From: a virus
Lineage: Duplodnaviria > Heunggongvirae > Uroviricota > Caudoviricetes
Length of the DNA: 36,559 nucleotides
Reading direction: 5' to 3' (one strand)
IMG/VR virus record: IMGVR_UViG_2724679237_000007
Coordinates: 1 to 36,559 of that record
In this document: positions 1 to 36,559 of the stretch, in pieces
Layout of the letters: each line of letters starts with the position of its first letter
Position numbering within the stretch: the first letter of the stretch is position 1
Position numbers and translations under genes: made by a program
Notes under the pieces: generated by a model
The model's database searches: none
What the model saw: only the letters and a program-made list of their open reading frames with translations
Told to the model about the DNA's origin: nothing

Positions 1-1170
1 TTGGCACTGAGTGACACTAAACTGCGTAGTCTCCATGGCAAGCCATATTCCGGCCCGGCGGAAATCACCGACGGTGACGGACTAAGCGCGCGGGTTACCC
101 CTACCGGCACTATCTCTTTTCAGTATCGTTACCGCTGGAACGGTAAGCCAGTGCGCCTTACCGTTGGGCGTTACCCATCAACAACCCTTAAAGAAGCCCG
201 TGTGGTCGTCGGTGAGATGCGCACATTGTACACGAAGGGGGTTAACCCAAAAAATTATTTTGCCCGTAGCGACGGCGAACTGACGTTAAAAGAATGTCTG
301 GAGCAGTGGTGGGACAAGTACGTCACTGACCTGAAACCCAATACGCAGACACTGTACAAATCGGTTGTGTACAACACCATGTACACACAGTTCGAGGACG
401 CGCCTGTAGCCAATATTCCTGTTTCGGCCTGGGTACGTTTTTTTGATAAGCAAGAAAGCCTCAATAAGAAAAAGGCGCGTGTGCTTCTCCTGCAGCTGCG
501 TTCCGTCGTTAACTGGTGTATAAGCCGCCAGCTAATCCCCTCATGTGAGCTGCTTAAACTCAGTGTAAAAAATGTTGGTAAAAAACCGGATGTTGGTAGC
601 CGGGTGCTTACTTACACTGAACTGGCAAAAGTATGGCTGGCGCTGGAAAACAATAAGATTGTTTCATCCAATAAAGTGCTGCACCAACTGCTGTTGCTAT
701 GGGGTGCCCGCTTGTCTGAATTGCGTCTTGCAACTGCCAGCGAGTTCAATATGGATGACCTTATATGGACCACTCCTGGGGACCATTCAAAAATGGGGAA
801 TGTTATTCGCCGGCCGGTATTCGACCAGGTTATGCCCTATGTTGAGAGGCTGCTGAATGTTGGTAACGATGTTCTTTTCCCCGGTCAGGAGATGGATAAA
901 GCGATCGACCGCTCATCGGCGAATCTGTACATGAAAAAGCTTAGGGAGAAGATTGATATACCTGAGTGGCGAACGCACGATTTCCGGCGCTCACTTGTAA
1001 CGAATTTATCTGCGGAGGGAGTAATGCCCCACGTCACCGAAAAGATGCTGGGGCATGAGCTGGGAGGGGTAATGGCGGTGTATAACAAACATGACTGGCT
1101 GCCGGAGCAGAAAGAGGCGTACGAGCTGTATGCTGATAAGATTTTTTGGCATGTCAAACAGCTTGATTAA
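1..1170 (+). CDS. int: Tyrosine recombinase, phage integrase (P4-like family)
   Basis: 389 aa ORF. N-terminus MALSDTKLRS...GDGLSARVTPTG matches the P4-type integrase arm-binding region; C-terminal HDFRRS...VYNKHDW carries His/Arg and Tyr catalytic residues. Begins at window position 1 with TTG, so the true start and att site may lie upstream. Confidence 0.85.
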   Translation: MALSDTKLRSLHGKPYSGPAEITDGDGLSARVTPTGTISFQYRYRWNGKPVRLTVGRYPSTTLKEARVVVGEMRTLYTKGVNPKNYFARSDGELTLKECLEQWWDKYVTDLKPNTQTLYKSVVYNTMYTQFEDAPVANIPVSAWVRFFDKQESLNKKKARVLLLQLRSVVNWCISRQLIPSCELLKLSVKNVGKKPDVGSRVLTYTELAKVWLALENNKIVSSNKVLHQLLLLWGARLSELRLATASEFNMDDLIWTTPGDHSKMGNVIRRPVFDQVMPYVERLLNVGNDVLFPGQEMDKAIDRSSANLYMKKLREKIDIPEWRTHDFRRSLVTNLSAEGVMPHVTEKMLGHELGGVMAVYNKHDWLPEQKEAYELYADKIFWHVKQLD

Positions 1171-1336
1171 CACCTCCAGCGCTAATCCACTTTTCAACTG
1201 CCTGACGGCTGTACCTTGATGGGTGAGTGAGTACCGGCTCCGGAAAGCCGTGTTTCTTACGAAGGTTATACAGTGCGGTTCGTTTTTTCTGAAGTAACTC
1301 AGAAATTTCTCTCTCAGTCATAAAGTCAGTAATCAT
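1154..1336 (-). CDS. AlpA/excisionase-family HTH protein (putative Xis or regulator)
   Basis: 60 aa from the internal ATG (cat at 1334-1336) with an upstream GAGAGG RBS. Sequence MITDFMTEREISELL...LYNLRKKHGFPEPV...VEKWI fits the AlpA/Xis pattern. Start overlaps the helicase stop (ATGA) and the 3' end overlaps int convergently by 17 bp. The rest of the 233 aa track ORF is an alternate frame of the helicase. Confidence 0.6.
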   Translation of the reverse strand: MITDFMTEREISELLQKKRTALYNLRKKHGFPEPVLTHPSRYSRQAVEKWISAGGVNQAV

Positions 1337-2733
1337 AGTATACCTCTCTTTTTCATTGCACCGAGCAGGATGTCCTGCACTGTTCGTTTTGAGTTGCGCC
1401 GTTCCATCACCATGTCGTCCATAGTGTCGGCAGCGATGATGTGGTGAATGAACACCGGGCGGTTGTGTCCGGCCTGGATCTGCCGGGTTGGCCCGATGCG
1501 TTCGATAATTTGTTGGTACTGCTCCAGATCCCACCAGTGCGAGAAAAACACCAGTATGTTGCCGCCGTCCTGCATGTTCAGACCGTGGCCTGCACTGGCA
1601 GGGTGCGCGAACAGCACCGGGATTTTTCCGGTGTTCCAGTCGCGCAGCGTCTGCGGATACTGGCCAAGGTGTCGACCACGCGGGAATGCTTTTAGCAGTC
1701 GTTCGAGGTCGTGCTTCCAGTGGTATGCAACAAGCACCGGCGCGCCAGCAGCTTCGGTCAGTATGCTGTCCAGCGCCTGCAGCTTCGCGTCGTGCAGTTC
1801 TGACCAGTTCCCGGCATCGTCGGTGTACACCGCGCCGCTGGCGATTTGCAGACACTTCGCCGTCTTTGCCGCGGCGTTCGGCGCTTCGATGCCCTCGCCG
1901 TTGAGTTCGAGGAACATTTCTTTTTCCATTTCGCGATACTGCTGGCGCGTCTTCGGTGGCATGTCTACGCGGATCACGTTATGGATTGGCTCCTTGATAT
2001 CGAACCAGTCGGCGGCGTCCAGTGAGATAGTGACGTCGGCCAGCGCCCGCTGTATCTCGTCCTGTGAGTGAGCGAACGGCTCCAGCTTCGTCCAGCTCTG
2101 CCCCGGAAACTGTATCGAGTTGAACCAGCGGGAAGTAAACGCGCCCCAGGTGCGACCCAATCGCTGCCCCTGATCGACAAACCACGCCTGCCCCCACAAA
2201 TCCACCAGGCCGTTTGGCGCTGGCGTGCCGGTGAGATTCACCCAGCGCCGGGCGTACTTATGCGCCACTTTGCCCAGTGCCGCTGCACGCTTGCCACCCC
2301 CGCGCAGCCGGAAGGATTTTAGCCGGGTGCTTTCGTCGGGGATAACGGTACCGAACGGCCAGCGGCCGCCCAGCTCTTCCACCAGCCAGACCAGATTGTC
2401 GTAGTTGATGGTGAACACGCTGGCGTTGCTGTTCGCCAGCGCCGCAGCACGTGCCTTAGCGTTACCGACAATCGGCTGCACCTCGATATTGCGCAGATGC
2501 CCCCACTTTACCGCTTCATCAGGCCATGTGCTGGCAGCCACGCGCAGCGGCGCGAGAACCAGCGCGGGCTGTGTCTCCGCTCCCGCCATGAAGAGGTCTT
2601 CCAGCGTGGTGAGCGTCGCCACGGTTTTACCCATGCCCATGCCCGCCCAGATGTTGCAGCGGTGAATGTCGATTTCGTGGTTGATGATGAGGTCCTGGTA
2701 AGGGCGGGGAATAAAGATTTTAGATGAGGTCAT
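1333..2733 (-). CDS. SNF2/DEAD-like phage helicase
   Basis: 466 aa with Walker A GMGMGKT near the N-terminus and helicase C-terminal region; start overlaps the methyltransferase stop by 14 nt. Confidence 0.8.
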   Translation of the reverse strand: MTSSKIFIPRPYQDLIINHEIDIHRCNIWAGMGMGKTVATLTTLEDLFMAGAETQPALVLAPLRVAASTWPDEAVKWGHLRNIEVQPIVGNAKARAAALANSNASVFTINYDNLVWLVEELGGRWPFGTVIPDESTRLKSFRLRGGGKRAAALGKVAHKYARRWVNLTGTPAPNGLVDLWGQAWFVDQGQRLGRTWGAFTSRWFNSIQFPGQSWTKLEPFAHSQDEIQRALADVTISLDAADWFDIKEPIHNVIRVDMPPKTRQQYREMEKEMFLELNGEGIEAPNAAAKTAKCLQIASGAVYTDDAGNWSELHDAKLQALDSILTEAAGAPVLVAYHWKHDLERLLKAFPRGRHLGQYPQTLRDWNTGKIPVLFAHPASAGHGLNMQDGGNILVFFSHWWDLEQYQQIIERIGPTRQIQAGHNRPVFIHHIIAADTMDDMVMERRNSKRTVQDILLGAMKKRGIL

Positions 2734-3769
2734 ATCCTGCGCATTCCATAAACGAGCGGATGAATGTAGCGGCAGCTGGCGCGACTATCGCGTTGCCGTA
2801 GGCGCGCAGTCGTCCCACTCTGCTGGTAATCCCATGAGCCAGCGGGAATGTGCCGGGTTCAACTGGCCGCCAGCGACCATCCCGGCAGAGGAGCCAGTCA
2901 GCATCATCCCAGCTGCCGCTAATCGTATTGGGCCACAGATTCTCGCTGCGCCGCCGAGAGTCGTTCCCCGTTCGGTATGATTGGCTGCGGCTCCCTCTCC
3001 CCGAACCCGGTTGTTGTCGATCGTCGTCACCGTCGGCCATCCACTCAGGCAGGCATAATCCTGTAAGTTCGGTTGTCGGCCCGCTAAGGTTTCCAGACCG
3101 CGCTTTGTCTCCGGCTGTGGATTGGTGTTGCAGGTTGGCGTGTACCATCCCGCCAGGTGGGCAAAGTCCCTCAGGGAGCTGTGCAAGGGGTTGCCGGATG
3201 GTCGACGATCTCCAGACATTTTCCTCAATGCTATTGAGGCGCTTCCGCCACCACTGTGATCGGTCGCCGCTGGAGTCGGCCACCCAATAAGCTCTGTCTC
3301 GGATATGCGGGGCACCGACGCCCGCAGCCGGAAACGGGACAAGCCCAAAGGCGTAGTCCACTGCTTCCACGTCAGTTTGTACAAGATCGAACCAGGCATT
3401 GACTCCCGCAACCTGTTCGCCAAATACCAGCTCAGGGCGTCGCTCGCTGATGAGGTGGAAGAAGGCTGGCCAAAGGTGCCGCTCGTCAGCAAACCCATTT
3501 CCTTTGCCTGCCGCGCTGAAAGGCTGGCAGGGGCAGGAGCCTGTCCAGACCGGGCGAGCGTCGGGCCATCCTGCCAGACGCAGGGCGTAAGACCAGACGC
3601 CGATCCCGGCGAAGAAATGGCACTGTGTAAAGCCTCGCAAGTCGTCTGGTGCGACATCCTCGATACTCCTCTCGTCAACTTCACCAGGGGCGATATGTCC
3701 CGCGGCAATAAGGTTACGCAGCCATTGCGCTGCGTTCGGGTCTATTTCGTTGTACCAGGCTCCCCGCAC
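2720..3769 (-). CDS. DNA (cytosine-5)-methyltransferase
   Basis: 349 aa with FAGIGV (motif I, FxGxG) and PCQPFSAAG (motif IV, catalytic Cys). No cognate restriction endonuclease is visible nearby. Confidence 0.8.
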
Positions 3770-4050
3770 AATATTCCCTCCATATTTTTGCTATCCAGCA
3801 CCACCACGGTAAAGCCCAGCGCTCGCAGCCGTTCGTGCTCGCGCAGCTGGTCGGCGCGTGCGGGTTTGCCGGGGGCTTTACATTCGACAAAAACGATACG
3901 ACCACCAGGTAGCAGCACGATGCGATCGGGAACTGAACGGCGGCCAGGCGACACGAACTTTAAGGCAACCCCGCCAGCCTTTTTCACCTCGGCGACGAGG
4001 TACTTTTCGATTAGGCTTTCACGTTCGTAGGTCATCACCAGATGCCCCAC
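3742..4050 (-). CDS. VRR-NUC domain nuclease
   Basis: 102 aa; PDRIVLLPGGRIVFVECKAPGK matches the VRR-NUC (PD-(D/E)xK) core; co-directional with helicase and methyltransferase. Confidence 0.75.
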   Translation of the reverse strand: MGHLVMTYERESLIEKYLVAEVKKAGGVALKFVSPGRRSVPDRIVLLPGGRIVFVECKAPGKPARADQLREHERLRALGFTVVVLDSKNMEGILCGEPGTTK

Positions 4051-4123
4051 GATGTTTCAGCGAGTATCTGGCAAATCGCAATTAACACGATGGTGATAAC
4101 GATGACTTTCACAGGAGGTAAGC

Positions 4124-4339
4124 TCATTCTTTAACCGCCTTACGCTTGTCGCGCATGTTCTGCATCAGGCAGAAGTCATTCCGCCGTTCGCTCCAGTCCT
4201 GGTTAAGTTCGTTGCGTGATTCGCGGTTGGCTTTCGCCCAGACCTTCGCCGCCCGGTCGTATTCGCCGGATTGTTCAAGGCGCATAGCTTCCTGCGCGGA
4301 ACGGTAATACAGCGGGTTATCCCGGTATTTAAATGCCAT
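4124..4339 (-). CDS. Small regulator-like protein (ANR-family-like, hypothetical)
   Basis: 71 aa ORF, tightly packed after the upstream gene (stop 4346, start 4339). A decayed paralog lies at 4617..4754. Confidence 0.5.
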   Translation of the reverse strand: MAFKYRDNPLYYRSAQEAMRLEQSGEYDRAAKVWAKANRESRNELNQDWSERRNDFCLMQNMRDKRKAVKE

Positions 4340-4345
4340 AGTGAT

Positions 4346-4570
4346 TTACCTTTTTTCGCTCCAGCCTCGCCAGGCGGAGCCGATGCCGTTCTGACCGGGT
4401 GCATGCCCGATGTGCCAGCCGTGGCAAAACGGGCATCTGTAATTGTGGATATGCCCCTGATGGCCTTTTTTGCGATGAAGTATGCGTATCGCGGCTACGG
4501 CCTCCTCCGCGCTGGCGTAGCGGATTTTGGCTCCGCATTGCTTACGCCGCAGGTTTCGTTTGCTTGACAT
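4346..4570 (-). CDS. Small Cys/His-rich (zinc-binding?) hypothetical protein
   Basis: 74 aa; ATG at 4568-4570 with AAGGGAG RBS; C...CPFCHGWH motif. Confidence 0.5.
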   Translation of the reverse strand: MSSKRNLRRKQCGAKIRYASAEEAVAAIRILHRKKGHQGHIHNYRCPFCHGWHIGHAPGQNGIGSAWRGWSEKR

Positions 4571-4616
4571 GTGATTAACTCCCTTCGGGGCTAAGCGAAC
4601 GGATGCTATCCGGATT

Positions 4617-4754
4617 TAATCGGCGTTGCGTGATTCCCGGTTGGCTTTGGCCCATACCTTTGCCGCCCGGTCATACTCGCCAGCCTGCTCAAGGCCGCAT
4701 AGCCTCCCGCGCAGACCGGAAATACAACGGATTGTCGTGTTTTTCGAATGACAT
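4617..4754 (-). pseudogene. Frameshifted, truncated paralog of the 4124..4339 gene
   Basis: About 75% nucleotide identity to 4205..4340 by eye. Reads MSFEKHDNPLYFRSAREAMRP then stop; a single extra C (aaggccgcatag versus aaggcgcatag) breaks the frame, and the C-terminal third is missing. Confidence 0.55.
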
Positions 4755-4771
4755 AGGGGATTACCTCAAAT

Positions 4772-4806
4772 AAAAAACCCCGCGGTTGCAGGGTTTTTAT
4801 TTTTTA
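4772..4806. terminator. Bidirectional rho-independent terminator
   Basis: AAAAAACCC-cgcggttgca-GGGTTTTTATTTTTT: GC stem flanked by an A-run and a T-run, so it can terminate on either strand; lies 16 bp downstream of the TIR-like gene stop. Confidence 0.65.
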
Positions 4807-4821
4807 AGGAAAAATGATTGA

Positions 4822-5583
4822 TTAAGAGGAAGCGTTAGCTATTTGAGCTTGTGTAAATTCAAAACCTGAATGCTGTAACCGTTGCACCAGTCGAGGAACA
4901 GTTTCTCGTACATGGTCGTTGAAGTTCAGATATAAAATTCCGTTAGCATCAGAAGGTTGTTCTAAATGTTGTTTCTGCAAAATAGCTACGTTACTGCGCC
5001 CTAAGGACGAAAGAAGCATACCCATCTCGAGCACAACATTCTGTCTTGCACGAGGCTGGATTTCAGCTTCACCGGCGCGCTTTGAGTACCCCATATCGTC
5101 AGGTGTGAGAAGCACAATCCCGAATCGGGTAGCTGTTTGCCCCTGACCGATTTCACGTTCCAGCTCTTCAATAATTGTGAGCCCAGTCCCGCCAGTATTC
5201 TGCAAAATGAAATGGTCTGGCAACCCGAGTTTATGGAGTATTAGCTCAAGTTGTTCCTTTGCCGCATGATCATGGCCGTGAACAATGAAAATCTTTTTTG
5301 GAATCTCAGCAGGTTGTTCAACAGATTGAGGTGCCGCTGCGGGTGGCGTTCCTAAATGGGCCATTATTGCAGATTCAACATTGGGGCGTTCTTGAGGGTT
5401 ACCCTGAAGCTGAATAGTACGGGTAGCGTAAAGGTTAACAATTACACCATTCGCTAAACGATAGCAGTCACAAGCCCCACGCTGTTCATGGTCAAAATTG
5501 GTGAACCCGCACTCCCTTAAAAAGTCAGGAAATGATTCTCTTGGGTGTGGATAGGTGATCGGCATTTCAGTTAGTTCCTGCAT
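4822..5583 (-). CDS. TIR-like (Rossmann, nucleotide-binding) domain protein with an uncharacterised N-terminal domain; candidate defense effector
   Basis: 253 aa. C-terminal half KKIFIVHGHDHAAKEQLELILHKLGL...GIVLLTPDDMGY...ARQNVVLEMGMLL matches the prokaryotic TIR-like / SLOG-type pattern (vFIvHGhd...LTPDD). N-terminal ~80 aa has no family I recognise, followed by a Pro/Ala linker. Clearly lower GC than flanking genes. Confidence 0.6.
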   Translation of the reverse strand: MQELTEMPITYPHPRESFPDFLRECGFTNFDHEQRGACDCYRLANGVIVNLYATRTIQLQGNPQERPNVESAIMAHLGTPPAAAPQSVEQPAEIPKKIFIVHGHDHAAKEQLELILHKLGLPDHFILQNTGGTGLTIIEELEREIGQGQTATRFGIVLLTPDDMGYSKRAGEAEIQPRARQNVVLEMGMLLSSLGRSNVAILQKQHLEQPSDANGILYLNFNDHVRETVPRLVQRLQHSGFEFTQAQIANASS

Positions 5584-5647
5584 TAATATTGTTCCTTTAA
5601 TTTACTCGAATTCAGCATATCGACATAGCTCTATAAAGTGAGCTATA

Positions 5648-7711
5648 TCAATCTTTTCTGTAGTGGTACGCCTCGAAGCCGCCAGCGTTCAGCGGGATGT
5701 CGGGCGCCCATTCGGGGTTTGTGGAGAGCAGCGCGGAAAGCGCCGTATCGTTGAAATCGTCGGTGTCCGGCGCTTCGGTGATCACCTCATCGTGTACCGT
5801 CAGCACAATGCTGTAACCGGCATCCTCGATCAGCGGCATGTTCCCGGCCAGAACGTCGCGGGCGGCCGCCTGGGTGACGTTTTCCGCGAGCTTGCCGGAG
5901 TAGGTTTTAAGCCGTTGCCATTTGCGCGAGTAGGAATTAACGCCCCGGTAGGTGATGTCGCCGTCCTCGATCGTCGGTGACGGATAACAGACCGCGCGCC
6001 CGGACGGCAACTGGATGCGCAGCCAGGCACCATCGCGCCGGACTTTCAGATAACCACAACACAGGGTTCTTTTCGGGGTTGCAATGGCGGCGCGAACGGT
6101 GCGCTCAATCTCGTGCCAGAAATCGCAGGTAGCTGGGTGCGCCCGGCGCCACAGGCGCTTTAGCGAGTCACAAGCGATAAATACGCGCTCCGACAGTCCG
6201 TAGGTTACTTTGCGTTTGACCGATTCGTCATACCAGCTTTTCGCCTCGTGGATCACCTCACGGGGGATATTCGGCAGCGCGGCGTTCGCCAGTTCGTTGA
6301 GGTCGAGGCCGTAAACAAGGGCGAAGGTCAGGAATGCCGCGACGCCTCCGCCATATCCTAACCCGAGTTCCATTACTTTGCCGATCTGACGCTGGTATTT
6401 ATCAACATCGTCCGGCGAGATATTGAAGGCACGGGCATAGGCCAGTTTATACAAGTCCGGGCCGGTGCCCTCGTCGTACTCACGGAACGCGTCCAGCTTC
6501 CACTGTTCACCCGCCAGCCACGCCAGCATTCGCCCTTCGATATTTGACAGATCGCTAACCACCAGCTTTTTGCTTTCCGGCGCCATGATGCAGCCGCGTA
6601 ACGCTGAACTGGTCAGTTCCATGATGTTATTGAACAACAGATCGGCACATCCGGCTTTCAGGGCGTCGATACCGAAGTCTATTTGCTCCTGCGGCAGCGT
6701 TGGCCGACTGAGGTTTTGCGGCTGAAACAGCCGGCCCGCCCAGCGCCCTGTTCGTGATGCCCCGCAAAATTGCAGCGTACCGCGCAGGCGCCCGTCGTGG
6801 CTGACGCCTTTTATCAGCGTTTTGTATTTGCTGGTGCTGGTCATACTGGCCTGTAATCGGATCGCCAGCAGTTCTTTGACCGCCGGGGGTAAGTCCGGGT
6901 CGGCAATGCGGCGTTCGAGCGTCGATTTCTGCATGTCCGGCAATATCACGCCGTAGGATTCGACGATGTGTTTTAGCATGGCGTCGCGCTGTGTGGCCGC
7001 CTGGACTTCGCCGCCGGTCATTGCCTGCGTGCGTTTTGCCAGGCGCTTTTGCTCCTGGTCTACCGCTTCGACGGCCGCGTGCGCGAGCTGCACATCCATG
7101 CAGGCGCCACGGTCGTTAATCCGCTGGTCGCGGTGCCAGTGCGCCAGCTCGGCTCCCTGATAGTTCCACTTTGGCAGGCGCTTATGCACTTCGCGCATGG
7201 CCTCGATATCCAGCCCGGCGTATGCAACGAACCGCCGCCACTCTTCCGGGTGCGTTTTGCTGGTGGCCCGGCGCAGTTTGCTGTTTTTCGGTCGAGGCTT
7301 GCAGAACAGCTGGATTAGCGCCGTACCCCCTTTATCCTTCGCTTTGTCCTGCGGAACGCCCAGCACTTCACACAACGCGCCTAATGCGCCGGGGAGTCCG
7401 TGCGCCAGCGCCTGCACCATAGTATCGCGCCAGCGGGTGATATCGGGTGCCAGTTCCGGCATTGCATGGCGCAGCACCGTGCGGTCGAAATGTGAATTGT
7501 GCGCCCATACTTCTACCTCCGGTTTTTTGAGCGCGAGACGCAACTCCAGAGGTATTTTTTGGGTTTCGGTTAAGTCCCACACTTGTACGGGGGCGTCGTC
7601 GAGCGCCCAGGCGAACAGCATAACCTCGGCACCCTCTGAATACGCATGGGTCCCGTTTTTTATCGGCACTTCGGAGAAAGTTTCGAGGTCGAGATAAAGG
7701 CGTTTAGACAT
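5648..7711 (-). CDS. Family A DNA polymerase with 3'-5' exonuclease (T7 gp5-like)
   Basis: YLDLETFS (Exo I), [14 protein letters not shown] (motif A), [16 protein letters not shown] (motif B), VLTVHDEV (motif C). ATG at 7709-7711 has a GAGGTGG RBS; the track ORF starts at an upstream GTG (7726). Confidence 0.85.
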
Positions 7712-8201
7712 GGGGCCACCTCGCACCGGAAATAATCATACCCACCGCACGTCGTGATATTCCGTACCTACGACCAAGTTCAGTTTGTGAGACTGAATCG
7801 CCCAGCGTTTTTATCTCCCGAGCGATGGCCTCTGTAATTTTTGCCATTCCATTCTTTTCACCTCTATTATCGGGAAAAGTCAGGCGACCATTGCGAGCGA
7901 CTCGCTTCATATTTTCCTGACGGTCAACCCATTCAAGATTGCCGACGGTATTGTTTCTCTTGTCGCCATCGAGATGGTCAACTTCTGGTTTATTTTTGGC
8001 CGTCGGAAGAAAAGCAGTTGCGACTAGTCGATGTACAAATATGTTGCGAGAGATGCCGTTATCGCATAGCTTCGCATGCAGATACCCGTCTCTGTGTTTT
8101 GACGGTTTGAGAATGTGGTGGTGGATATTTCTAACTCTTCCCAAATTGCTGACCTCGTAACGGTCTTCAAATCCGGGTGCAGGTTTCCAAATTTCGGGCA
8201 T
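7704..8201 (-). CDS. HNH homing-type endonuclease (NUMOD4/HNH_3-like)
   Basis: [15 protein letters not shown]-terminal motif and [14 protein letters not shown] core. Start chosen at ATG 8199-8201 (GAGGA RBS, 6 nt spacing) rather than the track start at 8246. Confidence 0.8.
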
Positions 8202-8392
8202 AAATAGTCCTCGCGGGTGCTTTGCGAAAAGGGATGCTCTTTGCAAAACACCCGGCGCGTGGCCGGGTGGGTGGGTGTTTACGCTGTGGCTTCTTCGTCA
8301 GAAGGGAGGCCGATCATCTCGTTGAGCGTTTCGCGGCGTATCGCGGGCGGCAGCGGGCGGGCATAGCACCGTGAGGGACGCGCTTTCCGGGA

Positions 8393-8425
8393 ATAAAAAA
8401 GCCCGGCAGTGGAGTCTGACCGGGC
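8393..8425 (-). terminator. Rho-independent terminator (minus strand)
   Basis: Minus strand reads GCCCGGTCAG-actcca-CTGCCGGGC followed by TTTTTTATTC; about 9 bp stem. Confidence 0.6.
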
Positions 8426-8451
8426 AACAACTACACACAGCAATGGATTAT

Positions 8452-8547
8452 TCAGGGGGATGCGGTTAAAGCCGCGAGGTATTCCTCGAAACTTAAGGCT
8501 TCTTCGCCTTCATCCAGGCTATCGAAGTACGCTTCGTAATCATCCAT
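8452..8547 (-). CDS. Candidate 31-aa acidic micro-protein
   Basis: MDDYEAYFDSLDEGEEALSFEEYLAALTASP; GAGGAA RBS 5 nt upstream of the ATG; the terminator at 8393..8425 follows. Below the 60 aa track cutoff. Speculative. Confidence 0.3.
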   Translation of the reverse strand: MDDYEAYFDSLDEGEEALSFEEYLAALTASP

Positions 8548-8605
8548 CGTCTTTCCTCATTCAGTTCACTTTGGCGGTGCGATGGCCGGTGCTGATCCCC
8601 GGTAT

Positions 8606-8671
8606 GGCGTTCTGCGGGATTCGAACCCGCGTTTTCCGTCGGATCGTCCTGGGTCGCTAGACGAAGAACGC
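8606..8671 (-). ncRNA. tRNA-Glu-like element lacking a canonical anticodon arm (degenerate tRNA or tRNA-like RNA)
   Basis: Minus strand: GCGTTCT-TCGTCTAGCGACCCAGGAC-GATCCGACGGAAAAC-GCGGGTTCGAATCCCGC-AGAACGC-C. Perfect T-arm (GCGGG/TTCGAAT/CCCGC), 7-bp acceptor pairing, and a D-arm near-identical to E. coli tRNA-Glu (TTCGTCTAGAGGCCCAGGAC), but only ~15 nt where the 17-nt anticodon stem-loop plus variable loop should be. Confidence 0.45.
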
Positions 8672-9070
8672 CCGGCTACATGCATTTAGCCGCGCATCAG
8701 CCTGCGCATTCACCGCACCCCAAAGGGAACTTCGCCACACTTTCGCAGTGGCCGCGCTCATGCCCTTGAGTCGTCTGTCGCTCAGTCGCCGCTAATAACC
8801 GGTGCTCGTCTGGCTTGCGAACTGCTTTACCGGCACACCATCTTCATCGTTAACCCTCACCAGCGTGCGCTGCGGTTCGTACCCGCATCTGGCTACCCTC
8901 GTCGGGTATTCGGGGCAGCATTACAATTGCTGCACTGCCTTTCGGCTGCGGTCTGACCGCTTTACTTGTGCATGGTGGTTTCCTCCTTTGGTTGATTTTT
9001 TACTGACCCGTATTGCCGGCATCCTGCCTCGCCACGGTCCCGACGCATGGTTTTAAGTCGCGCCGTTCGA

Positions 9071-9110
9071 CTTGAATTCTAAATTGATTTTTGAATTCAA
9101 AAATGAATTT
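9071..9110. promoter_or_regulatory. Operator-like palindromic repeats (TTGAATTC / GAATTCAA), putative leftward promoter region
   Basis: cTTGAATTCtaaattgatttTTGAATTCAAaaatGAATTt; same half-site family as the cI-cro intergenic palindrome. Confidence 0.4.
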
Positions 9111-9154
9111 ATAGAAGCGGTAACACCTTGTCAATCCAAAAGTGAATTATTTTT

Positions 9155-9185
9155 AGAAAAAGAAAAGCCACTCAAAGGGTGGCCT
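9155..9185 (-). terminator. Rho-independent terminator downstream of the repressor gene
   Basis: Minus strand GCCAC-cctttga-GTGGC followed by TTTTCTTTTTCT. Confidence 0.55.
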
Positions 9186-9205
9186 TGTGATAAACGTGGC
9201 GGGTG

Positions 9206-9883
9206 CTACTCGGGCATCCAGAGCGACGATTTAGCGATCCCGGCAACGTACTGGATATGTACCACCTGGTCTTTTTGCAGGCGAACAGGTAAGTGATTTT
9301 CGTTGACAGGCATCAAGTGATAAGCCCCGTCGCGTTCGAACAAAAAAACCTTCACCATCACTTCCCCCTGCGCAGTGACCACCAGCACTTCATCTCCGGG
9401 GGTATAGCTATGACCAGGTTCGATGATGACGTACTCACCTTCTTTAATCCGGGGCATCATCGAGTCCCCCACGCATTTTAACGCGTAGGCGTTCTCGTCT
9501 TGCGAAGGCCAGTGTATATACCCGTCCCCGCTTCCTACCGGGTATTGCATTTCGCTCCAGTAACCGCCATGCCCAAGCTGGGTATTTCCCAAAACAGGAA
9601 CTCCTCTAAACCGTAAAGTATCGGGTTTCCCCGGGACGGAATGTTGTTGCTCCCCAGTCTTCGGCATGCTGGTTTCCATCAAATCGGGGACGCTTACCCT
9701 AAAAAAATCAGCTACCTGCTTTATGAGCGGGTACTTCGGTTCTTTGTTTTCCCCTGAAAGCAGCCTGTGCATGGTGGGCTGCGGAATGCGTATCTGCTTA
9801 GCCAGTTCGGTCACGTTTGGTATGCCGCGTTTCGCCATTAAGTAATTGATATTTGAAATAAGTTTTTCAGTAGTAAAGCCCAT
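9206..9883 (-). CDS. cI: CI-like repressor (HTH + S24 LexA-like peptidase domain)
   Basis: 225 aa; N-terminal HTH (NVTELAKQIRIPQPTMHRLL) and C-terminal S24 peptidase motifs (GDSMMP Ser, downstream Lys); divergent from the Cro-like gene. Confidence 0.85.
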   Translation of the reverse strand: MGFTTEKLISNINYLMAKRGIPNVTELAKQIRIPQPTMHRLLSGENKEPKYPLIKQVADFFRVSVPDLMETSMPKTGEQQHSVPGKPDTLRFRGVPVLGNTQLGHGGYWSEMQYPVGSGDGYIHWPSQDENAYALKCVGDSMMPRIKEGEYVIIEPGHSYTPGDEVLVVTAQGEVMVKVFLFERDGAYHLMPVNENHLPVRLQKDQVVHIQYVAGIAKSSLWMPE

Positions 9884-9912
9884 AGCGATACCTGTGGATT
9901 CGGGTTATTCAA

Positions 9913-9988
9913 GACTGAATATTCTATACTGAATATATTACGCTGGTATTGCATTCATTATTGAATTATTATTGAATTCAATAATGAA
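9913..9988. promoter_or_regulatory. Operator region of the cI/cro switch
   Basis: Direct repeat ACTGAATAT x2 (9913-9940) and a long inverted repeat ATTCATTATTGAATT / AATTCAATAATGAAT (9953-9988) in the 130-bp divergent intergenic region. Confidence 0.5.
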
Positions 9989-10013
9989 TTTACAACCTTT
10001 GAGGATATGACAT

Positions 10014-10214
10014 ATGCGAACGCTGACCCCAAAAGAAATCATCGCGTCGCTGAACGACACAGGGCTTACGCAGGTAGACATTAAGAACCGGACCGGTATC
10101 AGCCAGGCTTCAATTAGCCGTATCGCGTCAGGTAAAAATAGGGACCCGCGTTTTTCGGTTGTTCGTGCGCTGGAAGCCTTGTATCAGGAAGTGACCGAAA
10201 CGAAAAAGGCGTAA
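10014..10214 (+). CDS. cro: Cro-like HTH transcriptional regulator
   Basis: 66 aa; first gene of the rightward operon opposite cI; HTH-like TGISQASISRIASGK; GAGGA RBS. Confidence 0.65.
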   Translation: MRTLTPKEIIASLNDTGLTQVDIKNRTGISQASISRIASGKNRDPRFSVVRALEALYQEVTETKKA

Positions 10215-10217
10215 CCC

Positions 10218-12521
10218 ATGGAAATACGCTATTCAACGGGGCAGTACGCCAGAGACGCCAGGCCTAAGCCGGGTATCTGTAAGAGCTTTGGGTCGTTCTA
10301 CTGGACGGTGCGTGGCCTGCGTCGGGCCATTGGCATCGAGCCAGAAGATACGCCGAACCAGATGCGTATCAAAAAGTCCCGTCTGCCCTATATCTGGCAC
10401 TCAATGCGGGATGTTGCAAACGGACGTAATGCGCTCAATGCTGGCGATCGCGATGCGCTGTTCCTCGATATGGACGGCTGCGACGAACCCACATGGCAGG
10501 CGCTGCGCAATGCGCTAACTTGCTTTTCCTGCTTCACCTACTCAACCCCCAGCCATCTGCACCCTGCCGTAAACGGCGAGCAGCGCTGGCGTATCTGCTT
10601 TGAGCTTGATCGCCCTGTTACGCCCGAAGAATACAAACGCCTTGGCCCGTCGCTGGAAAACTGGCTGATAGACTGTATCAGCCTGCTGGACGACTATGCC
10701 GTTAAGTGGGATCAGTCTGTCTATAACCCCGACCACATGGTTTACGGGCCTGACGAAAGCGCAGTGTTCGAGTGTTTCGAGGGGTCACCTGTCACCGTGG
10801 ATATTCTGCTGGCCAGCACAACGGAAATTACCTCACCTGAAAAAGCGCCGTCCGTTGACCACGATGATTTGTCGCGTGCTGTCGATCTGAACGGCATCAG
10901 TCACCAGACCTTCGACGACCTGCGCGAGGTGATGTGGCATCCGGCTGTGCTGGCTGACGCCCGTCCGAAAAGTGAGAAGCATGACGCATGGGCATCGATG
11001 GGGAATCGTCTGGCATGGTTCAAAGGTACCGACTGGGAAGATGCCGCGCGGCAACTATGGATCGACTGGTCAACCGCAGGCGGCGGCAGCGAAGAAGATA
11101 TCGCGGTAGCTGAAACGCGCTGGGATGAGAATAAGCTGAAAGCAGACCGTACCGGTTACCAGGCTATTTTTGCCCATGCGCAGAAATCTGGTGTCGCTAA
11201 CCCGGCGGTTGACCGTCTGCGTGGTTCTGTTGCCAGCGTGGACGATTTCGACGATTTGACAAATACCGACATAGCCGAGCCTGCGCCGTTACCGGCTTTT
11301 CGTAGAGATAATAAGGGAGACATCGAAGCGATCCTTGATAATGTTGTGCTGGCTCTGATGCGTCCGGATTTTACGGGTGTAGCCATACGCTACGACATAT
11401 TCAGGGATGCGCTTATGCTGGCACCGGCGGAAACTGATGGCTGGCGTGCTTTCGGGGATGAGGATTATAGCGAGCTTCGGATACTGCTTTCTCGTCGCAG
11501 TTTTAAAGAAGTTAGTAAAGAGTTGATGCGTGATGCGGTGTTTACGGTAGCAAAACGGCAGCCGTTCGACTCGGCGACAACCTGGCTGAACGGGCTGGAG
11601 TGGGACGGCGTGCCGCGCATCGAATCTTTCTACCATACGCACTTTGGTACCGCTGATACGACGTACACCCGGGCGGTGTCCCTGTACATGTGGACGGCGC
11701 TGGCGGGCAGGGTGCTGGAGTCCGGCGTTAAAGCTGATATGGTGCCGATCCTCGTCGGCGCTCAGGGACTGCGTAAATCAGCTGGGATTGCAGCTCTTTC
11801 GCCAGATCCGGAATTCTTTGCCGATATTTCGTTTGCTGATAAAGATGACGACCTCGCGCGCAAGATGCGAGGCTGTTTAGTCGCGGAGATAAGTGAGTTG
11901 CGTGGCCTGAACACAAAAGATCTTGAGTCAATAAAGGCATGGGTAACGCGAACCCACGATAAATGGGTTCCGAAATTTAAGGAGTTTACGACCATCTTTG
12001 CTCGTCGTGGTATTCCTTTGGGGTCCTCTAACGAAGATGAATTCCTCGCGGATAAGACCGGTAACCGCCGCTGGTTGCCTGTAGACGTCATCAACATGGT
12101 TGATACAGATGCTATTAAGCGCGATTTACCGCTGCTGTGGGCGGAGGCCCGCGAGACGTTTAAGCGCCTCGGCGGCATCCAGTTCCGCGATGCTGAGCGC
12201 CTCGGCGCAACTGTCCACGAGCAGTACACCATTAAGGACGCCTGGCTCGAAACGGTCGAGAAATGGCTCGATACCCCTGACCTGATGACTAACGACATTC
12301 CGCGAAATTGCGAATTTTTACGCGCAAGCGACGTTTTACGGGAGGCGATCGGCCTTGACCCGCGGAATATCGGAAAGCGTGAAGAAATGCGAATTAGCAA
12401 TGTTTTGCAAAATTGCGGTTATAAGCGCGAAACACGACGTGTTGAAGGCAAGTTAATGAAGGTTTGGATAGCAGCGTTACCACCTGTTACCACCTGTAAG
12501 GGCAAGGTGGTAACAAATTAA
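10218..12521 (+). CDS. DNA primase (primase-polymerase-like N-terminus with VirE/P4-type P-loop C-terminal domain)
   Basis: 767 aa; C-terminal ILVGAQGLRKSAG (Walker A) and VirE-like region; lies between cro and the iteron array. Confidence 0.7.
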   Translation: MEIRYSTGQYARDARPKPGICKSFGSFYWTVRGLRRAIGIEPEDTPNQMRIKKSRLPYIWHSMRDVANGRNALNAGDRDALFLDMDGCDEPTWQALRNALTCFSCFTYSTPSHLHPAVNGEQRWRICFELDRPVTPEEYKRLGPSLENWLIDCISLLDDYAVKWDQSVYNPDHMVYGPDESAVFECFEGSPVTVDILLASTTEITSPEKAPSVDHDDLSRAVDLNGISHQTFDDLREVMWHPAVLADARPKSEKHDAWASMGNRLAWFKGTDWEDAARQLWIDWSTAGGGSEEDIAVAETRWDENKLKADRTGYQAIFAHAQKSGVANPAVDRLRGSVASVDDFDDLTNTDIAEPAPLPAFRRDNKGDIEAILDNVVLALMRPDFTGVAIRYDIFRDALMLAPAETDGWRAFGDEDYSELRILLSRRSFKEVSKELMRDAVFTVAKRQPFDSATTWLNGLEWDGVPRIESFYHTHFGTADTTYTRAVSLYMWTALAGRVLESGVKADMVPILVGAQGLRKSAGIAALSPDPEFFADISFADKDDDLARKMRGCLVAEISELRGLNTKDLESIKAWVTRTHDKWVPKFKEFTTIFARRGIPLGSSNEDEFLADKTGNRRWLPVDVINMVDTDAIKRDLPLLWAEARETFKRLGGIQFRDAERLGATVHEQYTIKDAWLETVEKWLDTPDLMTNDIPRNCEFLRASDVLREAIGLDPRNIGKREEMRISNVLQNCGYKRETRRVEGKLMKVWIAALPPVTTCKGKVVTN

Positions 12522-12643
12522 CTGTATGAAATTTAAGGGTTGTTACCACCGTTACCACCGTTACCACCTATTACTATATATGTGCGCGTAATATATATAG
12601 GTCAGTTTAGAACTTAGTATAAACAGGTGGTTACGGTGGTAAC
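12476..12643. repeat. Iteron array (GTTACCACC / GGTGGTAAC) flanking an AT-rich core; putative replication origin
   Basis: GTTACCACC at 12476, 12486, 12542, 12551, 12560; inverted GGTGGTAAC at 12506 and 12635 plus variant GGTGGTTAC at 12626; AT-rich tattactatatatgtgcgcgtaatatatatag (12569-12600); A9 run at 12648-12656. Overlaps the last codons of the primase gene. Confidence 0.55.
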
Positions 12644-12679
12644 AGGTAAAAAAAAACTCCCAAAAACAAGGTAAATAGC

Positions 12680-12907
12680 ATGAAAATTTCAGGATTAAAA
12701 AACCATATCGACGGAAATAACGAAGTTGCCTGTCCGCGCTGTGCGAGTAATCAGGTTTTTATTCGCAATGTTGCCATGCGAGCGCATGAAAATGGCGCGA
12801 CGGTAGTAATTAACCTCGGTTGCTCTGTCTGTGATGACAACTTCCAGCTTGATTTATCCGACGGGCCAAACACCAGTGTTAGGGGGCACCTGGAGTTCAA
12901 CGAGTAA
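12680..12907 (+). CDS. Small zinc-ribbon-like hypothetical protein
   Basis: 75 aa with CPRC...CSVC paired Cys motifs. Confidence 0.45.
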   Translation: MKISGLKNHIDGNNEVACPRCASNQVFIRNVAMRAHENGATVVINLGCSVCDDNFQLDLSDGPNTSVRGHLEFNE

Positions 12908-12956
12908 AGCGCAGTAGAAAAATTTTTTTGTAGCAAAACGTAGAGGGCGGTTAATT

Positions 12957-13379
12957 ATGCGCAGAGATATGCAACTTGTTCTGGAGCGGTGGGGGCGGTG
13001 GGCTGCGAGCGAGGAATACTGTTCAATGGTTGACTGGCCCTCGATGTCGGTGACACCTCAACGTGTACCGTTCAGCGGAAAGCCCGGCTGCACCGACGAG
13101 GACGGCGCGGCAATTGACACCTGCATCGCGCATATGAGTATGGTTTGTCCGCATGACGACCTGCTGATCCTTGGCTTACGTTTCATAGGCGGTTTATCAA
13201 CGCGTTCAATCGCCGAGGCAATGCAGTGCAGCCACCTTAGTGTAAGAACGTCCCTGAGGGCATCTGAGGCGTTTTTATCGGGGGCTCTGACCCTGCAGGG
13301 GATCAGACTGGATATGGACTACGAAGTTGCATTACCTGAAAACGTTGTGTGCGCACAAAAACATGTGTTATGGTTGTAG
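12957..13379 (+). CDS. Late-gene antiterminator (Q-like)
   Basis: 140 aa starting MRRDMQLVLERWGRWAA, resembling the conserved N-terminus of one Q antiterminator family; sits directly upstream of lysis and virion genes, followed by a terminator. Confidence 0.55.
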   Translation: MRRDMQLVLERWGRWAASEEYCSMVDWPSMSVTPQRVPFSGKPGCTDEDGAAIDTCIAHMSMVCPHDDLLILGLRFIGGLSTRSIAEAMQCSHLSVRTSLRASEAFLSGALTLQGIRLDMDYEVALPENVVCAQKHVLWL

Positions 13380-13406
13380 CGTCTGGAATTGTATTCCGAC
13401 TTCTGA

Positions 13407-13440
13407 AAGGCTCCACTAACCCCGGAGCTTTTTTCTTTTC
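13407..13440 (+). terminator. Rho-independent terminator (candidate tR'-like)
   Basis: aaGGCTCC-actaacccc-GGAGCTTTTTTCTTTT immediately after the Q-like gene. Confidence 0.55.
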
Positions 13441-13773
13441 GCCTTCCTGGGGAAAAGTTAATAAAACAGGGCTTTCGCTGCGAAAAAACGCTATGCAATT
13501 TGCACCCTGTTTTATGCACGATTTATTCACTCGTTTTTGTCCGTTTCGGACCACTTAACCCGCGTAAATACGTCATTCGCTGCAATCCGGCGGCGAGTGC
13601 CGATCGCGTGGTTCTTAATGTACATTATGTTAAATAAGGCCATTTTTTAACAAATTATCACCGTAGTCTACGGTTCGTCCGCAGGTTTGGCCATTGCCGG
13701 GTAGTGCAATATTTCCACTCACATTTTTCACATAACGGCCCGGCGTTCGCGTCTGCTGGCCGGGGATATTTAT

Positions 13774-14148
13774 ATGCCTAATTCACCGCCAACGCTGGCG
13801 TTAATCCTTGAAATGTACCGCCAGCACAAGACCCCGTTCGACCTGTTTCTGCTGGTGCTGGCGGGTGTGTTCGTCCGCATTTTTTACTGGGGCGGTAAAT
13901 TGCGCGAAGCGTGTGGCGATGTGCTCATCGGCACCACCATCATGATTTTCGTTGCAGCGCGGGTGCCAAATATCGTGCTGAATCTGCCGGAAATTGGCGC
14001 AGTGACGGTCAATCACAACGAACTGGCATTCGTCATCGGGATGCTGGGGTACAAAGGCTTTAAAGAAGTGGCGTTCTGGGTGCTGAAAAAACGGTTCGGT
14101 ATCGACGTTCAGGCGCTCAGGCAGAAAAAACAGGAGAGCAATCAATGA
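13774..14148 (+). CDS. Holin (putative)
   Basis: 124 aa with hydrophobic transmembrane segments and a charged C-terminus; immediately precedes and overlaps the endolysin start. Confidence 0.6.
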   Translation: MPNSPPTLALILEMYRQHKTPFDLFLLVLAGVFVRIFYWGGKLREACGDVLIGTTIMIFVAARVPNIVLNLPEIGAVTVNHNELAFVIGMLGYKGFKEVAFWVLKKRFGIDVQALRQKKQESNQ

Positions 14149-14531
14149 CGTTTAAATTTTCGGCACGCAGTGAAAAAAATCTGGTCGGCGTACACCCTGA
14201 ATTAGTGAAAGTGATGCGTCGCGCGCTGGAGCTGTCGACCGTGGATTTTGGTATTACGGAAGGGTTGCGTATGGTTGAGCGTCAGAAGCAACTGGTGGCG
14301 GAAGGCAAATCGCAAACGATGAATTCGCGACACCTGACCGGGCACGCCGTGGATGTTTTTGCTTATCCGACGCCAGCAGGTAGCTGGGAGTGGACGTATT
14401 ACCAGCAGATCGCCAACGTCGTGAAACAAGTTAGCCGGGAGCTGCATATCCCCGTAGAGTGGGGTGGGGACTGGAAAACGCTGAAAGACGGGCCGCATTT
14501 TCAGTTGCTGTACGCGCAATATCCAGCATAG
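14145..14531 (+). CDS. Endolysin, peptidase M15 family (L-alanyl-D-glutamate peptidase type)
   Basis: 128 aa; SRHLTGHAVDV...DGPHFQL zinc-ligand pattern of M15 peptidases. Confidence 0.8.
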   Translation: MTFKFSARSEKNLVGVHPELVKVMRRALELSTVDFGITEGLRMVERQKQLVAEGKSQTMNSRHLTGHAVDVFAYPTPAGSWEWTYYQQIANVVKQVSRELHIPVEWGGDWKTLKDGPHFQLLYAQYPA

Positions 14532-14543
14532 GGAGGCCTGGTC

Positions 14544-15086
14544 ATGGCTAAGAGCCTGAAAGCAAAGCATGAGATGTTTTGCCGGGAGTTTCTGGTCGAT
14601 CTGAATGCTACGCAGGCTGCCGTCCGCGTCGGGTACGCCGTAAAGCGTGCGCACGTAACCAGCGCTGAACTGATGGCTAATCCTGGTATCCAGCAGCGCA
14701 TCAATGAACTCAAAGAGCAGCGCAACGAGCGCACCGACATCAACGTCGATTATGTTCTGCGTCGCCTGGCGGAAATCGATCAGATGGATGTTGCCGATAT
14801 TCTCGCTGACGGCGGCGGGCTGAAGCCAATTTGCGACTGGCCGAAAGTGTGGCGCACGTCGCTGTGCGGGCTGGATATCGAGTCTGCGACCGTCAATCAC
14901 GACGAAACTACCACTGAGTACATTCTGAAAAAGATCAAGTGGCCGGACAAAGTGAAGAACCTGGCGCTGTTGGGCAAGCACGTTAACGTCAACGCCTTTA
15001 AAGAAGTGCATGAACATAACGTCAATGTGACGTTGGCCGATCGTATGGCAAAAGCCCGCAGGCGTGCGGCGGGAGGTGGCGATTGA
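14544..15086 (+). CDS. terS: Terminase small subunit
   Basis: 180 aa; N-terminal KHEMFCREFLVDLNATQAAVRVGY typical of Terminase_2-type small subunits; overlaps the TerL start. Confidence 0.75.
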   Translation: MAKSLKAKHEMFCREFLVDLNATQAAVRVGYAVKRAHVTSAELMANPGIQQRINELKEQRNERTDINVDYVLRRLAEIDQMDVADILADGGGLKPICDWPKVWRTSLCGLDIESATVNHDETTTEYILKKIKWPDKVKNLALLGKHVNVNAFKEVHEHNVNVTLADRMAKARRRAAGGGD

Positions 15087-16591
15087 TTGATGAGGGGCAA
15101 CAACATCCAAAAGGCAGGACGGATGCCGATATCGAAGCCCAGCTCATCGATGATATCGCCAGATTTACCCACGATCCGCTTGGATATGCGAAATATGCGT
15201 TTCCGTGGGGTGAGGTGGGTACTGAGTTGTCGCACGCTAGCGGGCCGCGTAAGTGGCAAGATGAAGCGTTCGCGGAACTGGGCCAGCATCTGCAGAATCC
15301 TGAAACCCGCCACCAGCCGTTTCAGATGTCGCGTGCATCAGGGCACGGTATTGGAAAATCCGCGTTTATCTCGATGCTGATCAACTGGGGAATGGCGACG
15401 TGCGAGGACTGTAAAGTTGTGGTCACGGCTAACACTGAAAATCAGTTGCACACGAAGACCTGGCCGGAAGTTATCAAGTGGTCAAATTTGGCGATTAACT
15501 CGCACTGGTTCACCTGCACTGCGACGGCGATGTACAGCAATGCTGCGGGGCATGATAAACGCTGGCGTGCTGACGCCATCCCATGGAGTGAGCACAACAC
15601 CGAAGCGTTCGCCGGGTTGCATAACGAACGTAAGCGCATCATCGTTATTTTTGACGAAGCATCAAATATCGCGGATCTTGTATGGGAAGTAGCCGAAGGC
15701 GCGCTGACAGATGAAGATACCGAAATTATTTGGGTGGCGTTTGGTAACCCGACGCGCAATGTTGGCCGGTTCCGCGAGTGTTTCCGTAAGCACAAGCACC
15801 GCTGGCGCGGTAAACAAATTGACAGCCGCATGGTCGAGGGTACCAACAAAGAGCAAATTCAGAAATGGGAAGAGGATTACGGCGAGGATAGCGACTTTTT
15901 CAAAGTTCGCGTTCGTGGCCAGTTTCCATCTTCTTCTGAGAAACAGTTTATTTCTTCCTCTCTCACCGATGCCGCAGTGGGCCGAGTGATCCCCGCGCGG
16001 GATGTTGCCCACGCCCCAATTATCCTCGGCGTTGACCCGGCTGATCGAGGCGTCGACCCGGCAGTTATATATTTACGCCAGGGCTTGCACTGCAAGAAAA
16101 AGGGGGAGTGGCAACGTACGGACGATAATATCTGGTTCGCAAAAATAATTGCCGACATTGAAGATGAAACAGGTGCCGATGCTGTATTTCTCGATTACGC
16201 ATATGGTACCGGGCTGAAGTCAATCGGTGACAGTTGGGGGCGAACCTGGATCTTGGTTCATTTCGGCAGCGCATCAGCAGACCCTGAGATGGCTAACAAG
16301 CGCGGTGAGATGTACAAAGCCGCGCGTGATGCACTGGATGACGGTGCGCAACTGGACAGCCAGGACTTGGCCGACGAGCTGAGCGCGCCAGAGTACAAAG
16401 TGCGGCTAAAAGACAGTCGTAAGGTTCTGCAGGAAAAAGAAGAGGTCAAGGAACTTCTTGGTCGATCACCGAACAATGCCGACGCCTACGTGCTGACCTA
16501 TGCCGCACCCGTCGTTAAAAAATCAATGCTTCCCCCGAATTATCAGCTTGGAAAAACCATTTCCGATTACGACCCCTACGCCAGCGCCTGA
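15083..16591 (+). CDS. terL: Terminase large subunit
   Basis: 502 aa; Walker A GHGIGKS, ATPase and nuclease regions. Confidence 0.85.
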   Translation: MIDEGQQHPKGRTDADIEAQLIDDIARFTHDPLGYAKYAFPWGEVGTELSHASGPRKWQDEAFAELGQHLQNPETRHQPFQMSRASGHGIGKSAFISMLINWGMATCEDCKVVVTANTENQLHTKTWPEVIKWSNLAINSHWFTCTATAMYSNAAGHDKRWRADAIPWSEHNTEAFAGLHNERKRIIVIFDEASNIADLVWEVAEGALTDEDTEIIWVAFGNPTRNVGRFRECFRKHKHRWRGKQIDSRMVEGTNKEQIQKWEEDYGEDSDFFKVRVRGQFPSSSEKQFISSSLTDAAVGRVIPARDVAHAPIILGVDPADRGVDPAVIYLRQGLHCKKKGEWQRTDDNIWFAKIIADIEDETGADAVFLDYAYGTGLKSIGDSWGRTWILVHFGSASADPEMANKRGEMYKAARDALDDGAQLDSQDLADELSAPEYKVRLKDSRKVLQEKEEVKELLGRSPNNADAYVLTYAAPVVKKSMLPPNYQLGKTISDYDPYASA

Positions 16592-16631
16592 CGCGCTGCG
16601 ACCATTTCATTACTCAATCAGGAGACCTTCC

Positions 16632-16838
16632 ATGTGTGTTGGTTCAAAACCTTCCGCGCCCGCTGCGCCTGAAATCCAGGCCGCGCCGCAGGAACAGGAT
16701 CAGTCCGTTATCGATGCCCGCGACGAAGAGACGCGCCGCCGCCGTGCTGCTGCCGGGCGAAGCTCCACGCTATTAACCGGCTCGCAGGGCGACACATCCA
16801 CAGCAAAGACCAGCGGTAAAACTCTGCTTGGTCAGTGA
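16632..16838 (+). CDS. Hypothetical small protein
   Basis: 68 aa from the internal ATG at 16632 with AGGAGA RBS; low complexity (Ala/Pro-rich); the upstream part of the track ORF overlaps TerL. Confidence 0.35.
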   Translation: MCVGSKPSAPAAPEIQAAPQEQDQSVIDARDEETRRRRAAAGRSSTLLTGSQGDTSTAKTSGKTLLGQ

Positions 16839-16849
16839 GGCGATGACCA

Positions 16850-18517
16850 ATGGCGGAATCACTGAAGCAACGCCTTAACGCGCAGTTGGGGCAACTCAAG
16901 AAAGAGCGTACGTCATTTGAGGCGCACTGGCGCGATCTGTCCGATTTTATCAACCCCCGCGGCTCCAGGTTCCTGACCAGCGACGCGAATCGAGGCGACC
17001 GCCGTAATACCCGTATTATCGACCCTGAAGGCAGTCTGGCGCACCGTACGCTCTCAAGCGGCATGATGTCTGGTATCACCAGCCCCGCCCGGCCATGGTT
17101 CAGGCTCGCAACGCCGGATCCAGATATGATGGATTACGCCCCGGTGAAAATCTGGTGCGAGACGGTACAACGGCGGATGAACGAGGTATTTAACCGCTCT
17201 AATCTGTATCAGTCACTCCCCATCATATACGCACAGCTTGGCACGTTTGCCAGCGGTTCTATGTCGCTGGTGGAAGATGATCAGGATGTGATCCGCACGT
17301 ACCCGCGACCATTAGGCAGTTTTTATCTGTCAAACAATGCGCGTCTGAGTGTAGACACCGACTGTCGCGAATTTTCTATGACCGTACGCCAGATTGTGGC
17401 GCAGTTCGGGCTGGATAATGTGAGTACCTCAGTGCGCAGCCTGTGGGACTCCGGCCAGTACGAGCAATGGATAGACGTCATCCACTTTGTCTACCCAAAC
17501 GTTGATCGTGATACCGGGAGTCTGGACTCGAAGAATAAGCTGTTTAAGTCGGTTTACTACGAAAAGGGCGGGGATGGCGACAAGCTGCTTAGCGAGAAAG
17601 GCTTCGACGAATTCCCGAATCTCTGCCCTCGCTGGGAAATCAACGGCGAGGATGTCTACGGCAGCAACTGCCCAGGCATGCTGGCGCTGGGACAAATCAA
17701 AGCCTTGCAGCTTGAGCAGCGGCGCAAAAGCCAGCTTATAGATAAAGCAACCAATCCGCCTATGGTTGGGCCTGCATCCCTGCGTAACCAGCGCGTGTCT
17801 CTGCTTCCGGGAGATATCACGTATATCGACCAGGTAACGGGGCAAGACGGGTTAAAACCTGCGTATCTTGTGAACCCGAATACCGGCGATCTGATGGCCG
17901 ATATTCAGGATACACGCCAGATAATTGACCGCTGCTATTTCGTCGATCTCTTCATGATGTTGCAGAACGTGAATACCCGCTCGATGCCCGTCGAAGCGGT
18001 TGTGGAGATGAAAGAGGAAAAGCTGCTGATGCTGGGGCCGGTGCTTGAGCGTCTGAACGATGAGCTGCTTAACCCGCTTATCGAACGCACTTTCTCCATC
18101 ATGGAACGCAAAAATCTACTCCCGCAGCCACCGCAAATACTGGAGGGAACGCCGCTACGGGTGGAGTACATCTCCGTGATGGCGCAGGCGCAAAAGGCTA
18201 TCGGCCTGAGTAGCCTTGAGCGTTTTGTTGCATTTGTCGGAAACATGGCGCAATTCAGCCCCGGCGCACTGGATAAACTCAACGCCGATCAGGCTATCGA
18301 CGCTTACGCCGATATGTCCGGCGTTTCTCCCATGGTTGTTGTCCCGGAAGAGCAGGCGCAGCAGGCACGCCAACAGCGAGAGCAGCAGATGCAGGCACAG
18401 CAGGCGGCGGTAATGGGGATGGCAGCAGCGCAGGGCGCTAAAACACTCAGCGAGACTCAAACCAGCGAACCGAGCGCGCTTACTGCGCTGGCGAACGCAG
18501 CAGGAGCGCAGCAATGA
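16850..18517 (+). CDS. Portal protein
   Basis: 555 aa, positioned right after terminase; size comparable to T7 gp8; Gln/Ala-rich C-terminus. Confidence 0.75.
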   Translation: MAESLKQRLNAQLGQLKKERTSFEAHWRDLSDFINPRGSRFLTSDANRGDRRNTRIIDPEGSLAHRTLSSGMMSGITSPARPWFRLATPDPDMMDYAPVKIWCETVQRRMNEVFNRSNLYQSLPIIYAQLGTFASGSMSLVEDDQDVIRTYPRPLGSFYLSNNARLSVDTDCREFSMTVRQIVAQFGLDNVSTSVRSLWDSGQYEQWIDVIHFVYPNVDRDTGSLDSKNKLFKSVYYEKGGDGDKLLSEKGFDEFPNLCPRWEINGEDVYGSNCPGMLALGQIKALQLEQRRKSQLIDKATNPPMVGPASLRNQRVSLLPGDITYIDQVTGQDGLKPAYLVNPNTGDLMADIQDTRQIIDRCYFVDLFMMLQNVNTRSMPVEAVVEMKEEKLLMLGPVLERLNDELLNPLIERTFSIMERKNLLPQPPQILEGTPLRVEYISVMAQAQKAIGLSSLERFVAFVGNMAQFSPGALDKLNADQAIDAYADMSGVSPMVVVPEEQAQQARQQREQQMQAQQAAVMGMAAAQGAKTLSETQTSEPSALTALANAAGAQQ

Positions 18518-18816
18518 CAGATTCGGATGACGAAGATGATTCGCGGCTTGCCGGGCAAGAACAGCGCCACCGTGAGCGAGAGCAGCGCGATACAGATGAT
18601 ATCCGGCAGGTGATGAGCACTGACGCCGGGCGGCGCGTTATCTGGTGGCTGCTGGAGCGCGGAAAGGTTTTTTCCACTACGTTCCACGCCGACCCGCACA
18701 TTGCAGCATTTAACGAGGGGCAGCGAAATCTGGCTCTGGCGATGTTCAGCCGTGTGATGGCGGCTAGTCCTGATAATTATTTACTTATGGCTGCAGAGGC
18801 CAGCAAAGAGGAGTAG
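18514..18816 (+). CDS. Hypothetical acidic protein (possible scaffold-associated)
   Basis: 100 aa, acidic N-terminus (DSDDEDD); translationally coupled between portal and scaffold. Confidence 0.45.
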   Translation: MTDSDDEDDSRLAGQEQRHREREQRDTDDIRQVMSTDAGRRVIWWLLERGKVFSTTFHADPHIAAFNEGQRNLALAMFSRVMAASPDNYLLMAAEASKEE

Positions 18817-19523
18817 TGAGTATGAATTTATTTGAGCGGTTGGTTTATCGCCGCCTGTGCAATGAGCAGCCAGCCGATGGTGGCACACCTGCTGCGGCAT
18901 CAGCAGATACAGCAGCAACTGGCGGTAGTCCAACCCCGGCGGCAGAGCTTGTTGTGACTGAGACGGATGCCTCCAAAAAAGATGTTGTAGATGCCAAGTC
19001 ATCAGATGGCGACAAGCCTGACGCTGACGGCAAAAAACCTGACACCAACAAGGACGATAAAACGCAGGGCGCGCCAGAAAAATACGAGTTTCAGGCGGCT
19101 GAAGGTAGCGAGATTGATGCCGCTGCGCTGGCTGATTTTGAGCCGGTGGCCCGTGATCTTAACCTGACGCAGGAACAGGCGCAGAAGCTGGTGGATGTCT
19201 ACCCGAAGATTCTTGCTGGTGTGCGGCAGCGGCAGACGGAAGCCTGGCAGCAGCAGACAGAGACCTGGGCGCAGGAGGTTAAAGCCGATAAAGAAATCGG
19301 TGGCGACAAGCTGGTACCTAATTTATCCGCCGCGCAGCGTGCGGTTGATACCTTCGGGACGAAAGAGCTTAAAACGTATCTGGAGGGTACCGGGTTGGGC
19401 AACCACCCAGAGCTGGTGAAGTTTTGCGTCAAAGTAGGTAAAGCCATGGCTGAAGATAGCATGGTGCAACCGGGGAATGGCGGTCAGCTAAGTGCCGCTG
19501 AAGTTTTATATGGTAAAAAATGA
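18816..19523 (+). CDS. Scaffolding protein (putative)
   Basis: 235 aa, highly charged, directly upstream of the major capsid gene. Confidence 0.55.
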   Translation: MSMNLFERLVYRRLCNEQPADGGTPAAASADTAATGGSPTPAAELVVTETDASKKDVVDAKSSDGDKPDADGKKPDTNKDDKTQGAPEKYEFQAAEGSEIDAAALADFEPVARDLNLTQEQAQKLVDVYPKILAGVRQRQTEAWQQQTETWAQEVKADKEIGGDKLVPNLSAAQRAVDTFGTKELKTYLEGTGLGNHPELVKFCVKVGKAMAEDSMVQPGNGGQLSAAEVLYGKK

Positions 19524-19534
19524 GGAAATAACCA

Positions 19535-20524
19535 ATGGCGGTAAAAGGCATTAATGCGCTCACTCTGACCGACTGGGCGAAGCGAACCGATCCTAACGGC
19601 AAGATCGATAAGATCGTAGAGTTGCTGGCGCAGACCAACCCTATCCTGCAGGACATGATGTGGGTTGAGGGTAATCTGCCAACGGGGCACCGCACCACCG
19701 TACGTACCGGACTCCCGTCCACCACCTGGCGCATGCTCAACTACGGCGTTCAGCCCAGCAAATCCACCACAGTCCAGGTAACGGATGCGTGCGGGATGCT
19801 GGAAGCCTACGCGGAAGTTGACAAGGCGCTGGCTGACCTGAACGGCAACACCTCTGAGTTTCGACTCTCCGAAGATCGCGCGTTCCTGGAGGCGATGAAC
19901 CAGAACATGTCCGAAACGGTTTTTTACGGCGATACCAGTATCAACCCTGAGCGTTTTATGGGGCTGTCCGGTCGCTACAGCGATAAGGGTGCCGCAAACG
20001 GTAAAAACATCATCGACGCTGGCGGGGCGCAGACGGATAACGCGTCCATCTGGCTGATGTGCTGGGGCGAAAATACCGTCCACGGCATTTTCCCGAAAGG
20101 CTCAAAAGCGGGGCTGAATCACGAGGATTTAGGGCAGCAGACACTGATCGACGCCAACGGCGGTAAATACGAAGGTTACCGCACCCATTACAAGTGGGAT
20201 GCCGGGATGACACTGCGCGACTGGCGTTATGTGGTGCGCATCGCAAATCTGGATACCAGCGATCTGGCTGACGGCAGCGCCAGTGCGCCGGATATCTGTA
20301 AGCTGATGGCTAAGGCGTTGCATCGCTTGCCTAACCGCCAGATGGGTAAGTGTTCCTTCTACATGAACAAGGATATCGCGGAGTATCTGGATACCCAGGC
20401 AATGGAAAAGCCGTCATTGGGTATCAAGGTGAAAGAAACGGAAGGTGTCTTCTGGAACGATTTCCGTGGTGTTCCGATCCGTGAATGCGATGCGCTGTTG
20501 AATACCGAATCGCGCGTTCAGTAA
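19535..20524 (+). CDS. Major capsid protein
   Basis: 329 aa in the canonical position after the scaffold; strong GAGGAAA RBS. Confidence 0.75.
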   Translation: MAVKGINALTLTDWAKRTDPNGKIDKIVELLAQTNPILQDMMWVEGNLPTGHRTTVRTGLPSTTWRMLNYGVQPSKSTTVQVTDACGMLEAYAEVDKALADLNGNTSEFRLSEDRAFLEAMNQNMSETVFYGDTSINPERFMGLSGRYSDKGAANGKNIIDAGGAQTDNASIWLMCWGENTVHGIFPKGSKAGLNHEDLGQQTLIDANGGKYEGYRTHYKWDAGMTLRDWRYVVRIANLDTSDLADGSASAPDICKLMAKALHRLPNRQMGKCSFYMNKDIAEYLDTQAMEKPSLGIKVKETEGVFWNDFRGVPIRECDALLNTESRVQ

Positions 20525-20544
20525 ATCATAACCGGAGAAATAAC

Positions 20545-20985
20545 ATGATTATTGACAAGCAGTTATTGTTTTCTGAGGCGCAGGCCGTTACGGCTTCGAT
20601 TACATCAACTGACACCCTAGATTTAGGGCCGCTTGCTGGACCCCGGCGCGATATTGGTGTTGGCTACCCGTTAGAGTTATTCATCACAGCCGTCAAGACG
20701 GCGACCGCATCCGGCGCTGCAACGGTGCAGTTCTTCCTGGATACCGATACTGAATCTGATTTTCCGTCGGCAACCACTATTTTCCAGTCTACCCCTGTCC
20801 CGGTGGCTAAATTGGTACAGGGCTGGCGGATGAATATTCATGTGCCACCAGGCTGCGAGCGTTATTTATTGCTGCGTTATGTGGTCGCTACCGGGCCATT
20901 AACGGCAGGGGCCTTCACGGCTGGTATTAATCTGGCTGTAGATGCCAATACCCCGTATACCGACGGCCTGTCCCGCGCATCTTAA
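20545..20985 (+). CDS. Hypothetical virion protein
   Basis: 146 aa from the internal ATG at 20545 (GGAGAAA RBS). Confidence 0.45.
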   Translation: MIIDKQLLFSEAQAVTASITSTDTLDLGPLAGPRRDIGVGYPLELFITAVKTATASGAATVQFFLDTDTESDFPSATTIFQSTPVPVAKLVQGWRMNIHVPPGCERYLLLRYVVATGPLTAGAFTAGINLAVDANTPYTDGLSRAS

Positions 20986-20998
20986 GGAGTAGAGAAGA

Positions 20999-21319
20999 AT
21001 GTCCGAACCGAAATACCGGGTGCTGGAAAAATCGTTCATTGACGGCAAGCTGATTGAACCGAGGGAAGAGATCGTTTTTCTCGGCACTCCCGGCAGTAAG
21101 CTGGATCCGCTGAATGATGCGGCAAAAGCGATGAAAGAAGATGGAGCTGCCATCATCGCTCCCGTTCCTGAAGGCAATACCGAAGATAGCGAAGATGGTG
21201 ATCTGTCAAAACTTCGTGAAGAGTACGAATTGCTTTTTCAGGAGAAGCCGCGCCCCAGCACCAAAGCCGATACGCTGCGTAAAAAAATCGCCGATAAGCG
21301 AAAAGAACTTGGTGTGTAA
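20999..21319 (+). CDS. Hypothetical protein
   Basis: 106 aa charged protein with AGGAG RBS; followed by a strong terminator. Confidence 0.45.
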   Translation: MSEPKYRVLEKSFIDGKLIEPREEIVFLGTPGSKLDPLNDAAKAMKEDGAAIIAPVPEGNTEDSEDGDLSKLREEYELLFQEKPRPSTKADTLRKKIADKRKELGV

Positions 21320-21327
21320 ATCTGAAC

Positions 21328-21351
21328 AGGGCCGCAAGGCCCTTTCTTTTT
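21328..21351 (+). terminator. Rho-independent terminator
   Basis: AGGGCC-gcaa-GGCCCT followed by TTCTTTTT. Confidence 0.7.
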
Positions 21352-21367
21352 AGCTGGAGCGAATTTT

Positions 21368-21685
21368 ATGGAACTGATAAACCTGAAAACAGGTACTGAC
21401 AGCTATCAGGACGAAAAGGGTGAGACGCATACCCGCGATGATTATCCATGGGGGCTGAGTATCAGCCTGGATAATGAAACGCTGAATAAACTCGGTGCGG
21501 ATTTACCTGCTGTGGGGCAGGTGGTCACTATCTCTGCTAAGGCCATCGTTAAATCGACATCTGTACGGCAGGACAACGAAGAGGCATACCGACGCGCCGA
21601 ACTGCAGATAACTGATATGGCTATTGCCGGGGAGGATTCGCAGCCAACTAAATCTGCGGCGGATACGCTTTACGGGGGCGACTGA
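21368..21685 (+). CDS. Hypothetical protein
   Basis: 105 aa; overlaps the next gene start (ATGA). Confidence 0.45.
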   Translation: MELINLKTGTDSYQDEKGETHTRDDYPWGLSISLDNETLNKLGADLPAVGQVVTISAKAIVKSTSVRQDNEEAYRRAELQITDMAIAGEDSQPTKSAADTLYGGD

Positions 21686-22290
21686 TGGCCTCAGTTATTG
21701 AAATCTGCAACAACGCACTGAGCCGGATCGGCAACAACCGGACGATCAACAGTCTGGATGAGGCCAGCAAAGAAGCCGATTCCTGTAGCCTGCACTATGA
21801 CTCCTGCCTAGATACGGTGCTATCGGATTTTGACTGGAACTTTGCAACAAAGCGGGTGGCGCTGGCTGATACCAATACTCCGCCGCCAGACTGGCAATAT
21901 GCGTATCTGTACCCCACAGACTGTATGCGCATCACTGAAATTATGATGCCCGGCATGCGCAATCCTCCGTCGGTTGCGCGTATCCAGTTTTCTGTCGGGG
22001 CCGATGGTGATGGAACCAGCAAGCTGATTTATACGGATCAGGAGGATGCCTGGCTCAAATACGTCGGGCGGGTGACGGACGTCAATATGTTTGATGCAAT
22101 CTTCAGAAATGCGCTGGCGTGGCAGCTTGCGGCGGAAATTGCTATGCCGCTGACAGGCAGCGCAGATCTGGGCAATAACGCGCTAAAAATGTACAGCGGC
22201 GTTATTCTCACCGCTGGCGCTCATAGCATGAATGAATCGCAGGAACCGCCGCAGCTGGATTCTGAATTTACCATCGCGAGGTTGTCATAA
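21685..22290 (+). CDS. Tail tubular protein A-like (T7 gp11-like) protein
   Basis: 201 aa; size and position match T7 gp11; N-terminal region resembles gp11. Confidence 0.5.
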   Translation: MASVIEICNNALSRIGNNRTINSLDEASKEADSCSLHYDSCLDTVLSDFDWNFATKRVALADTNTPPPDWQYAYLYPTDCMRITEIMMPGMRNPPSVARIQFSVGADGDGTSKLIYTDQEDAWLKYVGRVTDVNMFDAIFRNALAWQLAAEIAMPLTGSADLGNNALKMYSGVILTAGAHSMNESQEPPQLDSEFTIARLS

Positions 22291-24773
22291 TGCCTTTTTC
22301 ATGGATTCAGCCGAGCTTTGCGGGGGGCGAGATTGGCCCGTCGCTATATGGCCGCATAGATATGGCAAAGTACCAGGTGGCGCTACGCAAGTGCGATAAT
22401 TTTATTGTGCGACAATATGGCGGGCTTGAGAATCGTCCGGGTACGCGATTTATTGCGCCAGCGCGATACGCGGATAAAAAATGCCGCCTGATCCCGTTTC
22501 AGTTTTCTACCGTGCAGACGTATGCGCTGGAGTTCGGCGATAAGTACATGCGGGTGTTTATGAATGGCGGGCAGGTGCTGAACAGTAACTGTAGCATCTA
22601 CCAGATATCGACGCCTTACGCAGAGGCCGACCTTTTTAAGCTGAAGTTTACCCAAAGTGCGGATGTGCTGACCGTCGTTCATCCATCATACCCGCCAAAA
22701 GAGTTACAGCGTTATTCCCATACCAACTGGCAACTGGTGGATGTGGTCACGAAGAACGGTCCGTTCGAGGATATCAACGTTGACGAATCCATCAAGGTTT
22801 ACGCCAGCGCCAGCACAGGAACAATCACACTAACAGCTACATCGGCGATTTTCGGTAGCGAACAGATAGGCAAGCTGTTTTATCTGGAGCAGCCGGCTGT
22901 TGATTCGGTGCCAGTGTGGGAAACCAGTAAATCAACGGATACGGATGATATTCGCCGCGCAGACAGCAACTATTACCGGGCGAACACCAGCGGAAAAACT
23001 GGCACGCTCAGGCCGTCGCATACTGAGGGTATGGCGTGGGATGGCTGGGGCGGTGATGGCGACGACGATACCGGGATACAGTGGGAATACCTGCACAGCG
23101 GATTTGGCATTGCTAAAATTACTGCTGTCGCCGGGAACGGACTCAGCGCCACCGCCAGCGTGGTTTCGTATATCCCGTCTCAGGTTGTCGGTTCAGGTAA
23201 TGCCAGTTTTAAGTGGGCGCGCTACGCATGGAACAGCGTAAACGGCTACCCCGGTACGGTAGTTTATTACCAGGAACGCCTGTACTTTGCGGCATCATCT
23301 GCATATCCGCAAACTATCTGGGCTAGCCGTACCGGGGATTATAAGGATTTTGGTAAATCAAATCCGACGCAGGACGACGACCGGATCACAAAAACCTACG
23401 CCGGGCGGCAAGTGAATGAAATCCGCCACCTGATTGACGTTGGTGGCTCGCTGGTAGTGCTCACCTCCGGCGGTGAGTTTGTGATTAAGGGCGATCAGAA
23501 CAGTGTACTTACGCCCTCTGCTTTCACGTTCAGCTCACAGGGGGCGAACGGTTGCAGTAATGCCCCGCCAATTGCGGTATCAAATATCGCGCTGTTTATC
23601 CAGGAAAAAGGCAGCGTGGTGCGCGACCTGGCGTACTCTTTTGATGTTGACGGATATCAGGGAACCGACCTAACTATCCTCGCCAATCACCTATTTGAAA
23701 AGCACAGCATTGTTGACTGGTCGTTTTCTATCGTGCCGTATTCCAGCGCGTTCTGTATCCGTGACGACGGCAAGCTGCTGGTGATGACCTATTTGCGCGA
23801 ACAGCAGGTTTTTGCCTGGGCTCCGCAGTCCGGTGACGGGAAATTCGAAAGCACCTGCAGTATCAGCGAGGGCAGCGAAGATGTCGTTTATTTTGTGGTT
23901 AACCGGACTATTAACGGGGCCAGCGTACGCTATATCGAGCGTCTCTCCAGCCGCCTGTTCAGCGATGATATGGATGCGTTTTTCGTTGACTGTGGGCTGA
24001 GCTACGACGGGCGAAATACCGATAAATCCCGGACGGTAACGATCAGCGGTGGAAGCGGAGAATGGGATTATTGTGAAAGCTATACCCTGAGCGTATCTGG
24101 CGCGTCGTATTTTGTCAGTACGGATGTTGGCGCGCAGATTCAGATACCCTATACCGGGACTGACCCGGGGGAAGGCGGTACCGAAGATATGGAGCTGCGC
24201 TGCGATATTATCAGCGTTACCAACGGCAATACGGTGACGGTACTGTGCAACCGCAATGTTCCTGCCGGGCTGCGGAATGTCGCCACCTCTGGCTGGCGGA
24301 TGGCGCGCCTGTCCTTTGGAGGGTTATCGCACCTCGAGGGGAAAACGGTCAATATCCTCTCGGATGCCAGTGTAGAGCCGCAAAAGGTTGTTTCCGGCGG
24401 CGTGGTGACACTCGAATCGCCGGGTGCGGTGGTGCATATCGGTTTACCCGTTACGGCAGAGCTTGAAACGCTGGATATCAATATCACCGGGCAGGAAACC
24501 CTGCTGGACAAAAAGCAGATCATTCCAGCCGTGACCATGTTGGTAAATTCCAGTCGTGGAATATGGGCGACGACGCCAGGCGGGAAATGGTACGAGTATC
24601 CACAGCGCGAATTTGAGTTTTATGATGATCCGGTGAATGACGCTACCGGGAAAGTTGAGGTAAAACTCGACAGCAACTGGGATAAAAACAGCCGGGTGAA
24701 AATCAGGCAAACTGATCCGCTGCCGTTGTCGGTACTGGCGATCATCCCATCGCTGACGGTGGGAGGTCGCTGA
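22290..24773 (+). CDS. Tail tubular protein B-like (T7 gp12-like) large tail protein
   Basis: 827 aa; size and position match T7 gp12 (794 aa); translationally coupled to flanking genes. Confidence 0.5.
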   Translation: MPFSWIQPSFAGGEIGPSLYGRIDMAKYQVALRKCDNFIVRQYGGLENRPGTRFIAPARYADKKCRLIPFQFSTVQTYALEFGDKYMRVFMNGGQVLNSNCSIYQISTPYAEADLFKLKFTQSADVLTVVHPSYPPKELQRYSHTNWQLVDVVTKNGPFEDINVDESIKVYASASTGTITLTATSAIFGSEQIGKLFYLEQPAVDSVPVWETSKSTDTDDIRRADSNYYRANTSGKTGTLRPSHTEGMAWDGWGGDGDDDTGIQWEYLHSGFGIAKITAVAGNGLSATASVVSYIPSQVVGSGNASFKWARYAWNSVNGYPGTVVYYQERLYFAASSAYPQTIWASRTGDYKDFGKSNPTQDDDRITKTYAGRQVNEIRHLIDVGGSLVVLTSGGEFVIKGDQNSVLTPSAFTFSSQGANGCSNAPPIAVSNIALFIQEKGSVVRDLAYSFDVDGYQGTDLTILANHLFEKHSIVDWSFSIVPYSSAFCIRDDGKLLVMTYLREQQVFAWAPQSGDGKFESTCSISEGSEDVVYFVVNRTINGASVRYIERLSSRLFSDDMDAFFVDCGLSYDGRNTDKSRTVTISGGSGEWDYCESYTLSVSGASYFVSTDVGAQIQIPYTGTDPGEGGTEDMELRCDIISVTNGNTVTVLCNRNVPAGLRNVATSGWRMARLSFGGLSHLEGKTVNILSDASVEPQKVVSGGVVTLESPGAVVHIGLPVTAELETLDINITGQETLLDKKQIIPAVTMLVNSSRGIWATTPGGKWYEYPQREFEFYDDPVNDATGKVEVKLDSNWDKNSRVKIRQTDPLPLSVLAIIPSLTVGGR

Positions 24774-25237
24774 TGCATGATGTGCAGATCGTTCCCGCCA
24801 CACGGGAGCATATTGTCGCCATCCTCCCTTACGTTCGCCAGGCAGACATTCTGGAGTTTCTTGCCGTAACCGGCCAGACGCCTGAGCAGGTGCTGGAGCT
24901 GGGATTGCGGGTATCAACGTTTGCATGCGCAGGACTGATTAACGGGCATGTCGTCACCATTTTTGGCGTTGCGCCAGCGTCCATGATTGGCGGTTGCGGT
25001 CTTCCGTGGCTGGTAAGTACCGACGCACTGGAGCAGTATCCGCGTACTTTCCTGCGCCAGTGTCGCCCGGTTGTTGATGTCTTTTTGTCTGTTTACCCGC
25101 GCCTTGAAAATTATGTCGATACCCGTAACCACGTTGCGATAGCCTGGCTGCGCTGGCTGGGATTCCGGCTTGAGGAGCCAGCGCCTTACGGCATGCTGGG
25201 GCTTCCATTTCACCGTTTTCATCTGGAGAGAAAATAA
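24773..25237 (+). CDS. Internal virion protein A-like small protein
   Basis: 154 aa; position and size parallel T7 gp13; C-terminal VAIAWLRWLGFRLE faintly GNAT-like. Confidence 0.4.
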   Translation: MHDVQIVPATREHIVAILPYVRQADILEFLAVTGQTPEQVLELGLRVSTFACAGLINGHVVTIFGVAPASMIGGCGLPWLVSTDALEQYPRTFLRQCRPVVDVFLSVYPRLENYVDTRNHVAIAWLRWLGFRLEEPAPYGMLGLPFHRFHLERK

Positions 25238-25782
25238 TGTGCTCAACTACTGCGCTGGCGGTCACGACGCTGGCCGCTTCCGGCGTGTCTGCTTATAACC
25301 AATATAAGTCAGGGCAATATCAGGCTGATGTTGCTAATCAGAATGCGAAACTGGCTGACGCACAGGCCAATGATGCCATCAACCGGGGTAATGCCGATGC
25401 AGAGCAAAAGCGCCGCGAGATGCGCCAGCGCCAGGGACAGCAAGCGGCAGCACTGGGGGCGACAGGTGGGGAGATGAGTAGCGGCTCCTCGCTGGATATT
25501 TTCGGTGATACCACGCAATACGGCACACTGGATGCGTTGACCACGGTGAACAATGCCCAGCGTGAAGCGTATGGCTATCAGGTTCAGGCAGCTAACTCTC
25601 GCGCACAGGCGGATGCTGCTGAGCAGCAGGGAACCGTGGGTGCATTCTCCACGTTACTGACTGCGCCGCTTAAAGCGTACGGTGTATATAACTCTGGCGG
25701 TGGTAGCTGGAATCCATTCACGCAGAGTAAAGCTGCACCCCTTAGCGCCGCCAAAGGCACCAGATTACCAGGGGGGTTATAA
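25237..25782 (+). CDS. Internal virion protein B-like (Gln/Ala-rich)
   Basis: 181 aa, low-complexity, hydrophobic N-terminus; parallels T7 gp14. Confidence 0.45.
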   Translation: MCSTTALAVTTLAASGVSAYNQYKSGQYQADVANQNAKLADAQANDAINRGNADAEQKRREMRQRQGQQAAALGATGGEMSSGSSLDIFGDTTQYGTLDALTTVNNAQREAYGYQVQAANSRAQADAAEQQGTVGAFSTLLTAPLKAYGVYNSGGGSWNPFTQSKAAPLSAAKGTRLPGGL

Positions 25783-28277
25783 TGCCAGTTGTACCTACAG
25801 TCGCCGGGCGACAGGTTCAGAGCCACGGCGTATCGACGGGTGGTTTTAATGCGTATTCCGGCGCAGGAATTAGCGATGTACTGGCCGATGCTGCGGGTAA
25901 ATACGCTGGTGTATTTGCGGAGGCCAAACAGCGGGCAAATGTCGCTCTGGCGCAGGATGCATCGTTGCAGCTCAGCCAGCGCGCCAGCGTGATGATGAAT
26001 GACCCAGAAAAAGGCCTGTTAAACCTGCAGGGCAAAAACGCTATCGGCAAAGGTCAGGAGTACACGGCTATGTTTGACAGCGCCGCCGGGGAGATTGCCG
26101 GCACGCTGCCGGATGATGTCGCCCGCAATATGTTCCTGCAGCATGCGCAACAGCAGCGTATCCAGTTCACCACGCAGGCAGGACGGCATGAAATCGGCCA
26201 GATTAACGCGTATGAGGAAGGGCAATTCCAGGCGACGCTGGCGAATAACGCGCAGAACGCGGCGGCGCTACACGGCGATAATGCCGGATATATTTCGGCC
26301 AATCAGCAGACGTTCCAGCAGATAGAACAGTTTGGCGCAGCACGCGGCTGGAGTGATGAGCAGATCACCGCAAAAAAAATGGAGTTTAAAGAAAAAACCG
26401 CCATGGCTACTGCAGCCAATGCTATAGGCGCTAACTATATGGCCGTTCGCATGCAAAATGGGGAACCGGCTGATAATTTTGGTTCTCAGCGGGTGTCTGG
26501 CTCTGGCAGCGCAGAACCGTGTGGTATCTGGAACAATAACCCTGGAAATTTGCGGACATCAAAAAATCCCTGGGACGGGCAGACGGGTGATGACGGCGAG
26601 TTCGTTACATTCGCCACTCCGGAACACGGGATACGTGCTTTGGGTAAAAACCTGCTGTCTTACCAGCGGCAGGGATTTGTAACACCCAGGCAGATTATTT
26701 CCCGCTGGGCTCCTCCCGAAGATGGCAACGATACGGAGGCTTATATTGAAAAGGTATCATCGGCGCTGGGTGTATCAGACAATGAAAAGCTAAACTTGTC
26801 GAACATCAAAACACTTTCAACGGTGAGTAAAGCCATTATGGCTACGGAGAATAACGGAGAGGTTGGCTATTCCGACCAACAAATCAGTACCGGGTTACAG
26901 GCTGCCCTAGGCGCAACGCAGCTACCTGCATCACCTGACGCGCCAAAACGCTATACCGGCTCCGCCTGGTTTGACGCTCTGAATACCGCAGACCAGGCGA
27001 AAGTGATGCGTCAGTTAGATGCACTGGATGAGCAGTCGCGGGTTAAGTATCGCTCGGAGCTGACCGGACGTGTGAAAGATGCCAGCGCGGCGTATACGCG
27101 CGGCGTCGATTTTCCCAATCCGCCATCGCAGCAGGATTTTATCCGGGCATATGGTTACAATGATGGTTTGGTGCAGCACGCTGATTTCGAAAGGCTGCAA
27201 CAGCTTGGATCGGATATCGGCGTGGTAAAATCCCTGCCTGTTGCTTCTCAACTGGCACTGCTGGAAGAAAGGAAACCAATCCCAGGTGACGGTTATGCGG
27301 CTGGTGTCTCCCGGTATGAGTCGCTGGCGCAGGCAATTCAGCATGTGAATGCCGTTCGGCATGATGATCCTGTCCGTTATGCCCAGGAGCAAAATATTGC
27401 GTCGCCGCTGGATATCAGATCCCCGCAGTCGTTAACCCGCGGTCTGGAGCAGCGCGCTGATATGGCTCCTGATCTGGTGGTTCAGTACCAGACGCCGCTG
27501 GCGGTATTCAGCAAGGAAGAAGCCGTCCAGCTTACTTCCCTGCTGAAAGATGCTCCGTCAGGCCAGAAGGTGGCCTATCTTGATGCGATGCGTCAGTCAA
27601 TTAAAGATCCCGTCGTTTATAAAGCCGCGTTGCAGCAGGTGACATCCGGAAGCCCTTCATTTGCTGTCGCAGGGCTGATAATGGATAAGCCCGGTAATGT
27701 GGTGACGGAACGAAATACCTTTTCTGACAATATCTCCGTTACACCACAGGACGCAGCGCAAATCATTCTTGAAGGCAATCCGGCACGCAAAGGCGCTGAT
27801 GGTGCAAAGGGGATAGCCATGCCTAAGGACAGCGATATGCGGACGGCGTTTTCTGAGTACGTAGGTGATGCGTTCGCCGGTGATACCCAGGGCGCTGAAA
27901 GTGCATACCAGGTCGCGCTGGATTACTACGCGGGGAAAAGCCAACGCGCCGGGGATATATCTGGCAGCTATAACGACAGGCTATTTAAAGAGGCAATGTC
28001 GGTAGCCACTGGAGGTATCTACGATTACCAGGGTATGGGTAAAATCATGTTGCCGTGGGGTATGAGTCCCGATCGGTTTGATCGCGAGATAAGCAAGGCA
28101 TGGATGTCTCAGGTGGTAGATAAGGGCGTCAGGGTTGACCCGATTAACTACTCTCTGCAGAGCTTCGGCGACAGCCGTTATCTTGTACGCTACGGGACAG
28201 GCTATCTTATCGATAATGATGGAAATCCTGTCGTGCTGGACATAACCGAAAATAAAATCCGGGACATTCCGAAATGA
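25782..28277 (+). CDS. Internal virion (ejection) protein C-like, with a conserved Cys/His central domain
   Basis: 831 aa; parallels T7 gp15; central region aa ~235-330 (PCGIWNNNPGNL...ATPEHGIRALG) looks like a globular, possibly enzymatic domain. Confidence 0.5.
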   Translation: MPVVPTVAGRQVQSHGVSTGGFNAYSGAGISDVLADAAGKYAGVFAEAKQRANVALAQDASLQLSQRASVMMNDPEKGLLNLQGKNAIGKGQEYTAMFDSAAGEIAGTLPDDVARNMFLQHAQQQRIQFTTQAGRHEIGQINAYEEGQFQATLANNAQNAAALHGDNAGYISANQQTFQQIEQFGAARGWSDEQITAKKMEFKEKTAMATAANAIGANYMAVRMQNGEPADNFGSQRVSGSGSAEPCGIWNNNPGNLRTSKNPWDGQTGDDGEFVTFATPEHGIRALGKNLLSYQRQGFVTPRQIISRWAPPEDGNDTEAYIEKVSSALGVSDNEKLNLSNIKTLSTVSKAIMATENNGEVGYSDQQISTGLQAALGATQLPASPDAPKRYTGSAWFDALNTADQAKVMRQLDALDEQSRVKYRSELTGRVKDASAAYTRGVDFPNPPSQQDFIRAYGYNDGLVQHADFERLQQLGSDIGVVKSLPVASQLALLEERKPIPGDGYAAGVSRYESLAQAIQHVNAVRHDDPVRYAQEQNIASPLDIRSPQSLTRGLEQRADMAPDLVVQYQTPLAVFSKEEAVQLTSLLKDAPSGQKVAYLDAMRQSIKDPVVYKAALQQVTSGSPSFAVAGLIMDKPGNVVTERNTFSDNISVTPQDAAQIILEGNPARKGADGAKGIAMPKDSDMRTAFSEYVGDAFAGDTQGAESAYQVALDYYAGKSQRAGDISGSYNDRLFKEAMSVATGGIYDYQGMGKIMLPWGMSPDRFDREISKAWMSQVVDKGVRVDPINYSLQSFGDSRYLVRYGTGYLIDNDGNPVVLDITENKIRDIPK

Positions 28278-30079
28278 GTTATTTTGGCCTTGATCCAACA
28301 TCAGAGCGAAACCAGCTTTCGCTGGCCGTCGAAAACCCGGTTCTCCCTCAGGAAGCCGGGTTTTTTGATAACGTGCTGTTGTCTCCCCTTGAAGGTCTGG
28401 TTAATGGCGCTATCAATAAGCCCGCGCTCAGTCTGGCGATTGGTCTTGATGATACTCTGTCTCCATATGCCAGTATGCTGGATGATGCCGTTGGCACCAG
28501 CACAGAACAGTGGTTTCATGACCAAGTCGCCGTTGAATTAGCCAGCGTAAGAGCCGCGACACCCAACCCTGCAACCACAGGTACCGCCGGGCAGATACTG
28601 AACAATATGTTTGATATGGGGGGGCAATTCGCTATTGGCTCCCGTCTCGGTGGTCCGGTGGCTGGCGCGGTGACGGTGAGCACGATGCAGGGCGGCGCGG
28701 ATTATGCCGAATCGCGTGCGCGGGGGGTCGATCCGGCTACCGCCCTGCAAAAAGCTACGGTGACAGGGCTGACGGCGGGCGCGGGTACGTTAATCCCCGC
28801 GTCTATTGGACTGCGCTCCGTGGGGGCTGCGTCCGGCGTTCTGGAGAAAGCAATGGCGTTTGGCGGAGACGTTGCCTATTCCGCCGGCAGCAACATGGCG
28901 ATGGGAATGGCACAGCGCGGCTTTACGCACGATATTCTCTCCGGTGCGGGCTATGAGGAAATGGCGGGGCAGTATCATGCACTGGACAGCCAGGCGCTGG
29001 CGGTTGATGCGGTGCTGGGCGTTGCCTTTGGCGGTGCCGGACATTTCCTGCATACAGGCACTGGCGATAGAGCACCAGCGCCGGAAGTCAGCCAGGTGGA
29101 TATTGATGCTGCGTTAACCACTAACTCAGCGCTGCATGTGGAAACCGACGCTGCGCCGGGTATCCCGGCAGACCCAATTAGCCGGACGGAACATGTTGCC
29201 TCCGTCAATAAGGCGCTGGCGGATATCAGCGCCGGACGTCCTGTCGATGTTTCCGGGATACTCAGCCATGCGGATTTTATGCCCAAAGATATGAATGACT
29301 TTATCCGCGATGTGTCGGTGCAGGCCAGTGAGTTTTATCCTGATCTTCCACTTTTTTACCTGGACGACGGTGCAGCCATAACCGGAAAGACAGTCAGCGA
29401 TCATATCGCGCTGCTTCAGCCCGACGCCGCAGCGCTAATGGATCGTGGCACCCGCGAATCCCTTACAGGGGAAATCCACCGTAGCGAAAACCGCCTGGAG
29501 ACATTATCCGGCGAGCTTACAGCAGTGAAAAACGAGCCTCCGAAAGGCAGCGGAAAGGCGCTTGCACAGGCCCGCGCTGCGCACGTTGACAGGGTGAAAT
29601 CCCTGAACCGGGATATTGATGCGCTGAAAAGCGATATTGCCGCAAAAAAAACAGCGCTGGCCGATCACTCTAAGGGTGGAAAGAATTTTGAGGCCAAAGC
29701 TGATATATCCCGCCTGCGTCAGGGGATTGTACCTGAGCGCCTGAAACAGTCTGTTACCCGTCAGAGTGCGGAGGAACTGGGACAGAACATAGATATCCCC
29801 CCAAAATCCGCACCAGTTGAACCGGAAGTTTCGCCCGGCAAGACCAGCGCGGAAAAAAGTGCTGATGAAAGTGCGGCGACAGTGGACGGTGATGCGCAAC
29901 TGGCAAGCCATGCTTTGCGTACCAATCCAGACATGGTGATCCAGACGGAGGATGCTGGCGGGAATATGGTGGAGGTCAGGGCAGCGGATGTTATGGCCGA
30001 TGCGGATGCGGTGATCAGGCAGGCAGAGCAGGACGCAAGCCTGTTTGATGCCGCTGTAGCGTGTTTTCTTGGGGGATGA
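28274..30079 (+). CDS. Internal virion (ejection) protein
   Basis: 601 aa, Ala/Gly-rich, coiled-coil C-terminal segment; with the next ORF comparable to T7 gp16. Confidence 0.5.
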   Translation: MSYFGLDPTSERNQLSLAVENPVLPQEAGFFDNVLLSPLEGLVNGAINKPALSLAIGLDDTLSPYASMLDDAVGTSTEQWFHDQVAVELASVRAATPNPATTGTAGQILNNMFDMGGQFAIGSRLGGPVAGAVTVSTMQGGADYAESRARGVDPATALQKATVTGLTAGAGTLIPASIGLRSVGAASGVLEKAMAFGGDVAYSAGSNMAMGMAQRGFTHDILSGAGYEEMAGQYHALDSQALAVDAVLGVAFGGAGHFLHTGTGDRAPAPEVSQVDIDAALTTNSALHVETDAAPGIPADPISRTEHVASVNKALADISAGRPVDVSGILSHADFMPKDMNDFIRDVSVQASEFYPDLPLFYLDDGAAITGKTVSDHIALLQPDAAALMDRGTRESLTGEIHRSENRLETLSGELTAVKNEPPKGSGKALAQARAAHVDRVKSLNRDIDALKSDIAAKKTALADHSKGGKNFEAKADISRLRQGIVPERLKQSVTRQSAEELGQNIDIPPKSAPVEPEVSPGKTSAEKSADESAATVDGDAQLASHALRTNPDMVIQTEDAGGNMVEVRAADVMADADAVIRQAEQDASLFDAAVACFLGG

Positions 30080-32580
30080 TAATGCGAAGTGAATGTATTA
30101 AGGCAGTGTCTAAAGCGGCGGGGCGCACGCTTAACCAGGCGGAAATCAAAGGTATTGAAGAGAGAATTACCCGCAACATGCGCGCACTGGCGCGTGATGA
30201 CCGGATGGCGTGGCAGTCCAAATCAGAAGCCACACGGCTGACAGAAGCAGCAAAAGCCGCATCCGATGAACTGGTGGCCGAAGCAAAACTGAAGAAGCGC
30301 CGCGTGGCGCTGCAAATAGTGGCGCACGATATCATCAACCAGCACATTACCGGCTATAGGGGAAAGGATGGCGCAATCGGCGCACTGAATCGGGTGCTGG
30401 CGTTCAGTGCCGACGGTAAATCAAATTTCTTCTCTGTGGAGACGCGCGGCAAGGCGACACGCGACCAGGCGTTGGCACAACTGCAGGATTTGTTCGACGC
30501 CAGCGACCCGAAAATATTCGGGTTGTTTGAGAATAAACAGGGCGTTCGTGACATCGTGTTTGAGATTTTCGGTCAGGACACTGGCAATGCGGCGGCGAAG
30601 AAAGGGGCCAAAGCCTGGCTGGATACCGCCGAATCCCTGCGCAGTCGCTTTAACGACGCGGACGGCGATGTTGGAAAACTGGAGGACTGGAACCTGCCAC
30701 AGCACCATTCCCAGAATAAAGTGGCAAAAGCAGGTGAAGCAAAATGGGTGTCCGATATCGCAGGCAAACTGAACCGGAGCAAATACGTTAACCCGGACGG
30801 CAGTCTGATGAATGATGTGGAGCTGCAGGCGTTTTTGACTGAGGCGTATAAAACCATCTCTACTGGTGGCGTTAACAAGATAAAACCAGGAACGGTAGCC
30901 GGTGGCGGCGCGAGAGCGAACCGTGGTAACGAATCCAGGCAGATCCACTTTAAGGATGCGCAGTCTTACCTGGGTTACCAGCAGGCCTACGGCGAGCGTA
31001 ATTTCTGGCGGGTTATTGAGGGGCATGTTAGTGGCGTCAGCCAGGATATCGCACTGGTCGAAACCTTCGGCCCTAACCCGGATCACACCTTTAAATACTT
31101 CTTGGACAAGACTTATAAAGAAACCGTTGAGGTGACTCCAACGGATGCAGGGAAAATCGAAAAAAGCCGGATCAACACCGAAAATCTGTACGACTTTGTG
31201 GCGGGTAAAACGCTGCCGGTGGCGAACAGGCACATCGCGGAAACAGCCGATACGCTGCGAAATTTGCTGGTGGCCAGCAAACTGGGGTCTGCGGTGATCA
31301 CCTCCCTGACCGACTGGGGGATGATGGGCATAACTGCGCGGGTAAACAATCTGCCGATGCTGAAGCTGGCGCGCAACATGATTTCCACGCTGAACCCTGC
31401 CAATAAAGCAGATCTGCGGATGGCTCGACGTGCAGGACTGGCGATGGAGTCATTACTTGGCTCAGTTAACCGCTGGGGTGGCGATAACCTTGGGCAGTCA
31501 TGGTCGTCAAAAATGGCGTCCACGGTGATCCGCGCCTCCGGGTTAACGGCTCTGTCGGATGCCGGAAAACGCGCCTACGGCGTCACAATGATGAGCGCTA
31601 TCGGGCAACTGACGAAAGACCACGCGGCGATGTCTGCGCTCGACCCTGTGGATAACCGGATGCTGCTGTCAAAAGGCATCACCGATCGTGACTGGGCAAC
31701 CTGGAAGCTGGCACAACAGGAGGACTGGGGAAACGGCAATAACACCATGCTGACGCCTGAAAGTATCATGCGTATTCCCGACGCTAAACTGCAAAGCCTT
31801 GGCGTTTCTGAACGTATTCGCTCCGAAGCCGCCCGTAAGTTGCTTGGCGTGGTGCTGGAAGAAGTGGATATGGCGGTGGTGACGCCGGGTATCCGAGACC
31901 GCGCGCGGCTGATGGATAACATCCAGCGCGGAACGGCAAAGGGGGAGTTGGTGCGCAGCTTCTTTCTGTTCAAATCATTTCCGATTGCGATGGTCGCCAG
32001 GCACTGGTCGCGCGGCTTCAGTATGCCGACGGCGGGCGGAAAAGCAGCATATATCGCATCGACTATTGCCGCGACGACGGTGCTTGGCGCAATCTCTATG
32101 CAACTGAATAATGTCATTTCCGGGCGTAATCCGCAGGATATGAGCGAAGGGCGGTTCTGGCTGGCGGCGATGTTAAAAGGTGGCGCTCTGGGGCTGTACG
32201 GCGATTTCCTTTTCAGCGACCAGACGCAGGCGGGGCGTGGCATTATTGCGTCACTGATGGGGCCAATGGTGGGGATTGGCGAGGAAACGATCGGGCTGAC
32301 ACAGGGCAACCTGCTGGAGGCGATGCAGGGCGAAGATATGGACTTTGGTGCGGAGGCGCTGAAATTGTTCAAGGGCGTCACGCCATTTACCAACCTTTGG
32401 TATACAAAGGCCGCTACTGATCATCTTATTTTTAATAAACTGCAGGAGTATTTTTCGCCTGGCTATCTGCAGAAAATGGAAAGCAGATCACAAAGTAAGT
32501 ACGGATCTACCTACTGGTGGCGGGCTAATGATGTCCTGCCTGAACAGGCTCCGGATTTAGGTGCTGCCTGGAATCCCTGA
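30061..32580 (+). CDS. Internal virion (ejection / DNA-transfer) protein
   Basis: 839 aa; last large gene before the tailspike. Confidence 0.5.
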   Translation: MFSWGMIMRSECIKAVSKAAGRTLNQAEIKGIEERITRNMRALARDDRMAWQSKSEATRLTEAAKAASDELVAEAKLKKRRVALQIVAHDIINQHITGYRGKDGAIGALNRVLAFSADGKSNFFSVETRGKATRDQALAQLQDLFDASDPKIFGLFENKQGVRDIVFEIFGQDTGNAAAKKGAKAWLDTAESLRSRFNDADGDVGKLEDWNLPQHHSQNKVAKAGEAKWVSDIAGKLNRSKYVNPDGSLMNDVELQAFLTEAYKTISTGGVNKIKPGTVAGGGARANRGNESRQIHFKDAQSYLGYQQAYGERNFWRVIEGHVSGVSQDIALVETFGPNPDHTFKYFLDKTYKETVEVTPTDAGKIEKSRINTENLYDFVAGKTLPVANRHIAETADTLRNLLVASKLGSAVITSLTDWGMMGITARVNNLPMLKLARNMISTLNPANKADLRMARRAGLAMESLLGSVNRWGGDNLGQSWSSKMASTVIRASGLTALSDAGKRAYGVTMMSAIGQLTKDHAAMSALDPVDNRMLLSKGITDRDWATWKLAQQEDWGNGNNTMLTPESIMRIPDAKLQSLGVSERIRSEAARKLLGVVLEEVDMAVVTPGIRDRARLMDNIQRGTAKGELVRSFFLFKSFPIAMVARHWSRGFSMPTAGGKAAYIASTIAATTVLGAISMQLNNVISGRNPQDMSEGRFWLAAMLKGGALGLYGDFLFSDQTQAGRGIIASLMGPMVGIGEETIGLTQGNLLEAMQGEDMDFGAEALKLFKGVTPFTNLWYTKAATDHLIFNKLQEYFSPGYLQKMESRSQSKYGSTYWWRANDVLPEQAPDLGAAWNP

Positions 32581-32859
32581 TTATTAACCCGCTTTAATTT
32601 ATTGCCGACTGAAAACTACGTCCTGTGGGCGTGGTCATCAACAGGCTTTGGCTCTGCCTTATTGTCTTTGGATTTAAATTTACAGAATAGGCAGAGACTT
32701 CTTTTTAAGTTTTTTTAGTACGCCCCTTTGGGGCGAAACCAATGCCGCCTTCTTAGAAGGCGGATTTTTACTTCTCCTGCATTTAGCACAATTTTAATTG
32801 CCACCAACTACCGCCCGCCATTCTGGCGCTGGCGGCGCTTTGTCATAAAGAGAGACGCA

Positions 32860-35466
32860 ATGACAGTATCATCCGAAGTAAACCACAATGATTACCAAGG
32901 TAACGGGACGACTACCGTTTTTCCGTACCAGTTTCGTATCTTCAAAAAAACTGACCTGGTAGTAACCACCTCTGATCTTAATGACACTCTGACTACGCTG
33001 CGCCTGGATACTGATTATACAGTAACGGGGGCTGGTGGGTACAACGGCGGGACGGTTGTTCTTCCGTCACCACTGTCTTCTGGCTGGAAAATATCCGTGG
33101 CCCGCGTTCTTTCGATTACGCAGGAAACCGATCTGCGCAACCAGGGTAAATTTTTTGCAGAAGTGCATGAGAACGCATTCGATAAACTGACAATGCTGAT
33201 TCAGCAAGGACTGCGCTGGATTGGCCTGGCATTGTGCAAGCCGTCAACTATTGCTAATTATTATGATGCACAGGGTAATTATATCCGCAACCTGCATGAT
33301 CCGGTACAGCCACAGGACGTGGCCACGAAGAACTATGTGGATAATACAGTCGCTACGTCTACTGCTGGCTGGCATGCTGGTGATGAAGTGCTTGACCAGA
33401 AAATAGATGCAAACTTTGCTCACACGCTACGGGTTCCTGAAAGCAGCATTAATATGCTGGGGAGTGTATCAGATAGAGCAAATAAGCTGCTTGCGTTTAA
33501 CAGTAGCGGCCAGCCGATTTCTGTATTGCCGGAAAGCGGAAGTGCTACGGATGTGATGATTGAACTGGCTGCGGATGATGGCGCATCTAAAATTGGTGGT
33601 GCATTCTACGCCGATATCAGGGCCTACAACGCTGGCGGAAATCAAATCAAATGTCTGGGACGTACAAATATTTTTGACGGTGCAGATGGTGTGTTTATTC
33701 TTGACCCCTCTGATGTTGTATCACAGGATAACGACGGAACAGTTCTTGTAGATACAAATGGCGGTCGTTGGAAAAGGGTGTTTGATGGTCCGTTGAATGG
33801 GTTATGGTTTGGGATGGACAGGGGGGGGGCAAAAAGTTCCGGGGATGCTTTTAATAAAATATTGTCTGTTTCTGGAACTTTTGGGCAAATATTTATCCCT
33901 GAAGGGGTTTATTTATTGCCAGGTGGACACGATGTTCAAGAAGGGCAAAATATTTTATTTGACAATGTAACTTTAAAATCAGATGGAAATGCTGCAACAA
34001 CTAGTTTAATTAATATTAACGCTGATGATGTTTCAATTGGTGGCAGCTTGATAATTGATGGGGAAGTGAGAGATCCAGGAGAGAACCCTCCACGCATTGC
34101 TATTGGGCTAAGAGTTGGAGAGCAAAGACAAATTGAACGCTTCAATTGCGCCGGGGTTAAATCTTACGGTGTCGTGTATGGTGTTTTTATTACAGGCGCG
34201 AAAGATTCAACAATAAAAAATTGTCTGTCATACCGGAACTCAGACGGTTTTAGGTTAGCTTCCGTAACTTCAGGAGTTGCAAATTCATTCGGATGCGATA
34301 ATGTCAGGATAATTGATTGCATCTCCTTGGAAAACGGCATGCCATATATGCCTGTTACAGGAACAGGATCGACCGGGGGATATGCTGGATTTAAAGTTAC
34401 TGACATACCAATTTCTGATATATATTTCATAAATTGCATTGCTCGTGGTAACTGTGGGTTTGGTTTTAATATTCATGGCCATCCGTTCACTTCAATACCA
34501 AGTGGGTTTGAAATGAAAGGTTTGCATTTCATAAACTGCATATCAGATGGTAATAACATACCAGAATTTAATCTACCATCTGGATTTGTTACTGGAGCTG
34601 GAAATTGTAGTGGTTTCTATATTGGAGCGGTTGGTGTAGCAATCAAAAATGTATTTATTGATGGGTGCACTATCAAAGGACAATCTGGAGAAGCCATATA
34701 CTTCAGGGCTTTAAATGATAGCGGTTCTAATTTGAATCTAATTGAAAACATATTAGTTTCAAATTGCAGGATTGAAGGTGCTCCGAGATCACTAAATAGC
34801 AGCGTCAGAACTTCTAACTCAGCTCTTTATTTAACAGGCACGAGAAACTTGCTCTCTCAATCAAATGTTATCACTGGAGTTGAGTATCTTTATGATTTTG
34901 TTTATTATATTAATAACTCTAGGAGTGGAGTTAAGATTAAAGATGATCAGTATGACACCTCTCCTAATTTAATTTACGCTAAATCTTCAAAATTAGGAGG
35001 TGTTGTTGGGCGTATTGATATATCTGGTATTCAAGCAAGAAAGGGTGGGAAATTAAATAGTGCAACAGCCAATGTAATGATTAGGGTTGTCGATTTTGAG
35101 GAGATAATAATAGAAGGCAATAGTATCAATGATGTATCAGAAACACAATCATCTACTTTGGTAAATGCGATATTGCAACAAAATACAACTACTGATAGTA
35201 AATCAATCAAGATAATCAATAATTCATTTTCATGTGCAAATTCTAGTGTTCGAATTGGGGCACCAATAGAGATTAATTCAATAGGTGGATCAAAACTATT
35301 TAGTGGTAACACTATAACGCATTCAATAGTTGGTATTTCAGGGAACAACACTGAAAACGCAATAATCATTGCGAATCATTTTGATGCCGGAACAGTAGCT
35401 ACAAAAATATTAAATTTCCCAGCAAGCACAATTAAAAAAGCAAACATTGGACTTCCTGACAGTTAA
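32860..35466 (+). CDS. Tailspike / tail fibre with a conserved N-terminal particle-binding domain and a beta-helix (depolymerase-like) C-terminal domain
   Basis: Start at ATG 32860 (AAAGAGAGA RBS). N-terminus MTVSSEVNHNDYQGNGTTTVFPYQFRIFKKTDLVV...NYVDN is the widespread enterobacterial podovirus spike anchor; the C-terminal ~560 aa has repetitive Gly/Asn-rich beta-helix character and markedly lower GC. Confidence 0.8.
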   Translation: MTVSSEVNHNDYQGNGTTTVFPYQFRIFKKTDLVVTTSDLNDTLTTLRLDTDYTVTGAGGYNGGTVVLPSPLSSGWKISVARVLSITQETDLRNQGKFFAEVHENAFDKLTMLIQQGLRWIGLALCKPSTIANYYDAQGNYIRNLHDPVQPQDVATKNYVDNTVATSTAGWHAGDEVLDQKIDANFAHTLRVPESSINMLGSVSDRANKLLAFNSSGQPISVLPESGSATDVMIELAADDGASKIGGAFYADIRAYNAGGNQIKCLGRTNIFDGADGVFILDPSDVVSQDNDGTVLVDTNGGRWKRVFDGPLNGLWFGMDRGGAKSSGDAFNKILSVSGTFGQIFIPEGVYLLPGGHDVQEGQNILFDNVTLKSDGNAATTSLININADDVSIGGSLIIDGEVRDPGENPPRIAIGLRVGEQRQIERFNCAGVKSYGVVYGVFITGAKDSTIKNCLSYRNSDGFRLASVTSGVANSFGCDNVRIIDCISLENGMPYMPVTGTGSTGGYAGFKVTDIPISDIYFINCIARGNCGFGFNIHGHPFTSIPSGFEMKGLHFINCISDGNNIPEFNLPSGFVTGAGNCSGFYIGAVGVAIKNVFIDGCTIKGQSGEAIYFRALNDSGSNLNLIENILVSNCRIEGAPRSLNSSVRTSNSALYLTGTRNLLSQSNVITGVEYLYDFVYYINNSRSGVKIKDDQYDTSPNLIYAKSSKLGGVVGRIDISGIQARKGGKLNSATANVMIRVVDFEEIIIEGNSINDVSETQSSTLVNAILQQNTTTDSKSIKIINNSFSCANSSVRIGAPIEINSIGGSKLFSGNTITHSIVGISGNNTENAIIIANHFDAGTVATKILNFPASTIKKANIGLPDS
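33821..33829 (+). repeat. G9 homopolymer inside the tailspike ORF
   Basis: ggatggacaGGGGGGGGGcaaaaag, coding DRGGAK; lies at the GC-composition junction of the gene. Confidence 0.9.
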
Positions 35467-35473
35467 GTTACTA

Positions 35474-35524
35474 CAAGCCCCACTCACACAACGAATTAGT
35501 GGGTGGGGCTTGTACTTATTTTTT
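35474..35524. terminator. Bidirectional terminator between convergent tailspike and acyltransferase genes
   Basis: CAAGCCCCACTCAC-acaacgaatta-GTGGGTGGGGCTTG followed by tacttaTTTTTT; overlaps the acyltransferase stop. Confidence 0.6.
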
Positions 35525-36559
35525 AACTTTCGATAATAACCTTGCTAAAAGTAATGGGATTGCGATTGCAGAAAATGGATATAATAATTGGGTGTAAAAA
35601 GTATGGTAATGAACTAGAGTTTTAGTATTTCTCATGTCCCATAATCCAAATAACGAAAAAATCATGTCGAGGAATACAAATATACATAAATGATATGACA
35701 TTATTCCTCGCGAATACTTTCCTGCATCCTTTAAAAAAGTTGATAAATAAGTTCCATTAAATACAGAGGAAACAAAAAAAATTAGTAGTATGCATAGTAG
35801 AGCCATAATGGTTGTAACAACAAATCCTGATGGATATGCACTCCATGACATTATCATTGGTTTTGCTAGGCCAGATAAATATAATGATAAAACCAAGATA
35901 AATAAAATTAAAGCGATAATTTTATTTTTAAAATGTAAGATAAATGAATTGATGCAGCACCCGATCAGCATAAACATGGTGGCATATAGAACTTGAGACG
36001 TTAAGTTATATATCTGTTCACCTGTGATTTTATATATATCGGCCATGATGGTTGTAGATACGTATCCAAAACATATTGATATTGCAATTATTGTAATTTT
36101 TTGTGTTTTAGTATCTTTTATTTTTAATGACAATGAAATAATTATAGTTGATATAATGTTTGACAATAGGTATGCAAAAAGAAACCATCCAACTAAAAAC
36201 AATTCATTGTTATGGAAGTTGTTTTTGAATATTGATATTATTGTTTCAATGGGGTGTTCTGAAAATGGTAACCCAAACCCTATTCCATATATCTTAGATA
36301 TGCCAACGGAAACCATGCCGATTATTAAATACGTAACAATAAAATACATGATTATTTTTGAAAGTGTTTTTTTTATGGTTTTGAATGGGGTGATTCCATC
36401 AATAAAAAAACCACCCACAAAAAAGAATAAAGGCATATGATAAAAGTAAGGTTTGGTAATACCAACTAATATCCCCCAACTATGGCCGATAACCACAGCG
36501 ATAATCCCAATTCCTTTTACAATATACAAAGTGTCACTTTGCTCTTTAGTCAGTGTCAC
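35516..36559 (-). CDS. Acyltransferase family 3 integral membrane protein (O-antigen/polysaccharide acetyltransferase-like); N-terminus at or just beyond the window edge
   Basis: 347 aa, about 10 predicted TM segments; N-terminal VKGIGIIAVVIGHS matches the acyltransferase-3 signature; very low GC (roughly 28%); convergent with the tailspike. Confidence 0.75.
   Translation of the reverse strand: MTLTKEQSDTLYIVKGIGIIAVVIGHSWGILVGITKPYFYHMPLFFFVGGFFIDGITPFKTIKKTLSKIIMYFIVTYLIIGMVSVGISKIYGIGFGLPFSEHPIETIISIFKNNFHNNELFLVGWFLFAYLLSNIISTIIISLSLKIKDTKTQKITIIAISICFGYVSTTIMADIYKITGEQIYNLTSQVLYATMFMLIGCCINSFILHFKNKIIALILFILVLSLYLSGLAKPMIMSWSAYPSGFVVTTIMALLCILLIFFVSSVFNGTYLSTFLKDAGKYSRGIMSYHLCIFVFLDMIFSLFGLWDMRNTKTLVHYHTFYTQLLYPFSAIAIPLLLARLLSKVKK

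Follow-up and report, generated by a model that had tools for sequence, protein, structure and literature searches.

A probable mosaic podovirus prophage of Escherichia albertii with epsilon15-type particle genes and a different early half

The window, the whole 36,559-nucleotide stretch of DNA analysed here (Table 1), covers almost all of a ~37.4-kb prophage sited at the tRNA-Arg gene argW of Escherichia albertii. In our estimate it is about 85% probable that this element is a mosaic temperate podovirus prophage, in which an epsilon15-type virion half is combined with a different, widely circulating early half, and that it is transcribed by the host RNA polymerase.

Table 1. Features of the window, with the basis of each assignment
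Feature	Position	Strand	Basis or remark
Tyrosine integrase	1-1170	+	PF13356 + PF00589
Excisionase (xis), 60 aa	1154-1336	-	overlaps integrase end; weak HTH_17 match, gene called in locus L002
Early-left operon, distal part	1333-8246	-	Pfam; similarity to vB_EcoM-606R2
SNF2 helicase	1333-2733	-	Pfam
C5 DNA methylase	2720-3769	-	Pfam
VRR-NUC-like nuclease	3742-4050	-	Pfam; small ORFs between it and the TIR gene
TIR-domain protein	4822-5583	-	Pfam
Family A DNA polymerase (PolA)	5648-7726	-	Pfam
NUMOD4/HNH endonuclease	7704-8246	-	Pfam
Deletion junction, 15-bp overlap	8347-8361	.	megablast of window vs sister prophage L015
Long non-coding PL leader, downstream of put	8391-9000	-	no minus-strand ORF >44 aa
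Strong intrinsic terminator in PL leader	8391-8425	-	
31-aa acidic ORF in PL leader	8452-8547	-	
tRNA-like cloverleaf in PL leader	8605-8671	-	
Conserved 280-nt stretch in PL leader	8691-8973	-	sequence conservation
HK022 putL-type antiterminator RNA (polymerase-utilisation element)	9001-9074	-	homology + covariance model
OL, three ATTCA-N4-TGAAT operator sites	9083-9147	.	motif scan
PL-like promoter, TTGACA-17-TAAATT	9134 to 9106	-	promoter scan; overlapped by OL sites
Terminator after cI	9186-9164	-	terminator scan
CI repressor, LexA-like HTH + S24 autopeptidase	9206-9883	-	PF00717 61.9 bits, PF13443 37.6 bits
OR, four ATTCA-N4-TGAAT operator sites, between cI and cro	9907-9989	.	motif scan
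Early-right operon (Cro, VapE-type primase/helicase, zinc-ribbon ORF, Q)	10014-13379	+	
Cro	10014-10214	+	HTH_3
VapE-type primase/helicase	10218-12521	+	VapE-like_dom, 181 bits; PDB 7pds VapE-like protein, E 2.7e-26
Zinc-ribbon ORF	12680-12907	+	
Antiterminator Q	12957-13379	+	PF06530 Phage_antitermQ, 107.9 bits
Holin, start of late operon	13774-14148	+	phrog_126
M15 endolysin	14145-14531	+	PF13539
TerS	14544-15086	+	PF03592; 52-56% identical to epsilon15/SPN1S
TerL	15083-16591	+	phrog_2; 71-79% identical to epsilon15/SPN1S
gp3-like head gene	16632-16838	+	colinear with epsilon15 gp3-gp10 block
Portal	16850-18517	+	PF12236 Head-tail_con, 579 bits
Bbp19-like protein	18514-18816	+	Pfam
gp6-like scaffold/protease	18816-19523	+	phrog_458; epsilon15 gp6 homologue
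Major capsid protein	19535-20524	+	PF20911 GP7
Bbp16-like cement	20545-20985	+	Pfam
gp9-like head gene	20999-21319	+	colinear with epsilon15 gp3-gp10 block
Internal terminator	21328-21343	+	terminator scan; epsilon15 has one at same place
gp10-like decoration protein	21368-21685	+	Pfam Gp10-like
Tail tube A/adaptor (201 aa) and tail tube B/nozzle (827 aa)	21685-24773	+	
Internal virion (ejection) proteins, five	24773-32580	+	31-71% identity to epsilon15 gp13-gp17
Terminator before tailspike	32745-32763	+	terminator scan
Tailspike, 868 aa	32860-35466	+	N-terminal 260 aa ~61% identical to epsilon15/SPN1S spikes
Acyltransferase-3 membrane protein	35516-36559	-	PF01757, 46 bits

Integration site

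The prophage is inserted at the 5' end of argW and is bounded by 24-bp att direct repeats. The window edges are gene boundaries, and the repeats lie just outside them, 196-219 bp to the left and 653-676 bp to the right. Beyond them stand the host genes dsdC/dsdX/dsdA on one side and mlaA/fadL/fadIJ on the other. The original prediction, which had listed an integrase, proposed searching the flanks for att sites and a tRNA target; both were found. The int-xis DNA is 78.5% identical at the nucleotide level to that of the Stx1-converting phage AU5Stx1 (Traversvirus). The 24-bp attP annotated in that phage has exactly the sequence of the direct repeats that bound the prophage; the remainder of the AU5Stx1 genome is unrelated. 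The integrase of epsilon15 and other Uetakeviruses, in contrast, is only 26% identical in amino acid sequence, and their att site is a different one.

Control region

Judged by its sequence, the control region is lambdoid, in the style of lambda and HK022. An S24-type CI lies between the OL and OR clusters, and Cro is divergent from cI. All seven operator-motif sites of the window fall into these two clusters flanking cI, against 1.2 expected by chance, and none of 100 shuffles reached seven. As in lambda, a Q of the PF06530 family stands upstream of the lysis and late genes. The lambda-like CI/Cro/Q circuit of the original prediction is borne out by Pfam (108 bits for Q). Consensus scans located neither PR nor a late promoter or qut site.

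Just downstream of PL we found a putL homologue that is 81% identical over 74 nt to HK022 28237-28310. By the published numbering this is putL, in which A3-G7 pairs with C15-U19 and AACCAT occupies +23 to +28 (PMC9378689); the AACCAT element is present in the prophage and the stem carries compensatory changes. A covariance model scored the window at 88 bits, a value that is partly circular since the window was a training sequence, and HK022 putR, on which it was not trained, at 30.5 bits. In the put fold 96% of the cells are paired, with compensatory changes at four pairs, while slid controls reached at most 42%. HK022 has two put elements, whereas a single one was found in the prophage, in the left arm, with no putR in the right arm. 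Also in contrast to HK022 and lambda, neither N nor Nun was recognised among the genes of the prophage, its replication genes are PolA/VapE/SNF2 instead of the O/P type, and its virion is that of a podovirus. The PL leader that follows put is 72% identical to unannotated early-left DNA of mEp213, mEp237 and Stx2c phages and has a folding z-score of -3; Rfam gave sub-threshold matches only. Neither the put RNA nor the OL and OR operator sets had figured in the original prediction.

Replication genes

By their relatives, the replication genes form a mobile early module common to E. coli prophages. The SNF2 helicase, nuclease, TIR protein and PolA share 85-93% amino acid identity with those in the early region of the myovirus-type E. 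coli prophage vB_EcoM-606R2 and its companions 611R5 and 689R2; CI and Cro are 53-62% identical, so that identity to the 606R2 module spans 53-93% overall. In these prophages the replication genes are likewise split across the switch, but the late genes are myovirus-type (baseplate J, tail fibres), and the protein in the primase position and the Q are different ones. The covariance model gave no put in 606R2; a type-2 put accompanies PolA/SNF2/VapE in at least nine IMG/VR loci. E. coli chromosomes carry the module as well: about one quarter of the first 25 kb matches them at 83-84% nucleotide identity.

The polymerase and the primase do lie leftward and rightward of the CI/Cro switch, as originally described. 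The replication module does not, however, mirror that of T7. The relatives of PolA are the eiAU, Jersey-like and Sa2 siphophages, and a PDB comparison gave weak PolI motif matches only, with T7 gp5 not among them. The primase is of the VapE type rather than a gp4 Toprim-DnaB fusion.

A 5.2-kb deletion among the early genes

Relative to the sister prophage L015, 5.24 kb and ten early genes are missing from the window, an observation that is absent from the original prediction. By megablast, window 8347-23379 corresponds to L015 5391-20423 at 99.97%, and window 8214-8361 to L015 1-149. According to the L015 gene list, the genes lost include a DUF2800/PD-(D/E)XK nuclease, an Enc34-type ssDNA-binding protein and most of Nmad5, whose C-terminal remnant is at 8279-8443. 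The same prophage, undeleted and 99.97% identical, is thus present in another assembly.

Loss of the ssDNA-binding protein and nuclease genes may have left this copy replication-impaired. Taken further, the element would be the same phage but a defective copy, in which lytic replication is blocked by the loss of the ssDNA-binding protein, the DUF2800 nuclease and neighbouring genes, and which survives solely as a cassette for lysogenic conversion and immunity. We regard this as a serious possibility, albeit one with the odds somewhat against it. The deletion is mapped to a 15-bp overlap, and the deleted genes are conserved in three related loci (L001, L004 and L015) and in 606R2-type modules. 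On the other hand, PolA, the SNF2 helicase, VRR-NUC and the VapE primase are still intact, host SSB could stand in for the lost protein, and the deleted version is present in several sequencing runs with its late genes intact.

Particle genes

By sequence comparison, the particle genes fall within the epsilon15 group of temperate short-tailed phages. From the terminase to the tailspike N-terminus, 19 genes are colinear with epsilon15 and SPN1S at 31-82% amino acid identity, and the late operon has internal terminators at epsilon15-equivalent positions in two places. The predicted products of the right half are an HK97-fold GP7 capsid, gp10 and Bbp16 cement, a T7-family portal, a T7-related adaptor-nozzle tail, a gp13/gp14-like ejection core and a tailspike, followed by an O-antigen acyltransferase. 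The head-gene Pfam families also include PF21190, PF21628 and PF25181. The gene originally called a scaffold is instead a homologue of epsilon15 gp6, annotated as a protease.

Tail tube A is 73% identical to epsilon15 gp11, and tail tube B is 82% identical to gp12. The solved portal, connector and nozzle of the Cobetia marina phage Carin-1 (PDB 8ck0/8ck1), a marine phage compared with the prophage in its structural proteins only, are clear sequence homologues: the portal matches at E 4e-165, tube A matches the 'Connector Protein' 8ck1_E at E 5e-29, and the nozzle matches the 'Tail Nozzle' 8ck1_A at E 1e-203. The nozzle family profile also matches the solved chain 23sh_T, 'nozzle gp13' (793 aa), at E 1e-5. 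The five ejection proteins are, in order, gp13-like (154 aa), gp14-like (181 aa), an 831-aa protein with a transglycosylase-like region, a 601-aa protein and an 832-aa protein resembling epsilon15 gp17/IVP-D. The exact tailspike protein was found on four E. albertii-type contigs. The acyltransferase gene, in a low-GC block (33-38%), has the same position and strand as the SPN1S O-antigen acetylase and is likely an O-antigen-modifying lysogenic-conversion gene. No spanin gene was identified in the prophage.

The Uetakeviruses (epsilon15 and SPN1S of Salmonella, phiV10-type/vB_EcoP_ZX5 of E. coli) share with the prophage the colinear TerS-to-spike block, the GP7 capsid, the gp10 decoration protein, the Bbp16/Bbp19-like proteins, tail tubes A and B, the internal proteins and an O-antigen-modifying gene after the spike on the opposite strand; like it, they are temperate and without an RNA polymerase. 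Their whole-genome nucleotide similarity to the prophage is nevertheless only 21-27%. Canonical Uetakevirus genomes are without the PolA/VapE/PF06530-Q early half and have RecT/RecE and primosomal/replication-initiator genes in their early region, and their lysis genes follow the conversion genes, whereas those of the prophage lie between Q and the terminase.

Such a difference between the halves might suggest that this is not a single phage genome but two unrelated elements lying side by side, or else a decayed, cryptic remnant. The closest relatives do differ between the halves, ten early genes have been deleted, and the 80 nearest epsilon15-type TerL loci in IMG/VR all lack the early set. 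However, there is a single integrase, and a single pair of att repeats encloses the 37.4 kb. The Q, lysis, terminase and virion genes follow one another in an unbroken operon layout with short gaps, no virion ORF is truncated when set against epsilon15, and the same junctions recur at 99.97% in the independent assembly without the deletion. Furthermore, the undeleted prophage, at ~42.7 kb, only slightly exceeds the 38-42 kb of epsilon15-type genomes. Two elements or a remnant are hence improbable.

Relation to T7

The sequence comparisons indicate that kinship to T7 is real but ancient and partial, extending to the portal, the nozzle, the gp13-like and gp14-like proteins and the fibre N-terminus, all of which gave cross-matches. 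T7 gp8 scores 379 bits on the portal model PF12236, and the PHROG matches are reciprocal (phrog_332/449). The nozzle matches the T7 gp12 PHROG phrog_457 at E 1e-10 and, in hhalign, T7 gp12 residues 350-466, within its central domain, at E 7e-5. The 154-aa protein and T7 gp13 are both in phrog_308, the 181-aa protein just passes the PF24072 T7_gp14 model (27.9 bits, cutoff 27), and phrog_1640/8460/27277 are common to the tailspike and the T7 gp17 N-terminus, although the 18 bits of the tailspike on Pfam Phage_T7_tail are below cutoff. T7 homology of tube A and of the 831-, 601- and 832-aa proteins is taken from literature and RefSeq notes on the epsilon15 orthologues: RefSeq records an HHpred match of epsilon15 gp11 to T7 gp11, and epsilon15 gp17 is IVP-D, homologous to T7 gp16 (PMC4819975). 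The T7 kinship of the epsilon15 group is already published; the split is described as ancient, and most podovirus groups but the phi29-like ones belong to the same tail homology group (PMC4819975).

The virion had been predicted to mirror that of T7. The order portal, scaffold-position gene, capsid, tube A/B, gp13, gp14, large internal proteins and fibre is indeed that of T7, the tail and internal-core genes being in synteny with its gp8 and gp11-gp17 and several of them homologous, but the capsid, decoration protein, scaffold-position protein and terminase show no T7 signal and are of other families. Clustering with a non-T7 lineage, named as a potential refutation, is seen in the head shell and the terminase but not in the portal, tail and core. 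"Temperate podovirus" stands as a description, whereas membership of the T7 family does not: pairwise BLAST and phmmer matched no T7 protein to the prophage, nor its terminase to T7 gp18/gp19. The prophage also differs from T7 in being temperate, in its two divergent early operons and, as had been noted, in having the terminase before the portal (14544-16591, portal from 16850).

It further differs in having no single-subunit RNA polymerase, as predicted. In tblastn, T7 gp1 gave only chance fragments against the prophage and ~8.7-8.9 kb of flank per side (best E 0.8 over 21 aa), every ORF >600 aa has another assignment, and the flanks, where a polymerase might have been sought just outside the window, consist of host genes. 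A T7-lineage or Autographiviridae offshoot that lost its RNA polymerase and gained lysogeny and a lambda-type switch, as first proposed, would fit the shared gene order and similar sizes, the cross-matches, and the occurrence of both a primase and a family A polymerase. It is very improbable and largely refuted by the non-T7 head and terminase families, terminase position, PolA and primase, by the ancient split, and by a virion module closely related to epsilon15, whose whole group is known, temperate and never had an RNA polymerase.

Proposed expression of the mosaic prophage

For the mosaic podovirus prophage we infer the following scheme of promoter use, in which put and Q are active and the element is inducible. 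All transcription would be by the host RNA polymerase. The S24-type CI would bind the ATTCA-N4-TGAAT operators at OL and OR, and would presumably be cleaved after SOS induction. The PL transcript would then fold the HK022-type put RNA, allowing the polymerase to read through the leader terminator and reach the polymerase, helicase, nuclease and xis genes, while PR would drive Cro, the VapE primase-helicase and Q. Finally, Q would permit a late transcript of ~22 kb through the lysis, packaging and virion genes, past the internal terminators. An epsilon15 virion, lambda/HK022-style control and a borrowed replication module together are ordinary phage mosaicism.

Virion module and its relation to T7

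The phage is a new mosaic inside the known epsilon15 structural group, and every one of its modules has known relatives. From TerS to the N-terminus of the spike, 19 consecutive genes keep the order of epsilon15 and SPN1S at 31-82% amino acid identity, and the virion genes are all full length. This colinear module contains a GP7 capsid protein (PF20911, 484 bits), a Gp10-like decoration protein (PF21628), tube A and tube B (the adaptor and nozzle genes) and gp13-gp17, and two small proteins belong in Pfam to the BPP-1 families Bbp16 and Bbp19. In megablast, TerL and the tail genes match the genus Uetakevirus (SPN1S, epsilon15, ZX5) at 72-75% nucleotide identity, and the solved portal, 'Connector Protein' and 'Tail Nozzle' of Carin-1 are strong sequence homologues. 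The nozzle family is very large (18,226 representatives at 50% clustering), with homologues about 80% identical in genomes of E. coli, Klebsiella aerogenes, Salmonella and Dickeya. An AlphaFold2 model of the nozzle, computed from a 20-sequence alignment at about 80% identity, had a pLDDT of 41.

All the genes listed in the original prediction, from the integrase to the tailspike, were found in the window. Its reading of the element as temperate, devoid of a phage RNA polymerase and run by a CI/Cro/Q circuit stands, but the phage is not a member of the T7 family and has no T7 replisome. The T7 synteny of the virion genes is real, but it is an already known property of the epsilon15 group. T7 gp1 produced only chance fragments in tblastn against the prophage and about 8.7-8.9 kb of each flank (best E 0.8), Pfam RNA_pol had no match on the large ORFs, and every large ORF is otherwise assigned. 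Neither an RNA polymerase, which the original prediction would have counted against itself, nor any other phage-like gene lies just outside the window, where both flanks consist of host genes. The lytic, single-strand organization of the T7 family is replaced here by divergent operons, an integrase, a CI repressor and att sites.

Features of the prophage, with positions in the window unless stated otherwise
Feature	Position	Strand	Remarks
att repeat TTATATCCATTTAACTAAGAGGAC	196-219 bp left and 653-676 bp right of the window		24 bp
Integrase, SNF2 helicase, C5 methylase			early-left/integration genes
TIR-domain protein	4822-5583	-	PF10137 (CAP12/Pycsar effector TIR), 108.6 bits
PolA	5648-7726	-	early-left
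NUMOD4 + HNH_3 gene	7704-8246	-	homing-endonuclease-like
Deletion junction	8347-8361		15-bp overlap
PL leader	8362-9000	-	
Strong terminator	8391-8425		ahead of replication genes
31-aa acidic ORF and terminator	8391-8547	-	begins MDDYEAYFDSLDEGEE...
tRNA-like cloverleaf	8605-8671	-	
Conserved leader stretch	8691-8973		280 nt
putL-type element	9001-9074	-	HK022 homology, fold, covariance model
OL	9083-9147		operator cluster
Promoter	9134 to 9106	-	10/12 consensus
CI	9206-9883	-	HTH + S24
OR	9907-9989		operator cluster
Cro	10014-10214		part of CI/Cro switch
VapE-type primase/helicase	10218-12521		early-right
Q	12957-13379		early-right; PF06530, 107.9 bits (cutoff 26)
Lysis cassette	13774-14544		holin, M15 endolysin
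Internal terminators	21328 and 32745		
Spike C-terminus and Acyl_transf_3 gene	within 34000-36559	opposite strands	low-GC part, GC 33-38%
Late genes			holin, M15 endolysin, TerS, TerL, portal, capsid, 2 tail-tube proteins, 5 internal proteins, tailspike

Pairwise comparison with 17 T7 proteins (tblastn, phmmer) gave nothing significant in the window, and the links to T7 rest on profiles, which connect five proteins. The portal and T7 gp8 share PF12236 (579 and 379 bits) with reciprocal PHROG matches. The nozzle matches the T7 gp12 PHROG (E 1e-10), and its 40-sequence profile aligns residues 350-466 of T7 gp12 (E 7e-5) and also matches a solved 'nozzle gp13' chain of 793 aa (E 1e-5). The central domain concerned in the gp12 match is the one that Hardies et al. 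(PMC4819975) described in epsilon15 gp12. A 154-aa protein falls together with T7 gp13 in phrog_308, a 181-aa protein scores at threshold on Pfam T7_gp14 (PF24072; 27.9 against a cutoff of 27), and the N-termini of the spike and of T7 gp17 have common PHROGs. The links of the nozzle, the gp13-like protein and the spike N-terminus are remote ones. No T7 signal was detected in Pfam or PHROGs for the capsid, the scaffold-position protein, tube A and the proteins at the gp15 and gp16 positions, nor in the pairwise searches for the terminase. According to the RefSeq record of epsilon15, HHpred matches gp11 of that phage with T7 tube A, and epsilon15 gp17 has been assigned to the T7 gp16 family (PMC4819975). 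In the same study, T7, P22, N4, epsilon15 and further phages share an ancient tail homology group from which the phi29-like phages alone are excluded, and the epsilon15 capsid and terminase group with those of siphoviruses. A T7-like virion without an RNA polymerase is the normal state of the epsilon15 group, and the resemblance goes back to the ancient common ancestry of podovirus tails rather than to the polymerase having been lost recently.

Location and boundaries of the prophage

Exact-protein look-ups place the window at 29172-65730 of contig BBVU01000003.1 (GCA_001514885.1), and an identical copy of the nozzle protein carries the NCBI organism name Escherichia albertii. The window ends at the start codon of the integrase on the left and at the start of the acyltransferase gene on the right. 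The search of the flanks for attL, attR and a tRNA target proposed in the original prediction was successful: the sole direct repeat of at least 12 bp common to both flanks (1.5 kb each) is a 24-bp sequence identical to nt 1-24 of the tRNA-Arg(CCT) gene argW, and an intact argW adjoins the integrase. Outside the repeats lie dsdC/dsdX/dsdA on one side and mlaA/fadL/fadI/fadJ on the other. Given the repeats and the host genes beyond them, the element is a prophage of about 37.4 kb.

In the flanks of the window, the att core coincides with the 5' end of argW and not with its 3' end. Integration at the 5' end of argW is not considered unusual, because the same 24 bp are annotated as attP in the Stx1 phage AU5Stx1. 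The int-xis region of AU5Stx1 is 78.5% identical in nucleotides to the one here. The host argW promoter now points into the prophage acyltransferase gene, so that the intact tRNA has to be transcribed from a promoter of the phage, for which TTGATG-18-TACTAT is a candidate. A P22-like prophage holds the 3' side of argW in two further assemblies (L001 and L004). The right end of the prophage contains, about 430-500 bp beyond the window end, a T-arm-like sequence, GCGGGTTCAAGTCTC, at which ARAGORN called no tRNA and which may be a tRNA fragment left by an earlier integration event.

Replication module and a deletion in this copy

As had been predicted, PolA lies leftward and the primase rightward of the CI/Cro switch. 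The T7-type replication module proposed for them did not hold up. The primase is a VapE protein, whereas T7 gp4 is of the Toprim-DnaB type; the PolA matches in the PDB cover only the motif-A region of bacterial Pol I and do not include T7 gp5; and T7 gp2.5, gp4 and gp5 have no match in the prophage. The phage relatives of PolA are eiAU, Jersey-like/Kagunavirus, Chi-like and staphylococcal Sa2 siphophages. PolA, SNF2, a VRR-NUC-like nuclease and the TIR protein are 85-93% identical to their counterparts in the early region of E. coli prophages such as vB_EcoM-606R2, which pair that region with myovirus-type late genes. Matches to the early region in E. coli chromosomes are 83-84% identical in nucleotides and cover about a quarter of the first 25 kb. 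Canonical Uetakeviruses, in contrast, have an early region with RecT/RecE and a replication initiator, and their lysis cassette is elsewhere. Within 10 kb upstream of TerL, the CI, Cro, VapE, Q, PolA or lysis set of the window is absent from all of the 80 IMG/VR contigs whose TerL is closest.

The TIR-domain gene, located within the early-left replication operon, has a counterpart in vB_EcoM-606R2 with 92% identity and might be a defence or counter-defence gene carried by the phage. The NUMOD4/HNH_3 gene overlaps the start of the DNA polymerase gene, and sister prophages have variants of 146 or 165 residues at the same spot.

A sister prophage in GCA_039862125.1, 99.97% identical over 15 kb, carries a further 5.24 kb that separate its PL leader from the HNH gene. 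This stretch contains ten genes, including those for a DUF2800/PD-(D/E)XK nuclease, an Enc34-type ssDNA-binding protein and Nmad5. The deletion in the window is clean, and the copy described here may be impaired for lytic replication.

Transcription control and the put element

The genes for a LexA-like CI (Pfam) and Cro are divergent, as in lambdoid phages, and operators are repeated to the left and right of cI. Within the window there are seven copies of the motif ATTCA-N4-TGAAT with at most one mismatch, against 1.2 expected, and all seven sites fall in the two clusters flanking cI, which are OL and OR. The minus-strand promoter overlaps OL downstream of the terminator that ends cI, and the consensus promoter scan of the window found neither PR nor a late promoter.

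The put element, an antiterminator RNA named for polymerase utilisation in HK022, begins about 30 nt past the -10 of the operator-overlapped promoter. It is 81% identical to HK022 putL over 74 nt (E 4e-13), and published numbering (PMC9378689) confirms that the matched HK022 stretch is putL; the conserved -10-like AACCAT of putL (+23 to +28) is present. The alignment built for it comprises 20 put-like sequences, taken from IMG/VR, from HK022 and from the window itself; they are few and mutually related. In this alignment, 96.4% of the cells pair in the two-stem fold, compared to at most 42% in slid controls, and four pairs show double (compensatory) changes. Furthermore, the covariance model derived from it recovers HK022 putR, on which it was not trained, at 30.5 bits. 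The same model, with filters on or off, found no second put (putR) in the window. At least nine IMG/VR loci combine the put subtype of the window with PolA/SNF2/VapE/Q genes.

The put RNA occupies the place where N/nut would be expected in a lambdoid circuit. Between cI and the HNH gene, the minus strand has no N-like ORF, only a 54-aa Nmad5 remnant and shorter frames. RNA polymerase modified by put would read through the strong terminator that lies ahead of the replication genes. Q precedes the holin, endolysin and terminase genes, the arrangement of lambdoid late control, and a qut site was not located. From the right arm, Q would allow late transcription to pass the two internal terminators, which coincide with annotated epsilon15 terminators.

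Other elements of the PL leader

About 600 nt of the PL leader after put are without a real ORF. The conserved stretch is 72% identical to unannotated early-left DNA of mEp213, mEp237, Stx2c phages and the Hafnia phage yong1, and the leader also carries a three-codon mini-ORF with a strong Shine-Dalgarno sequence. Folding of the leader gives z of about -3 on both strands. In the tRNA-like cloverleaf, an acceptor-type stem of 8 bp and a D-like arm are combined with a T-arm that is canonical (GCGGG-UUCGAAU-CCCGC), while a 3-bp stub replaces the anticodon arm; the cloverleaf might be an RNase P/Z processing signal. ARAGORN called no tRNA in the window, and Rfam at gathering thresholds returned nothing there. 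At relaxed thresholds, the Rfam matches were limited to a fragment of a tmRNA T-arm, the sole match at the cloverleaf, and a 3' end resembling RprA; we treat both as unproven. The 31-aa acidic ORF has a good ribosome-binding site and is followed by the strong terminator. The sequence that flanks this terminator on its 5' side, AUUGCUGUGUGUAGU, matches the 3' seed region of the sRNA RprA at every position. This identity may be due to chance because the Rfam score is 32.8 bits against a gathering score of 70. The conserved stretch together with the cloverleaf could constitute a new regulatory or processing signal.

Lysis and probable conversion genes

The holin and endolysin genes make up the whole lysis cassette. 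Upstream of TerS, no ORF of the Rz/Rz1 spanin type is evident, whereas epsilon15 and SPN1S have a spanin ORF. The acyltransferase gene at the right end occupies the same position as the O-antigen acetylase gene of SPN1S, but the two lack sequence similarity. The acyltransferase block is probably a recently acquired serotype-conversion moron, and the spike and acyltransferase pair is predicted likely to affect the O-antigen serotype of E. albertii.

Taxonomic position and significance

The BLASTN-based whole-genome similarity to epsilon15, SPN1S and ZX5 is 21-27%, and that of the early half 0-3%. By ICTV convention, a genus corresponds to about 70% nucleotide similarity over the genome, which is not reached with Uetakevirus. 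We estimate a chance of roughly 40% that this phage belongs to an undescribed lineage of genus rank and is the first member of it to be recognised, a lineage in which an epsilon15-type particle is combined with a different early half (a PolA/VapE replisome, a left-arm put and a right-arm Q) and with a PL leader carrying further RNA elements.

The result is chiefly a correction of the T7 label, and none of the findings opens a long-standing question. The phage is a clean example of modular exchange, in which a Uetakevirus-type virion is joined to a replication and regulation module otherwise found with myovirus-type late genes. The co-occurrence in IMG/VR is evidence that HK022-type put RNAs are standard in the PolA/VapE early module, outside the classical lambdoid siphophages.

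Follow-up and report, generated by a model that had tools for sequence, protein, structure and literature searches.

[quoted passage not shown] Single TIR proteins of E. coli have also been shown to have anti-phage activity, which depends on the TIR active site and is triggered by portal and tail-fibre proteins (Wang et al. 2024, Nat Commun 15:7384, PMC11350192); no other paper was found that uses the names TIR-V, TIR-VI or TIR-IX. Among the E. coli candidates that the survey tested against 111 phages, 20 of 32 were inactive. TIR domains of the PF10137 type, which are also found in Cap12 (CBASS) and PycTIR (Pycsar), are described as oligomerisation-dependent NADases (preprint 10.64898/2026.04.30.722052). 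The PDC systems are phage defence candidates that were predicted from their embedding in known systems and are untested (Payne et al., bioRxiv 10.1101/2024.01.29.577857).

The window analysed here is the complete 36,559-nucleotide Caudoviricetes record IMGVR_UViG_2724679237_000007. A sequence-only reading of it had proposed that a 253-residue minus-strand ORF encodes an autonomously expressed, single-gene anti-phage effector with a TIR-like or SLOG domain. The ORF is present with an ATG start and an AAGGA Shine-Dalgarno sequence (Table 1) and contains all three of the motifs quoted for it (KKIFIVHGHD, LELILHKLGL and LLTPDDMGY). Among orthologues, dN/dS is 0.02-0.05 in the TIR domain and 0.05-0.24 in the N-terminal domain and, owing to these low values, the ORF is considered to be a genuine gene. 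The TIR domain is extraordinarily constrained and the enterobacterial orthologues are under strong purifying selection. The composition is as distinct as had been proposed, with a GC content of 46.1% and a GC3 of 38.2%, compared with 59.4 and 70.4% for the DNA polymerase gene, 59.8 and 73.4% for the helicase gene and a GC3 of 62-67% for the small genes downstream. Only 1.3% of the 762-bp segments within 1..32600 are equally AT-rich.

Table 1. Features of the TIR gene locus, with positions numbered along the window.
Feature	Position	Strand	Basis
253-aa two-domain CDS (PADLOC PDC-S35 family; PHROG 16442)	4822..5583	minus	ORF list and profile matches
N-terminal TBP-like domain, residues ~8-78, beta-alpha-beta4-alpha; presumed sensor/ligand-binding module	5350..5562	minus	
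Low-complexity Pro/Ala-rich linker, residues 79-95	5299..5349	minus	pLDDT, alignment
C-terminal TIR domain, residues 96-253, Cap12/PycTIR type	4825..5298	minus	
Putative catalytic Glu186 codon, motif QNVVLEMG	5026..5028	minus	Alignment with Cap12 7un8
Intrinsic terminator: A-tract, 11-bp stem (4773-4798), loop AACC, U-tract	4768..4806	minus	Direct folding
64-nt spacer, polymerase stop to TIR start; Shine-Dalgarno AAGGA and most of 13-bp hairpin	5584..5647	minus	
Family-A DNA polymerase, immediately upstream, left boundary of insertion	5648..7726	minus	Pfam DNA_pol_A
Frameshifted ANR-family pseudogene, right-hand part of inserted block	4600..4754	minus	Translations
74-aa Cys-rich small protein (PHROG 14788), right boundary of insertion	4346..4570	minus	PHROG match

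The gene is followed by an intrinsic terminator that was folded directly, since the promoter-scan tool had overlooked it, probably because the A and U tracts lengthen the stem. On the minus strand the fold is strong (dG of -17.7 kcal/mol, z = -4.5), and none of 200 shuffled sequences folds equally well. The plus-strand fold is weaker (dG of -12.3, z = -1.4); thus, of the strong bidirectional terminator that had been described, the strength holds for the minus strand and the bidirectionality is no more than plausible. Terminator-like hairpins of unrelated sequence lie 3' of the gene at the orthologous loci of E. coli, Klebsiella, Serratia and Providencia. On the upstream side, the inverted repeat noticed earlier lies exactly at 5625..5646 and forms part of a longer 13-bp stem (5619-5652; dG of -19.7, z = -4.0) whose sequence overlaps the stop codon of the polymerase gene. 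This hairpin was rejected as a conserved regulatory element, as three mismatches disturb it at the orthologous E. coli locus and Serratia and Providencia lack it. The promoter scan detected no sigma-70 consensus promoter in the 64-nt spacer or at the 3' end of the polymerase gene. With this result and the lack of conservation of the hairpin, the proposal of an autonomously expressed moron is not supported. In a lysogen, transcription of the gene may run on from the polymerase gene or may start at a promoter that the scan did not recognise. Since it lies on the same strand behind the polymerase and no consensus promoter intervenes, it may be expressed with the replication genes during lytic growth and not in lysogeny. 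Scans of the window against Rfam (at gathering thresholds) and for tRNAs gave no matches.

In the Salmonella relative L012, the homologue of the gene for the 74-residue protein comes directly after the polymerase gene, and the segment 4571-5647 is therefore extra DNA in the window. The translation of the ANR-family pseudogene in this segment reads MSFEKHDNPLYFRSAREA... and then changes frame. An intact ANR_neg_reg copy is located at 4124-4339, and the counterpart of the pseudogene in IAI1 is also annotated as frameshifted.

The C-terminal domain is a TIR domain. Pfam family PF10137 matches residues 97-222 (positions 1-118 of the 119-position model; 108.6 bits with a cut-off of 24.7; E=2.6e-31) and is also matched by all 34 homologues in our alignment (A1). 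The domain has the TIR (flavodoxin-like) fold, with TIR domains as the top fold matches, and a profile search of the PDB leads to Cap12 TIR-STING and PycTIR. The alternative half of the earlier assignment, SLOG, was ruled out, as a Pfam scan at E<=1 returns PF10137 alone and no SLOG model. Confidence in the AF2 model is only medium for the TIR domain (pLDDT 55-85). Glu186 is invariant in the alignment (34 of 34 sequences) and aligns with the glutamate of RDNVVFEFG in Cap12 (7un8), which according to the literature is the catalytic glutamate of SfTIR-STING. From SfTIR-STING, PycTIR and TirC we infer, by analogy, that the domain would hydrolyse NAD+ upon oligomerisation.

The N-terminal domain, which the sequence-only reading could assign to no family and regarded as an undescribed sensor, has a TBP-like fold as in the N-terminal domain of RNase HIII and in RnlA. 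In structural comparisons it is matched best by the RNase H3 substrate-binding domain and by RnlA. A profile of the domain retrieves an RNase_HII-fold protein with TBP-like repeats (E=1.4e-12); the RNase H3 chains in the PDB score only E=0.1-0.26 against it. Pfam matches within the 34 aligned N-terminal domains are all weak, with DUF3378 found in one and RnlA_toxin in ten. Of the five residues with which RNase H3 contacts the hybrid, three (Arg32, Tyr43 and Gly52) have counterparts at conserved positions of the family and two (Glu27 and His28) are unconserved. The net charge of the domain is near zero (mean -0.6), and basic charge was therefore rejected as support for nucleic-acid binding. A match of a mixed N-domain profile to LeuRS (E=0.004) falls in a helical region and was treated as spurious. 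One face of the beta-sheet is conserved across phyla (R/K42, an aromatic residue at 52, Q58, Q60 and G61), and this points to a ligand that is itself conserved and not to one particular structural protein of a phage. The linker that joins the two domains is disordered; residues 80-93 have pLDDT values below 50 in the AF2 model, and the linker varies in length and sequence across the aligned homologues.

The same N-terminal module is found in front of other effectors. N-domain hits number 909 in all; those of the profile include RNase HIII and fusions to dCTP deaminase and to membrane proteins. The membrane proteins that follow the module are multi-pass, and in other cases it precedes small unknown domains. 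Among 120 homologues of the anti-phage dCTP deaminase, 105 carry it at the N-terminus (profile E=1e-12 to 1e-18), and the three of these that were scanned (P0363, P0226 and P0355) pass the cut-off of NCBIfam NF041025. The PDB copy searched contained no solved structure of a dCTP deaminase with this domain.

The whole protein matches the PADLOC candidate system PDC-S35 (PDLC05003; residues 10-253 on profile positions 3-245 of 245; E=4.6e-108), and the family is thus already catalogued and not undescribed. Four further PDC-S35 models match with E=1e-42 to 1e-56, the match to PHROG 16442 has E=4.7e-103 and the orthologues are TIR proteins in the RefSeq annotation. No paper mentioning the name PDC-S35 was found, and the supplements of the PDC preprint gave no match for PDC-S35, S35 or TIR. 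A survey of NAD+/ADPr functions in viruses (PMC9503650) does not describe the combination of a TBP-like N-terminal domain with a TIR domain. PDC-S35 has the same two-domain architecture and solo organisation as the present gene, and nothing structural differs; it is a predicted family, and the gene described here is prophage-borne and is not embedded in a defence system.

A total of 2692 homologues were retrieved. Most members of the family lie in bacterial chromosomes, integron cassettes and restriction-modification (RM) or defence islands rather than in phages. One homologue is a single-ORF integron cassette, one overlaps an RM pair, one lies in an island with DUF4062, reverse transcriptase and toxin-antitoxin genes and one is on an integrative element. 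All distant homologues stand alone, on DNA that is mobile or rich in defence genes, and no neighbouring gene is shared across about ten contexts (prophage, integron, RM-adjacent, island and IS). These contexts and the full-length PDC-S35 match sustain the status of the gene as a defence candidate, and the proposed layout of a presumed sensor domain followed by a TIR domain, with no obligatory partner gene, is upheld.

Among the characterised systems, SpbK resembles the present protein in its length (~260 residues), in the order of its parts (a recognition domain at the N-terminus, then a linker and the TIR domain), in its catalytic glutamate (E192, compared with the putative E186 here) and in its location on a mobile element. 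It differs in that the TIR domain described here is of the PF10137 type and the N-terminal domain is TBP-like; the comparison is one of described features, and no SpbK-named model was matched in the PADLOC scan. The E. coli proteins of PMC11350192 are likewise single-protein TIRs and are compared here by description only. Cap12 and PycTIR share the type of TIR domain, but the present protein has no STING, SAVED or cNMP-binding domain, and there is no cyclase nearby, the neighbours being the polymerase and small regulators. The NCBIfam Cap12 model scores 34.5 bits, compared with its cut-off of 450. Membership among the CBASS Cap12 or Pycsar PycTIR effectors was ruled out on the basis of the TBP-like non-TIR part and the lack of a cyclase gene. 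The anti-phage dCTP deaminases (NF041025; PADLOC dCTPase) have the same N-terminal TBP-like domain and linker followed by an effector, which in their case consists of kinase-like and cytidine deaminase parts and depletes dCTP, not NAD+. A similar TBP-like domain occurs as the N-terminal domain of RNase HIII (DUF3378) and as TBP1/TBP2 of RnlA/LsoA; here it is fused to a TIR domain, does not conserve the hybrid-specific residues Glu27 and His28 and has weak Pfam matches and near-zero charge.

The phage that carries the gene has a replication module like those of BPP-1, APSE and YeP4. Its DNA polymerase is 85% identical in amino-acid sequence to that of E. coli phage 606R2, 73% to that of YeP4, 68% to that of BPP-1 and 64% to that of APSE. 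The terminase DNA resembles that of SPN1S and Tyrion, which we take to be epsilon15-like, and genes for an integrase, cI/cro and a VapE primase are also present in the window. The large ORFs scanned include no match to a phage RNA polymerase and, with the polymerase affinities and the lysogeny and primase genes above, this sets aside the description of the element as a T7-like prophage.

We consider it rather probable that the gene is a self-contained abortive-infection or superinfection-exclusion factor that was acquired horizontally by a BPP-1/APSE-like temperate podovirus, and by analogy with related TIR proteins it is most likely to act as a standalone abortive-infection NADase. The protein would be inactive in the resting state. 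Upon infection, the conserved sheet face of the N-terminal domain (R/K42, aromatic 52, Q58, Q60 and G61) would be the site at which a trigger binds. The trigger would itself be conserved, for example a species of nucleic acid or an infection-altered host factor, and not a fast-evolving phage protein. Binding would bring the TIR domains together and oligomerisation would build the active site, as in other PF10137 TIRs. The resulting hydrolysis of NAD+ would lead to growth arrest or death before the invading phage finishes its cycle.

Some observations run against a defence role. The gene follows the polymerase on one strand with no consensus promoter in the spacer, two of the five hybrid-contact residues of RNase H3 are unconserved, the near-neutral charge of the N-terminal domain is atypical of a nucleic-acid binder, more than half of the E. 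coli survey candidates were inactive (20/32) and the pLDDT of the modelled TIR domain is 55-85.

The position of the gene raises the question of whether it serves the phage itself, as a factor made in lytic growth together with the replication genes, which might consume NAD+ or NAD-derived immune signals and so weaken the host defences that rely on them, or otherwise reprogramme host metabolism. It lies on the same strand as the DNA polymerase gene, 64 nt behind it, with no consensus promoter between the two, and its place is kept in several enterobacterial relatives, since it occupies the same post-polymerase slot in prophages of E. coli, Serratia and Providencia. We nevertheless regard a pro-phage role as unlikely. 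The family resides mostly on bacterial chromosomes and in integron cassettes and RM or defence islands, only four of 50,697 phage records contain the gene (tblastn) and its N-terminal domain is common to a host defence enzyme family. In addition, the gene is intact in a Klebsiella prophage remnant in which the polymerase is truncated, a case in which the host keeps a prophage gene after the prophage has decayed. This locus (Klebsiella sp. Ap-873) was rejected as an independent P4-satellite context; its similarity to the window extends from 6073 to 4625, and it is therefore a remnant of the same prophage type beside a P4-like element.

TIR domains can also make signals, and according to the literature the catalytic glutamate fits either chemistry. 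The protein could in principle sense infection and, in the manner of Thoeris, make a messenger of the cyclic ADPR type for an effector whose gene lies elsewhere, which we think very unlikely given that no neighbour is conserved across the ten or so contexts, that one copy is a single-ORF integron cassette and that the TIR domain is of the PF10137 effector type, not of the ThsB type (PF08937). No PADLOC model of ThsB or ThsA was matched and, as there is also no conserved neighbour, membership in Thoeris (ThsB with ThsA) was ruled out. Similarly little credence is given to a role as toxin in a module for addiction or stabilisation, which would retain the prophage in its lineage rather than act against other phages. 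A potentially lethal NADase on a mobile element that is retained in a prophage remnant would suit such a role, but no antitoxin-like gene is conserved next to it, the neighbours differ from context to context and the family includes the lone integron cassette. A replication-accessory protein that acts on DNA or nucleotides, with a nucleic-acid-binding N-terminal domain and a Rossmann-like domain that processes nucleotides, is hardly tenable, as YeP4, BPP-1 and APSE-3 have no copy behind the polymerase gene despite the shared replication module, and as the gene lies at a different slot in a Salmonella relative, has a foreign composition and is widespread outside phages. Its absence from these phages and its rarity among phage records bear out the view that it is an accessory and not a core gene.

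The abortive-infection reading can be extended, tentatively and with considerable doubt, to a joint one in which the N-terminal domain is a nucleic-acid sensor, TIR filaments are templated and deplete NAD+, and several defences share a common trigger. The ligand could be an RNA/DNA hybrid or another replication or transcription intermediate that builds up during infection; many copies bound along such a polymer would template a TIR filament, leading to NAD+ depletion. If this is true, one trigger would be common to the dCTP deaminase, membrane effectors and RnlA-type RNases, which are otherwise unrelated.

Standalone TIR proteins were deliberately excluded from the latest systematic TIR survey and PDC-S35 is a candidate only; the compact 253-residue gene is therefore a convenient model of activation. 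Its sensor and effector are cleanly separable, which suits it to studying how TIR defences made of one protein become active. Of greater use is the link between domains, in which the TIR protein shares its N-terminal module with most anti-phage dCTP deaminases, and the module is also present on membrane proteins, RNase HIII and RnlA/LsoA. A 2026 review gives the trigger of the dCTP deaminase as unknown. If the N-terminal module is the part that binds the trigger, it could provide a shared explanation for the activation of several defence families, including the dCTP deaminase.

The product of the TIR gene comprises an N-terminal domain (N-domain; residues ~8-78), a linker and a C-terminal domain (residues 96-253). 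The TIR-like character proposed for the latter from sequence alone was recovered by HMM search: residues 97-222 match Pfam PF10137 ('CAP12/Pycsar effector protein, TIR domain') with E=2.6e-31, and the product has no other Pfam match at E<=1. A profile of 34 diverse homologues found three solved structures, of Cap12 TIR-STING (7un8, 9lmq) and PycTIR (8jsj), and in the profile alignments to them Glu186 of QNVVLEMG aligns with the Glu of RDNVVFEFG. About 60 TIR-domain positions are invariant across Gammaproteobacteria, Alphaproteobacteria and one Vicinamibacterales MAG. At the sequence level, these comparisons show the C-terminal part to be a TIR domain of the effector type with a conserved Glu. 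The whole product matches the PADLOC model PDLC05003 ('PDC-S35') end to end (E=4.6e-108), as well as PHROG 16442, of unknown function. The family is already catalogued, as PADLOC PDC-S35 and as a RefSeq 'TIR domain-containing protein'. The PDC systems are 145 candidates from a 'guilt by embedding' prediction, explicitly untested, and no paper within the searched literature mentions PDC-S35. Single-protein TIR defences are already established as a kind, and the earlier idea that the prophage carries a solo sensor-plus-TIR gene as candidate defence cargo stands.

The ORF and every motif quoted from it in the sequence-only reading were found in the sequence. Values of dN/dS against orthologues are 0.02-0.05 for the C-terminal and 0.05-0.24 for the N-terminal domain, as for a functional gene under strong purifying selection, with the N-domain evolving ~5-10 times faster than the TIR domain. 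The gene has a GC content of 46.1% and a GC3 of 38.2%, against GC3 values of 70.4% in the upstream DNA polymerase, 73.4% in the helicase and 62-67% in the downstream small genes, which bears out the earlier impression that it is AT-richer than its neighbours; in the phage part, an AT content this high is reached by only 1.3% of windows of the same length. Its composition is foreign to the prophage. The downstream terminator, described as strong and bidirectional, is genuine (0 of 200 shuffles reach the same stability) but weaker on the plus strand (z = -1.4), and the upstream inverted repeat is present where it was placed and is actually a longer-stemmed hairpin (see table). A terminator-like hairpin lies 3' of the gene at each orthologous locus, with no sequence relationship from one locus to the next; of the upstream hairpin, E. 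coli retains a degraded form, and Serratia and Providencia have none. A promoter scan of the 64-nt upstream spacer found no consensus promoter, and the gene may be transcribed by read-through from the polymerase gene, in which case the transcript would end at the terminator.

Features of the window and of homologous loci (L-numbers denote homologue loci)
Feature	Position	Strand	Description
TIR gene CDS	4822..5583	minus	253 aa, ATG start, AAGGA ribosome-binding site
Terminator downstream of TIR gene	4773-4798		11-bp stem, loop AACC, U-tract; dG -17.7 kcal/mol
Upstream hairpin	5619-5652		13 bp; overlaps polymerase stop codon
ANR-family copy directly behind terminator	4600-4754	minus	frameshifted
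Second ANR-family regulator copy	4124-4339	minus	intact, ANR_neg_reg E=2.5e-20
C5 cytosine methyltransferase gene	2720-3769	minus	307-aa alternative-frame ORF inside, same strand (2785..3708)
NUMOD4 + HNH_3 homing-endonuclease-like ORF	7704-8246	minus	overlaps polymerase gene start by 23 nt
HNH gene to cI repressor (~1 kb)	8250-9200		no ORF >85 aa, no Rfam/tRNA match
Tailspike-like ORF	within 32728-36559		912 aa, conserved N-terminus, 41% GC
Klebsiella sp. Ap-873 prophage remnant	L018:5512-6953		intact TIR gene (94%-identical protein) and terminator region
Vibrio parahaemolyticus distant homologue	L024:6891-7890		single-ORF chromosomal integron cassette, bracketed by two attC-like repeats
Cognatishimia sp. 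MH4019 distant homologue	L017:7280-8768		ribosomal-protein operon, between L16 and L29

In the Klebsiella remnant the polymerase is reduced to the last ~425 bp of its 3' end, and the survival of an intact TIR gene in this decayed prophage points to the host rather than the phage as the beneficiary. The remnant adjoins a P4-like element that encodes Ogr/Delta, Psu, an integrase and a pair of ATPases (AAA_15/AAA_21). All distant homologues (50-58% identity) are solo; besides those tabulated, one overlaps the start of an Eco57I-like methylase and XhoI pair, one shares an island with a reverse transcriptase, ParDE modules and DUF4062, for which a TIR-like NADase defence role was recently reported, one lies in a Vibrio cholerae integrative element and one beside IS elements. 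The V. parahaemolyticus integron contains 21 attC-like repeats of ~120 nt (TAACAAA...GCGTTA), 480-1250 bp apart. In Cognatishimia a 2OG-Fe(II) oxygenase gene adjoins the homologue, both being inserted in the ribosomal-protein operon, which also has a GIY-YIG (LEM-3-like) ORF between L30 and L15. Across these loci the gene is inherited alone, on DNA that is mobile and rich in defence genes. A pro-phage or anti-defence role would fit the operon position but is unlikely given the overwhelmingly non-phage distribution and the persistence of the gene in a defunct prophage. Thoeris-like signalling and action as an addiction toxin are both quite improbable, and equally so, the former having no partner gene and the latter no antitoxin.

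The window represents a temperate phage with an integrase, SNF2 helicase, C5 methyltransferase, family-A polymerase, cI-like S24 repressor, cro and VapE primase; its structural genes are podovirus-like and its terminase DNA resembles SPN1S and Tyrion. It had been called T7-like, a label that does not fit: no phage RNA polymerase match was found among the large ORFs scanned, and the relatives of its polymerase are three E. coli phages (85% identity), Yersinia YeP4 (73%), Bordetella BPP-1 (68%) and APSE (64%). In YeP4, BPP-1 and APSE-3 the polymerase is followed directly by small genes or VRR-NUC, and tblastn found the TIR gene in only four of 50,697 phage records; the gene is therefore accessory. 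A role as a replication accessory is highly implausible, as the gene is missing from close relatives whose replication module is the same. The same slot is occupied in E. coli prophages (45 of 5,426 complete genomes), a Serratia prophage (71% identity) and a Providencia prophage (65%), and a Salmonella relative has a 55%-identical copy in a different slot. Relative to that Salmonella phage, the window has an extra block between the polymerase stop (5648) and the start of a 74-aa gene (4570), which contains the spacer, TIR gene, terminator and ANR-family pseudogene, the E. coli IAI1 counterpart of which is likewise annotated as frameshifted. Elsewhere in the window, the GC content of 47.5% of the homing-endonuclease-like ORF suggests a second insertion, and the DUF2800 nuclease and DUF2815 ssDNA-binding genes found between polymerase and cI in relatives are missing. 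The alternative-frame ORF in the methyltransferase gene probably arises from high GC content. Beyond the tailspike-like ORF, an ORF of ~30% GC on the minus strand, with no PHROG match, runs off the window end.

The N-domain, previously assigned to no family, was assigned here to the RNase HIII/RnlA TBP-like class, with weak sequence-level agreement (profile E=0.1 against Aquifex RNase HIII and 0.56 against LsoA; weak Pfam matches to RnlA_toxin in 10 of 34 members and to DUF3378 in one). RNase H3 binds RNA/DNA hybrid by an exposed sheet via Glu27, His28, Arg32, Tyr43 and Gly52 (PMC4132731), and RNA binding by RnlA requires its first TBP domain (PMC8266594). Arg32, Tyr43 and Gly52 align with the nearly invariant family positions R/K42, aromatic 52 and G61; Glu27 and His28 align with no conserved N-domain position, and the net charge of the domain is ~0. 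A profile search of 1.84 billion representative proteins gave 909 matches at E<=1e-3. Among the best 150 of these, 34 contain the TIR domain, a large number are short fragments from contig ends and the rest join the N-domain to other C-terminal parts. Arrangements found include tandem copies, a fusion with a small domain of ~70 aa, a multi-pass membrane protein (P0176), an RNase HII-fold enzyme fused to a DinG-like helicase (P0227; E=1.4e-12) and a dCTP deaminase (P0226; PADLOC dCTPase E=7e-173). P0227, a metagenomic protein of 1234 aa, has repeated TBP-like domains, and its helicase matches PADLOC type IV CRISPR-associated DinG models.

The N-domain is present in 105 of the best 120 dCTP deaminase homologues (E=1e-12 to 1e-18; P0355, P0363 and P0378 among them), including Pseudomonas proteins named 'anti-phage dCTP deaminase' by NCBI; homologues of ~500 aa lack it. 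The three scanned (P0363, P0226 and P0355) pass the NCBIfam equivalog NF041025 with 481-488 bits (cut-off 400 bits), a model that begins only after residue ~112, so that the N-domain (~75 aa) falls outside it. TIR-linked and deaminase-linked copies have the motif QF(R/K)..G..LNW(Y/F)..TGTIxFQG in common. By profile and motif, most anti-phage dCTP deaminase homologues begin with the N-domain module of the TIR protein. The module is thus shown to be separable and reused before other effectors, at least one of them of a validated defence family.

The TIR-gene product is most likely to be an abortive-infection NADase, as predicted from this combined analysis. The protein would stay inactive until a trigger, bound by the N-domain, concentrated or ordered the TIR domains; oligomerization would then create the active site, as it does in SfTIR-STING filaments, PycTIR and amoeba TirC, which are also PF10137 TIRs, and destruction of NAD+ would abort the infection. 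Conservation of the sheet-face residues of the N-domain extends from Enterobacterales to Myxococcota and across both TIR- and deaminase-linked copies. In what is the weakest step, we take this to suggest a conserved ligand, either a nucleic-acid species or an infection-perturbed host component, and not one specific phage protein; protein triggers are common among single-protein TIR defence precedents. A link between the N-domain of the TIR protein and the anti-phage dCTP deaminases was not found described in the searchable literature, and what the present analysis adds is the class assignment of this domain and its identification as a module shared with most of these deaminases.

Follow-up and report, generated by a model that had tools for sequence, protein, structure and literature searches.

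The lambda barI and barII minigenes consist of a strong Shine-Dalgarno (SD) sequence and a two- or three-codon open reading frame with a UAA stop, and are transcribed from PL. Bar toxicity depends on which sense codon comes last and on Pth being in limiting supply (PMC2490762), and minigene toxicity needs repeated rounds of translation with no departure from the 30S subunit (PMC2490762). The phi80 M3 RNA, C4 and CI are listed in reviews as hairpin substrates of RNase P (PMC5499578; PMC11143913), and GOLLD and ROOL are large, ornate and conserved prophage RNAs of unknown function that are sometimes located beside tRNAs (PMC5737381). Features recalling each of these are present in a 0.8-kb interval of a prophage contained in the 36,559-nucleotide stretch of DNA analysed here (the window).

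This interval, which follows a cI-like repressor gene (9206..9883; Peptidase_S24 and HTH domains), forms, on the minus strand, the leader of the early-left operon transcribed from PL and is built from separately mobile RNA modules. The order on that strand is PL/OL, an HK022-type putL, a ~255-nt cassette, an acceptor-like stem with N-CCA, a 31-aa gene and an RprA-3'-like terminator. A sequence-only reading of the same DNA had described a GC-rich interval bounded by a terminator after cI, and both descriptions hold: GC content is 0.56-0.60 over 8450-9050 versus 0.43-0.54 in the flanks, and a terminator scan identifies an intrinsic terminator with an 8-bp stem and a T-run at 9186..9164(-). The report that the minus strand lacks any ORF of at least 40 aa is correct in substance only, as a mechanical search returns a 44-aa TTG-initiated ORF (9000..9134) that is not credible because it overlies the promoter, operators and put. 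Plus-strand ORFs of 83-84 aa are located at 8409..8660 and 8802..9056. Ordinary genes at this position in related prophages had been named as a sign of simple decay, and vB_EcoM-611R5 does have ordinary genes here. The decay reading is nonetheless not borne out, because the RNA modules are conserved families with covariation, and the vB_EcoM-611R5 genes instead reflect a position of variable cargo. The interval is not decayed coding sequence; conservation across many independent phage loci holds separately for the minigene, for the folded RNA that comes after it and for the acceptor/CCA stem. The sequence-only reading had missed the homology to putL, the pseudoknotted RNA of ~230 nt and the acceptor-stem/CCA module.

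A promoter scan predicts PL at 9106..9134(-), with a -35 TTGACA, a 17-nt spacer and a -10 TAAATT (10 of 12 consensus positions), in the same position relative to putL as in an HK022-type PL. The operator-like repeats previously noticed beside it are real: OL (9076..9111) is a palindrome centred on TGAATTCA with 95% complementarity, and matches 9957-9992 of the cI-cro spacer, in direct orientation, at 81%. With the end of the -10 at 9106 and the put segment beginning at ~9071, put falls within the first ~100 nt of the PL transcript. BLAST aligns the put segment at ~81% over ~72 nt to the annotated putL of HK022, HK75 and O276, and in a three-way alignment with putL and putR all invariant blocks are common (CGAACGGC, GTCGGG, GGCG, AGGATG and CAAT). 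Compensatory changes relative to HK022 are present in the put stems, in a comparison of three sequences only; the MFE fold forms two hairpins, but with z = -0.03 against shuffles, and Rfam has no model for put. From these alignments 9071..9003(-) appears to be an HK022-type put RNA and a putative antiterminator. As expected for a put phage, no N-like protein adjoins the put segment in the window, whereas its residence in a prophage with non-lambdoid replication (PolA and a VapE primase, plus TIR) sets it apart from HK022. Among the 67 cassette loci described below, put is present in only two, the window and L117.

Next on the minus strand is the cassette, which is composed of an SD, an AUG, zero to two codons and a stop, followed by a pseudoknotted RNA (P1-P9). 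The 5' end in the window (8962..8989(-)) contains the SD and three-codon minigene reported earlier, AAAGGAGGAAACCACC ATG CAC AAG TAA, in which AGGAGG (GGAGG at 8986..8982) is separated by 9 nt from AUG CAC AAG UAA (8973..8962). The minigene spans 8989..8962, its start having previously been placed one base away. It is a genuine selected feature and not a chance SD-ATG-stop: of 135 distinct 5' ends among homologues, 126 preserve the architecture (ATG in 116, SD in 124), mostly at an SD spacing of 6-9 nt. There are no sense codons in 22 of these minigenes, one in 21 and two in 79; the start lies 12-13 nt ahead of P1 in 119 of the 126, and the stop falls before or at P1. The remaining nine 5' ends lack a clear start-stop, and L131, L170 and L178 have a different 5' end, so the minigene is not absolutely required; L204 lacks the ATG, yet has an ORF from upstream that terminates 9 nt ahead of P1. 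A ribosome terminating after two sense codons must melt P1, whereas one terminating at a bare start-stop need not, and thus no single simple role of P1 is evident. Antiterminated polymerase is already resistant to Rho, so protection from polarity cannot explain the minigene either. We know of no earlier structured non-coding RNA that includes, as a conserved element locked in position, an SD-start-stop minigene; the curiosity of bar minigenes thereby becomes a testable design principle in which translation serves something other than the making of protein.

The cassette is widespread. Searching with nhmmer gave 201 matches, of which 154 are full-length, 127 unique and 67 less than 90% identical; these 67, recovered with nhmmer and aligned with MAFFT, form alignment A1. 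Motif scans of IMG/VR found more than 119 cassette loci per scan, and a genome scan located it in genomes of 13 Enterobacterales species, after 107 chance matches of the 18-mer query in GC-rich genomes had been weeded out with nhmmer. Its hosts are Enterobacterales phages and prophages, including Stx2c-converting phages, mEp213 and mEp237. It is unannotated in RefSeq, Rfam 15 at gathering scores matches neither the window nor 11 homologous loci, and relaxing the threshold to E<=10 over 1.1 kb gives nothing on the core, the acceptor-like module or put. Exact-sequence and topical literature searches retrieved no account of the cassette; it is not described in Weinberg 2017 or Narunsky 2024, and a preprint on Pas sRNAs concerns other loci. 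The cassette is thus a new, widespread and undescribed family of structured non-coding RNA. Its boundaries are apparent from comparison of phi80 with L165 and L209, which are identical over 80 nt upstream and again downstream, and differ by the presence of the SD, minigene and core.

The structured core (8734..8960(-)), defined with nhmmer, RNAalifold and covariation, contains helices P1-P9, a long-range CCC/GGG helix, an H-type pseudoknot (8870..8865 paired with 8838..8833) and a GNRA-capped P9. Covariation across homologues had been proposed as a check on this region, and it supports the fold: 94.6% of cells in A1 pair in the proposed structure versus 29-37% in slid controls, and 285 compensatory cells are distributed over 30 of the 49 pairs, a number attained in none of 500 shuffles. 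The long-range pair 107:163 switches between C-G and U-A (43 versus 23 sequences), and the pseudoknot helix has at least five variants, each still complementary. Many unpaired nucleotides in junctions and loops are invariant. A group I intron was considered, as the order in which the helices cross is superficially alike, but there is no equivalent of P8 and no Rfam match. Reading GUAAUGAUG...CUGA as a kink-turn or C/D box was set aside, as most members have CCGA in place of CUGA.

In 56 of 155 loci the core is followed, 2-16 nt after P9, by a tRNA-acceptor-like module. The window copy (8569..8725(-)) has a CUUUGG, a 9-bp stem (G+1 at 8719), a variable insert, an unpaired discriminator G8575, CCA (8574..8572) and AAG. 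Stem positions are 96.3% paired, with double changes in seven of nine stem pairs, while the interior varies from 40 to 270 nt and is a near-canonical tRNA in one locus; ARAGORN reports a 71-nt tRNA in the L151 module, which Rfam at gathering score does not reach. The module occurs without the core in the N-gene leader of HK620-type phages and phi80, and the core without the module in mEp237, showing that their coupling is optional. With its long covarying stem, unpaired N, CCA and phage-leader location, the module resembles the hairpin-plus-RCCA substrates of RNase P (pre-4.5S, phi80 M3, P1/P7 C4 and P4 CI), and by this likeness could be cleaved similarly; it departs from them in the hugely variable interior, which in the window holds a second tRNA-like fold. 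The phi80 N leader carries the same module, which might correspond to the M3 RNA. RNase III cuts the lambda N leader, and the covarying acceptor/NCCA module in the phi80 and HK620-type N leaders suggests, by analogy, that RNase P may take that role there. A putative pairing between CUUUGG and CCAAAG, as leader and trailer, is invariant and would bury the CCA recognised by RNase P.

The tRNA-like element seen previously is this second fold (8605..8671(-)), which lies within the module's variable part and combines an acceptor of 7 bp with a D-like arm and a canonical T-arm (GCGGGUUCGAAUCCCGC) but lacks an anticodon arm and CCA. It appears in the MFE fold of 8545-8745 (z = -3.0), and IMG/VR contains no exact copy. 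Neither this fold nor the outer module is a tRNA gene, as ARAGORN finds none in the window, the Rfam tRNA model is not reached and the anticodon arm is absent. The sole Rfam trace is a match of the T-arm (8614-8631) to the tmRNA model (E=7.5e-5). A T-arm of the same type, an acceptor stem with NCCA, a pseudoknotted RNA and a short UAA-ended frame in one transcript all recall tmRNA. In tmRNA, however, the 5' and 3' ends build the tRNA-like domain and the tag frame has neither SD nor AUG, whereas the cassette ORF has an SD and AUG and is 5' of everything else, and the acceptor halves are local. The tmRNA match covers just the 18-nt T-arm, and ARAGORN and Rfam at gathering score report no tmRNA, so this assignment was rejected.

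Cassettes are situated after put, in nutL-N leaders, after rexAB, after Q/tR' and after lysis genes, with cI preceding them in 35 of 67 loci. No gene family that could provide a partner protein goes with the cassette across these contexts. Adjacent tRNAs are only occasional: phage RothC has tRNA-Ile and tRNA-Arg after the cassette, and in L151 and the window tRNA-like folds come after it, which recalls GOLLD and ROOL. There is no sequence or structure match to those RNAs, however; they are from Firmicutes and others rather than Enterobacterales, the folded part of the cassette is smaller (~230 nt), and no SD-start-stop has been described for them.

We lean slightly towards a reading of the whole interval as a PL leader assembled from mobile modules, comprising a ribosome-parked RNA, an RNase-P-type stem, put and an early gene. 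It builds on the observed homologies, covariation, conserved minigene architecture, modularity and contexts. PL/OL would be repressed by cI in the lysogen. Upon transcription the put RNA would be made first and, by its homology to HK022 putL, is expected to modify RNA polymerase in cis, such that the modified enzyme could ignore the terminator at 8426..8395 and go on to transcribe the HNH, DNA polymerase and helicase genes. The SD-AUG-(0-2 codons)-stop would set a ribosome so that P1 starts at +13/+14, just outside the mRNA entry channel. We infer that a ribosome parked there, or recycling rapidly, insulates the fold from any upstream element, be it nut, put, a terminator or a gene end, and with its 5' edge so guarded the same RNA might be usable in any lytic, antiterminated transcript. 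The folded RNA would be the functional part, acting at the RNA level and perhaps in trans during lytic growth, with the translation apparatus a possible target. The acceptor-like stem and NCCA may be an RNase-P-type signal splitting the upstream RNA from the downstream message, and the 31-aa acidic protein would be expressed as a genuine early gene.

A more specific proposal, which we offer tentatively and which may well go too far, is that the cassette is a ribosome-docking RNA: the SD-AUG-stop would clamp a ribosome and hold the pseudoknotted fold against the 30S mRNA entry, where the RNA could sequester, mark or re-program that ribosome, or else read out the translation capacity of the host, and in many phages it would be coupled to a releasing tRNA-acceptor mimic. 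If correct, this would constitute a new class of phage RNA that works via a built-in non-coding translation event. The system is tractable: carrier phages can be cultivated, deletion is simple, and the RNA is of a size suited to SHAPE and to cryo-EM with 70S ribosomes.

A cis-regulatory leader, akin to a riboswitch or attenuator, is an unlikely alternative to the reading of the interval favoured above, though it accommodates several features. Binding of a ligand or protein, with the mini-ORF as a translation reporter, would control the gene that follows, typically N, through its translation or stability. N-like genes that have an SD of their own are indeed directly downstream in 16 of 67 loci, many unpaired nucleotides in junctions and loops are invariant, and with P1 abutting the ribosome site folding and translation could compete. 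Leader peptides, uORF attenuators and start-stop ORFs similarly place a very short ORF before a ribosome-sensitive RNA structure. They differ from the cassette, however, which has no conserved regulatory codons, no terminator/antiterminator alternative and no constant downstream gene. The genes that follow it are unrelated and of no constant class (N-like, HNH, YdfB-like, holin, tRNAs and terminase), the next start is ~50 to more than 400 nt away, often with other modules between, and neither a terminator nor an SD-sequestering helix is conserved 3' of P9.

Less likely still is a self-processing RNA, either a ribozyme or the target of a dedicated RNase, that would detach the nut- or put-RNAP-tethered 5' RNA from the message, the part played by RNase III in the lambda N leader. 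The position of cassettes, downstream of nut, put or qut and ahead of the first gene, suits such a role, as do a complex pseudoknotted core with invariant junction nucleotides and the RNase-P-like acceptor/CCA stem that often adjoins it. No Rfam ribozyme family is matched even at E<=10, though, cassettes located after lysis genes have no nut or put nearby, and the SD-start-stop is left unexplained.

The sequence-only reading had compared the minigene with lambda bar and proposed a regulatory or toxic RNA locus in place of protein-coding DNA. Apart from the 31-aa gene the interval is an RNA locus, but the toxic part, in which release of peptidyl-tRNA would starve the host of tRNA and the GC-rich RNA would be incidental, is very improbable. 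The layout of bar is present here (the SD, a two- or three-codon ORF ending in UAA, and a PL transcript), and a short ORF beside a strong SD would favour repeated translation on the 30S subunit. The codons, in contrast to those of bar, vary freely or are absent: there are 38 different codon strings, made of common codons (AAG, CAC, GUG, CAA and CAG), and 22 of the 126 minigenes are a bare start-stop (AUG-UAA/UAG/UGA), so that no peptidyl-tRNA is made beyond fMet-tRNA. Moreover, the minigene is fused, physically and in evolution, at a fixed distance to a folded RNA that covaries and is far more conserved than the ORF, and such a distance from start to P1 is needless for a free-standing minigene.

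There is next to no prospect that the element is a protein gene that has decayed or been mis-called, whether on the minus strand or on the plus strand (the 84-aa ORF 8802..9056), even though antisense ORFs of at least 50 aa cover it in 54 of 67 loci and are annotated as hypothetical proteins in phage RothC. Core lengths are spread evenly over all residues modulo 3; of 293 indels scored against the window, 283 have a length not divisible by three; the antisense frame is open in just 13 of 67 sequences and the sense frame in one; and helix substitutions are compensatory. A complex RNA fold in hundreds of enterobacterial prophages has escaped annotation, with hypothetical proteins sometimes called on the opposite strand.

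Beyond the acceptor-like module, the 31-aa ORF with its own SD (8452..8547(-)) is present as reported and encodes an acidic protein, MDDYEAYFDSLDEGEEALSFEEYLAALTASP. It has no Pfam family, but tblastn relates it to small early proteins of K1E/SP6-like phages (K1E gp1-like) and to proteins annotated as YdfB, and in other loci the cassette is followed by a homologue of 34 aa; judged by these sequence relationships, it is a real small early gene. The 3' UTR (8391..8451(-)) ends in the second terminator of the sequence-only reading, which was read from the sequence as a hairpin (stem 8426..8401) and a U-run (8400..8395), and which a simple scan missed because its loop is 14 nt. The UTR resembles the RprA sRNA in part: Rfam RprA (RF00034) scores 32.8 bits (E = 0.092), under its gathering score of 70 bits. 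The likeness to RprA is limited to the 3' ~47-50 nt, where the terminator stem appears in the Rfam alignment as well and the two share an identical 15-mer, AUUGCUGUGUGUAGU.

Inspection of 7800-10400 in the minus-strand (sense) direction bears out the layout that the sequence-only reading proposed for the leftward unit beyond the cI-like repressor gene (Peptidase_S24 and HTH domains). A terminator follows this gene (9186..9164), and palindromic operator-like repeats (9076-9111) copy the cI-cro spacer segment 9957-9992 at 81%. Next come a Shine-Dalgarno sequence (SD) and three-codon minigene (AAAGGAGGAAACCACC-ATG-CAC-AAG-TAA; 8989..8962), a tRNA-like element, a 31-aa ORF with its own SD (8547..8452), and a second terminator with a GC-rich hairpin and U-run (8426..8395). 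The unit is GC-rich as described (0.56-0.60 across 8450-9050 vs 0.43-0.54 in the flanks), and its description as ORF-poor needs only a small correction: there is a mechanical 44-aa TTG ORF on the minus strand (9000..9134), overlapping the promoter and operators, and the plus strand has 83-84-aa ORFs. Domain searches place a cro-like HTH protein and a VapE-type primase among the neighbours. On the leftward side, a free-standing NUMOD4/HNH_3 homing endonuclease gene (7704-8201, minus strand) lies between the RNA unit and a family-A DNA polymerase gene.

A near-consensus promoter (TTGACA, 17 nt, TAAATT; 9134..9106) precedes the unit, and in BLAST comparisons with phage records 9074..8996 matches the annotated putL antiterminator RNA of HK022, HK75 and O276. 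In a three-way alignment, all blocks invariant between HK022-type putL and putR are also present in the window, and the stems differ compensatorily (e.g. GTCG...CGAC vs GACG...CGTC). The put homology and the promoter together therefore suggest that the unit opens as a PL-putL leader, the put segment being apparently a further member of an already known kind of RNA. By homology, polymerase modified by put would pass the second terminator (8426..8395) and go on to transcribe the replication genes.

The same BLAST search matched 8964..8691 to unannotated intergenic DNA in records of Stx2c phages, mEp213, mEp237, Hafnia phage yong1, Klebsiella phages RothC and RothD, Providencia phage PSTCR7lys, and phiKO2. 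Every matched locus inspected opens with an SD and an ATG; a stop comes after one to three codons, and then the hairpin GCGGnnAGACCGC. This cassette, a minigene followed by a folded RNA core, was found in more than 119 IMG/VR loci among the matches listed by each of two motif scans. An HMM built on 19 diverse seeds (21 were picked, and two without the anchor motif were left out) gave 201 matches, and 154 of these span the full length; 127 are unique and 67 stay under 90% identity. The HMM found no second match anywhere in the window. A scan of species-representative genomes added 13 true members, all in Enterobacterales and including Citrobacter, Enterobacter, Pectobacterium, Rahnella, Ewingella and Xenorhabdus. 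Chance accounts for the remaining 107 genome matches to the 18-mer used. No Rfam 15 family matched the cassette, whether in the window or at 11 homologous loci. Annotation of it is absent from all RefSeq E. coli entries among the matches listed and from most phage records, the remainder having only 'hypothetical protein' annotated across it, and no description was found in the open-access papers searched. We rate the cassette as a categorically new RNA family relative to that open-access literature.

The core (8960..8734) was modelled from an alignment of the 67 sequences, with nested helices from RNAalifold and the long-range CCC/GGG helix and pseudoknot from inspection and a covariation scan. 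It comprises P1 (8960..8948), P2 with a GAAA loop (8946..8937), P3 with the loop GUnnUGA (8933..8915), CCC (8914..8912) paired with GGG (8856..8854), P4 (8907..8895), P5 with P5a within it (8892..8860), a pseudoknot (8870..8865 with 8838..8833), P6/P7 (8833..8799), P8 (8770..8757), and P9 with a GNRA loop (8752..8734). In this alignment 94.6% of cells are paired, vs 29-37% when partners are slid by 1-3 columns, and the covariation score is 0.294 vs 0.02-0.06; none of 500 shuffles reached the observed values. Of the 49 pairs, 30 show compensatory double changes (285 cells), and pair 107:163 is C-G in 43 sequences and U-A in 23. Pseudoknot complementarity is kept in at least five variants (CATACC/GGTATG, CACAC/GTGTG, TACGC/GCGTA, CACGC/GCGTG and GCGCAC/GTGTGC), with matched loops and partners scoring 4.45 vs 3.93±0.06 for mismatched ones. 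Invariant nucleotides are numerous in the junctions and loops.

A start and in-frame stop are present in 126 of 135 distinct cassette 5′ ends, with ATG (116), TTG (8) or GTG (2) starts, TAA (95), TAG (24) or TGA (7) stops, and an SD in 124, mostly spaced by 6-9 nt. Zero, one and two sense codons follow the start in 22, 21 and 79, respectively, and the distance from start to P1 is 12-13 nt in 119 of the 126. The codon strings take 38 different forms, built of common codons. At a few loci, a spanin-like gene lying upstream runs as far as the minigene or ends within it, and one locus (L204) has no ATG, with an upstream ORF stopping 9 nt before P1. What is conserved is therefore not a peptide but a translation initiation/termination event where the fold begins on its 5′ side. 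Initiating ribosomes give toeprints at about +15/16 and the helicase site of the mRNA channel is near +11; a helix that begins at +13/+14, as P1 does, is therefore at the closest placement that an initiating ribosome would not melt. Three IMG/VR loci (L131, L170 and L178) have a core whose 5′ end differs, with P1 altered and the SD-minigene missing, and could serve as natural minigene-less controls.

A 3′ module (8725 to 8569, minus strand) consists of CUUUGG, a 9-bp stem (GGUGCGGUG...), a variable interior, G, CCA and AAG, and is followed by the SD of the next gene. It lies 2-16 nt past P9 in 56 of 155 loci, with interiors of 40-270 nt. Across 18 distinct stems 96.3% of cells are paired vs 34-55% when slid, with double changes in seven of nine pairs; CUUUGG/CCAAAG shows no variation in any pair, and pairing there is putative. 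In the window the interior contains two hairpins and a second tRNA-like fold (8671..8605), with a 7-bp acceptor, D-like arm and canonical T-arm, without an anticodon arm or CCA, and with no exact copy in IMG/VR. In another locus (L025) the interior is 285 nt, apparently with a short ORF, and shows a permissive insertion site. At a further locus (L151), a 71-nt tRNA-Ser(tga) called by ARAGORN (11356-11426, plus strand), with the same acceptor sequence and with an acceptor stem and NCCA homologous to those of the module, below the threshold of the Rfam tRNA model, directly follows the cassette, suggesting either that the module derives from a tRNA or that a tRNA can replace it.

Without the cassette, the module makes up the N-like gene leader in HK620, HK630, HK140, CUS-3, mEpX2, epsilon34 and others, as well as in phi80, where an acceptor-like covarying stem and N-CCA-AAG (8960..8830, minus strand) lie just before the N SD; HK620-type leaders are alike. 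Bacterial RNase P reads a stem and NCCA in the hairpin substrates pre-4.5S RNA, phi80 M3 RNA and C4/CI RNAs (PMC5499578, PMC11143913). The module resembles these substrates, and from its stem and NCCA we therefore infer a probable RNase P processing site. The phi80/HK620-type leader may be where the classical RNase P substrate 'phi80 M3 RNA' comes from, and may correspond to the RNase III site of the lambda N leader. No description of the module was found in the literature searched, in searches not aimed at it specifically.

The cassette appears to be mobile. Phage phi80 and two IMG/VR loci (L165 and L209) are identical over 80 nt upstream (...ACTGGCAGGGAGTTGGCGCTGA) and again past CCAAAG, and between these stretches the two loci carry the SD, minigene and core that phi80 lacks. 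It is found after nutL and before N-like genes (Stx2c phage, mEp213, yong1), directly after a tR′-type terminator downstream of Q (mEp237, RothC), after lysis genes (vB_EcoS-733R5, phiKO2), and after put in the window and one other locus (L117) only. Of the 67 loci, 35 have a cI gene upstream and 16 an N-like gene downstream; no other gene family accompanies the cassette across these contexts, the genes that follow it are diverse, and the cassette is independent of them. In the window, a Q antiterminator gene (12957..13379) is followed by a ~400-nt intergenic gap (13380-13774, plus strand) in which PR′, qut and tR′ are expected. Three IMG/VR loci, RothC and vB_EcoS-733R5 likewise have HNH endonuclease genes 3′ of the cassette, and these enzymes may use the conserved RNA gene as a homing target.

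We propose that the 5′ edge of the fold holds a ribosome, or lets it recycle quickly, with an ORF of three codons or fewer keeping the SD-anti-SD contact. The ribosome would insulate and protect a fold that has to function downstream of nut sites, put, terminators or gene ends. This fold would be the effector in lytic growth, and where it is followed by the acceptor module, RNase P could release it. A possible but unsupported alternative is a self-cleaving or processing element. The toxic minigene of the lambda bar type raised by the sequence-only reading is contradicted by the variable codons and by start-stop versions among the homologues, and a riboswitch-like leader by the diversity of the genes that follow and by the absence of an expression platform. 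We also reject a decayed or antisense gene. Protein coding in the core is ruled out by lengths evenly spread over 0, 1 and 2 mod 3, by indels that are not multiples of three (283 of 293), and by an open antisense frame that only 13 of the 67 sequences keep. A homologous phage with ordinary genes at this site does exist (vB_EcoM-611R5, with 4.8 kb of other genes between repressor and polymerase), and the position is therefore read as a cargo site. Of the 67 loci, 54 have antisense ORFs of at least 50 aa, and the two 'hypothetical protein' CDSs annotated opposite the cassette strand in RothC (2416-2752) are probably annotation artefacts of conserved, stop-poor antisense sequence. In context, the cassette recalls GOLLD and ROOL, ornate prophage RNAs at times near tRNAs (PMC5737381). 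It is not related to either, and has in addition a translation signal of its own built in.

The acidic 31-aa ORF is a genuine small gene; its tblastn matches are small early proteins of K1E/SP6-like phages and 'YdfB'-annotated proteins, and a 34-aa homologue lies 3′ of the cassette in other loci. Its 3′ UTR and terminator (8451..8395) resemble the last ~47 nt of RprA, with an identical 15-mer and a score of 32.8 bits, below the Rfam threshold of 70. The match (8391-8500, minus strand) reads CCCCUGA...AUUGCUGUGUGUAGU..UUGCCC plus the terminator, and a similar stretch is present in only one E. coli genome. The matching part of RprA is its functional processed form, RprAproc (PMC9262595), and the 3′ UTR may be a phage-borne RprA 3′ mimic. 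On the leftward side of the unit, a TIR-domain protein gene (4822-5583, minus strand; CAP12/Pycsar effector TIR, E = 2.6e-31) lies inside the early-left replication operon, adjoining the DNA polymerase gene, and is also present in the homologous phages vB_EcoM-606R2 and vB_EcoM-611R5.

Follow-up and report, generated by a model that had tools for sequence, protein, structure and literature searches.

The tRNA-Glu-like element on the minus strand of the window (the whole 36,559-nt stretch of phage DNA that was analyzed) lies within the untranslated early-left (pL) operon leader of a lambda-like prophage and is not a free-standing gene. It is best read as a tRNA-Glu-derived, non-decoding, cis-acting tRNA-shaped cap nested in a leader hairpin, and is probably an RNase P-type processing module. 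The full reading, in which RNase P would cut this module where it caps a hairpin of the lambda N-leader type, is given a probability of about 0.45. The original prediction had described a tRNA-Glu-like element with acceptor, D and T arms but no anticodon arm, a discriminator C, and ATA instead of CCA at its 3′ end, and each of these features is present on the minus strand. It had also suggested a decayed phage tRNA gene or a functional tRNA-like RNA; the analysis finds no stand-alone gene, decayed or otherwise, but an element nested in the apex of a conserved, covarying leader hairpin. The coordinates are collected in Table 1.

Table 1. Features of the early-left leader and its surroundings, numbered from the first letter of the window.
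Feature	Position	Strand	Description
Integrase	1-1170		Pfam scan of window ORFs
Terminator hairpin and U-run	8395-8444	minus	Preceded by RprA-like 3′ segment; ends promoter-proximal transcription unit
First post-leader ORF	8452-8547	minus	31 aa, acidic (MDDYEAYFDSLDEGEEALSFEEYLAALTASP); SD about 20 nt after hairpin
Outer helix, 3′ strand	8569-8584	minus	CATCGCACC-G-CCAAAG; one bulged purine
Hairpin Z	8586-8602	minus	CCGG-GGATCAGCA-CCGG; conserved scaffold beside 3′ strand, T-arm-like position
Anticodon-less tRNA-Glu-like element	8606-8671	minus	66 bases; from sequence and fold
Discriminator C of element	8606	minus	3′ neighbor ATA, not CCA
Acceptor stem of element	8665-8671 with 8607-8613	minus	7/7 Watson-Crick pairs
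T arm of element	8614-8630	minus	5 bp and loop TTCGAAT; canonical
Linker/stub of element	8631-8645	minus	About 14-15 nt replacing anticodon arm
D arm of element	8646-8662	minus	Sequence match to tRNA-Glu
Hairpin B	8674-8691	minus	GGCTA-AATGCATG-TAGCC; part of lineage-specific cassette
Hairpin A	8692-8707	minus	GCGCA-GGCTGA-TGCGC; conserved scaffold beside 5′ strand, D-arm-like position
Outer helix, 5′ strand	8711-8725	minus	CTTTGG-GGTGCGGTG; pairs with 8569-8584 in MFE fold
Structured core RNA	8734-8961	minus	Conserved, about 250 nt; independent module upstream of hairpin
Shine-Dalgarno and mini-ORF	8962-8988	minus	AAGGAGG, then ATG CAC AAG TAA; 5′ edge of core
putL-like antitermination RNA site	9001-9072	minus	HK022-type; 81% identity to HK022 and HK75
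pL-like sigma-70 promoter	9106-9134	minus	TTGACA-17-TAAATT; downstream of cI-like repressor gene
cI-like repressor	9209-9883	minus	S24 and HTH domains

Read from 8671 down to 8606, the minus strand gives GCGTTCT TC GTCTAGCGACCCAGGAC GATCCGACGGAAAAC GCGGGTTCGAATCCCGC AGAACGC C and then ATA. The acceptor stem (7 bp) and the T stem (5 bp), the latter closed by its T loop, form a coaxial unit in which the pairing is perfect. Between position 26 and the T stem the element falls 7 nt short of tRNA-Glu; no anticodon stem-loop can be formed there, the predicted fold being a 3-bp stub with a triloop, and the element lacks the four-arm cloverleaf with its 5-bp anticodon stem and 7-nt loop. The D loop reads AGCGACCCA where tRNA-Glu has AGAGGCCCA and carries A in place of G19, a detail missed by the original prediction. 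G19 is universally conserved and pairs with C56 at the tRNA elbow; its exchange weakens the elbow and counts against the reading as a processing module. Of the conserved D-loop residues G18-G19 the element keeps G18 alone, and it has no encoded 3′ CCA such as enterobacterial tRNA genes carry, its 3′ end being C-ATA. The combination of T-loop consensus, 5-bp Watson-Crick T stem and 7-bp Watson-Crick acceptor stem occurs once in the window and in none of 300 shuffles, a count from which the identity of the D arm was left out.

Of the tRNA finders proposed in the original prediction, ARAGORN called no tRNA by default or when relaxed to 80% thresholds, and nothing meaningful appeared across thresholds of 95-70%. 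Rfam at gathering score gave no match at all, whether to the element or elsewhere in the window. Under relaxed settings (E ≤ 10, local) the tRNA-Sec model aligned to the acceptor and T arm with a score of 19.4 bits, its cut-off being 47 bits; the other relaxed matches in this area were partial ones to the chloroplast-leader and RprA families. An identity as tmRNA was rejected, ARAGORN reporting no tmRNA and Rfam no tmRNA match in the window. It is very improbable that the feature belongs to the plus strand, where the reverse-complemented T arm and the TTTTCC after it would terminate antisense transcription. A terminator scan does match at 8613-8631 (+), but the T run comprises only four bases, the scan count is at background (4 found, 2.8 expected), the local plus-strand ORFs are without family support, and the acceptor stem and D arm would be left unexplained. 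Protein coding on the plus strand was rejected as well: there were no Pfam matches, and the substitution and indel pattern of the relatives is unlike that of coding sequence.

The D arm together with its two 5′ neighbors is identical to enterobacterial tRNA-Glu (E. coli rrnB spacer, gltT) at 19 of 21 positions, the D arm itself differing at two. T-arm positions 51-63, meaning the T loop with the pairs next to it, match at 13/13, and the T loop is identical to that of E. coli tRNA-Glu. U8, A14, G15/C48 and the U13-G22 pair are all kept, as are G18 and T54/A58. By comparison, the element has lost the anticodon arm and the CCA, residue 19 is A, the discriminator is C and not G, and six stem pairs are exchanged, four of the seven in the acceptor and two of the five in the T stem. 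All of the exchanges are compensated, and the three retained arms have 16/16 stem pairs intact. As read from the letters of an element that exists as two identical copies in one lineage, this compensated divergence indicates that pairing was long under selection and did not decay at random.

That a phage tRNA-Glu gene functioned at this locus and decayed recently is decidedly unlikely. The D arm and T loop are tRNA-Glu-like, and some phages carry tRNA genes; however, the U2-A71 and C4-G69 pairs of tRNA-Glu are missing from the acceptor stem, the element lies inside a base-paired leader hairpin without a promoter or terminator of its own, and no intact tRNA occupies the position in more than 160 related loci. 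Instead of the intact tRNA that the original prediction had proposed to look for at the same position in related prophages, these possess a hypervariable slot with unrelated cassettes, some of which are tRNA- or 16S-like. Its view that the element is not an att-core remnant holds, since both halves of the tRNA are present and the element is found in the immunity/early region, approximately 7.5 kb from the integrase gene.

The minus strand presents, in order, a pL-like promoter, an HK022-type putL site, a structured RNA of approximately 250 nt, the element hairpin and a 31-codon ORF, and we infer that the element is transcribed from pL. The counterpart of the putL site in HK022 and HK75 is annotated "putL site" in the phage records. 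The Shine-Dalgarno-like motif at the edge of the core is found in 94 of 108 distinct relatives, and an ATG with a stop within three codons in 91/108. A word taken from the core occurs in at least 119 IMG/VR contigs, and RNAalifold reveals strong compensatory changes in several of its helices; no Rfam family matches this RNA, and it is unannotated in phage and E. coli records. Beyond the hairpin, the Shine-Dalgarno sequence and ATG of the 31-aa ORF lie at 8545-8558; this ORF is called as a gene in one further locus (L174), and another (L017) possesses a related ORF. The resemblance of the terminator region to RprA is weak (cmscan 32.8 bits, E = 0.06, under the gathering score), and a link to rprA was discarded, the E. 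coli BLAST having given no connection.

The element occupies the hypervariable apex of a 15-20-bp hairpin (8569-8725). The MFE fold of the stretch from 8735 to 8560 (z = -4.1) consists of the outer helix, hairpins A, B and Z, and the nested cloverleaf minus its anticodon arm. Among eight distinct relatives the outer helix is 100% paired and shows five double-compensated pairs. Hairpin A has two compensatory pairs among the relatives, while the sequence of hairpin Z is kept in eight relatives, its pair counts being weakened by loop-length misalignment; the hairpin B word, searched in IMG/VR, gave no match.

On its sequence, the base of this hairpin (CUUUGG-GGUG.../...CACC-R-CCAAAG) is homologous to that of the lambda N-leader hairpin. 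The lambda motif is GGCUUUGG-GGUGUGUG...CACACACC-A-CCAAAGC, in which the bulged purine (A in CACACACC-A-CCAAAG) matches the single bulge (G) in the window; the window hairpin, supported by covariation, has the helix base and the bulge of the lambda type. Its operon position is the same too, with the nut/put site ahead of it and the first pL gene's Shine-Dalgarno sequence directly behind it, and the folding z-scores are alike and strongly negative. The two differ at the apex, which in lambda is an unrelated sequence of approximately 90 nt without a canonical T loop. Furthermore, the window phage has putL and not nutL plus N, its downstream gene is the 31-aa ORF and not N, and the structured core of about 250 nt with its mini-ORF is inserted upstream. 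To our knowledge no role has been assigned to the apex of the lambda hairpin, though the leader is much studied. RNase III presumably cuts the lambda hairpin between CUUUGG and GGUG on the 5′ side and between CC and AAAG of CACC-R-CCAAAG on the 3′ side, which fits a 2-nt 3′ overhang. Action of this enzyme on the leader is reported for lambda, and the window hairpin, like it in sequence and fold, would be a putative substrate. According to PMC9032294, RNase III activates N synthesis, and PMC5725501 describes the stretch from nutL to N as highly structured and under N autorepression; the works cited there are Kameyama 1991 and Wilson 2002. A literature search revealed no described tRNA-like or structured RNA like these in lambdoid leaders.

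The hairpin apex in lambda relatives is a cassette site for stable-RNA look-alikes. Its length across 40 distinct lambda-type hairpins ranges from 41 to 198 nt. Nine of the 40 (12 loci) carry a copy of 16S rRNA positions 246-282 (37 nt, helix 11), and in one relative (L035) the entire apex is a degenerate 71-nt tRNA. A separate subfamily (19 distinct sequences, 11 compensated pairs) possesses a covarying tRNA-like cloverleaf, the canonical T arm of which is stacked on the outer helix; of 5,426 complete E. coli genomes, 175 carry it without annotation, and it can even be seen ahead of the lambda N protein. One of the E. coli prophage leaders of this type lies at NZ_CP018976.1:1409617-1409759. 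These T-arm-capped relatives give a faint Rfam match (11 bits) to the T-arm/acceptor/CCA part of beta-proteobacterial tmRNA. The R-CCA that follows the outer helix was considered as a true CCA end and rejected, because in relatives it varies to CUA or UCA with the pairing kept, from which we surmise that the helix, and not a CCA end, is the constraint. Given the other tRNA- and rRNA-like pieces at the same spot, it appears that tRNA shapes are reused, so far without annotation, by the early-gene leaders of phages, and the independent, covarying tRNA-shaped caps within the hairpin family argue for selection of the shape at this position.

The element itself is known from one prophage lineage only, with a second, 100% identical copy that was located via contigs encoding an identical cI protein. 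Assemblies of the lysogen are GCA_001514885.1 and GCA_039862125.1. Searches of phage records with blastn returned generic T-arm matches alone and no homologue of the element; a gapped D-arm/T-arm pattern had no match in IMG/VR, and neither exact nor gapped patterns had any in GTDB species genomes. The JGI metagenomes yielded one truncated, unrelated tRNA-Glu (L124) and no homologue. When 1.74 Mb of related loci were scanned with a descriptor of short tRNA-like modules, L035 was, besides the element's own copies and L124, the only convincing match; a third (L033) could be due to chance.

It is possible, if doubtful, that the element is a neutral passenger, that is, a piece of a tRNA-Glu gene, taken from a phage or from the rrn spacer of a host, which entered a tolerant hypervariable loop of the leader hairpin by illegitimate recombination, was deprived of the anticodon arm, and does nothing except leave the hairpin undisturbed. 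Its being a singleton whose other copy is identical is congruent with this, as are the very different sequences of 41-198 nt accepted by the slot, the mutated G19, the absent CCA, and a short CCGG direct repeat flanking the insert. Capture from rrn operons is rendered plausible by the 16S rRNA piece in relatives, by the position of the rrnB 16S gene ahead of the spacer tRNA-Glu, and by the identity of the phage nutL boxA and the rrn leader over 13-14 nt. Set against these points, the arm pairs have all stayed intact although six differ from tRNA-Glu, every one of them compensated, and the sole arm to be lost, the anticodon arm, is dispensable for RNase P and the tRNA end-processing enzymes. 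The independent recurrence of tRNA-shaped caps, with covariation, in the hairpin family also speaks against a passenger.

The preferred reading, that of a processing module, corresponds to the "processing signal" of the original prediction and is the most plausible guess at a function. The module would fold independently and cap the hairpin, presenting the T-stem-loop and acceptor shape measured by RNase P, and would on account of that shape be excised from the leader. RNase P would make the 5′ cut, which the possible G(-1):C73 pair probably shifts one position upstream, and tRNA 3′-end enzymes would process the 3′ side. Such a cut would add a growth-rate-independent endonucleolytic entry close to where RNase III would act, with a small tRNA-shaped RNA as by-product; we infer cleavage by both RNase III and RNase P, as well as any effect on downstream expression. 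RNase P is reported to fit the T-stem-loop and acceptor and to cleave RNAs presenting such a shape, the D loop being dispensable (PMC4919913). Of the features of a bacterial type-A RNase P substrate, the element has neither the 3′ RCCA, which pairs with the P15 loop of the enzyme, nor the unpaired N(-1)/N73, its end being C-AUA and G(-1) being able to pair with C73. RNase P can cut substrates that lack CCA, albeit less efficiently. The missing RCCA and the G(-1):C73 pair would be expected to reduce or shift cleavage by an E. coli-type enzyme. Moreover, a cut at the apex alone leaves the strands of the 15-20-bp helix together, so that the regulatory benefit is not obvious.

An action in trans is unlikely. 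Here the excised RNA, of approximately 66-70 nt, would serve as a decoy or sponge, the targets of which would be an enzyme that binds tRNA or a defence nuclease directed at tRNA, or it would be completed with CCA and even charged. It would be made from pL in the first seconds of infection; the acceptor/T-arm shape is present, R-CCA adjoins the helix in other family members, and G(-1) can pair with C73, a G(-1):C73 pair being the main identity element for HisRS. Yet the element lacks an anticodon loop, the usual target of anticodon nucleases, as well as CCA and G19; it is a singleton, no partner gene was identified, and the CUA and UCA variants of the relatives, by keeping the pairing, point to a constraint on the helix and not on CCA. 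The decoy and primer readings of the original prediction gained no support, and there is no reverse transcriptase among the window ORFs scanned against Pfam.

A wider form of this idea, to which we attach a low likelihood, would make lambda-type pL leaders a production line for tRNA-shaped RNAs that act in trans. By cutting at the conserved box, RNase III would free an apical domain that starts with G and ends in ...R-CC, so that a single A is missing from CCA, and the CCA-adding enzyme could complete the ends of RNAs made within seconds of infection. The T-arm-capped relatives and L035 would release a complete tRNA mimic, and the piece released by the window prophage would carry a second, nested tRNA-Glu-like module. 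In trans these RNAs might be charged, sponge tRNA enzymes, or blunt tRNA-directed defences, and the 16S helix-11 copies would follow the same display principle on the ribosomal side.

Should RNase P or further tRNA enzymes be recruited by the tRNA shape, as in the preferred reading, the lysis-lysogeny switch would have an unrecognized processing input beside RNase III, and phages would make tRNA-shaped RNAs from their first transcript. Should the element be a passenger only, it documents the capture of rrn-operon-type sequence into phage leaders. Phage leaders and rrn operons share boxA and long processing stems. None of the look-alikes at the apex (anticodon-less tRNA-Glu, degenerate tRNA, T-arm cloverleaf, 16S helix 11) is annotated.

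Several known RNAs resemble the element in part. The P4 CI and P1/P7 C4 immunity RNAs are small RNAs cut by RNase P from a phage early/immunity leader; they differ in having no canonical T loop or D arm and in acting by antisense pairing, and membership in C4/CI was rejected, the Rfam C4 family having no match in the window. YrlA, a bacterial Y RNA, is likewise non-coding and mimics a T arm and D arm without an anticodon. Unlike the element, it is circularly permuted, with the RNA ends on the "anticodon" side, and is linked to rsr/rtcBA; no gene of that type stood out in the Pfam scan of the window ORFs, nor did Rfam find a Y RNA, and this identity was discarded. The tRNA-like domain of tmRNA and the 3′ tRNA-like structures of plant viruses share the acceptor/T-arm stack, a D-arm analogue and the lack of an anticodon arm, whereas the element is without CCA, tag reading frame or pseudoknots and is internal to its transcript instead of terminal. 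The mascRNA of MALAT1 and its MEN-beta equivalent also fold like tRNAs that lack a working anticodon arm and also sit within a longer non-coding transcript (PMC4919913, PMC8457004). These are eukaryotic, lie at the 3′ end of lncRNAs and have demonstrated cleavage, whereas the element is of bacterial/phage origin, sits at a hairpin apex and has putative cleavage; the proposed role they share is the recruitment of RNase P, with the small tRNA-like RNA as a by-product.

The window is a lambdoid prophage, the structural genes of which show approximately 73% identity to those of the epsilon15/SPN1S group. The order of promoter, putL-like site, and ORF around the tRNA-Glu-like element places it in the early-left operon, within the untranslated leader. 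It had been predicted not to be a usual att-core remnant; this is borne out, since 7.5 kb separate it from the integrase gene, and an att origin was rejected. The same operon carries an ORF (4822–5583, minus strand) with a TIR domain of the CAP12/Pycsar-effector type (E = 3e-31), a possible candidate for defense or exclusion by the prophage; an HNH/NUMOD4 endonuclease (7707–8246), a C5 methylase, an SNF2 helicase, and a DNA polymerase of family A are encoded nearby. Where the first pL transcription unit ends (8391–8500, minus strand; AUUGCUGUGUGUAGU...GCCCGG...CCGGGCUUUUUU), its sequence can be aligned to the sRNA RprA, over the terminator and 3′ half of the latter, at 32.8 bits (E = 0.06), short of the gathering score of 70, and BLAST of this region against E. 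coli revealed no link to rprA; the resemblance may be due to chance or mark an RprA-like 3′ sRNA carried by the phage.

Coordinates of features in the window and of capped leader hairpins in other records
Feature	Record or locus	Position	Strand	Remark
Integrase	window	1–1170		
Q antiterminator	window	12957–13379		
VapE-type replication gene	window	10218–12521	+	
cro-like gene	window	10014–10211	+	
LexA/S24-type repressor	window	9883–9209	-	
pL-like promoter	window	9134→9106	-	downstream of repressor, same strand
HK022/HK75 putL-like site	window	9072→9001	-	81% identity
Strong Shine-Dalgarno and three-codon mini-ORF	window	8988→8962	-	
Conserved non-coding block	window	8961→8734	-	~230 nt
Region containing the element	window	8725→8569	-	
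Shine-Dalgarno and acidic 31-codon ORF	window	8547→8452	-	
Terminator	window	about 8444→8395	-	
16S helix-11 copies, leader-hairpin apex	L041, L051, L059, L062, L064, L065, L071, L076, L079, L095, L025, L060			
T-arm-capped leader	L129	about 7895–8040		
T-arm-capped leaders	L115; L130–L172			
T-arm-capped leader, E. coli	NZ_CP018976.1	1409617–1409759		

Read on the minus strand from 8671 to 8606, the element is GCGTTCT-TC-GTCTAGCGACCCAGGAC-GATCCGACGGAAAAC-GCGGGTTCGAATCCCGC-AGAACGC-C, followed by ATA. Watson-Crick pairing is perfect in both the 7-bp acceptor and the 5-bp T stem, and the T loop, TTCGAAT, is canonical; this composite occurs once in the window and in none of 300 shuffles. Alignment to the spacer tRNA-Glu of E. 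coli rrnB reveals 19/21 matches across the D arm and its neighbors and 13/13 at T-arm positions 51–63, the interval between the two arms being 7 nt shorter in the element. Folded in isolation, it forms acceptor, D, and T helices and a 3-bp stub in place of the anticodon arm. The original prediction had thus described the stem pairings, T loop, D-arm likeness, missing anticodon arm, and ATA end correctly. While U8, A14, G15/C48, G18, and T54/A58 are retained, an A occupies the position of G19, the tRNA-elbow partner of C56. Lacking an anticodon arm and CCA, and with G19 altered, the element is not a decoding tRNA. Of the relaxed searches proposed earlier, ARAGORN made no call even with 80% thresholds; Rfam, which gave nothing at gathering score, yielded at a relaxed threshold only a partial, 19.4-bit tRNA-Sec alignment skipping the middle of the element.

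The minimum free energy fold of 8735→8560 (−81.4 kcal/mol, z = −4.1) nests the module, alongside hairpins A (GCGCA-GGCUGA-UGCGC), B (GGCUA...UAGCC), and Z (CCGG-GGAUCAGCA-CCGG), within an outer helix in which CUUUGG-GGUGCGGUG pairs with CAUCGCACC-G-CCAAAG, extended by more pairs. The outer helix and hairpins A and Z are common to eight distinct relatives, with wholly different sequence between them. In these, pairing in the outer helix is 100% and five of its pairs are altered on both sides, as are two pairs of hairpin A; the covariation score of the scaffold was matched by 0/500 shuffles, and in slid controls pairing fell to about 35–42%. A CCGG direct repeat flanks the element and its ATA (8672–8675 and 8599–8602, minus strand; TAGCCGG/element-ATA/CCGGGG), which hints weakly at capture or insertion mediated by microhomology; in relatives AAGCCGG lies directly 5′ of hairpin Z.

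Judged by its sequence, the outer helix is that of the N-leader hairpin of lambda. The lambda leader reads ...GGCUUUGG-GGUGUGUG...(about 90 nt)...CACACACC-A-CCAAAGCUAACUGACAGGAG...AUG(N), likewise has the bulged purine, and folds with z = −4.2. The RNase III cuts in lambda, taken here to be near +88 and +197 in the transcript from pL, presumably map to CUUUGG/GGUG and CACC-A-CC/AAAG, consistent with a 2-nt 3′ overhang. Position, sequence, bulge, and covariation all assign the base of the window hairpin to this family, with RNase III cleavage putative. In lambda, nutL is found ~200 bp upstream of N, and through the highly structured RNA between them N autorepresses its translation (PMC5725501); N synthesis is activated by RNase III (PMC9032294, citing Kameyama 1991).

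Among relatives retrieved with the core word (at least 119 IMG/VR contigs), 40 distinct sequences have a lambda-type helix, and their apical segments, 41–198 nt long, are mostly without mutual relatedness. The apex of the leader hairpin is a cassette slot, often filled by look-alikes of stable RNAs. Nine distinct sequences (12 loci) carry there a 37-nt copy, 89–97% identical, of 16S rRNA 246–282 (helix 11, E. coli numbering), the differences from E. coli including one compensated A-U to U-A pair. In relative L035 (about 11355–11425) the entire apex is a 71-nt degenerate tRNA, called “tRNA-Ser(tga)” by ARAGORN, with a 7-bp acceptor, canonical T arm, shortened anticodon region, and ACCA. Across 1.74 Mb of related loci, no further short tRNA-like module of this kind was found in a leader hairpin. 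Searching by pattern for a canonical T loop shortly upstream of CACCRCCAAAG returned 47 viral contigs, about 30 of which are leader hairpins with a cloverleaf-like apex. This apex comprises a D-like hairpin, a central arm that is long and variable, an additional 5-bp/7-nt hairpin, and a T arm (GCUGG-UUCGACU-CCAGC) that stacks on the outer helix and is followed by A-CCA. When 16 sequences drawn from the 19 distinct ones were aligned, compensatory change was seen at 11 pairs, T stem included. Reading the R-CCA 3′ of the outer helix as a CCA end was rejected: its CUA and UCA variants preserve pairing, which is better explained by helix conservation. This capped type also occurs immediately 5′ of the lambda N protein gene, without the conserved core block, and is present, annotated in none, in 175 of 5,426 complete E. 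coli genomes; its sole Rfam match, of 11 bits, was to a tmRNA model, in the T-arm/acceptor/CCA portion. From the covarying cloverleaf and the L035 tRNA it follows that tRNA-shaped caps are a recurrent feature of the leader hairpin under structural selection, the window element being a nested variant.

Between the put/nut site and the hairpin lies a core RNA of ~230 nt (8734–8988, minus strand; relatives L001–L123), which possesses several helices rich in compensatory changes, one of them formed by the long-range pairing CCCGAGUC...GACUCAAGGG. This RNA is found in at least 119 IMG/VR contigs from many lambdoid phages, among them Stx2c phages, mEp213, mEp237, Hafnia yong1, and Klebsiella RothC/D, and has no Rfam family or annotation. 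At its 5′ edge a strong Shine-Dalgarno and ATG are followed by a stop no more than three codons on; this mini-ORF is present in 91 of 108 distinct core sequences, and an SD-like motif in 94, an arrangement that by analogy resembles a start-stop or bar-type minigene. The core is independent of the tRNA-like caps.

No homologues of the element were found in phage records, IMG/VR, or GTDB species genomes, and JGI metagenomes gave one match, an unrelated truncated tRNA-Glu with its anticodon retained (L124, soil metagenome Ga0210399_10002073, 11633–11700, minus strand). That gene keeps the anticodon arm intact and lacks its variable loop and one T-stem strand, the 5′ one, lies in an unrelated context, and drew no ARAGORN call. 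Comparison of contigs with an identical repressor (L173 and L174; GCA_039862125.1 and GCA_001514885.1) reveals a 100% identical module spanning cI, pL, putL, leader RNA, small ORF, and terminator, directly after which, at about 4530 in the locus, unrelated early genes mark a clean mosaic junction. The element is a singleton, and its sole second copy being identical, conservation of its arms is not measurable. Relative to enterobacterial tRNA-Glu, four acceptor and two T-stem pairs differ, all compensated, with the T loop unchanged; such a signature of an RNA kept for pairing, be it as today's module or as a tRNA that an earlier phage or host possessed, is indirect evidence suggesting past selection. 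Both recognizable cassettes have counterparts in rrnB, namely 16S helix 11 and the spacer tRNA-Glu after 16S, and the phage nutL boxA shares a 13–14-nt identity with the rrn leader; capture from rrn operons would be a reasonable origin.

In the reading proposed as most likely, the element would serve as a cis-acting processing and folding cap. Transcribed from pL as part of the leader, it would fold autonomously and display a T-stem-loop and acceptor stack; RNase P measures and cleaves RNAs of that shape, the D loop being dispensable (PMC4919913). Cleavage by RNase P on the 5′ side, and by tRNA 3′-end enzymes after C8606, would open an additional endonucleolytic entry beside the RNase III box, leaving a small tRNA-like by-product. 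The tRNA-His-like pairing of G(−1) to C73 would probably put the 5′ cut at −1/−2. Against the processing cap stand the absence of RCCA, the weakened tRNA elbow, and the fact that an apical cut alone leaves the helix strands joined. The main rival is a neutral passenger in a tolerant loop. Of the functions originally suggested, a processing signal is favored, as a putative role. Action in trans as a mimic or decoy, although possible, lacks support.

Alone, the element is a one-off; what it exposes in a classic regulatory RNA is a pattern that is widespread and lacks annotation, and the literature searchable here yielded no account of lambdoid N-type leaders capped by tRNA-like or rRNA-like pieces. 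It belongs to neither the tRNA genes, the tmRNAs, the Y RNAs, nor the C4/CI RNAs. By analogy, it would work most like the tRNA-like processing signals of the mascRNA/MALAT1 kind, a class to which it belongs in part: it has the shape but no RCCA, and its cleavage is putative.

What the first reader, a model, noticed from the sequence alone, without database searches (positions are those of the whole stretch)
9071..9988. Repressor flanked on both sides by related AT-rich palindromes (TTGAATTCAA family)
The cI-cro intergenic region contains a 36-bp inverted repeat plus ACTGAATAT direct repeats. A related set (TTGAATTC / GAATTCAA / AATGAATT) lies about 100 bp beyond the cI stop, consistent with two operator clusters that could loop and control a leftward promoter distinct from the maintenance promoter.
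Basis: partly seen in the sequence, partly recalled or inferred. Interest (0 to 1): 0.4.

Follow-up and report, generated by a model that had tools for sequence, protein, structure and literature searches.

The report
Two operator clusters flank phage repressor
The AT-rich palindromes on both sides of this prophage's repressor gene are seven copies of one 14-bp repressor-binding motif, arranged as in phage lambda or 434, so the finding is real but ordinary.

Summary
Confirmed, but ordinary. The window is an APSE-like prophage of Escherichia albertii. Its cI gene (9206-9883, minus strand) is flanked by seven copies of a 14-bp dyad, ATTC(A/T)-N4-TGAAT. Four lie in the cI-cro spacer: 9907, 9921, 9953 and 9976. 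Three lie beyond the cI terminator: 9076, 9095 and 9134.

The left three overlap the -35, the -10/+1 and the early transcribed region of a near-consensus leftward promoter, TTGACA-17-TAAATT (9134..9106). Exact matches occur nowhere else in 36.6 kb.

Klebsiella, Salmonella and Citrobacter-type prophages with a similar cI DNA-binding domain keep all seven sites at the same relative positions. Of the 56 outer motif columns, 54 are invariant, against 43% of non-site columns. Relatives of other immunity types carry different dyads at both places.

This is the classic OL/PL-cI-PRM/OR/PR-cro layout, with 434-like operator geometry. It is a new member of a known kind. Repressor binding and OL-OR looping remain untested.

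One side observation is more unusual. PL reads straight into a roughly 250-nt structured RNA (8728-8990, minus strand) that starts with a ribosome-binding site and a mini-ORF. It is absent from Rfam, has strong covariation support, and occurs in at least 119 viral contigs. Here it sits where sister prophages carry a boxA leader.

The parts
9206..9883 (-). cI-type repressor gene, 225 aa, with an N-terminal HTH domain and a C-terminal S24 autopeptidase domain (GDSM serine motif)
   Evidence: Pfam HTH_26 (2.7e-09) and Peptidase_S24 (5.7e-17). It is 100% identical to an E. albertii protein and 47-48% identical to APSE P1/cI.
10014..10214 (+). cro-like gene, 66 aa, with a GAGGA ribosome-binding site at 10001-10005
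   Evidence: Pfam HTH_3. Weak similarity to the 434 repressor and 434 Cro HTH (E 0.005-0.14). Conserved in relatives.
9976..9989 (.). Operator OR1, ATTCAATAATGAAT (nearest cro)
   Evidence: All outer positions are invariant in 5 lineages.
9953..9966 (.). Operator OR2, ATTCATTATTGAAT, 23 bp centre-to-centre from OR1
9921..9934 (.). Operator OR3, ATTCTATACTGAAT. Its centre contains the inferred PRM -10 (TAGAAT on the minus strand).
   Evidence: The central TATA is conserved in this site only.
9907..9920 (.). Operator OR4, ATTCAAGACTGAAT (nearest cI). It abuts OR3, 14 bp centre-to-centre.
9134..9147 (.). Operator OL1, ATCCAAAAGTGAAT. It has one mismatch here and is perfect in relatives. It touches or overlaps the -35 of PL.
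9095..9108 (.). Operator OL2, ATTCAAAAATGAAT. It overlaps the -10 and the start region of PL.
9076..9089 (.). Operator OL3, ATTCTAAATTGATT, an imperfect site. The same half-site is imperfect in all relatives. It lies just downstream of the PL start.
9106..9134 (-). PL-type leftward early promoter: -35 TTGACA (9134..9129), 17-bp spacer, -10 TAAATT (9111..9106)
   Evidence: 10 of 12 consensus positions. It scores 12.7 bits, against at most 7.8 for any other candidate. Both hexamers are invariant in relatives. An equivalent TTGACx / TATAAA-like promoter follows cI in YeP5, vB_EcoM-689R2 and APSE-8. Promoter activity is inferred.
9154..9186 (-). Intrinsic terminator of cI: hairpin GGCCAC-CCTTTGA-GTGGC followed by a T-run
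   Evidence: Relatives have a hairpin plus T-run of different sequence at the same place.
9921..9949 (-). Inferred maintenance promoter PRM: -35 ATACCA (9949..9944), 17-bp spacer, -10 TAGAAT (9926..9921)
   Evidence: Second-best minus-strand candidate. Both hexamers are conserved in relatives. Inferred only.
9943..9978 (+). Inferred PR for cro. Either TTGCAT (9949-9954)-18-TGAATT (9973-9978) or CTGGTA (9943-9948)-18-TATTAT (9967-9972). OR2 and OR1 cover the core promoter in both cases.
   Evidence: The assignment is ambiguous.
8728..8990 (-). First product of PL: a ribosome-binding site (AAGGAGG, 8988..8982), a mini-ORF ATG CAC AAG TAA (8973..8962), and then a roughly 240-nt multi-helix structured RNA
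   Evidence: 72-89% matches in unannotated DNA of lambdoid phages. At least 119 viral contigs. 20 of 41 predicted pairs are compensatory. 98.4% of cells are paired, against 28-40% in slid controls. No Rfam family.
8395..8425 (-). Intrinsic terminator downstream of the leader RNA and the 31-aa ORF. A second terminator lies at about 8243-8269 (minus strand), before the HNH and DNA polymerase genes.
   Evidence: Read. The first terminator is conserved in vB_EcoM-689R2.

Best explanation
This is the immunity region of a temperate, lambdoid-style (APSE-like) prophage. The S24/HTH repressor CI, and probably Cro, binds as a dimer to 14-bp dyad operators, ATTCA-N4-TGAAT.

Four operators lie between cI and cro. 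OR1 and OR2 cover the rightward lytic promoter PR. OR2 sits just upstream of the weak -35 of the maintenance promoter PRM, where bound CI could activate it. OR3 and OR4 cover the PRM -10 and start site, which would give negative autoregulation.

Three more operators lie just beyond the cI terminator. They cover the -35, the -10/+1 and the early transcribed region of a strong leftward early promoter, the PL equivalent.

In a lysogen CI shuts both PR and PL. RecA-stimulated self-cleavage of CI releases both. PL then transcribes a structured leader RNA, a small ORF, an HNH endonuclease, DNA polymerase A and the other left-arm genes.

Shown here: the sites, their statistical excess, their positions relative to promoter and terminator consensus elements, and their purifying conservation across lineages. 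Inferred: CI and Cro binding, the promoter start points, activation and autorepression of PRM, and any cooperative OL-OR looping over about 840 bp.
For: - **Seven in-register copies of the dyad.**
- **Statistical excess.** All five exact matches in the window lie in these two spots, against 0.65 expected. No local shuffle out of 2000 reached the observed count.
- **Promoter and terminator.** PL is the best promoter match, and a terminator lies between cI and PL.
- **Protein domains.** cI carries HTH plus S24, and Cro carries HTH_3.
- **Conservation of the sites.** Prophages with a similar cI N-terminal domain keep the same 4 + 3 sites, with spacings 23/32/14 and 39/19, and almost no other hits in 5.7-kb loci.
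- **Footprint in the alignments.** The outer motif columns are invariant in 54 of 56 cases, the central columns in 12 of 28, and non-site columns in 75 of 175.
- **Other immunity types carry other dyads.** YeP5 has the recognition helix QQSTMHRLL instead of PQPTMHRLL. It has ATGC-N6-GCAT-type dyads in both regions and no ATTC-N6-GAAT sites there.
- **Shared layout.** All relatives examined have a terminator followed by a TTGACx promoter right after cI.
Against: - No binding, transcription-start or reporter data exist for this phage or any APSE-like phage in the literature searched.
- PR and PRM are weak consensus matches, and the PR assignment is ambiguous.
- OL1 and OL3 are imperfect sites in this window.
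- OR has four sites, two of them abutting at 14 bp, which differs from the three-site lambda model.
- The APSE-8 GenBank record labels the cro-cI spacer as a putative replication origin. That label comes from a skew-based program.
- No close solved structure exists for this cI.
Confidence: 0.85

Rival explanations
1. The repeats are bound mainly by Cro or another phage regulator rather than by CI. The left cluster would then serve lytic-phase control of PL, not lysogenic repression.
For: Cro is also an HTH protein encoded next to the sites. In lambdoid phages Cro and CI share operators (established knowledge), so sequence alone cannot separate the two.
Against: Motif identity tracks the cI N-terminal domain across lineages. 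A prophage has to silence a near-consensus PL, and CI is the only repressor with the right architecture. This rival differs only in which protein dominates, and both proteins probably bind.
Confidence: 0.07
2. The AT-rich repeats are origin-of-replication iterons or a DNA-unwinding element, as the APSE-8 record suggests for the cro-cI spacer.
For: The APSE-8 annotation reads 'putative origin of replication region'. The region is AT-rich, at 26-35% GC. A primase/helicase gene lies just downstream of cro.
Against: That annotation came from originX, a skew-based predictor, with no experiment behind it. The units are dyad-symmetric rather than direct iterons. They sit exactly on promoter hexamers. 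A second set lies 840 bp away on another promoter. The motif changes with the repressor type.
Confidence: 0.03
3. The similarity between the two regions is a relic of an ancestral duplication, or a by-product of AT-rich promoter DNA, and the left copies have no function.
For: A 36-nt block at 9076-9111 is 81% identical to 9957-9992 (D3), so the two clusters probably share ancestry.
Against: Local dinucleotide shuffles never reach the observed counts. In four diverged lineages the outer motif bases of the left sites are conserved in 22 of 24 columns, while the surrounding DNA is only about 38% invariant.
Confidence: 0.02
4. A host transcription factor, rather than a phage protein, recognises the sites. 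Candidates would be ArgR-like TGAAT/ATTCA boxes, Fur or LexA.
For: TGAAT and ATTCA are also the half-sites of the E. coli ARG box (own knowledge). One ARG-box-like string, TGAATTATTATTGA, occurs at 9962-9975.
Against: The conserved register is ATTCA-N4-TGAAT, which is the reverse arrangement of an ARG box. The ARG-like string is not conserved in relatives. No CTG-N10-CAG LexA box is present. The site centres vary freely, which does not fit a Fur box.
Confidence: 0.03

Closest known systems
Phage 434 immunity region (OL-cI-OR-cro)
   Same: The repressor gene is flanked directly by two operator clusters. The operators are 14 bp long, with four conserved outer bases on each side and a variable centre. 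cro is divergent. The left cluster sits on PL. Cro shows weak HTH similarity to the 434 repressor and 434 Cro.
   Different: The operator sequence is ATTC..GAAT instead of ACAA..TTGT. There are four sites in OR rather than three. The cI protein has no detectable sequence match to the solved 434 repressor chains. The phage backbone is APSE-like, with DNA polymerase A and a VapE primase, and is not lambda-like.
Phage lambda OL/OR switch with long-range CI looping
   Same: An S24-type self-cleaving repressor. Divergent PRM and PR. A separate PL under its own operator set. A Q antiterminator for late genes.
   Different: Lambda operators are 17 bp and three per cluster, and OL lies 2.4 kb from OR, beyond rexAB. 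Here the distance is about 840 bp and no gene sits between cI and OL. No N gene or nut site follows PL in this window. Looping is not shown here.
APSE / Sendosyvirus-like phages (APSE-1 P1/P2, Yersinia phages YeP4-6, Escherichia phage vB_EcoM-689R2)
   Same: The cI-cro-VapE primase order is the same. The cI protein is 47-63% identical. All have a terminator plus a leftward promoter right after cI.
   Different: They belong to different immunity types, with CGCAT/ATGC-type dyads. They carry a boxA (GCTCTTTAACAA) after PL, which this window lacks. No operator analysis of this group was found in the APSE papers read.
Coliphage 186 CI with flanking FL/FR sites
   Same: The repressor gene region is bracketed by distal repressor sites that cooperate with the central operators (own knowledge).
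   Different: In 186 the flanking sites are auxiliary and do not lie on a strong early promoter. Its lytic and lysogenic promoters face each other, and its CI is not an S24 protein. Here the left sites sit squarely on promoter hexamers.

Membership tests
Lambdoid immunity region (OL/PL - cI - PRM/OR/PR - cro) | A LexA-like (S24) repressor with an N-terminal HTH, transcribed divergently from a small Cro-type HTH gene | tested here: met
   Pfam HTH_26 plus Peptidase_S24 for 9206-9883 (minus strand), and HTH_3 for 10014-10214 (plus strand).
Lambdoid immunity region (OL/PL - cI - PRM/OR/PR - cro) | Several dyad-symmetric operators in the cI-cro spacer that overlap the divergent promoters | tested here: met
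   Four exact ATTCN6GAAT sites at 9907-9989, conserved in relatives. Their overlap with PR and PRM is inferred from weak consensus matches.
Lambdoid immunity region (OL/PL - cI - PRM/OR/PR - cro) | A second set of the same operators on a leftward early promoter on the far side of cI | tested here: met
   Three sites at 9076-9147 over TTGACA-17-TAAATT, conserved in relatives.
Lambdoid immunity region (OL/PL - cI - PRM/OR/PR - cro) | The repressor physically binds the operators and represses PL and PR | not testable with these tools
   This needs EMSA or footprinting and reporter assays. Only covariation of the motif with the repressor type is available.
Lambdoid immunity region (OL/PL - cI - PRM/OR/PR - cro) | N/nut-type (boxA) antitermination signal downstream of PL | tested here: not met
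   There is no GCTCTTTAACAA-like boxA near PL, even allowing 2 mismatches. Sister prophages have one directly after OL3, and the window shows an 11-nt gap there. This feature is not universal among lambdoid phages; HK022 uses put RNA instead (own knowledge; PMC9378689 appeared in the search but was not opened).
434-type operators | 14-bp operator with conserved outer tetranucleotides and a variable central hexamer | tested here: met
   Outer columns are invariant in 54 of 56 cases, the four innermost columns in 12 of 28.
434-type operators | ACAA-N6-TTGT sequence, and a repressor homologous to 434 cI | tested here: not met
   The motif is ATTC-N6-GAAT. cI has no PDB match to the 434 repressor. 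Only Cro shows weak similarity, E 0.005-0.01.
APSE-like (Sendosyvirus-related) temperate phages | cI-cro-VapE primase module plus a family A DNA polymerase in the left arm, with proteins similar to APSE | tested here: met
   tblastn of cI against APSE-1, -2, -7 and -8 gives 47-48% identity over 100% of the query. VapE and DNA_pol_A domains are present. Synteny matches the APSE-8, YeP5 and 689R2 records.
Replication-origin iterons | Direct repeats bound by an initiator, next to an AT-rich unwinding element, and not tied to promoter hexamers | tested here: not met
   The units are palindromic. They sit on the -35 and -10 hexamers. They are duplicated at a second promoter 840 bp away.

The most novel reading that the evidence does not exclude
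The left operator cluster gates a promoter whose first product is neither a protein nor a nut site. It is a widespread, unannotated structured RNA of about 250 nt, absent from Rfam, that begins with a ribosome-binding site and a 1-7-codon mini-ORF.

Among the APSE-like prophages examined, only the two E. albertii elements carry it, and they lack the boxA that their relatives have at that position. In other lambdoid phages it sits after nutL and before N, or after Q.

It could be a cis-acting RNA that lets PL transcription read through the two terminators lying ahead of the HNH and DNA polymerase genes, as HK022 put RNA does. It could instead be an early-expressed RNA effector, for example a stable-RNA or anti-defence moron. 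Either way, the immunity switch of this phage would control a new RNA class.
Probability: 0.3. Interest if true: 0.65.

Novelty: new member of a known kind. Interest (0 to 1): 0.2.

Why it matters
The analysis gives a usable map of the lysis-lysogeny switch for a little-studied group, the APSE-like prophages of Enterobacterales, whose best-known members are the aphid-symbiont toxin phages. No operator analysis turned up in the APSE papers read.

The map covers:
- the operator consensus ATTCA-N4-TGAAT;
- the seven sites;
- the PL promoter and the cI terminator;
- an immunity group that spans E. albertii, Klebsiella, Salmonella and Citrobacter-type prophages.

It adds no new principle. The practical value is for annotation, for predicting superinfection immunity, and for designing induction or reporter experiments.

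The side observation may matter more. PL drives a conserved structured RNA with no annotation, found in at least 119 viral contigs and in 137 of 5426 complete E. coli genomes.

Tried and rejected
- **Megablast of 8900-10250 against the phage collection:** no match. Close DNA relatives are not in GenBank phages.
- **Genome-contig scan with the cI protein:** no confirmed relative.
- **The E. albertii contigs that were read and encode the identical cI:** 99.9-100% identical over the region. A same-species footprint was therefore impossible. I used cI proteins with similar N-terminal domains from other genera instead.
- **ARAGORN:** no tRNA or tmRNA in the window, despite a canonical T-arm at 8614-8631.
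- **Rfam, at gathering thresholds and at E<=5:** nothing relevant.
- **PDB sequence search for cI:** only a weak LexA C-terminal match.
- **Host-factor boxes (LexA, ARG, Fur):** considered by eye and rejected, because neither the register nor the conservation fits.
- **Replication-origin reading from the APSE-8 record:** rejected; see the rival explanations.
- **The best-scoring minus-strand promoter in OR, TTGTAA-16-AATAAT (9995..9968), as PRM:** rejected, because its hexamers are not conserved in relatives. ATACCA-17-TAGAAT is conserved.
- **PR:** could not be pinned to one hexamer pair.
- **Homology between this window's PL leader and the leaders of YeP5, 689R2 and APSE-8:** none beyond PL and one terminator.
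- **Fold of the tRNA-like piece:** not energetically significant, z = -0.65.
- **Literature searches for operators in APSE-like phages and for the leader RNA:** no description found. Pas sRNAs are a different kind of RNA: Hfq-bound base-pairing sRNAs.
Full report
**What the window is.** ORF 9206-9883 (minus strand) encodes a 225-aa protein with a Cro/C1-type HTH domain and a Peptidase_S24 domain. ORF 10014-10214 (plus strand) encodes a 66-aa HTH_3 protein. A VapE-type primase/helicase follows at 10218-12521. To the left lie an HNH/NUMOD4 endonuclease and a family A DNA polymerase. The repressor is 100% identical to an Escherichia albertii protein, and locus L005, from an E. albertii assembly, is identical to the window. 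By tblastn the repressor is 62-63% identical to those of Yersinia phages YeP4-6 and Escherichia phage vB_EcoM-689R2. It is 47-48% identical to P1/cI of the aphid-symbiont APSE phages, which share the cI-cro-primase order. The window also has a Q antiterminator, an endolysin-type peptidase and a small terminase subunit. It is therefore an APSE-like, lambdoid-style temperate prophage.

**Checking the observation.** There is a 37-bp inverted repeat at 9953-9989, with 15-nt perfect arms and a 7-nt spacer (I5). ACTGAATAT occurs at 9914-9922 and 9928-9936. The TTGAATTC, GAATTCAA and AATGAATT strings lie at 9072-9110, which is 96-135 bp past the cI stop. The repeat finder shows that the underlying unit is a 14-bp dyad, ATTC-N6-GAAT, more exactly ATTC(A/T)-N4-TGAAT. 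It has seven in-register copies, at 9076, 9095, 9134, 9907, 9921, 9953 and 9976 (D1).

**Statistics.** All five exact matches in the 36.6-kb window lie in these two spots, against 0.65 expected. I also shuffled only the local AT-rich DNA, keeping dinucleotide content. Allowing one mismatch, the counts were 4 observed against 0.16 expected on the left and 4 against 0.19 on the right. No shuffle out of 2000 reached the observed count.

**Anatomy of the left cluster.** Reading leftward from the cI stop on the minus strand, the first feature is an intrinsic terminator, GGCCAC-CCTTTGA-GTGGC plus a T-run, at 9186..9154. Next comes OL1 (9147..9134), whose end touches the -35 hexamer TTGACA (9134..9129). 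After a 17-bp spacer comes the -10 hexamer TAAATT (9111..9106), which overlaps OL2 (9108..9095). OL3 (9089..9076) follows. The promoter matches 10 of 12 consensus positions. In a weight-matrix scan it scores 12.7 bits, against at most 7.8 for any other candidate in either regulatory region. This is the geometry of a PL/OL unit. The promoter is distinct from PRM and insulated from cI transcription by the terminator.

**Anatomy of the right cluster.** OR1 (9976-9989) and OR2 (9953-9966) are 23 bp apart centre-to-centre and cover the only plausible rightward core-promoter positions. PR is either TTGCAT-18-TGAATT or CTGGTA-18-TATTAT, and I cannot decide between them. A conserved block, CAATACCAG, separates OR2 from OR3. 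On the minus strand it gives -35 ATACCA, with -10 TAGAAT lying inside OR3. OR3 is the only operator whose central bases (TATA) are conserved across lineages, which fits a double role as operator and -10. OR4 abuts OR3 and covers the predicted PRM start. These promoter assignments are inferred.

**Comparative test: same motif type.** A same-species footprint was impossible, because the E. albertii contigs read are essentially identical. A protein alignment showed that the N-terminal DNA-binding domain of this cI, including the recognition helix PQPTMHRLLSG, is nearly the same in cI proteins from Klebsiella pneumoniae (P0002), Salmonella enterica (P0011) and Citrobacter freundii-type prophages (P0007). 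The C-terminal domains differ, and overall identity is 62-66%. Their loci contain exactly the same pattern. Four ATTCN6GAAT sites lie in the cro-cI spacer, with start-to-start spacings of 23, 32 and 14. Three lie after the cI terminator, with spacings of 39 and 19. In each 5.7-kb locus there is at most one unrelated one-mismatch hit elsewhere.

**The footprint in the alignments.** The eight outer positions of the seven sites are invariant in 54 of 56 columns. The four innermost positions are invariant in 12 of 28, and non-site columns in 75 of 175. TTGACA and TAAATT are invariant. The cI terminator keeps its hairpin-plus-T-run form with a different sequence. OL3 is imperfect in the same half-site in every lineage, so it looks like a deliberately weak site.

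**Comparative test: other immunity types.** YeP5, 689R2 and APSE-8 have the same layout of terminator followed by a TTGACx / TATAAA-like promoter directly after cI. They carry different dyads in both regions: ATGC-N6-GCAT / CGCAT-type, with no ATTC-N6-GAAT at the operator positions. Their recognition helices also differ, for example QQSTMHRLLTG in YeP5. The motif therefore follows the repressor type, as expected for operators.

**Mechanism.** The best explanation is the classic one. CI dimers on OR1/OR2 and on OL1-3 silence PR and PL in the lysogen. CI at OR2 may activate PRM, and OR3/OR4 may limit it. RecA-stimulated self-cleavage of the S24 domain (GDSM motif present) releases both early promoters. 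Cro probably uses the same sites. Cooperative OL-OR looping over about 840 bp is plausible by analogy with lambda, but it is untested. The distance from OL2 to OR1 is 881 bp here and 875-876 bp in the relatives, so no strict helical phasing is visible.

**Rivals.** An origin of replication, a non-functional duplication and a host factor are each contradicted by the dyad symmetry, by the exact register on promoter hexamers, by the conservation pattern, or by the covariation with repressor type. The 'putative origin' label on the APSE-8 record comes from a skew-based program.

**Comparison with known systems.** The layout is that of the 434 or P22 immunity region, and in principle that of lambda. 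The 14-bp operator, with conserved outer tetranucleotides and a free centre, has 434 geometry. The sequence differs, and cI has no detectable match to the solved 434 repressor. Cro matches 434-family HTH proteins only weakly. Differences from the textbook cases are four sites in OR, no gene between cI and OL, and no boxA/nut after PL. The APSE papers I read do not describe operators for this phage group. I therefore file this as a new member of a known kind.

**What PL transcribes (outside the finding).** The 800 bp to the left of PL hold only short ORFs and are GC-rich. Sister prophages have a boxA, GCTCTTTAACAA, directly after OL3. The window has an 11-nt gap exactly there.

Instead, PL reads into a conserved element at 8728-8990 (minus strand). 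It starts with a strong ribosome-binding site and the mini-ORF ATG CAC AAG TAA. The element has 72-89% nucleotide matches in unannotated stretches of unrelated lambdoid phages:
- between nutL and an N-like gene in mEp213, a Stx2c phage and Hafnia phage yong1;
- just after the Q gene in mEp237 and Klebsiella phage RothC;
- partially, between qut and tQ in HK620.

An alignment of 41 copies less than 88% identical to each other gives a multi-helix consensus in which 20 of 41 pairs show compensatory double changes. In that structure 98.4% of cells are paired, against 28-40% when partners are slid. The covariation score is 0.393, against at most 0.074 in the slid controls, and no shuffle out of 500 reached it.

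Of 104 distinct copies, 86 start with a mini-ORF of 1-7 codons with no conserved peptide, and 84 have a ribosome-binding-site-like sequence. No Rfam 15 family covers the element. It is unannotated in the 137 of 5426 complete E. coli genomes that carry it.

In 40 non-redundant copies the largest nearby upstream ORF is a CI-type repressor in at least 14 and a Q protein in 4. Among the 35 copies with a downstream ORF, that ORF is an N-like protein in 6 and an HNH endonuclease in about 10. In this window too, an HNH endonuclease follows. The other APSE-like prophages examined lack the element.

Downstream in the window lie a tRNA-like piece with a canonical T-arm (8605-8680), a 31-aa acidic ORF, and two intrinsic terminators ahead of the HNH and DNA polymerase genes. 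Its function is unknown. Its position suggests a cis-acting leader, possibly anti-terminating like HK022 put, or an early-expressed RNA moron. I could not test this.

**Verdict.** The feature is an ordinary lambdoid OL/OR arrangement in an under-studied phage group, so interest is low. The most unusual thing nearby is the structured RNA that the left promoter drives.

Noticed in passing
window 8728-8990 (minus strand): A structured RNA of about 250 nt lies directly downstream of PL. It begins with the ribosome-binding site AAGGAGG and the mini-ORF ATG CAC AAG TAA. It is found in at least 119 IMG/VR contigs and in 137 of 5426 complete E. coli genomes, always unannotated. 20 of 41 predicted pairs are compensatory. 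No Rfam 15 family covers it. In other phages it sits after nutL and before N, or after Q.
   Followed up: yes
window 8605-8680 (minus strand): A tRNA-like piece with an 8-bp acceptor-like stem and a canonical GGTTCGAATCC T-arm. It gives an E = 1e-4 local hit to the tmRNA 3' end but has no anticodon arm. ARAGORN finds no gene, and the fold energy is not significant. In other copies of the leader RNA this slot holds a true tRNA (L141, RothC) or what looks by eye like a 16S rRNA fragment (L041, L063, L070).
   Followed up: partly
window 9060-9076, compared with L007/L010/L013/L014 at about 3305-3320: Sister prophages carry an rrn/nut-type boxA, GCTCTTTAACAA, immediately after OL3, followed by a conserved leader. 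The window has an 11-nt gap exactly at boxA, and the downstream DNA has been replaced.
   Followed up: partly
window 7704-8201 (minus strand), and loci: An HNH/NUMOD4 homing-type endonuclease sits between the leader RNA and DNA polymerase A. HNH endonuclease genes are also the first downstream ORF in about 10 of 35 other copies of the leader RNA. They may be using its invariant 35-nt core as a homing target.
   Followed up: partly
window 8452-8547 (minus strand): A 31-aa, very acidic ORF (MDDYEAYFDSLDEGEEALSFEEYLAALTASP) with a GAGGAAAG ribosome-binding site. It lies between the tRNA-like piece and the terminator at 8395-8425, and it was called as a gene in the E. albertii assembly (L005).
   Followed up: no
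window 4822-5583 (minus strand): The early left operon encodes a protein with a CAP12/Pycsar-effector-type TIR domain (Pfam PF10137, E 2.6e-31). This may be a prophage-borne defence or counter-defence gene.
   Followed up: no
window 1333-3769 (minus strand): A C-5 cytosine DNA methylase (2720-3769) and an SNF2/DEAD-type helicase (1333-2733) lie in the left arm.
   Followed up: no
window 12957-13774: The Q antiterminator gene (12957-13379) is followed by a gap of about 400 nt with no ORF of 90 aa or more before the next listed ORF. This is presumably the late promoter, qut site and leader. It does not contain a copy of the PL leader RNA core pattern.
   Followed up: no
window 35516-36559 (minus strand): An Acyl_transf_3 family gene runs off the right end of the window. 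It is a typical O-antigen-modifying moron of temperate enterobacterial phages.
   Followed up: no
L003 (APSE-8) 2352-2452: The GenBank record labels the cro-cI spacer as a 'putative origin of replication region'. The label comes from originX. By the logic used here, that stretch is more likely the OR operator and promoter region.
   Followed up: partly

Follow-up and report, generated by a model that had tools for sequence, protein, structure and literature searches.

A probable replication origin of the PriRep type at the 3' end of the primase-helicase gene of an APSE-like prophage

The array of 9-bp repeats at the 3' end of a primase-helicase gene very probably serves an APSE-like prophage as its origin of lytic replication. 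Judged from comparative sequence analysis, this origin would be of the self-loading PriRep type, known first from staphylococcal pathogenicity islands, and would be bound by the winged helix of the primase-helicase encoded directly upstream. Three lines of evidence support the origin reading: the homology of the initiator to SaPI1 Rep1, the layout of the repeats and the co-variation of the repeats with the initiator. The binding, the double-hexamer geometry, the melting of the spacer and the origin function are all what we infer.

Results

The window, which is the whole stretch of DNA analysed (36,559 bases), corresponds to the entire prophage of a temperate, APSE-like podovirus in Escherichia albertii. 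It carries genes for integrase, CI/Cro, Q, holin, endolysin, TerS, TerL, portal, major capsid, tail proteins and tailspike. The phage is replication-autonomous, with an AEP primase domain and PolA. The 767-aa initiator, which is the upstream primase, is 57% identical to P3 of APSE and shares 100% identity with an E. albertii protein labelled 'ATPase'. Among 5426 complete E. coli genomes, 103 have genes related to that of the initiator. Megablast with the primase-origin region as query matched no phage genome, and the relatives were reached by protein-level search.

The array is located between the early operon (cro-primase) and the downstream Zn-ribbon gene and Q antiterminator (Table 1). The window contains seven exact copies of GTTACCACC and one copy with a single mismatch, all inside 12476-12643. 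The expected number of exact copies was 0.15, none of 100 shuffles reached seven, and no exact 9-mer was found elsewhere in the 36,559 bases. With up to one mismatch allowed, 22 matches were observed against 5.9 expected. The five direct and three inverted or variant 9-mers reported by an earlier sequence-only reading are the same copies that the pattern search recovered. Its statement that the array begins in the last primase codons was also borne out, as the first three iterons fall within the last 15 codons of the ORF. Similar clustering was observed in the type phage APSE-1, where all ten exact copies of GTAACRACC are at 3310-3601 and none is elsewhere in 36.5 kb.

Table 1. Features of the putative origin and of the genes that would act on it (positions in the window)
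Feature	Position	Strand	Remarks
PolA, family-A DNA polymerase gene	5648-7726	-	
PriRep-type initiator gene, 767 aa	10218-12521	+	AEP primase, VapE-like SF3 helicase and winged helix
Predicted winged-helix DNA-binding domain	12327-12473	+	codons 704-752 (aa 703-752)
Wing codons L746-M747	12453-12458	+	best predictors of iteron class; predicted specificity determinants
Distal iteron module [> > <]	12476-12514		GTTACCACC at 12476 and 12486 (+); exact inverted copy GGTGGTAAC at 12506-12514 (-)
First spacer	12515-12541		27 bp, 78% AT; holds the stop codon (12519-12521)
Left arm of core dyad	12542-12568	+	three contiguous direct GTTACCACC copies starting at 12542, 12551 and 12560; 9-bp period
Central spacer	12569-12625		57 bp, 74% AT (window 48%); predicted melting site or DNA-unwinding element
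Right arm of core dyad	12626-12643	-	contiguous inverted copies: variant GGTGGTTAC (12626-12634) and exact GGTGGTAAC (12635-12643)
A9 tract	12648-12656	+	between the array and the ribosome-binding site of the next gene; absent as a conserved feature in relatives

The first spacer separates the three distal copies from the central triple, and relatives have roughly 25-35 bp at this place. The central spacer contains a GC core, GTGCGCG, and 16 nucleotides of purine/pyrimidine alternation at 12575-12590. Its length is 57 bp in 64 of 90 loci. Melting would take place in this spacer, whose position corresponds to that of the AT-rich centre in origins of SaPI/PICI elements (PMC9371898, PMC6092414). 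The sequence-only reading had picked out a 32-bp AT-rich segment (12569-12600) and the A9 tract as flanked parts of the origin. The segment is indeed AT-rich but is merely the left part of the longer central spacer. The A9 tract is present, but it lies beyond the array and probably does not belong to the origin core.

The initiator is a fusion of several domains. An AEP primase-polymerase fold with invariant D84xD86 and H115 occupies roughly aa 1-200 and is followed by a helical linker. This fold and the DxD and H motifs mark the region as a putative primase domain. The VapE-like SF3 ATPase covers approximately aa 380-690 (Pfam VapE-like domain, E 2.7e-53), and phmmer against the PDB matched aa 383-687 to SaPI1 Rep1 (7pds) with E 2.7e-26. 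A Foldseek search with the AF2 model also gave 7pds (E 9e-14, target-normalised TM-score 0.58), the AEP domain of S-2L PrimPol (6zp9, E 2.7e-4) and the LigD polymerase domain. Neither Pfam nor NCBIfam assigned a family to the first 340 aa or the last 100 aa, and these parts were typed by structure prediction. The predicted winged helix consists of a helix (703-711), a recognition helix (720-732) and a beta-hairpin wing (735-742/745-752) with the invariant G744-K745 at its tip. The remaining tail (aa 753-767) is disordered and is coded by the iteron DNA. In the lineage of the window the Walker A motif is non-canonical, GAQGLRKS, with R519 replacing glycine. Therefore, helicase activity of the initiator is not guaranteed. 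The protein serving the array had earlier been called simply a primase. The adjacent gene does encode a primase fold, but the product is a primase/SF3-helicase/winged-helix fusion, and the prediction is that the repeats are read by its C-terminal winged helix rather than by the primase domain.

The array was compared among about 95 loci encoding homologues (17 genome loci and 80 IMG/VR loci), ranging from Enterobacterales to Nitrospiraceae; the full set of homologues exceeds 350. They share one layout at the 3' end of the gene, beginning at the stop codon, namely [>> <], about 27 bp, [>>>], an AT-rich spacer of about 57 bp and [<<(<)]. The layout persists even where protein identity drops to 27-45%, in Nitrospiraceae, Methylophilaceae and Acidobacteria. 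The iteron cores are 8-10-mers that vary by locus and form at least 11 classes, among them GTACCAACC (locus L024) and GGAACCACC. Relatives keep the distal module, and the position of the stop codon with respect to it ranges from -45 to +8. The central direct arm has two to three contiguous copies, and the gene downstream of the array is often unrelated. The C-terminal-domain motif used for automated extraction is missing from L011, L014, L018, L019 and L020. L011 and L012 resemble pseudogenes; L018-L020 nonetheless show arrays.

The co-variation of protein and repeat was determined over 460 alignment columns. L746 and M747 had the highest normalised mutual information with iteron class (0.82 and 0.74, respectively). 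Their codons precede the first iteron, so that neither residue is encoded by a repeat. The pentapeptide after the invariant GK maps nearly one to one onto iteron class; at 746-750 the window has LMKVW, and MTRIF goes with GTACCAACC. The AUC for sharing a class was 0.98 for the wing, 0.85 for residues 738-743 and 0.72 for the helices of the C-terminal domain. The values were 0.61 for the ATPase, 0.63 for the N-terminal domain, 0.52 for the Cro-like gene and 0.59 for the first downstream ORF. The same separation can be seen in single pairs. L024 has an ATPase 93.5% identical to that of the window, a wing only 38% identical and a different iteron, and L027 has a 77% identical ATPase, a 100% identical wing and an identical iteron. 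A single ATPase cluster (at least 90% identity) spans eight iteron classes. Such co-variation could in principle come from co-inheritance of neighbouring DNA. However, the spacer between the iteron sets follows the ATPase lineage (Spearman 0.73) and not the wing (0.34), which speaks against simple linkage. The overall comparison is strong in-silico evidence that the repeats are recognised by the C-terminal domain of the initiator itself, in the manner of SaPI/PICI Rep proteins at their origins.

There is an even chance that these data reflect a natural recognition code. Within one helicase lineage (ATPase identity of at least 90%), two to five wing-tip residues would constitute the code, about eight iterons would switch in concert, and prophages of Enterobacterales would hold at least 11 orthogonal initiator/origin pairs. 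Each switch would keep the spacer between the iteron sets, which would argue for concerted co-evolution and not for a cassette swap.

Discussion

A mechanism can be proposed from these features. The 767-aa product would assemble as SF3 hexamers, and the C-terminal winged helices would bind the 9-bp iterons. In this binding, the near-invariant recognition helix may contact the invariant C-[C/A]-ACC half of the iteron, and the variable wing residues past G744-K745 (L746, M747 and their neighbours) may contact the variable 5' half. The triple of the left arm faces the pair of the right arm across the alternating, AT-rich central spacer. Given these opposed arms, two mirror-oriented hexamers could melt the spacer and unwind the DNA bidirectionally. 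The initiator's own AEP primase domain would prime the synthesis and PolA would extend it. The distal module may be an auxiliary binding site into which the end of the gene merely runs. The sequence-only reading had proposed the classical iteron plus unwinding-element origin of phages and plasmids. Its proposal of an origin is supported, but the layout is that of a dyad-symmetric PriRep origin, with repeats opposed around an AT-rich spacer, and not that of direct 17-22-bp repeats with an AT-rich end.

Some observations count against an origin at this place. APSE records put a 'putative origin' in the cI-cro gap (about 9.9 kb in the window), and the cumulative GC-skew minimum of the window is near 9.5 kb, not 12.6 kb. 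The skew is uninformative here: the minimum falls at the switch between divergent cI and cro transcription. The APSE annotation derives solely from the originX skew tool; because the same skew signal underlies that call, the annotation was not weighed against the array.

P4 gives a further reason for caution, since crr, its iteron cluster in the corresponding place, is needed in cis without being the start site. Like crr, the array could be a replication enhancer or control site with replication starting elsewhere. In the P4 record, crr (4291-4590) immediately follows the alpha gene (4636-6969, minus strand) and has direct and inverted type-1 repeats. The P4 ori is at about 9.1-9.8 kb, 4.5 kb from crr, and alpha binds the crr iterons, which are needed in cis. 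A second 9-mer cluster, however, is absent from the complete prophage and from APSE-1, so the initiator would have no other site to act on. Moreover, the initiator has no BLAST similarity to P4 alpha, yet it is homologous to SaPI1 Rep1, for which the downstream array is the origin (PMC9371898). We therefore regard a P4-like control site as quite unlikely.

A role as an operator or roadblock array is quite unlikely, although it could coexist with origin function. In that case the primase-helicase or another regulator would bind the repeats and control early-operon transcription into the Zn-ribbon gene and Q. The position between the early operon and Q would suit this role, and protein-covered arrays are able to block RNA polymerase. 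However, no sigma-70-like promoter or intrinsic terminator was predicted in 12000-13500, and neither the downstream gene nor the Cro-like protein co-varies with iteron class. The operators of CI/Cro type have another sequence and are in the cI-cro gap, and the anatomy of a dyad around an AT-rich spacer fits origins. Selection for base-pairing rather than protein binding, whether in a DNA cruciform or in a hairpin of the early transcript, is extremely unlikely. The strand does fold strongly at the array (-36.5 kcal/mol, z = -5.45 against shuffles), and its two arms are 91-95% complementary. Pairing, however, needs neither tandem 9-mer arms nor extra upstream copies in the same orientation, and the arms have unequal copy numbers (three and two). 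Variant copies are uncompensated, as in L004, where the left arm has three copies of GTACCAAC[T/C] and the right arm, reverse-complemented, has three of GTACCCACC. Rfam gave sub-threshold noise alone on the array, with no family near threshold, and there is no T-run of a terminator.

With the array taken as the origin, a probable origin is now located for the APSE family, whose members are the toxin-carrying phages found in defensive symbionts of aphids, and for a very common group of Enterobacterales prophages. Current records have no annotation in the region, show a hypothetical ORF across the array (APSE-1 'P4') or give a skew-derived 'putative origin' elsewhere. No description of the array was found in the covered literature on APSE, VapE, iterons and origins, the 1999 description of APSE-1 being outside this coverage. 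The PICI-type origin design, called unique to satellites in 2018, would serve complete phages too, and such usage bears on the source of the satellites' replicons. The table of wings and iterons provides testable predictions of initiator specificity. If the recognition code is true, orthogonality would act as replicon 'immunity' between co-resident prophages and satellites, preventing cross-firing and hijacking. It would also offer a ready set of programmable origin/initiator pairs.

Comparison with known replicons

Lambda ori/O and the iteron plasmids (RepA, pi, TrfA) also have repeated sites beside an AT-rich region, near or overlapping the initiator gene. Their initiators are not helicases and must recruit DnaB. 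In lambda, direct iterons are inside the initiator gene and DnaB is recruited through a P-like loader. An origin of the lambda O/P type was rejected, as no O/P-like families were found among the scanned ORFs of the window and the array is dyad-symmetric and mostly intergenic. Iteron plasmid origins have direct 17-22-bp iterons with helical phasing, AT-rich repeats at one end and usually DnaA boxes. The RepA/pi/TrfA type was rejected as well, since the repeats here are 9 bp, contiguous and opposed, and no DnaA box (up to one mismatch) is present between 6407 and 23894.

P4 alpha is likewise a fusion of primase, SF3 helicase and C-terminal DNA-binding domain (777 aa against 767 aa), and P4 has short direct and inverted iterons (TGTTCACC) with the crr cluster directly downstream of the gene. 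Homology to P4 alpha was nevertheless rejected (best BLASTP E 3.7). P4 needs two separated cis regions, ori and crr, whereas the window and APSE-1 have a single cluster. In addition, crr is a 120-bp direct duplication, unlike the dyad around an AT-rich spacer.

SV40 large T antigen and papillomavirus E1 are SF3 initiators with their own origin-binding domain, and act as a double hexamer at inverted short repeats with an easily melted region. These eukaryotic-virus origins are given as an analogy in PMC9371898. The likeness is analogy alone. The origin-binding domain here is a C-terminal winged helix of another fold and position, and the hosts are bacterial.

The closest likeness is to SaPI/PICI origins, which are directly 3' of rep and have opposed iteron sets around an AT-rich region; the statements on SaPIs follow PMC9371898 and PMC6092414. 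SaPI1 Rep1, SaPI5 PriRep5, SaPIbov1 and E. coli EcCICFT073 have a helicase-initiator that is hexameric and self-loading and carries a C-terminal winged helix, and a fused or adjacent primase, as predicted here. The array is directly 3' of the rep ORF in the window and likewise in about 95 loci, with at least two iterons per side (here three direct and two inverted). The ATPase is a direct homologue of that of SaPI1 Rep1 and belongs to the SF3 helicases. Specificity is allelic between elements in SaPI/PICI and, as the wing-iteron co-variation suggests, would be so here. On the other hand, the iterons here are 9 bp and contiguous, unlike the 5-6-bp repeats of SaPIs (PMC9371898), an extra distal [>> <] module covers the gene end, and the central spacer of about 57 bp is strongly conserved. 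The host element is also different. PICI identity was rejected, as PICIs are small helper-dependent satellites with an incomplete set of virion genes, whereas the window encodes the virion, lysis and polymerase genes of a complete temperate phage; the replicon type alone is in common. The origin design is thus the already known SaPI/PICI type, here in a complete phage and unannotated.

The repeat array and its position

The window constitutes a complete temperate phage. Escherichia albertii has a protein 100% identical to its 767-aa primase-helicase, and P3 of Hamiltonella phages APSE-1 to APSE-8 is 56–57% identical to it. Therefore, the window is an APSE-like prophage. Sequence reading of 12200–12900 and a 9-mer search confirmed the direct and inverted or variant copies described by the sequence-only reading, which had proposed a replication origin here. 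Seven exact copies of GTTACCACC lie within 168 bp, against 0.15 expected from shuffles of the window, and a pattern search found none in the rest of the 36,559-base window. They make up two modules, a distal one and a core dyad. The array does begin in the last codons of the primase gene as proposed, since the ORF ends at 12521 and the distal module thus lies within its last 15 codons. The 32-bp AT-rich segment of that reading is present but is not the whole element, being the left part of a 57-bp spacer (74% AT, window 48%), and the A9 tract named there falls outside the array.

Features of the window
Feature	Position	Strand	Remark
Integrase	1–1170
SNF2-type helicase, C5 methylase, TIR-domain protein, HNH endonuclease			between integrase and CI-like repressor
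TIR-domain protein, 253 aa	4822–5583	-
Family-A DNA polymerase (PolA)	5648–7726	-
S24 CI-like repressor	9206–9883	-
cI-cro gap	9900–10000
Cro-like protein	10014–10214
767-aa protein gene	10218–12521	+	array next
Walker A	11757–11780		aa 514–521
L746/M747 codons	12453–12458
Distal module [> > <]	12476–12514
GTTACCACC, direct	starts 12476, 12486, 12542, 12551, 12560	+	sequence and pattern search
GTTACCACC, inverted	12506–12514, 12635–12643	-	pattern search
First spacer			27 bp, 78% AT, 3' of distal module
Core dyad, left arm	12542–12568		three contiguous direct copies
Core spacer	12569–12625		57 bp
Purine/pyrimidine alternation TATATATGTGCGCGTA	12575–12590		16 nt, inside core spacer
Core dyad, right arm	12626–12643		two contiguous inverted copies, across core spacer from left arm
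One-mismatch copy GGTGGTTAC	12626–12634		right arm, beside 12635–12643 copy
A9 tract	12648–12656
75-aa Zn-ribbon protein, antiterminator Q, holin, endolysin			downstream of array, in this order
Small and large terminase, portal, major capsid, tail proteins, tailspike, then acyltransferase			after endolysin
Tailspike/fibre gene	32728–35466
Acyl_transf_3 gene	35516–36559	-

Two cargo regions were also observed. The 253-aa protein carries a TIR domain of the CAP12/Pycsar-effector type (E 2.6e-31) and is encoded in a local GC dip of the early-left region; it is probably anti-phage defence cargo. At 33500–36559, GC drops from ~55% to ~30% over the tailspike/fibre gene's C-terminal portion and the Acyl_transf_3 gene, suggesting recent acquisition of a module for receptor binding and O-antigen modification.

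The 767-aa protein

Pfam detected only a VapE-like domain (aa 457–656), and 'VapE domain-containing protein' is always the sole annotation of the homologous genes in 103 of 5426 complete E. coli genomes. A PDB sequence search gave a single match (aa 383–687, E 2.7e-26), 7pds, the cryo-EM structure of SaPI1 Rep1-DNA (PMC9371898). An AlphaFold2 model (36 homologues as input, mean pLDDT 74) was compared with 7pds by Foldseek, and almost the entire target was aligned (E 9e-14, target-normalised TM-score 0.58). The N-terminal 200 residues matched AEP primase-polymerase domains, among them those of cyanophage S-2L PrimPol (E 2.7e-4) and of LigD polymerase; D84xD86 and H115 are invariant among homologues, consistent with this fold. 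The final folded element in the model is a winged helix (helices 703–711 and 720–732, beta hairpin 735–742/745–752), for which each fold match is weak when taken singly, and residues from 756 onward are disordered (pLDDT <50). Together, these results point to a predicted primase / SF3-helicase / winged-helix fusion.

The Walker A motif reads GAQGLRKS, while 28 of 36 homologues carry the canonical Gly (GxQGCGKS) at the Arg519 position. Eight sequences from five genera share Arg519 together with linked changes (CLVAEISELRG, PLGSSNEDE); therefore, it marks a conserved sub-lineage and not a lesion. Comparison of 10218–11240 with proteins P0041–P0117 from Klebsiella, Enterobacter and Salmonella prophages revealed the same SF3 and winged-helix body (73–87% identical) with two alternative N-terminal primase domains, a Pfam-less AEP in the window and PF09250 Prim-Pol in many relatives. 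This primase exchange, with its junction near residue 340, amounts to domain shuffling.

The array in homologous loci

Homologues were taken from one genome per species (17 loci), IMG/VR (80 loci) and the annotated phages APSE-1, APSE-3 and Yersinia YeP5. At essentially every locus an 8–10-mer is strongly over-represented within ~300 bp of the stop codon, and nearly all of its copies in each 5–10-kb locus are confined there. All loci have the layout [>> <], ~25–35 bp, [>>(>)], spacer, [<<(<)], sometimes followed by a further module. It is kept at 27–45% protein identity in Nitrospiraceae, Nitrosomonadaceae, Crenothrix, Methylophilaceae, Geminicoccaceae and Acidobacteria. The position of the stop codon ranges from 45 nt within the array to 8 nt ahead of it, so the last residues of the protein simply result from translation running into the repeats.

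Besides the words paired with a wing in the next table, GTATCCACC, G[T/A]AGCCACC, TGCCATACC, TTCCATACC, GTTCCCAC and GTTCCACGT were found as iterons, classes being assigned by simple word counts. Most share the 3' end C-[C/A]-ACC and vary at the 5' end; the exceptions are GTTCCCAC, GTTCCACGT and CCATACC cores. The APSE-1 genome holds 10 exact GTAACRACC copies, all at 3310–3601 and none elsewhere. Its RefSeq CDS 'P4' (hypothetical protein, NC_000935 3445–3666) is probably a spurious ORF because it spans the AT-rich spacer and inverted iterons. The APSE-3 array (LR794150 locus, 4715–5030) mixes GTACCAACC and GTAACAACC; relative to APSE-1, its (TA)n tract is expanded and it has an extra downstream module (GGTTGTTGC twice and GGTTGTTAC). 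The putative origin is evolving inside the APSE group.

Co-variation of wing and iteron

Variation in the C-terminal domain of Enterobacterales homologues is nearly confined to the surroundings of the hairpin tip, where the pentapeptide following the invariant G744-K745 corresponds nearly 1:1 to iteron class.

Wing pentapeptides and iterons
Pentapeptide	Iteron	Remark
LMKVW	GTTACCACC	window
MTR[IV]F	GTACCAACC
K[CS]K[VIL]W	GGAACCACC
KMRIF	GTCCCAACC
QIRVW	TAGACCACC
QQR[VI]F or QTRVW	TAGACAACC	QTRVW from a Nitrospiraceae protein, just 45% identical to the 767-aa protein
VQRVW	GTAACCACC
SQRVY or VCRVW	GTAACAACC	iteron of APSE, Xenorhabdus

Iteron class shared the most mutual information with L746 (0.82 of class entropy) and M747 (0.74) across 78 non-identical proteins. 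Their codons are upstream of the first repeat, so these residues are not encoded by the repeats. The AUC for predicting 'same iteron class' over all pairs was 0.98 for the wing (744–750), 0.85 for residues 738–743, 0.72 for the C-terminal-domain helices, 0.63 for the N-terminal domain, 0.61 for the ATPase domain, 0.59 for the first ORF downstream of the array and 0.52 for the Cro-like gene; these pairwise values ignore kinship, many IMG/VR loci being closely related, with identical proteins removed. Although the downstream ORF and the wing are equally close to the array, the ORF does not follow iteron class. Relative to the window, locus L024 is 93.5% identical in the ATPase, 96% in the C-terminal-domain helices and 38% in residues 738–750, and carries GTACCAACC; locus L027 is 77% identical in the ATPase and 100% in residues 738–750, and carries GTTACCACC. 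Eight iteron classes occur inside one single-linkage ATPase cluster (≥90% identity). The co-variation makes the protein's own winged helix the predicted reader of the repeats. This correspondence over at least 11 classes is the part likeliest to interest specialists.

The sequence of the spacer between the iteron sets tracks ATPase lineage (Spearman 0.73) but does not track the wing (0.34). Thus, the repeats on both sides changed with the wing while the spacer stayed, an outcome not expected if adjacent DNA had simply hitch-hiked. The pattern suggests iterons matched to the wing and a spacer matched to the body of the helicase or primase. The spacer is 57 bp long in 64 of 90 loci and 55–58 bp in 81, which fits a fixed geometry between two complexes. 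Comparison with the spacers of L024, L004, L027 and L040 showed that spacer type does not follow iteron class either. Unusually long purine/pyrimidine alternations were seen in central spacers, the regions compared including L020 5305–5372 and L017 3536–3615: 16 nt in the window, 12–16 nt in most representatives and 55 nt of (CA/CG)n in a Methylophilaceae locus whose spacer is just 41% AT. The conserved property may be alternation, Z-DNA-prone or easily unwound, and not AT-richness.

Alternative roles of the array

It is very unlikely that the array is an enhancer like P4 crr instead of a start site. P4 has an iteron cluster similarly placed relative to alpha, with initiation 4.5 kb away; however, neither the window nor APSE-1 contains a second iteron cluster, and the 767-aa protein has no sequence relation to alpha. 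A transcriptional operator or roadblock may be an additional role but is likewise very unlikely as the main one, as no promoter or terminator was predicted around the array and the neighbouring genes vary among loci without co-varying with iteron class. The strand folds well (z = -5.45), but an RNA or DNA structural element is hardly credible: each arm repeats a single word in tandem, the copy numbers of the two arms differ, and arm variants are uncompensated (in L004, CAAC on the left and CCAC on the right in all three copies).

A 'putative origin' in the cI-cro region of APSE-3 (LR794150 2166–2266) was rejected. It derives from the originX skew tool alone, and the site coincides with a strand-switch signal in the window's skew. 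The window's cI-cro gap contains none of the 9-mers; ordinary operator-like palindromes, e.g. TCATTATTGAATTCAATAATGA, and repeated ACTGAATAT words, unrelated to the iterons, are found there.

Origin model and known systems

The origin reading leads to a mechanism proposed from the SaPI-type array features and the homology to SaPI1 Rep1. The 767-aa protein would bind as hexamers to the core dyad, at the three direct copies and at the two inverted ones, open the 57-bp spacer by melting and then unwind the DNA away from it; priming would fall to the AEP domain and extension to the phage PolA. The C-[C/A]-ACC half of the iteron is probably read by the near-invariant recognition helix and the variable half by the variable wing. 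All steps beyond iteron recognition by the C-terminal domain are suggested by homology. A literature search found no paper describing the array, although prior mention is possible, e.g. in the 1999 APSE-1 paper.

SaPI origins lie directly downstream of rep and have 6–12 short iterons; an AT-rich region sits near the middle, with at least two iterons on either side of it in opposite orientations (PMC9371898, PMC6092414). Every sequence-level feature of this design is found in the window's array. E. coli PICIs are organised like SaPIs, and a plasmid can be maintained by their pri-rep-ori segment (PMC6092414). The 767-aa protein shares the 'PriRep' architecture of SaPI5. By helicase-core homology, and by a function that we infer, array and gene would form an SaPI/PICI-type Pri-Rep-ori replicon. 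This design is present in APSE phages and a large set of Enterobacterales prophages. Whereas a PICI is a satellite, the carrier here is a full phage.

Follow-up and report, generated by a model that had tools for sequence, protein, structure and literature searches.

The window analyzed here, a 36,559-nt stretch of DNA, is an Escherichia albertii prophage of the epsilon15/phiV10 type, with a family A DNA polymerase of its own. Its tailspike gene specifies a protein identical to WP_059244421.1 (Escherichia albertii). A TTG at 32728, taken from the mechanical ORF list, was rejected as the start codon in favor of the ATG at 32860, which gives the N-terminus found in all homologs (MTVSSEV...). The features of this gene and of its neighbor are as follows.

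32860 to 35466, plus strand: tailspike gene, 868 aa
32860 to 33576, plus strand: N-terminal particle-binding and neck module, residues 1 to about 239, epsilon15/phiV10-like, GC3 0.47
33577 to 33819, plus strand: small beta domain, residues about 240 to 320 (...GGRWKRVFDGPLNGLWFGMD), preceding the beta-helix, GC3 0.35
33821 to 33829, plus strand: G9 homopolymer, codons AGG GGG GGG GCA (R321 G322 G323 A324), G8 in one natural relative
33832 to 35466, plus strand: predicted right-handed parallel beta-helix receptor-binding/depolymerase domain, residues 325 to 868, GC 0.36, GC3 0.25
35516 to 36559, minus strand: convergent Acyl_transf_3 gene, 347 aa, GC 0.25 to 0.33

The N-terminal module shares 60 to 70% identity with many enterobacterial prophage spikes and 52 to 62% with those of phiV10 and epsilon15, and it matches the Dpo31/Dpo36 tail fibres (1e-29) and phrog_1640. 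The small beta domain is common to spikes with several different N-termini, and the relatives of the receptor-binding domain comprise only about eight protein clusters at 37 to 53% identity. The initial annotation had described a tailspike with a low-GC beta-helix as its C-terminal domain, and the structural analysis agreed: the AF2 model has pLDDT values above 90 across residues 250 to 860, and Foldseek matched it to phage depolymerase tailspikes, including the K64-1 S2-4, CBA120 TSP2, AM24, and HK620 spikes. On the basis of this model, the protein is a phage tailspike that combines an N-terminal virion-binding module with a predicted beta-helix domain of the depolymerase type, for which catalysis is putative. 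The Acyl_transf_3 gene is likely an O-antigen acyltransferase/lysogenic conversion gene and together with the beta-helix domain makes up the low-GC right end of the prophage. We rejected the movement of these two parts as one cassette; the same arrangement occurs in a second sequence (L116), but the two acyltransferases are not detectably similar, and there was no phage match.

The nine G residues at 33821 to 33829 lie between A33820 and C33830 and are in frame in the tailspike gene, so that the position and frame assigned earlier were correct. Residues 321 to 323 form the surface loop that joins WFG (316–318) to the capping helix (328–338) in the AF2 model; the tract thus codes for the passage from the small beta domain to the capping helix of the beta-helix domain, in keeping with the placement originally proposed for it at the junction to the receptor-binding domain. 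It is the sole G/C run of at least 8 nt in the 36.5-kb window, the next longest being one G7. Composition models predict 0.18 to 0.26 G runs of at least 9 nt per window, and a single G9 is therefore not significant by composition alone. Runs of six G or C are well under the Markov-model expectation in the window, with three G6 and one C6 observed versus about seven G6 expected (a figure derived from the Markov model parameters). Given the prophage's own codon usage, the probability of encoding Arg-Gly-Gly as AGG GGG GGG is 0.0046, and all six other structural-gene positions able to hold a G run of at least 9 nt are synonymously interrupted by GGC or GGT.

No G/C run of at least 9 nt occurs in 92 unique homologous tailspike genes (210 kb). 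These genes contain one G8 and three G7 runs, none at the tract position; a common position for these runs of four other family members was considered and rejected, the sites being unrelated. At the tract site, Gly-Gly and homopolymers are both missing from the eight relatives of the receptor-binding domain. The closest sequence there is that of P0134, WFGMDRNGVLSS, encoded by AGA AAT GGC GTC, and further relatives have WFGAIGDG and similar sequences. The comparison with homologous spikes that the initial annotation had put forward as a check consequently went against a switch, with no homolog carrying a homopolymer at the site. The G9 tract is unusual by three measures, namely the small number of G6/C6 runs, its codon choice, and its absence from homologs.

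A change of one nucleotide in the length of the tract brings the following codons into play.

33968 to 33970, plus strand: stop after a 1-nt deletion (G8), giving 369 aa (323 native plus 46 out-of-frame), observed as P0122
33852 to 33854, plus strand: TAA reached when 1 nt is inserted (G10) or ribosomes shift by −1, giving 331 aa, none in public data
33916 to 33918, plus strand: in-frame TTG, codon 353, called as the start of the 516-aa C-terminal fragment P0123 in the G8 allele

Both the G8 and the G10 product lack the beta-helix, as foreseen in the earlier claim that a slip of +1 or −1 would truncate the spike ahead of that domain. A natural G8 allele, reached by way of the neighboring 601-aa gene and known from public assemblies rather than reads, is present in Logan contig SRR24155066_736 (L014), which carries a near-identical prophage. 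Its spike gene is split into products of 369 aa (P0122, ...GMDRGGQKVPGMLL...) and 516 aa (P0123), each recorded on two contigs. The G8 prophage is known to be intact only over its right 19 kb, and the missing G is the sole indel among 10 differences in 19.3 kb. The contig shares six SNPs with a G9 sister, GCA_039862125.1, and two SNPs and the G deletion are private to it, indicating that G8 is the derived state; the SNP tree, for a sample of about eight contigs, holds one deletion event. The G9 form is the same in four more assemblies of the window's lineage and in the second lineage, GCA_039862125.1 (three Logan and two NCBI assemblies in all), and is therefore not an assembly error of the window.

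We also considered that G8 itself is a sequencing or assembly error and the tract a stable chance homopolymer with no real polymorphism. Poly-G runs are error-prone on several sequencing platforms, G8 is documented in Logan assemblies alone, a second Logan contig (a Proteus homolog) has a homopolymer frameshift, and one G9 per window has the chance expectation of 0.18 to 0.26 noted above. Against such an error, the two truncated products are each found on two contigs, L014 is a distinct lineage with SNPs of its own, and the other three Logan and two NCBI assemblies read G9, so there is no systematic shortening by the assembler. Moreover, all 33 other homopolymer runs of at least 6 nt (four of them 8 nt) are unchanged in L014 over the 18.3 kb compared, which, together with the G9 reading of the three other Logan assemblies, argues against a generic homopolymer artefact. 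We regard an error as unlikely.

Other lengths of the tract were sought in several collections. Exact look-ups of the G6, G7, G10, G11, and G12 products in a collection of 15 billion proteins gave none, only G9 and G8 being present, and an exact look-up of the window-lineage C-terminal fragment found none. A pattern search of the JGI metagenomes and IMG/VR for the tract flanks with variable G length was likewise negative. The proposal of a slipped-strand switch at this site is thus borne out as to slippage in nature, which the G8 allele of SRR24155066_736 exemplifies, and not as to a switch: the change is a single event in one direction, no G10 was found, and no homolog has the homopolymer.

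These data bear on whether selection has kept G9 so that tailspike production can be switched ON and OFF reversibly, as a form of bet hedging. As in a contingency locus, the repeat is inside the reading frame, and ON and OFF lengths exist in close isolates and sister lineages, with G9 in the window and five assemblies (two lineages) and G8 in SRR24155066. The tract is longer than the usual threshold for hypermutability, it lies exactly where the receptor-binding domain begins, and its codons are improbable (P = 0.0046). Slippage during lytic growth might far exceed that of the host chromosome because the phage has its own family A DNA polymerase. Precedents are Campylobacter Fletchervirus phages with their polyG tracts (Sorensen et al. 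2021, Cell Rep 35:109214, as cited in PMC10877375) and the phage loci of Gomez et al. 2025. Recurrent, bidirectional change was not seen, however, with one event in one direction among about eight contigs and neither G10 nor other lengths, and the tract is neither conserved nor over-represented in the family, being missing from 92 of 92 members and from all eight relatives of the receptor-binding domain. As there is only one spike in this phage, OFF would mean progeny unable to adsorb and with no fallback receptor-binding protein, unlike the Campylobacter case, and a benefit of an OFF tailspike in such a phage is not evident. Repeats are generally depleted in tail-fibre genes; those of at least 6 nt are under-represented (0.77x) in phage infection/tail-fibre genes (bioRxiv 10.1101/2025.10.21.683753). 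In addition, the Proteus homolog (Logan contig) is split by an independent A6-to-A5 frameshift, an ordinary run, which indicates that homopolymer splits of prophage spikes need no special tract and arise without selection. We consider a selected switch improbable. Were the tract to switch often, it would count as an early case, among temperate enterobacterial phages, of a contingency locus in a receptor-binding protein, and would bear on prophage silencing versus kept infectivity, and on whether the phage contingency loci of T-even and Campylobacter phages extend to Escherichia lysogens.

The base composition of the gene changes at the tract, as had been noted at the outset. GC3 falls from 0.47 to 0.35 to 0.25 across the three tailspike segments, and the best maximum-likelihood GC change-point is 33849, 20 nt downstream of the tract, with support from 33829 to 33855 that widens to 33633 to 33855 when the tract is masked. 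About 120 homolog alignments were compared, of which 59 end at residues 240 to 259 and 20 at residues 310 to 329, and the module boundaries among relatives are a main one at about 246 to 250 and a second at about 317 to 322. The segment from 240 to 320 is nearest to P0004 (69%), a protein with an unrelated beta-helix, versus 58% for the relatives of the receptor-binding domain, and neither side has a near-identical donor. Megablast of the spike gene gave no match among 50,697 phage records and only two 90-nt matches among 5,426 E. coli genomes, and the breakpoint is therefore not mappable from relatives at the DNA level. The recombination seam suggested for the tract coincides with it only approximately, the main boundary being further upstream and the masked support reaching well upstream. 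We place the tract near a probable mosaic junction, either directly at the change from the higher-GC epsilon15-like first part of the gene to the low-GC receptor-binding part or a short way ahead of it.

One further feature adjoins the tract.

33832 to 33882, plus strand: predicted RNA/DNA hairpin, 16-bp stem, −16.5 kcal/mol, z −3.93, beginning 3 nt after the tract

None of 200 shuffles was as stable as this hairpin, whose boundaries were picked after the fold had been seen. No other 55-nt fold in the 1.6 kb of low-GC tailspike sequence is as strong, and four relatives without the tract also lack it at the homologous place. Only the 55-nt hairpin is unusually structured; the 119-nt region around the tract is not (z −0.74). 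No Rfam family was matched anywhere in the window. A weak 12-nt direct repeat, GGGCAAA(A/T)..., is present at 33827, 33883, and 33943 and is probably due to chance, or to Gly-Gln codons that resemble each other in copies two and three; the tract copy has another reading frame (GGG GCA AAA).

A recoding cassette would comprise the slippery run and this hairpin, with the hairpin stimulating −1 ribosomal frameshifting (or polymerase slippage), so that G9 would yield a minor, anchor-only isoform of 331 aa and G8 would be rescued to the exact full-length spike. The run is formally an X XXY YYZ heptamer in the zero frame (G GGG GGG, 33822–33828), a −1 shift on G8 would return the native sequence, and the stability of the hairpin (z −3.93, 0 of 200 shuffles, strongest in the low-GC part) and its absence from the four tract-less relatives accord with such a role. 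The spacer is 3 nt, however, compared to the usual 5 to 9 for a stimulatory structure; the −1 frame of the G9 allele ends at 33852 to 33854 after nine codons (eight new residues), with no plausible functional extension or conservation; and the hairpin, with its post hoc limits, has neither conservation or covariation nor an Rfam family. The known enterobacterial frameshift and slippage sites are A/T runs, and we know of no G-runs that act as efficient sites of frameshifting or transcriptional slippage in enterobacteria, which also counts against recoding. We give recoding hardly any credence. A combined scheme, in which the tract and hairpin form an expression switch of the sole tailspike, with slippage toggling between G9 (ON) and G8 (OFF or leaky) and a hairpin-aided −1 frameshift leaking native spike from G8, appears very unlikely. 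It would place infectivity under a control that is graded, heritable, and reversible, of a kind not described for temperate phages of enterobacteria.

The results are best explained by a lineage-specific, slippage-prone frameshift hotspot at the entry to the beta-helix, and G9 is probably this rather than an evolved reversible switch; the tract is most likely a liability. Runs of eight or more G/C are established sites of slipped-strand mispairing. In E. coli the indel rate varies with run length, and 8-bp G·C runs are genome-wide outliers (PMC8510543). Misalignment of the nascent or template strand by one G during DNA replication would produce G8 or G10, and the resulting frame shift would lead to a stop 46 or 8 codons past the last native residue. 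The truncated product would retain the part that attaches to the virion and lack the receptor-binding/depolymerase domain, and a prophage with such a spike would be expected to release particles unable to adsorb, with loss of infectivity. On the evidence of the G8 allele, slippage appears to have occurred at least once in nature. The hotspot, presumed to have no adaptive value, may be tolerated, since prophage late genes are not under continuous selection, or may be too young to have been purged; the sampled alleles diverged very recently (7 to 10 SNPs per 18 to 19 kb), and the absence of purging thus says little either way. Two observations speak against the hotspot reading. A tract that one synonymous change would break is preserved by three consecutive rare codons (P = 0.0046), and selection for the tract could account for this; and a pure accident leaves unaccounted for the most stable hairpin of the low-GC part, 3 nt after the tract and absent in relatives. 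If it is a hotspot only, the tract would be the first place of inactivation for this prophage family. In some E. albertii genomes, a single G will lead annotation pipelines to report the spike as a pseudogene or as two separate genes.

Several known systems invite comparison. As with the Fletchervirus polyG tracts, a G homopolymer lies in a host-recognition gene of a phage, and a slip in its length throws translation out of frame and abolishes the product. The Fletchervirus tracts reportedly number several per genome and are conserved among related phages, and their variation within phage populations is said to have been shown experimentally, with a host-range phenotype. Here, in contrast, only one lineage of a temperate enterobacterial podophage, which has a single spike, carries a tract, and it carries just one, for which one natural variant is known. 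The polyG/polyC surface genes of Neisseria, Haemophilus, Campylobacter, and Helicobacter similarly have an in-frame G/C run of at least 8 nt that undergoes slipped-strand ON/OFF change. Such bacterial contingency tracts are shared by different strains, gain and lose length within clones at 1e-4 to 1e-2, and reside in non-essential genes for surface variation; Escherichia is mismatch-repair proficient. In the T2/T4 contingency loci (agt, rIIA), too, a coding homopolymer is a frameshift hotspot that yields null alleles; those loci are A runs of 6 to 9 in lytic phages, with reversion measured (Gomez, Barrick, Waters, bioRxiv 10.1101/2025.10.21.683753). The gene considered here, by contrast, is one that the phage needs in order to adsorb. 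The combination of a slippery run and a subsequent stem-loop in a gene related to the tail recalls the −1 frameshifting of lambda G/GT. The lambda shift makes the protein longer and is found conserved in other phages, whereas the shifted frame of the common G9 allele terminates immediately and shows no conservation. The spike resembles those of epsilon15 and phiV10 (Uetakevirus) in its architecture, with the same N-terminal module, an exchangeable beta-helix, and an Acyl_transf_3 gene that follows in convergent orientation; in phiV10 an O-antigen acetyltransferase is encoded downstream of the tailspike. Its beta-helix is unrelated to theirs, the nearest characterized relative being that of Proteus phage PM 116 (36%), and the epsilon15/phiV10-like and PM 116 spikes differ from the G9 spike in having no long homopolymer.

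The window carries a complete-looking epsilon15/phiV10-like (Uetakevirus-like) prophage. Its gene content covers an integrase, a CI-like repressor, a primase-helicase, a family A DNA polymerase, a Q-like antiterminator, lysis genes, terminase, portal, capsid, internal virion proteins and the tailspike, after which comes a convergent Acyl_transf_3 gene. Nine consecutive G's at 33821-33829 lie within the tailspike gene, where AGG GGG GGG GCA encodes R321-G322-G323-A324. The features are:
32860 (ATG) to 35466 (stop): tailspike gene, 868 aa, containing the G9 tract in frame
33832-33882: predicted hairpin 3 nt downstream of the G9 tract, with a 16-bp stem including nine perfect pairs
35516-36559, (-) strand: Acyl_transf_3 gene, GC 0.25-0.33, convergent to the spike
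The mechanical ORF list starts the spike frame at TTG 32728; all homologs begin MTVS(S/T)E. The spike is identical to WP_059244421.1 (Escherichia albertii), and the rightmost 18.3 kb of the window (18274-36559) match contig BBVU01000003 of GCA_001514885.1 at 100% identity. A GC-rich 8-bp hairpin (32745-32763) with T-runs on either side, terminator-like on both strands, sits in the 280 nt that separate the gene for an 832-aa virion protein from the tailspike start, which suggests that the spike may be transcribed on its own.

The spike was modeled with AlphaFold2 (mean pLDDT 82; >90 for residues 250-860). The model places in order a small beta domain (~247-306), the WFG motif (316-318), the loop with residues 321-323, a capping helix (328-338) and a long right-handed beta-helix. 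Foldseek matches were phage depolymerase tailspikes (K64-1 S2-4, CBA120 TSP2, AM24, K1 lyase, and HK620), and the N-terminus matched solved T7-like fibre/spike adaptor domains. On the basis of this domain order and these matches, the initial annotation correctly located the tract at the junction to the receptor-binding domain. We take the tract-encoded loop to be the variable loop of a conserved FGA-x-GDG-type beta-helix entry motif.

Translation bore out the proposal that a slip of +1 or -1 would truncate the spike before its receptor-binding part: the G10 product has 331 aa (TAA 33852-33854), the G8 product has 369 aa, of which 323 are native and 46 out of frame (stop 33968-33970), and the beta-helix is absent from both. 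A 90%-identity spike cluster comprises four proteins, namely the full-length form of the window, a full-length Q363K variant, and fragments of 369 and 516 aa, the latter two from two contigs each. The 369-aa sequence, ...GMDRGGQKVPGMLLIKY..., is exactly the G8 translation. Logan contig SRR24155066_736 (L014; 43,107 bp), reached via the neighbouring 601-aa gene, reads TGGACA-G8-CAAAAAG. In the SNP map it has six differences from the window in common with GCA_039862125.1, which is G9; peculiar to it are two further SNPs and the loss of one G, so the G8 allele is derived. The ten differences over 19.3 kb include no other indel, and every other gene of the G8 prophage is intact within its available 19 kb. 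It is improbable that G8 is an artefact, and a generic homopolymer error seems unlikely from the assemblies, because all 33 remaining homopolymers of 6-8 nt in the compared region are unchanged in length and three other Logan assemblies have G9. The runs at 26372, 29644, 35774 (A8), 36367 (T8), and 28618 (G7) are the same in the window, contig L012, and L014. The only other 9-nt homopolymer of the window, A9 at 12648-12656, is intergenic, flanked by the primase-helicase gene and by a 75-aa ORF that precedes the Q-like antiterminator. Short contigs of run SRR34912239 (L007, L123, and L125) carry the acyltransferase, primase, and portal of the same prophage at 100% protein identity; the run looks like a complex or low-coverage sample, and the fragments retrieved lie outside the tract.

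A single G9 in 36.5 kb is unremarkable on base composition alone, since 0.18-0.26 are expected. By three further measures (codon usage, homologous genes, and E. coli genome runs) the tract is unusual. With the prophage's own codon usage, AGG GGG GGG for Arg-Gly-Gly has a probability of 0.0046, and in the structural genes all six other sites synonymously able to give a G run of at least 9 are interrupted by GGC or GGT. Twenty bacterial genomes plus 80 IMG/VR contigs supplied 92 unique homologous tailspike genes (210 kb in all); their longest G or C runs are one G8 and then three G7, none of them at the tract position. Even at 8 bp, G.C runs are outliers against the E. coli genome overall (PMC8510543).

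We conclude that the tract is a genuine hotspot for frameshifts, specific to its lineage, at the receptor-binding domain entry, close to the composition seam, and the G8 assembly indicates that it has already yielded a natural null allele. The hotspot is probably non-adaptive. An evolved switch is improbable: exact look-ups in public data returned no G6, G7, G10, G11, or G12 product and hence no tract length beyond G9 and G8, and scanning JGI metagenomes and IMG/VR for the flank pattern gave no match. The site carries a homopolymer in none of the homologs; locally the nearest sequence is that of the receptor-binding-domain relative P0134, WFGMDRNGVLSS (codons AGA AAT GGC GTC), and others read WFGAIGDG, WFGIIGNNG, and similar. 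Frameshift-split prophage spikes also occur in public assemblies without a special tract, as a Proteus homolog (P0129/P0127 cluster; one Logan contig) is split into 447 + 389 aa by one A lost from an ordinary A6 run. When the A6 in GCAAAAAAT (L036:5276-5365) is shortened to A5 in the intact L036 gene, the truncated C-terminus is reproduced exactly; this is an independent homopolymer frameshift within the same gene family. Furthermore, the phage has one spike, so the OFF state should give non-adsorbing particles with no alternative receptor-binding protein, and repeats of at least 6 nt are depleted 0.77-fold in coliphage infection/tail-fibre genes (10.1101/2025.10.21.683753). The observed tract is thus confirmed and the proposal of a slipped-strand switch partly supported: the data fit a frameshift hotspot with a natural G8 null allele but do not support a switch, as the tract shows neither the recurrence in both directions nor the conservation of a contingency locus.

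The hairpin downstream of the tract has an MFE of -16.5 kcal/mol (z -3.93; 0/200 shuffles equally stable, for boundaries picked post hoc) and no other 55-nt fold in the low-GC part (1.6 kb) of the spike gene is as stable. Four relatives, which also lack the tract, have no counterpart of it at the homologous place. In form, G GGG GGG is a slippery heptamer, and with this strong predicted hairpin directly 3' it resembles a frameshift cassette. A -1 shift on G8 would restore the exact native protein; on G9 it would end the protein after 9 codons with 8 new residues. A recoding cassette is nevertheless very unlikely: the spacer is only 3 nt, and the hairpin was delimited after the fold was seen.

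The single maximum-likelihood GC change-point is 33849, 20 nt downstream of the tract, for both the gene alone and 30082-36559; its support, 33829-33855, widens to 33633-33855 with the nine G's masked. GC3 drops stepwise from 0.47 (aa 1-236) to 0.35 (aa 236-316) and 0.25 (aa 324-868). Local alignments of ~120 homologs end mainly at residues 240-259 (59 hits) and secondarily at 310-329 (20 hits). The receptor-binding module, which takes in the small beta domain from ~residue 240, is fused to epsilon15-like, P22-like (PF09008), and PF18668 N-termini; the joined part starts at ~residue 305 in Proteus phage PM 116. Segment 240-320 is closest (69%) to P0004, a spike with an unrelated beta-helix, and at most 58% identical to receptor-binding-domain relatives; no near-identical donors for the junction flanks were found. 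Together these data support a mosaic junction at or near the tract. The recombination seam of the initial annotation therefore stands as a nearby composition change but is not pinned to the tract, given the change-point at 33849 and the alignments ending mostly at 240-259. This receptor-binding domain is rare (only ~8 protein clusters among 5.8 billion) and occurs with no fewer than four unrelated virion-attachment modules fused to it, in both podo- and siphovirus-type settings, across Escherichia albertii and Proteus: P0131, P0133, and P0135 have a P22-like N-terminus, P0134 (on L116) has a PF18668 N-terminus with lambda-like tail genes, and P0136 is from PM 116.

Elsewhere in the prophage, a TIR-type domain (PF10137 CAP12-PCTIR_TIR) is present in a 253-aa early-region protein (4822-5583, (-) strand). 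This protein gives a full-length match (E 4.6e-108) to PDC-S35, a PADLOC candidate defence family, and its gene is likely a prophage-borne anti-phage gene. In assembly DRR017175, a 290-aa gene with no Pfam match (L121:1467-2339) replaces the 349-aa DNA cytosine methyltransferase gene at 2720-3769, whereas the late region is identical to that of the window, which indicates that prophages otherwise identical have exchanged an early-region cassette. The lambda-like prophage L116 has the same spike/acyltransferase arrangement (L116:5308-6234). Inheritance of the pair as one cassette was rejected since its acyltransferase and that of the window have no detectable similarity, and the pairing seems to have arisen repeatedly. 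In phiV10, too, an acyltransferase gene is convergent to the spike, as in the window.
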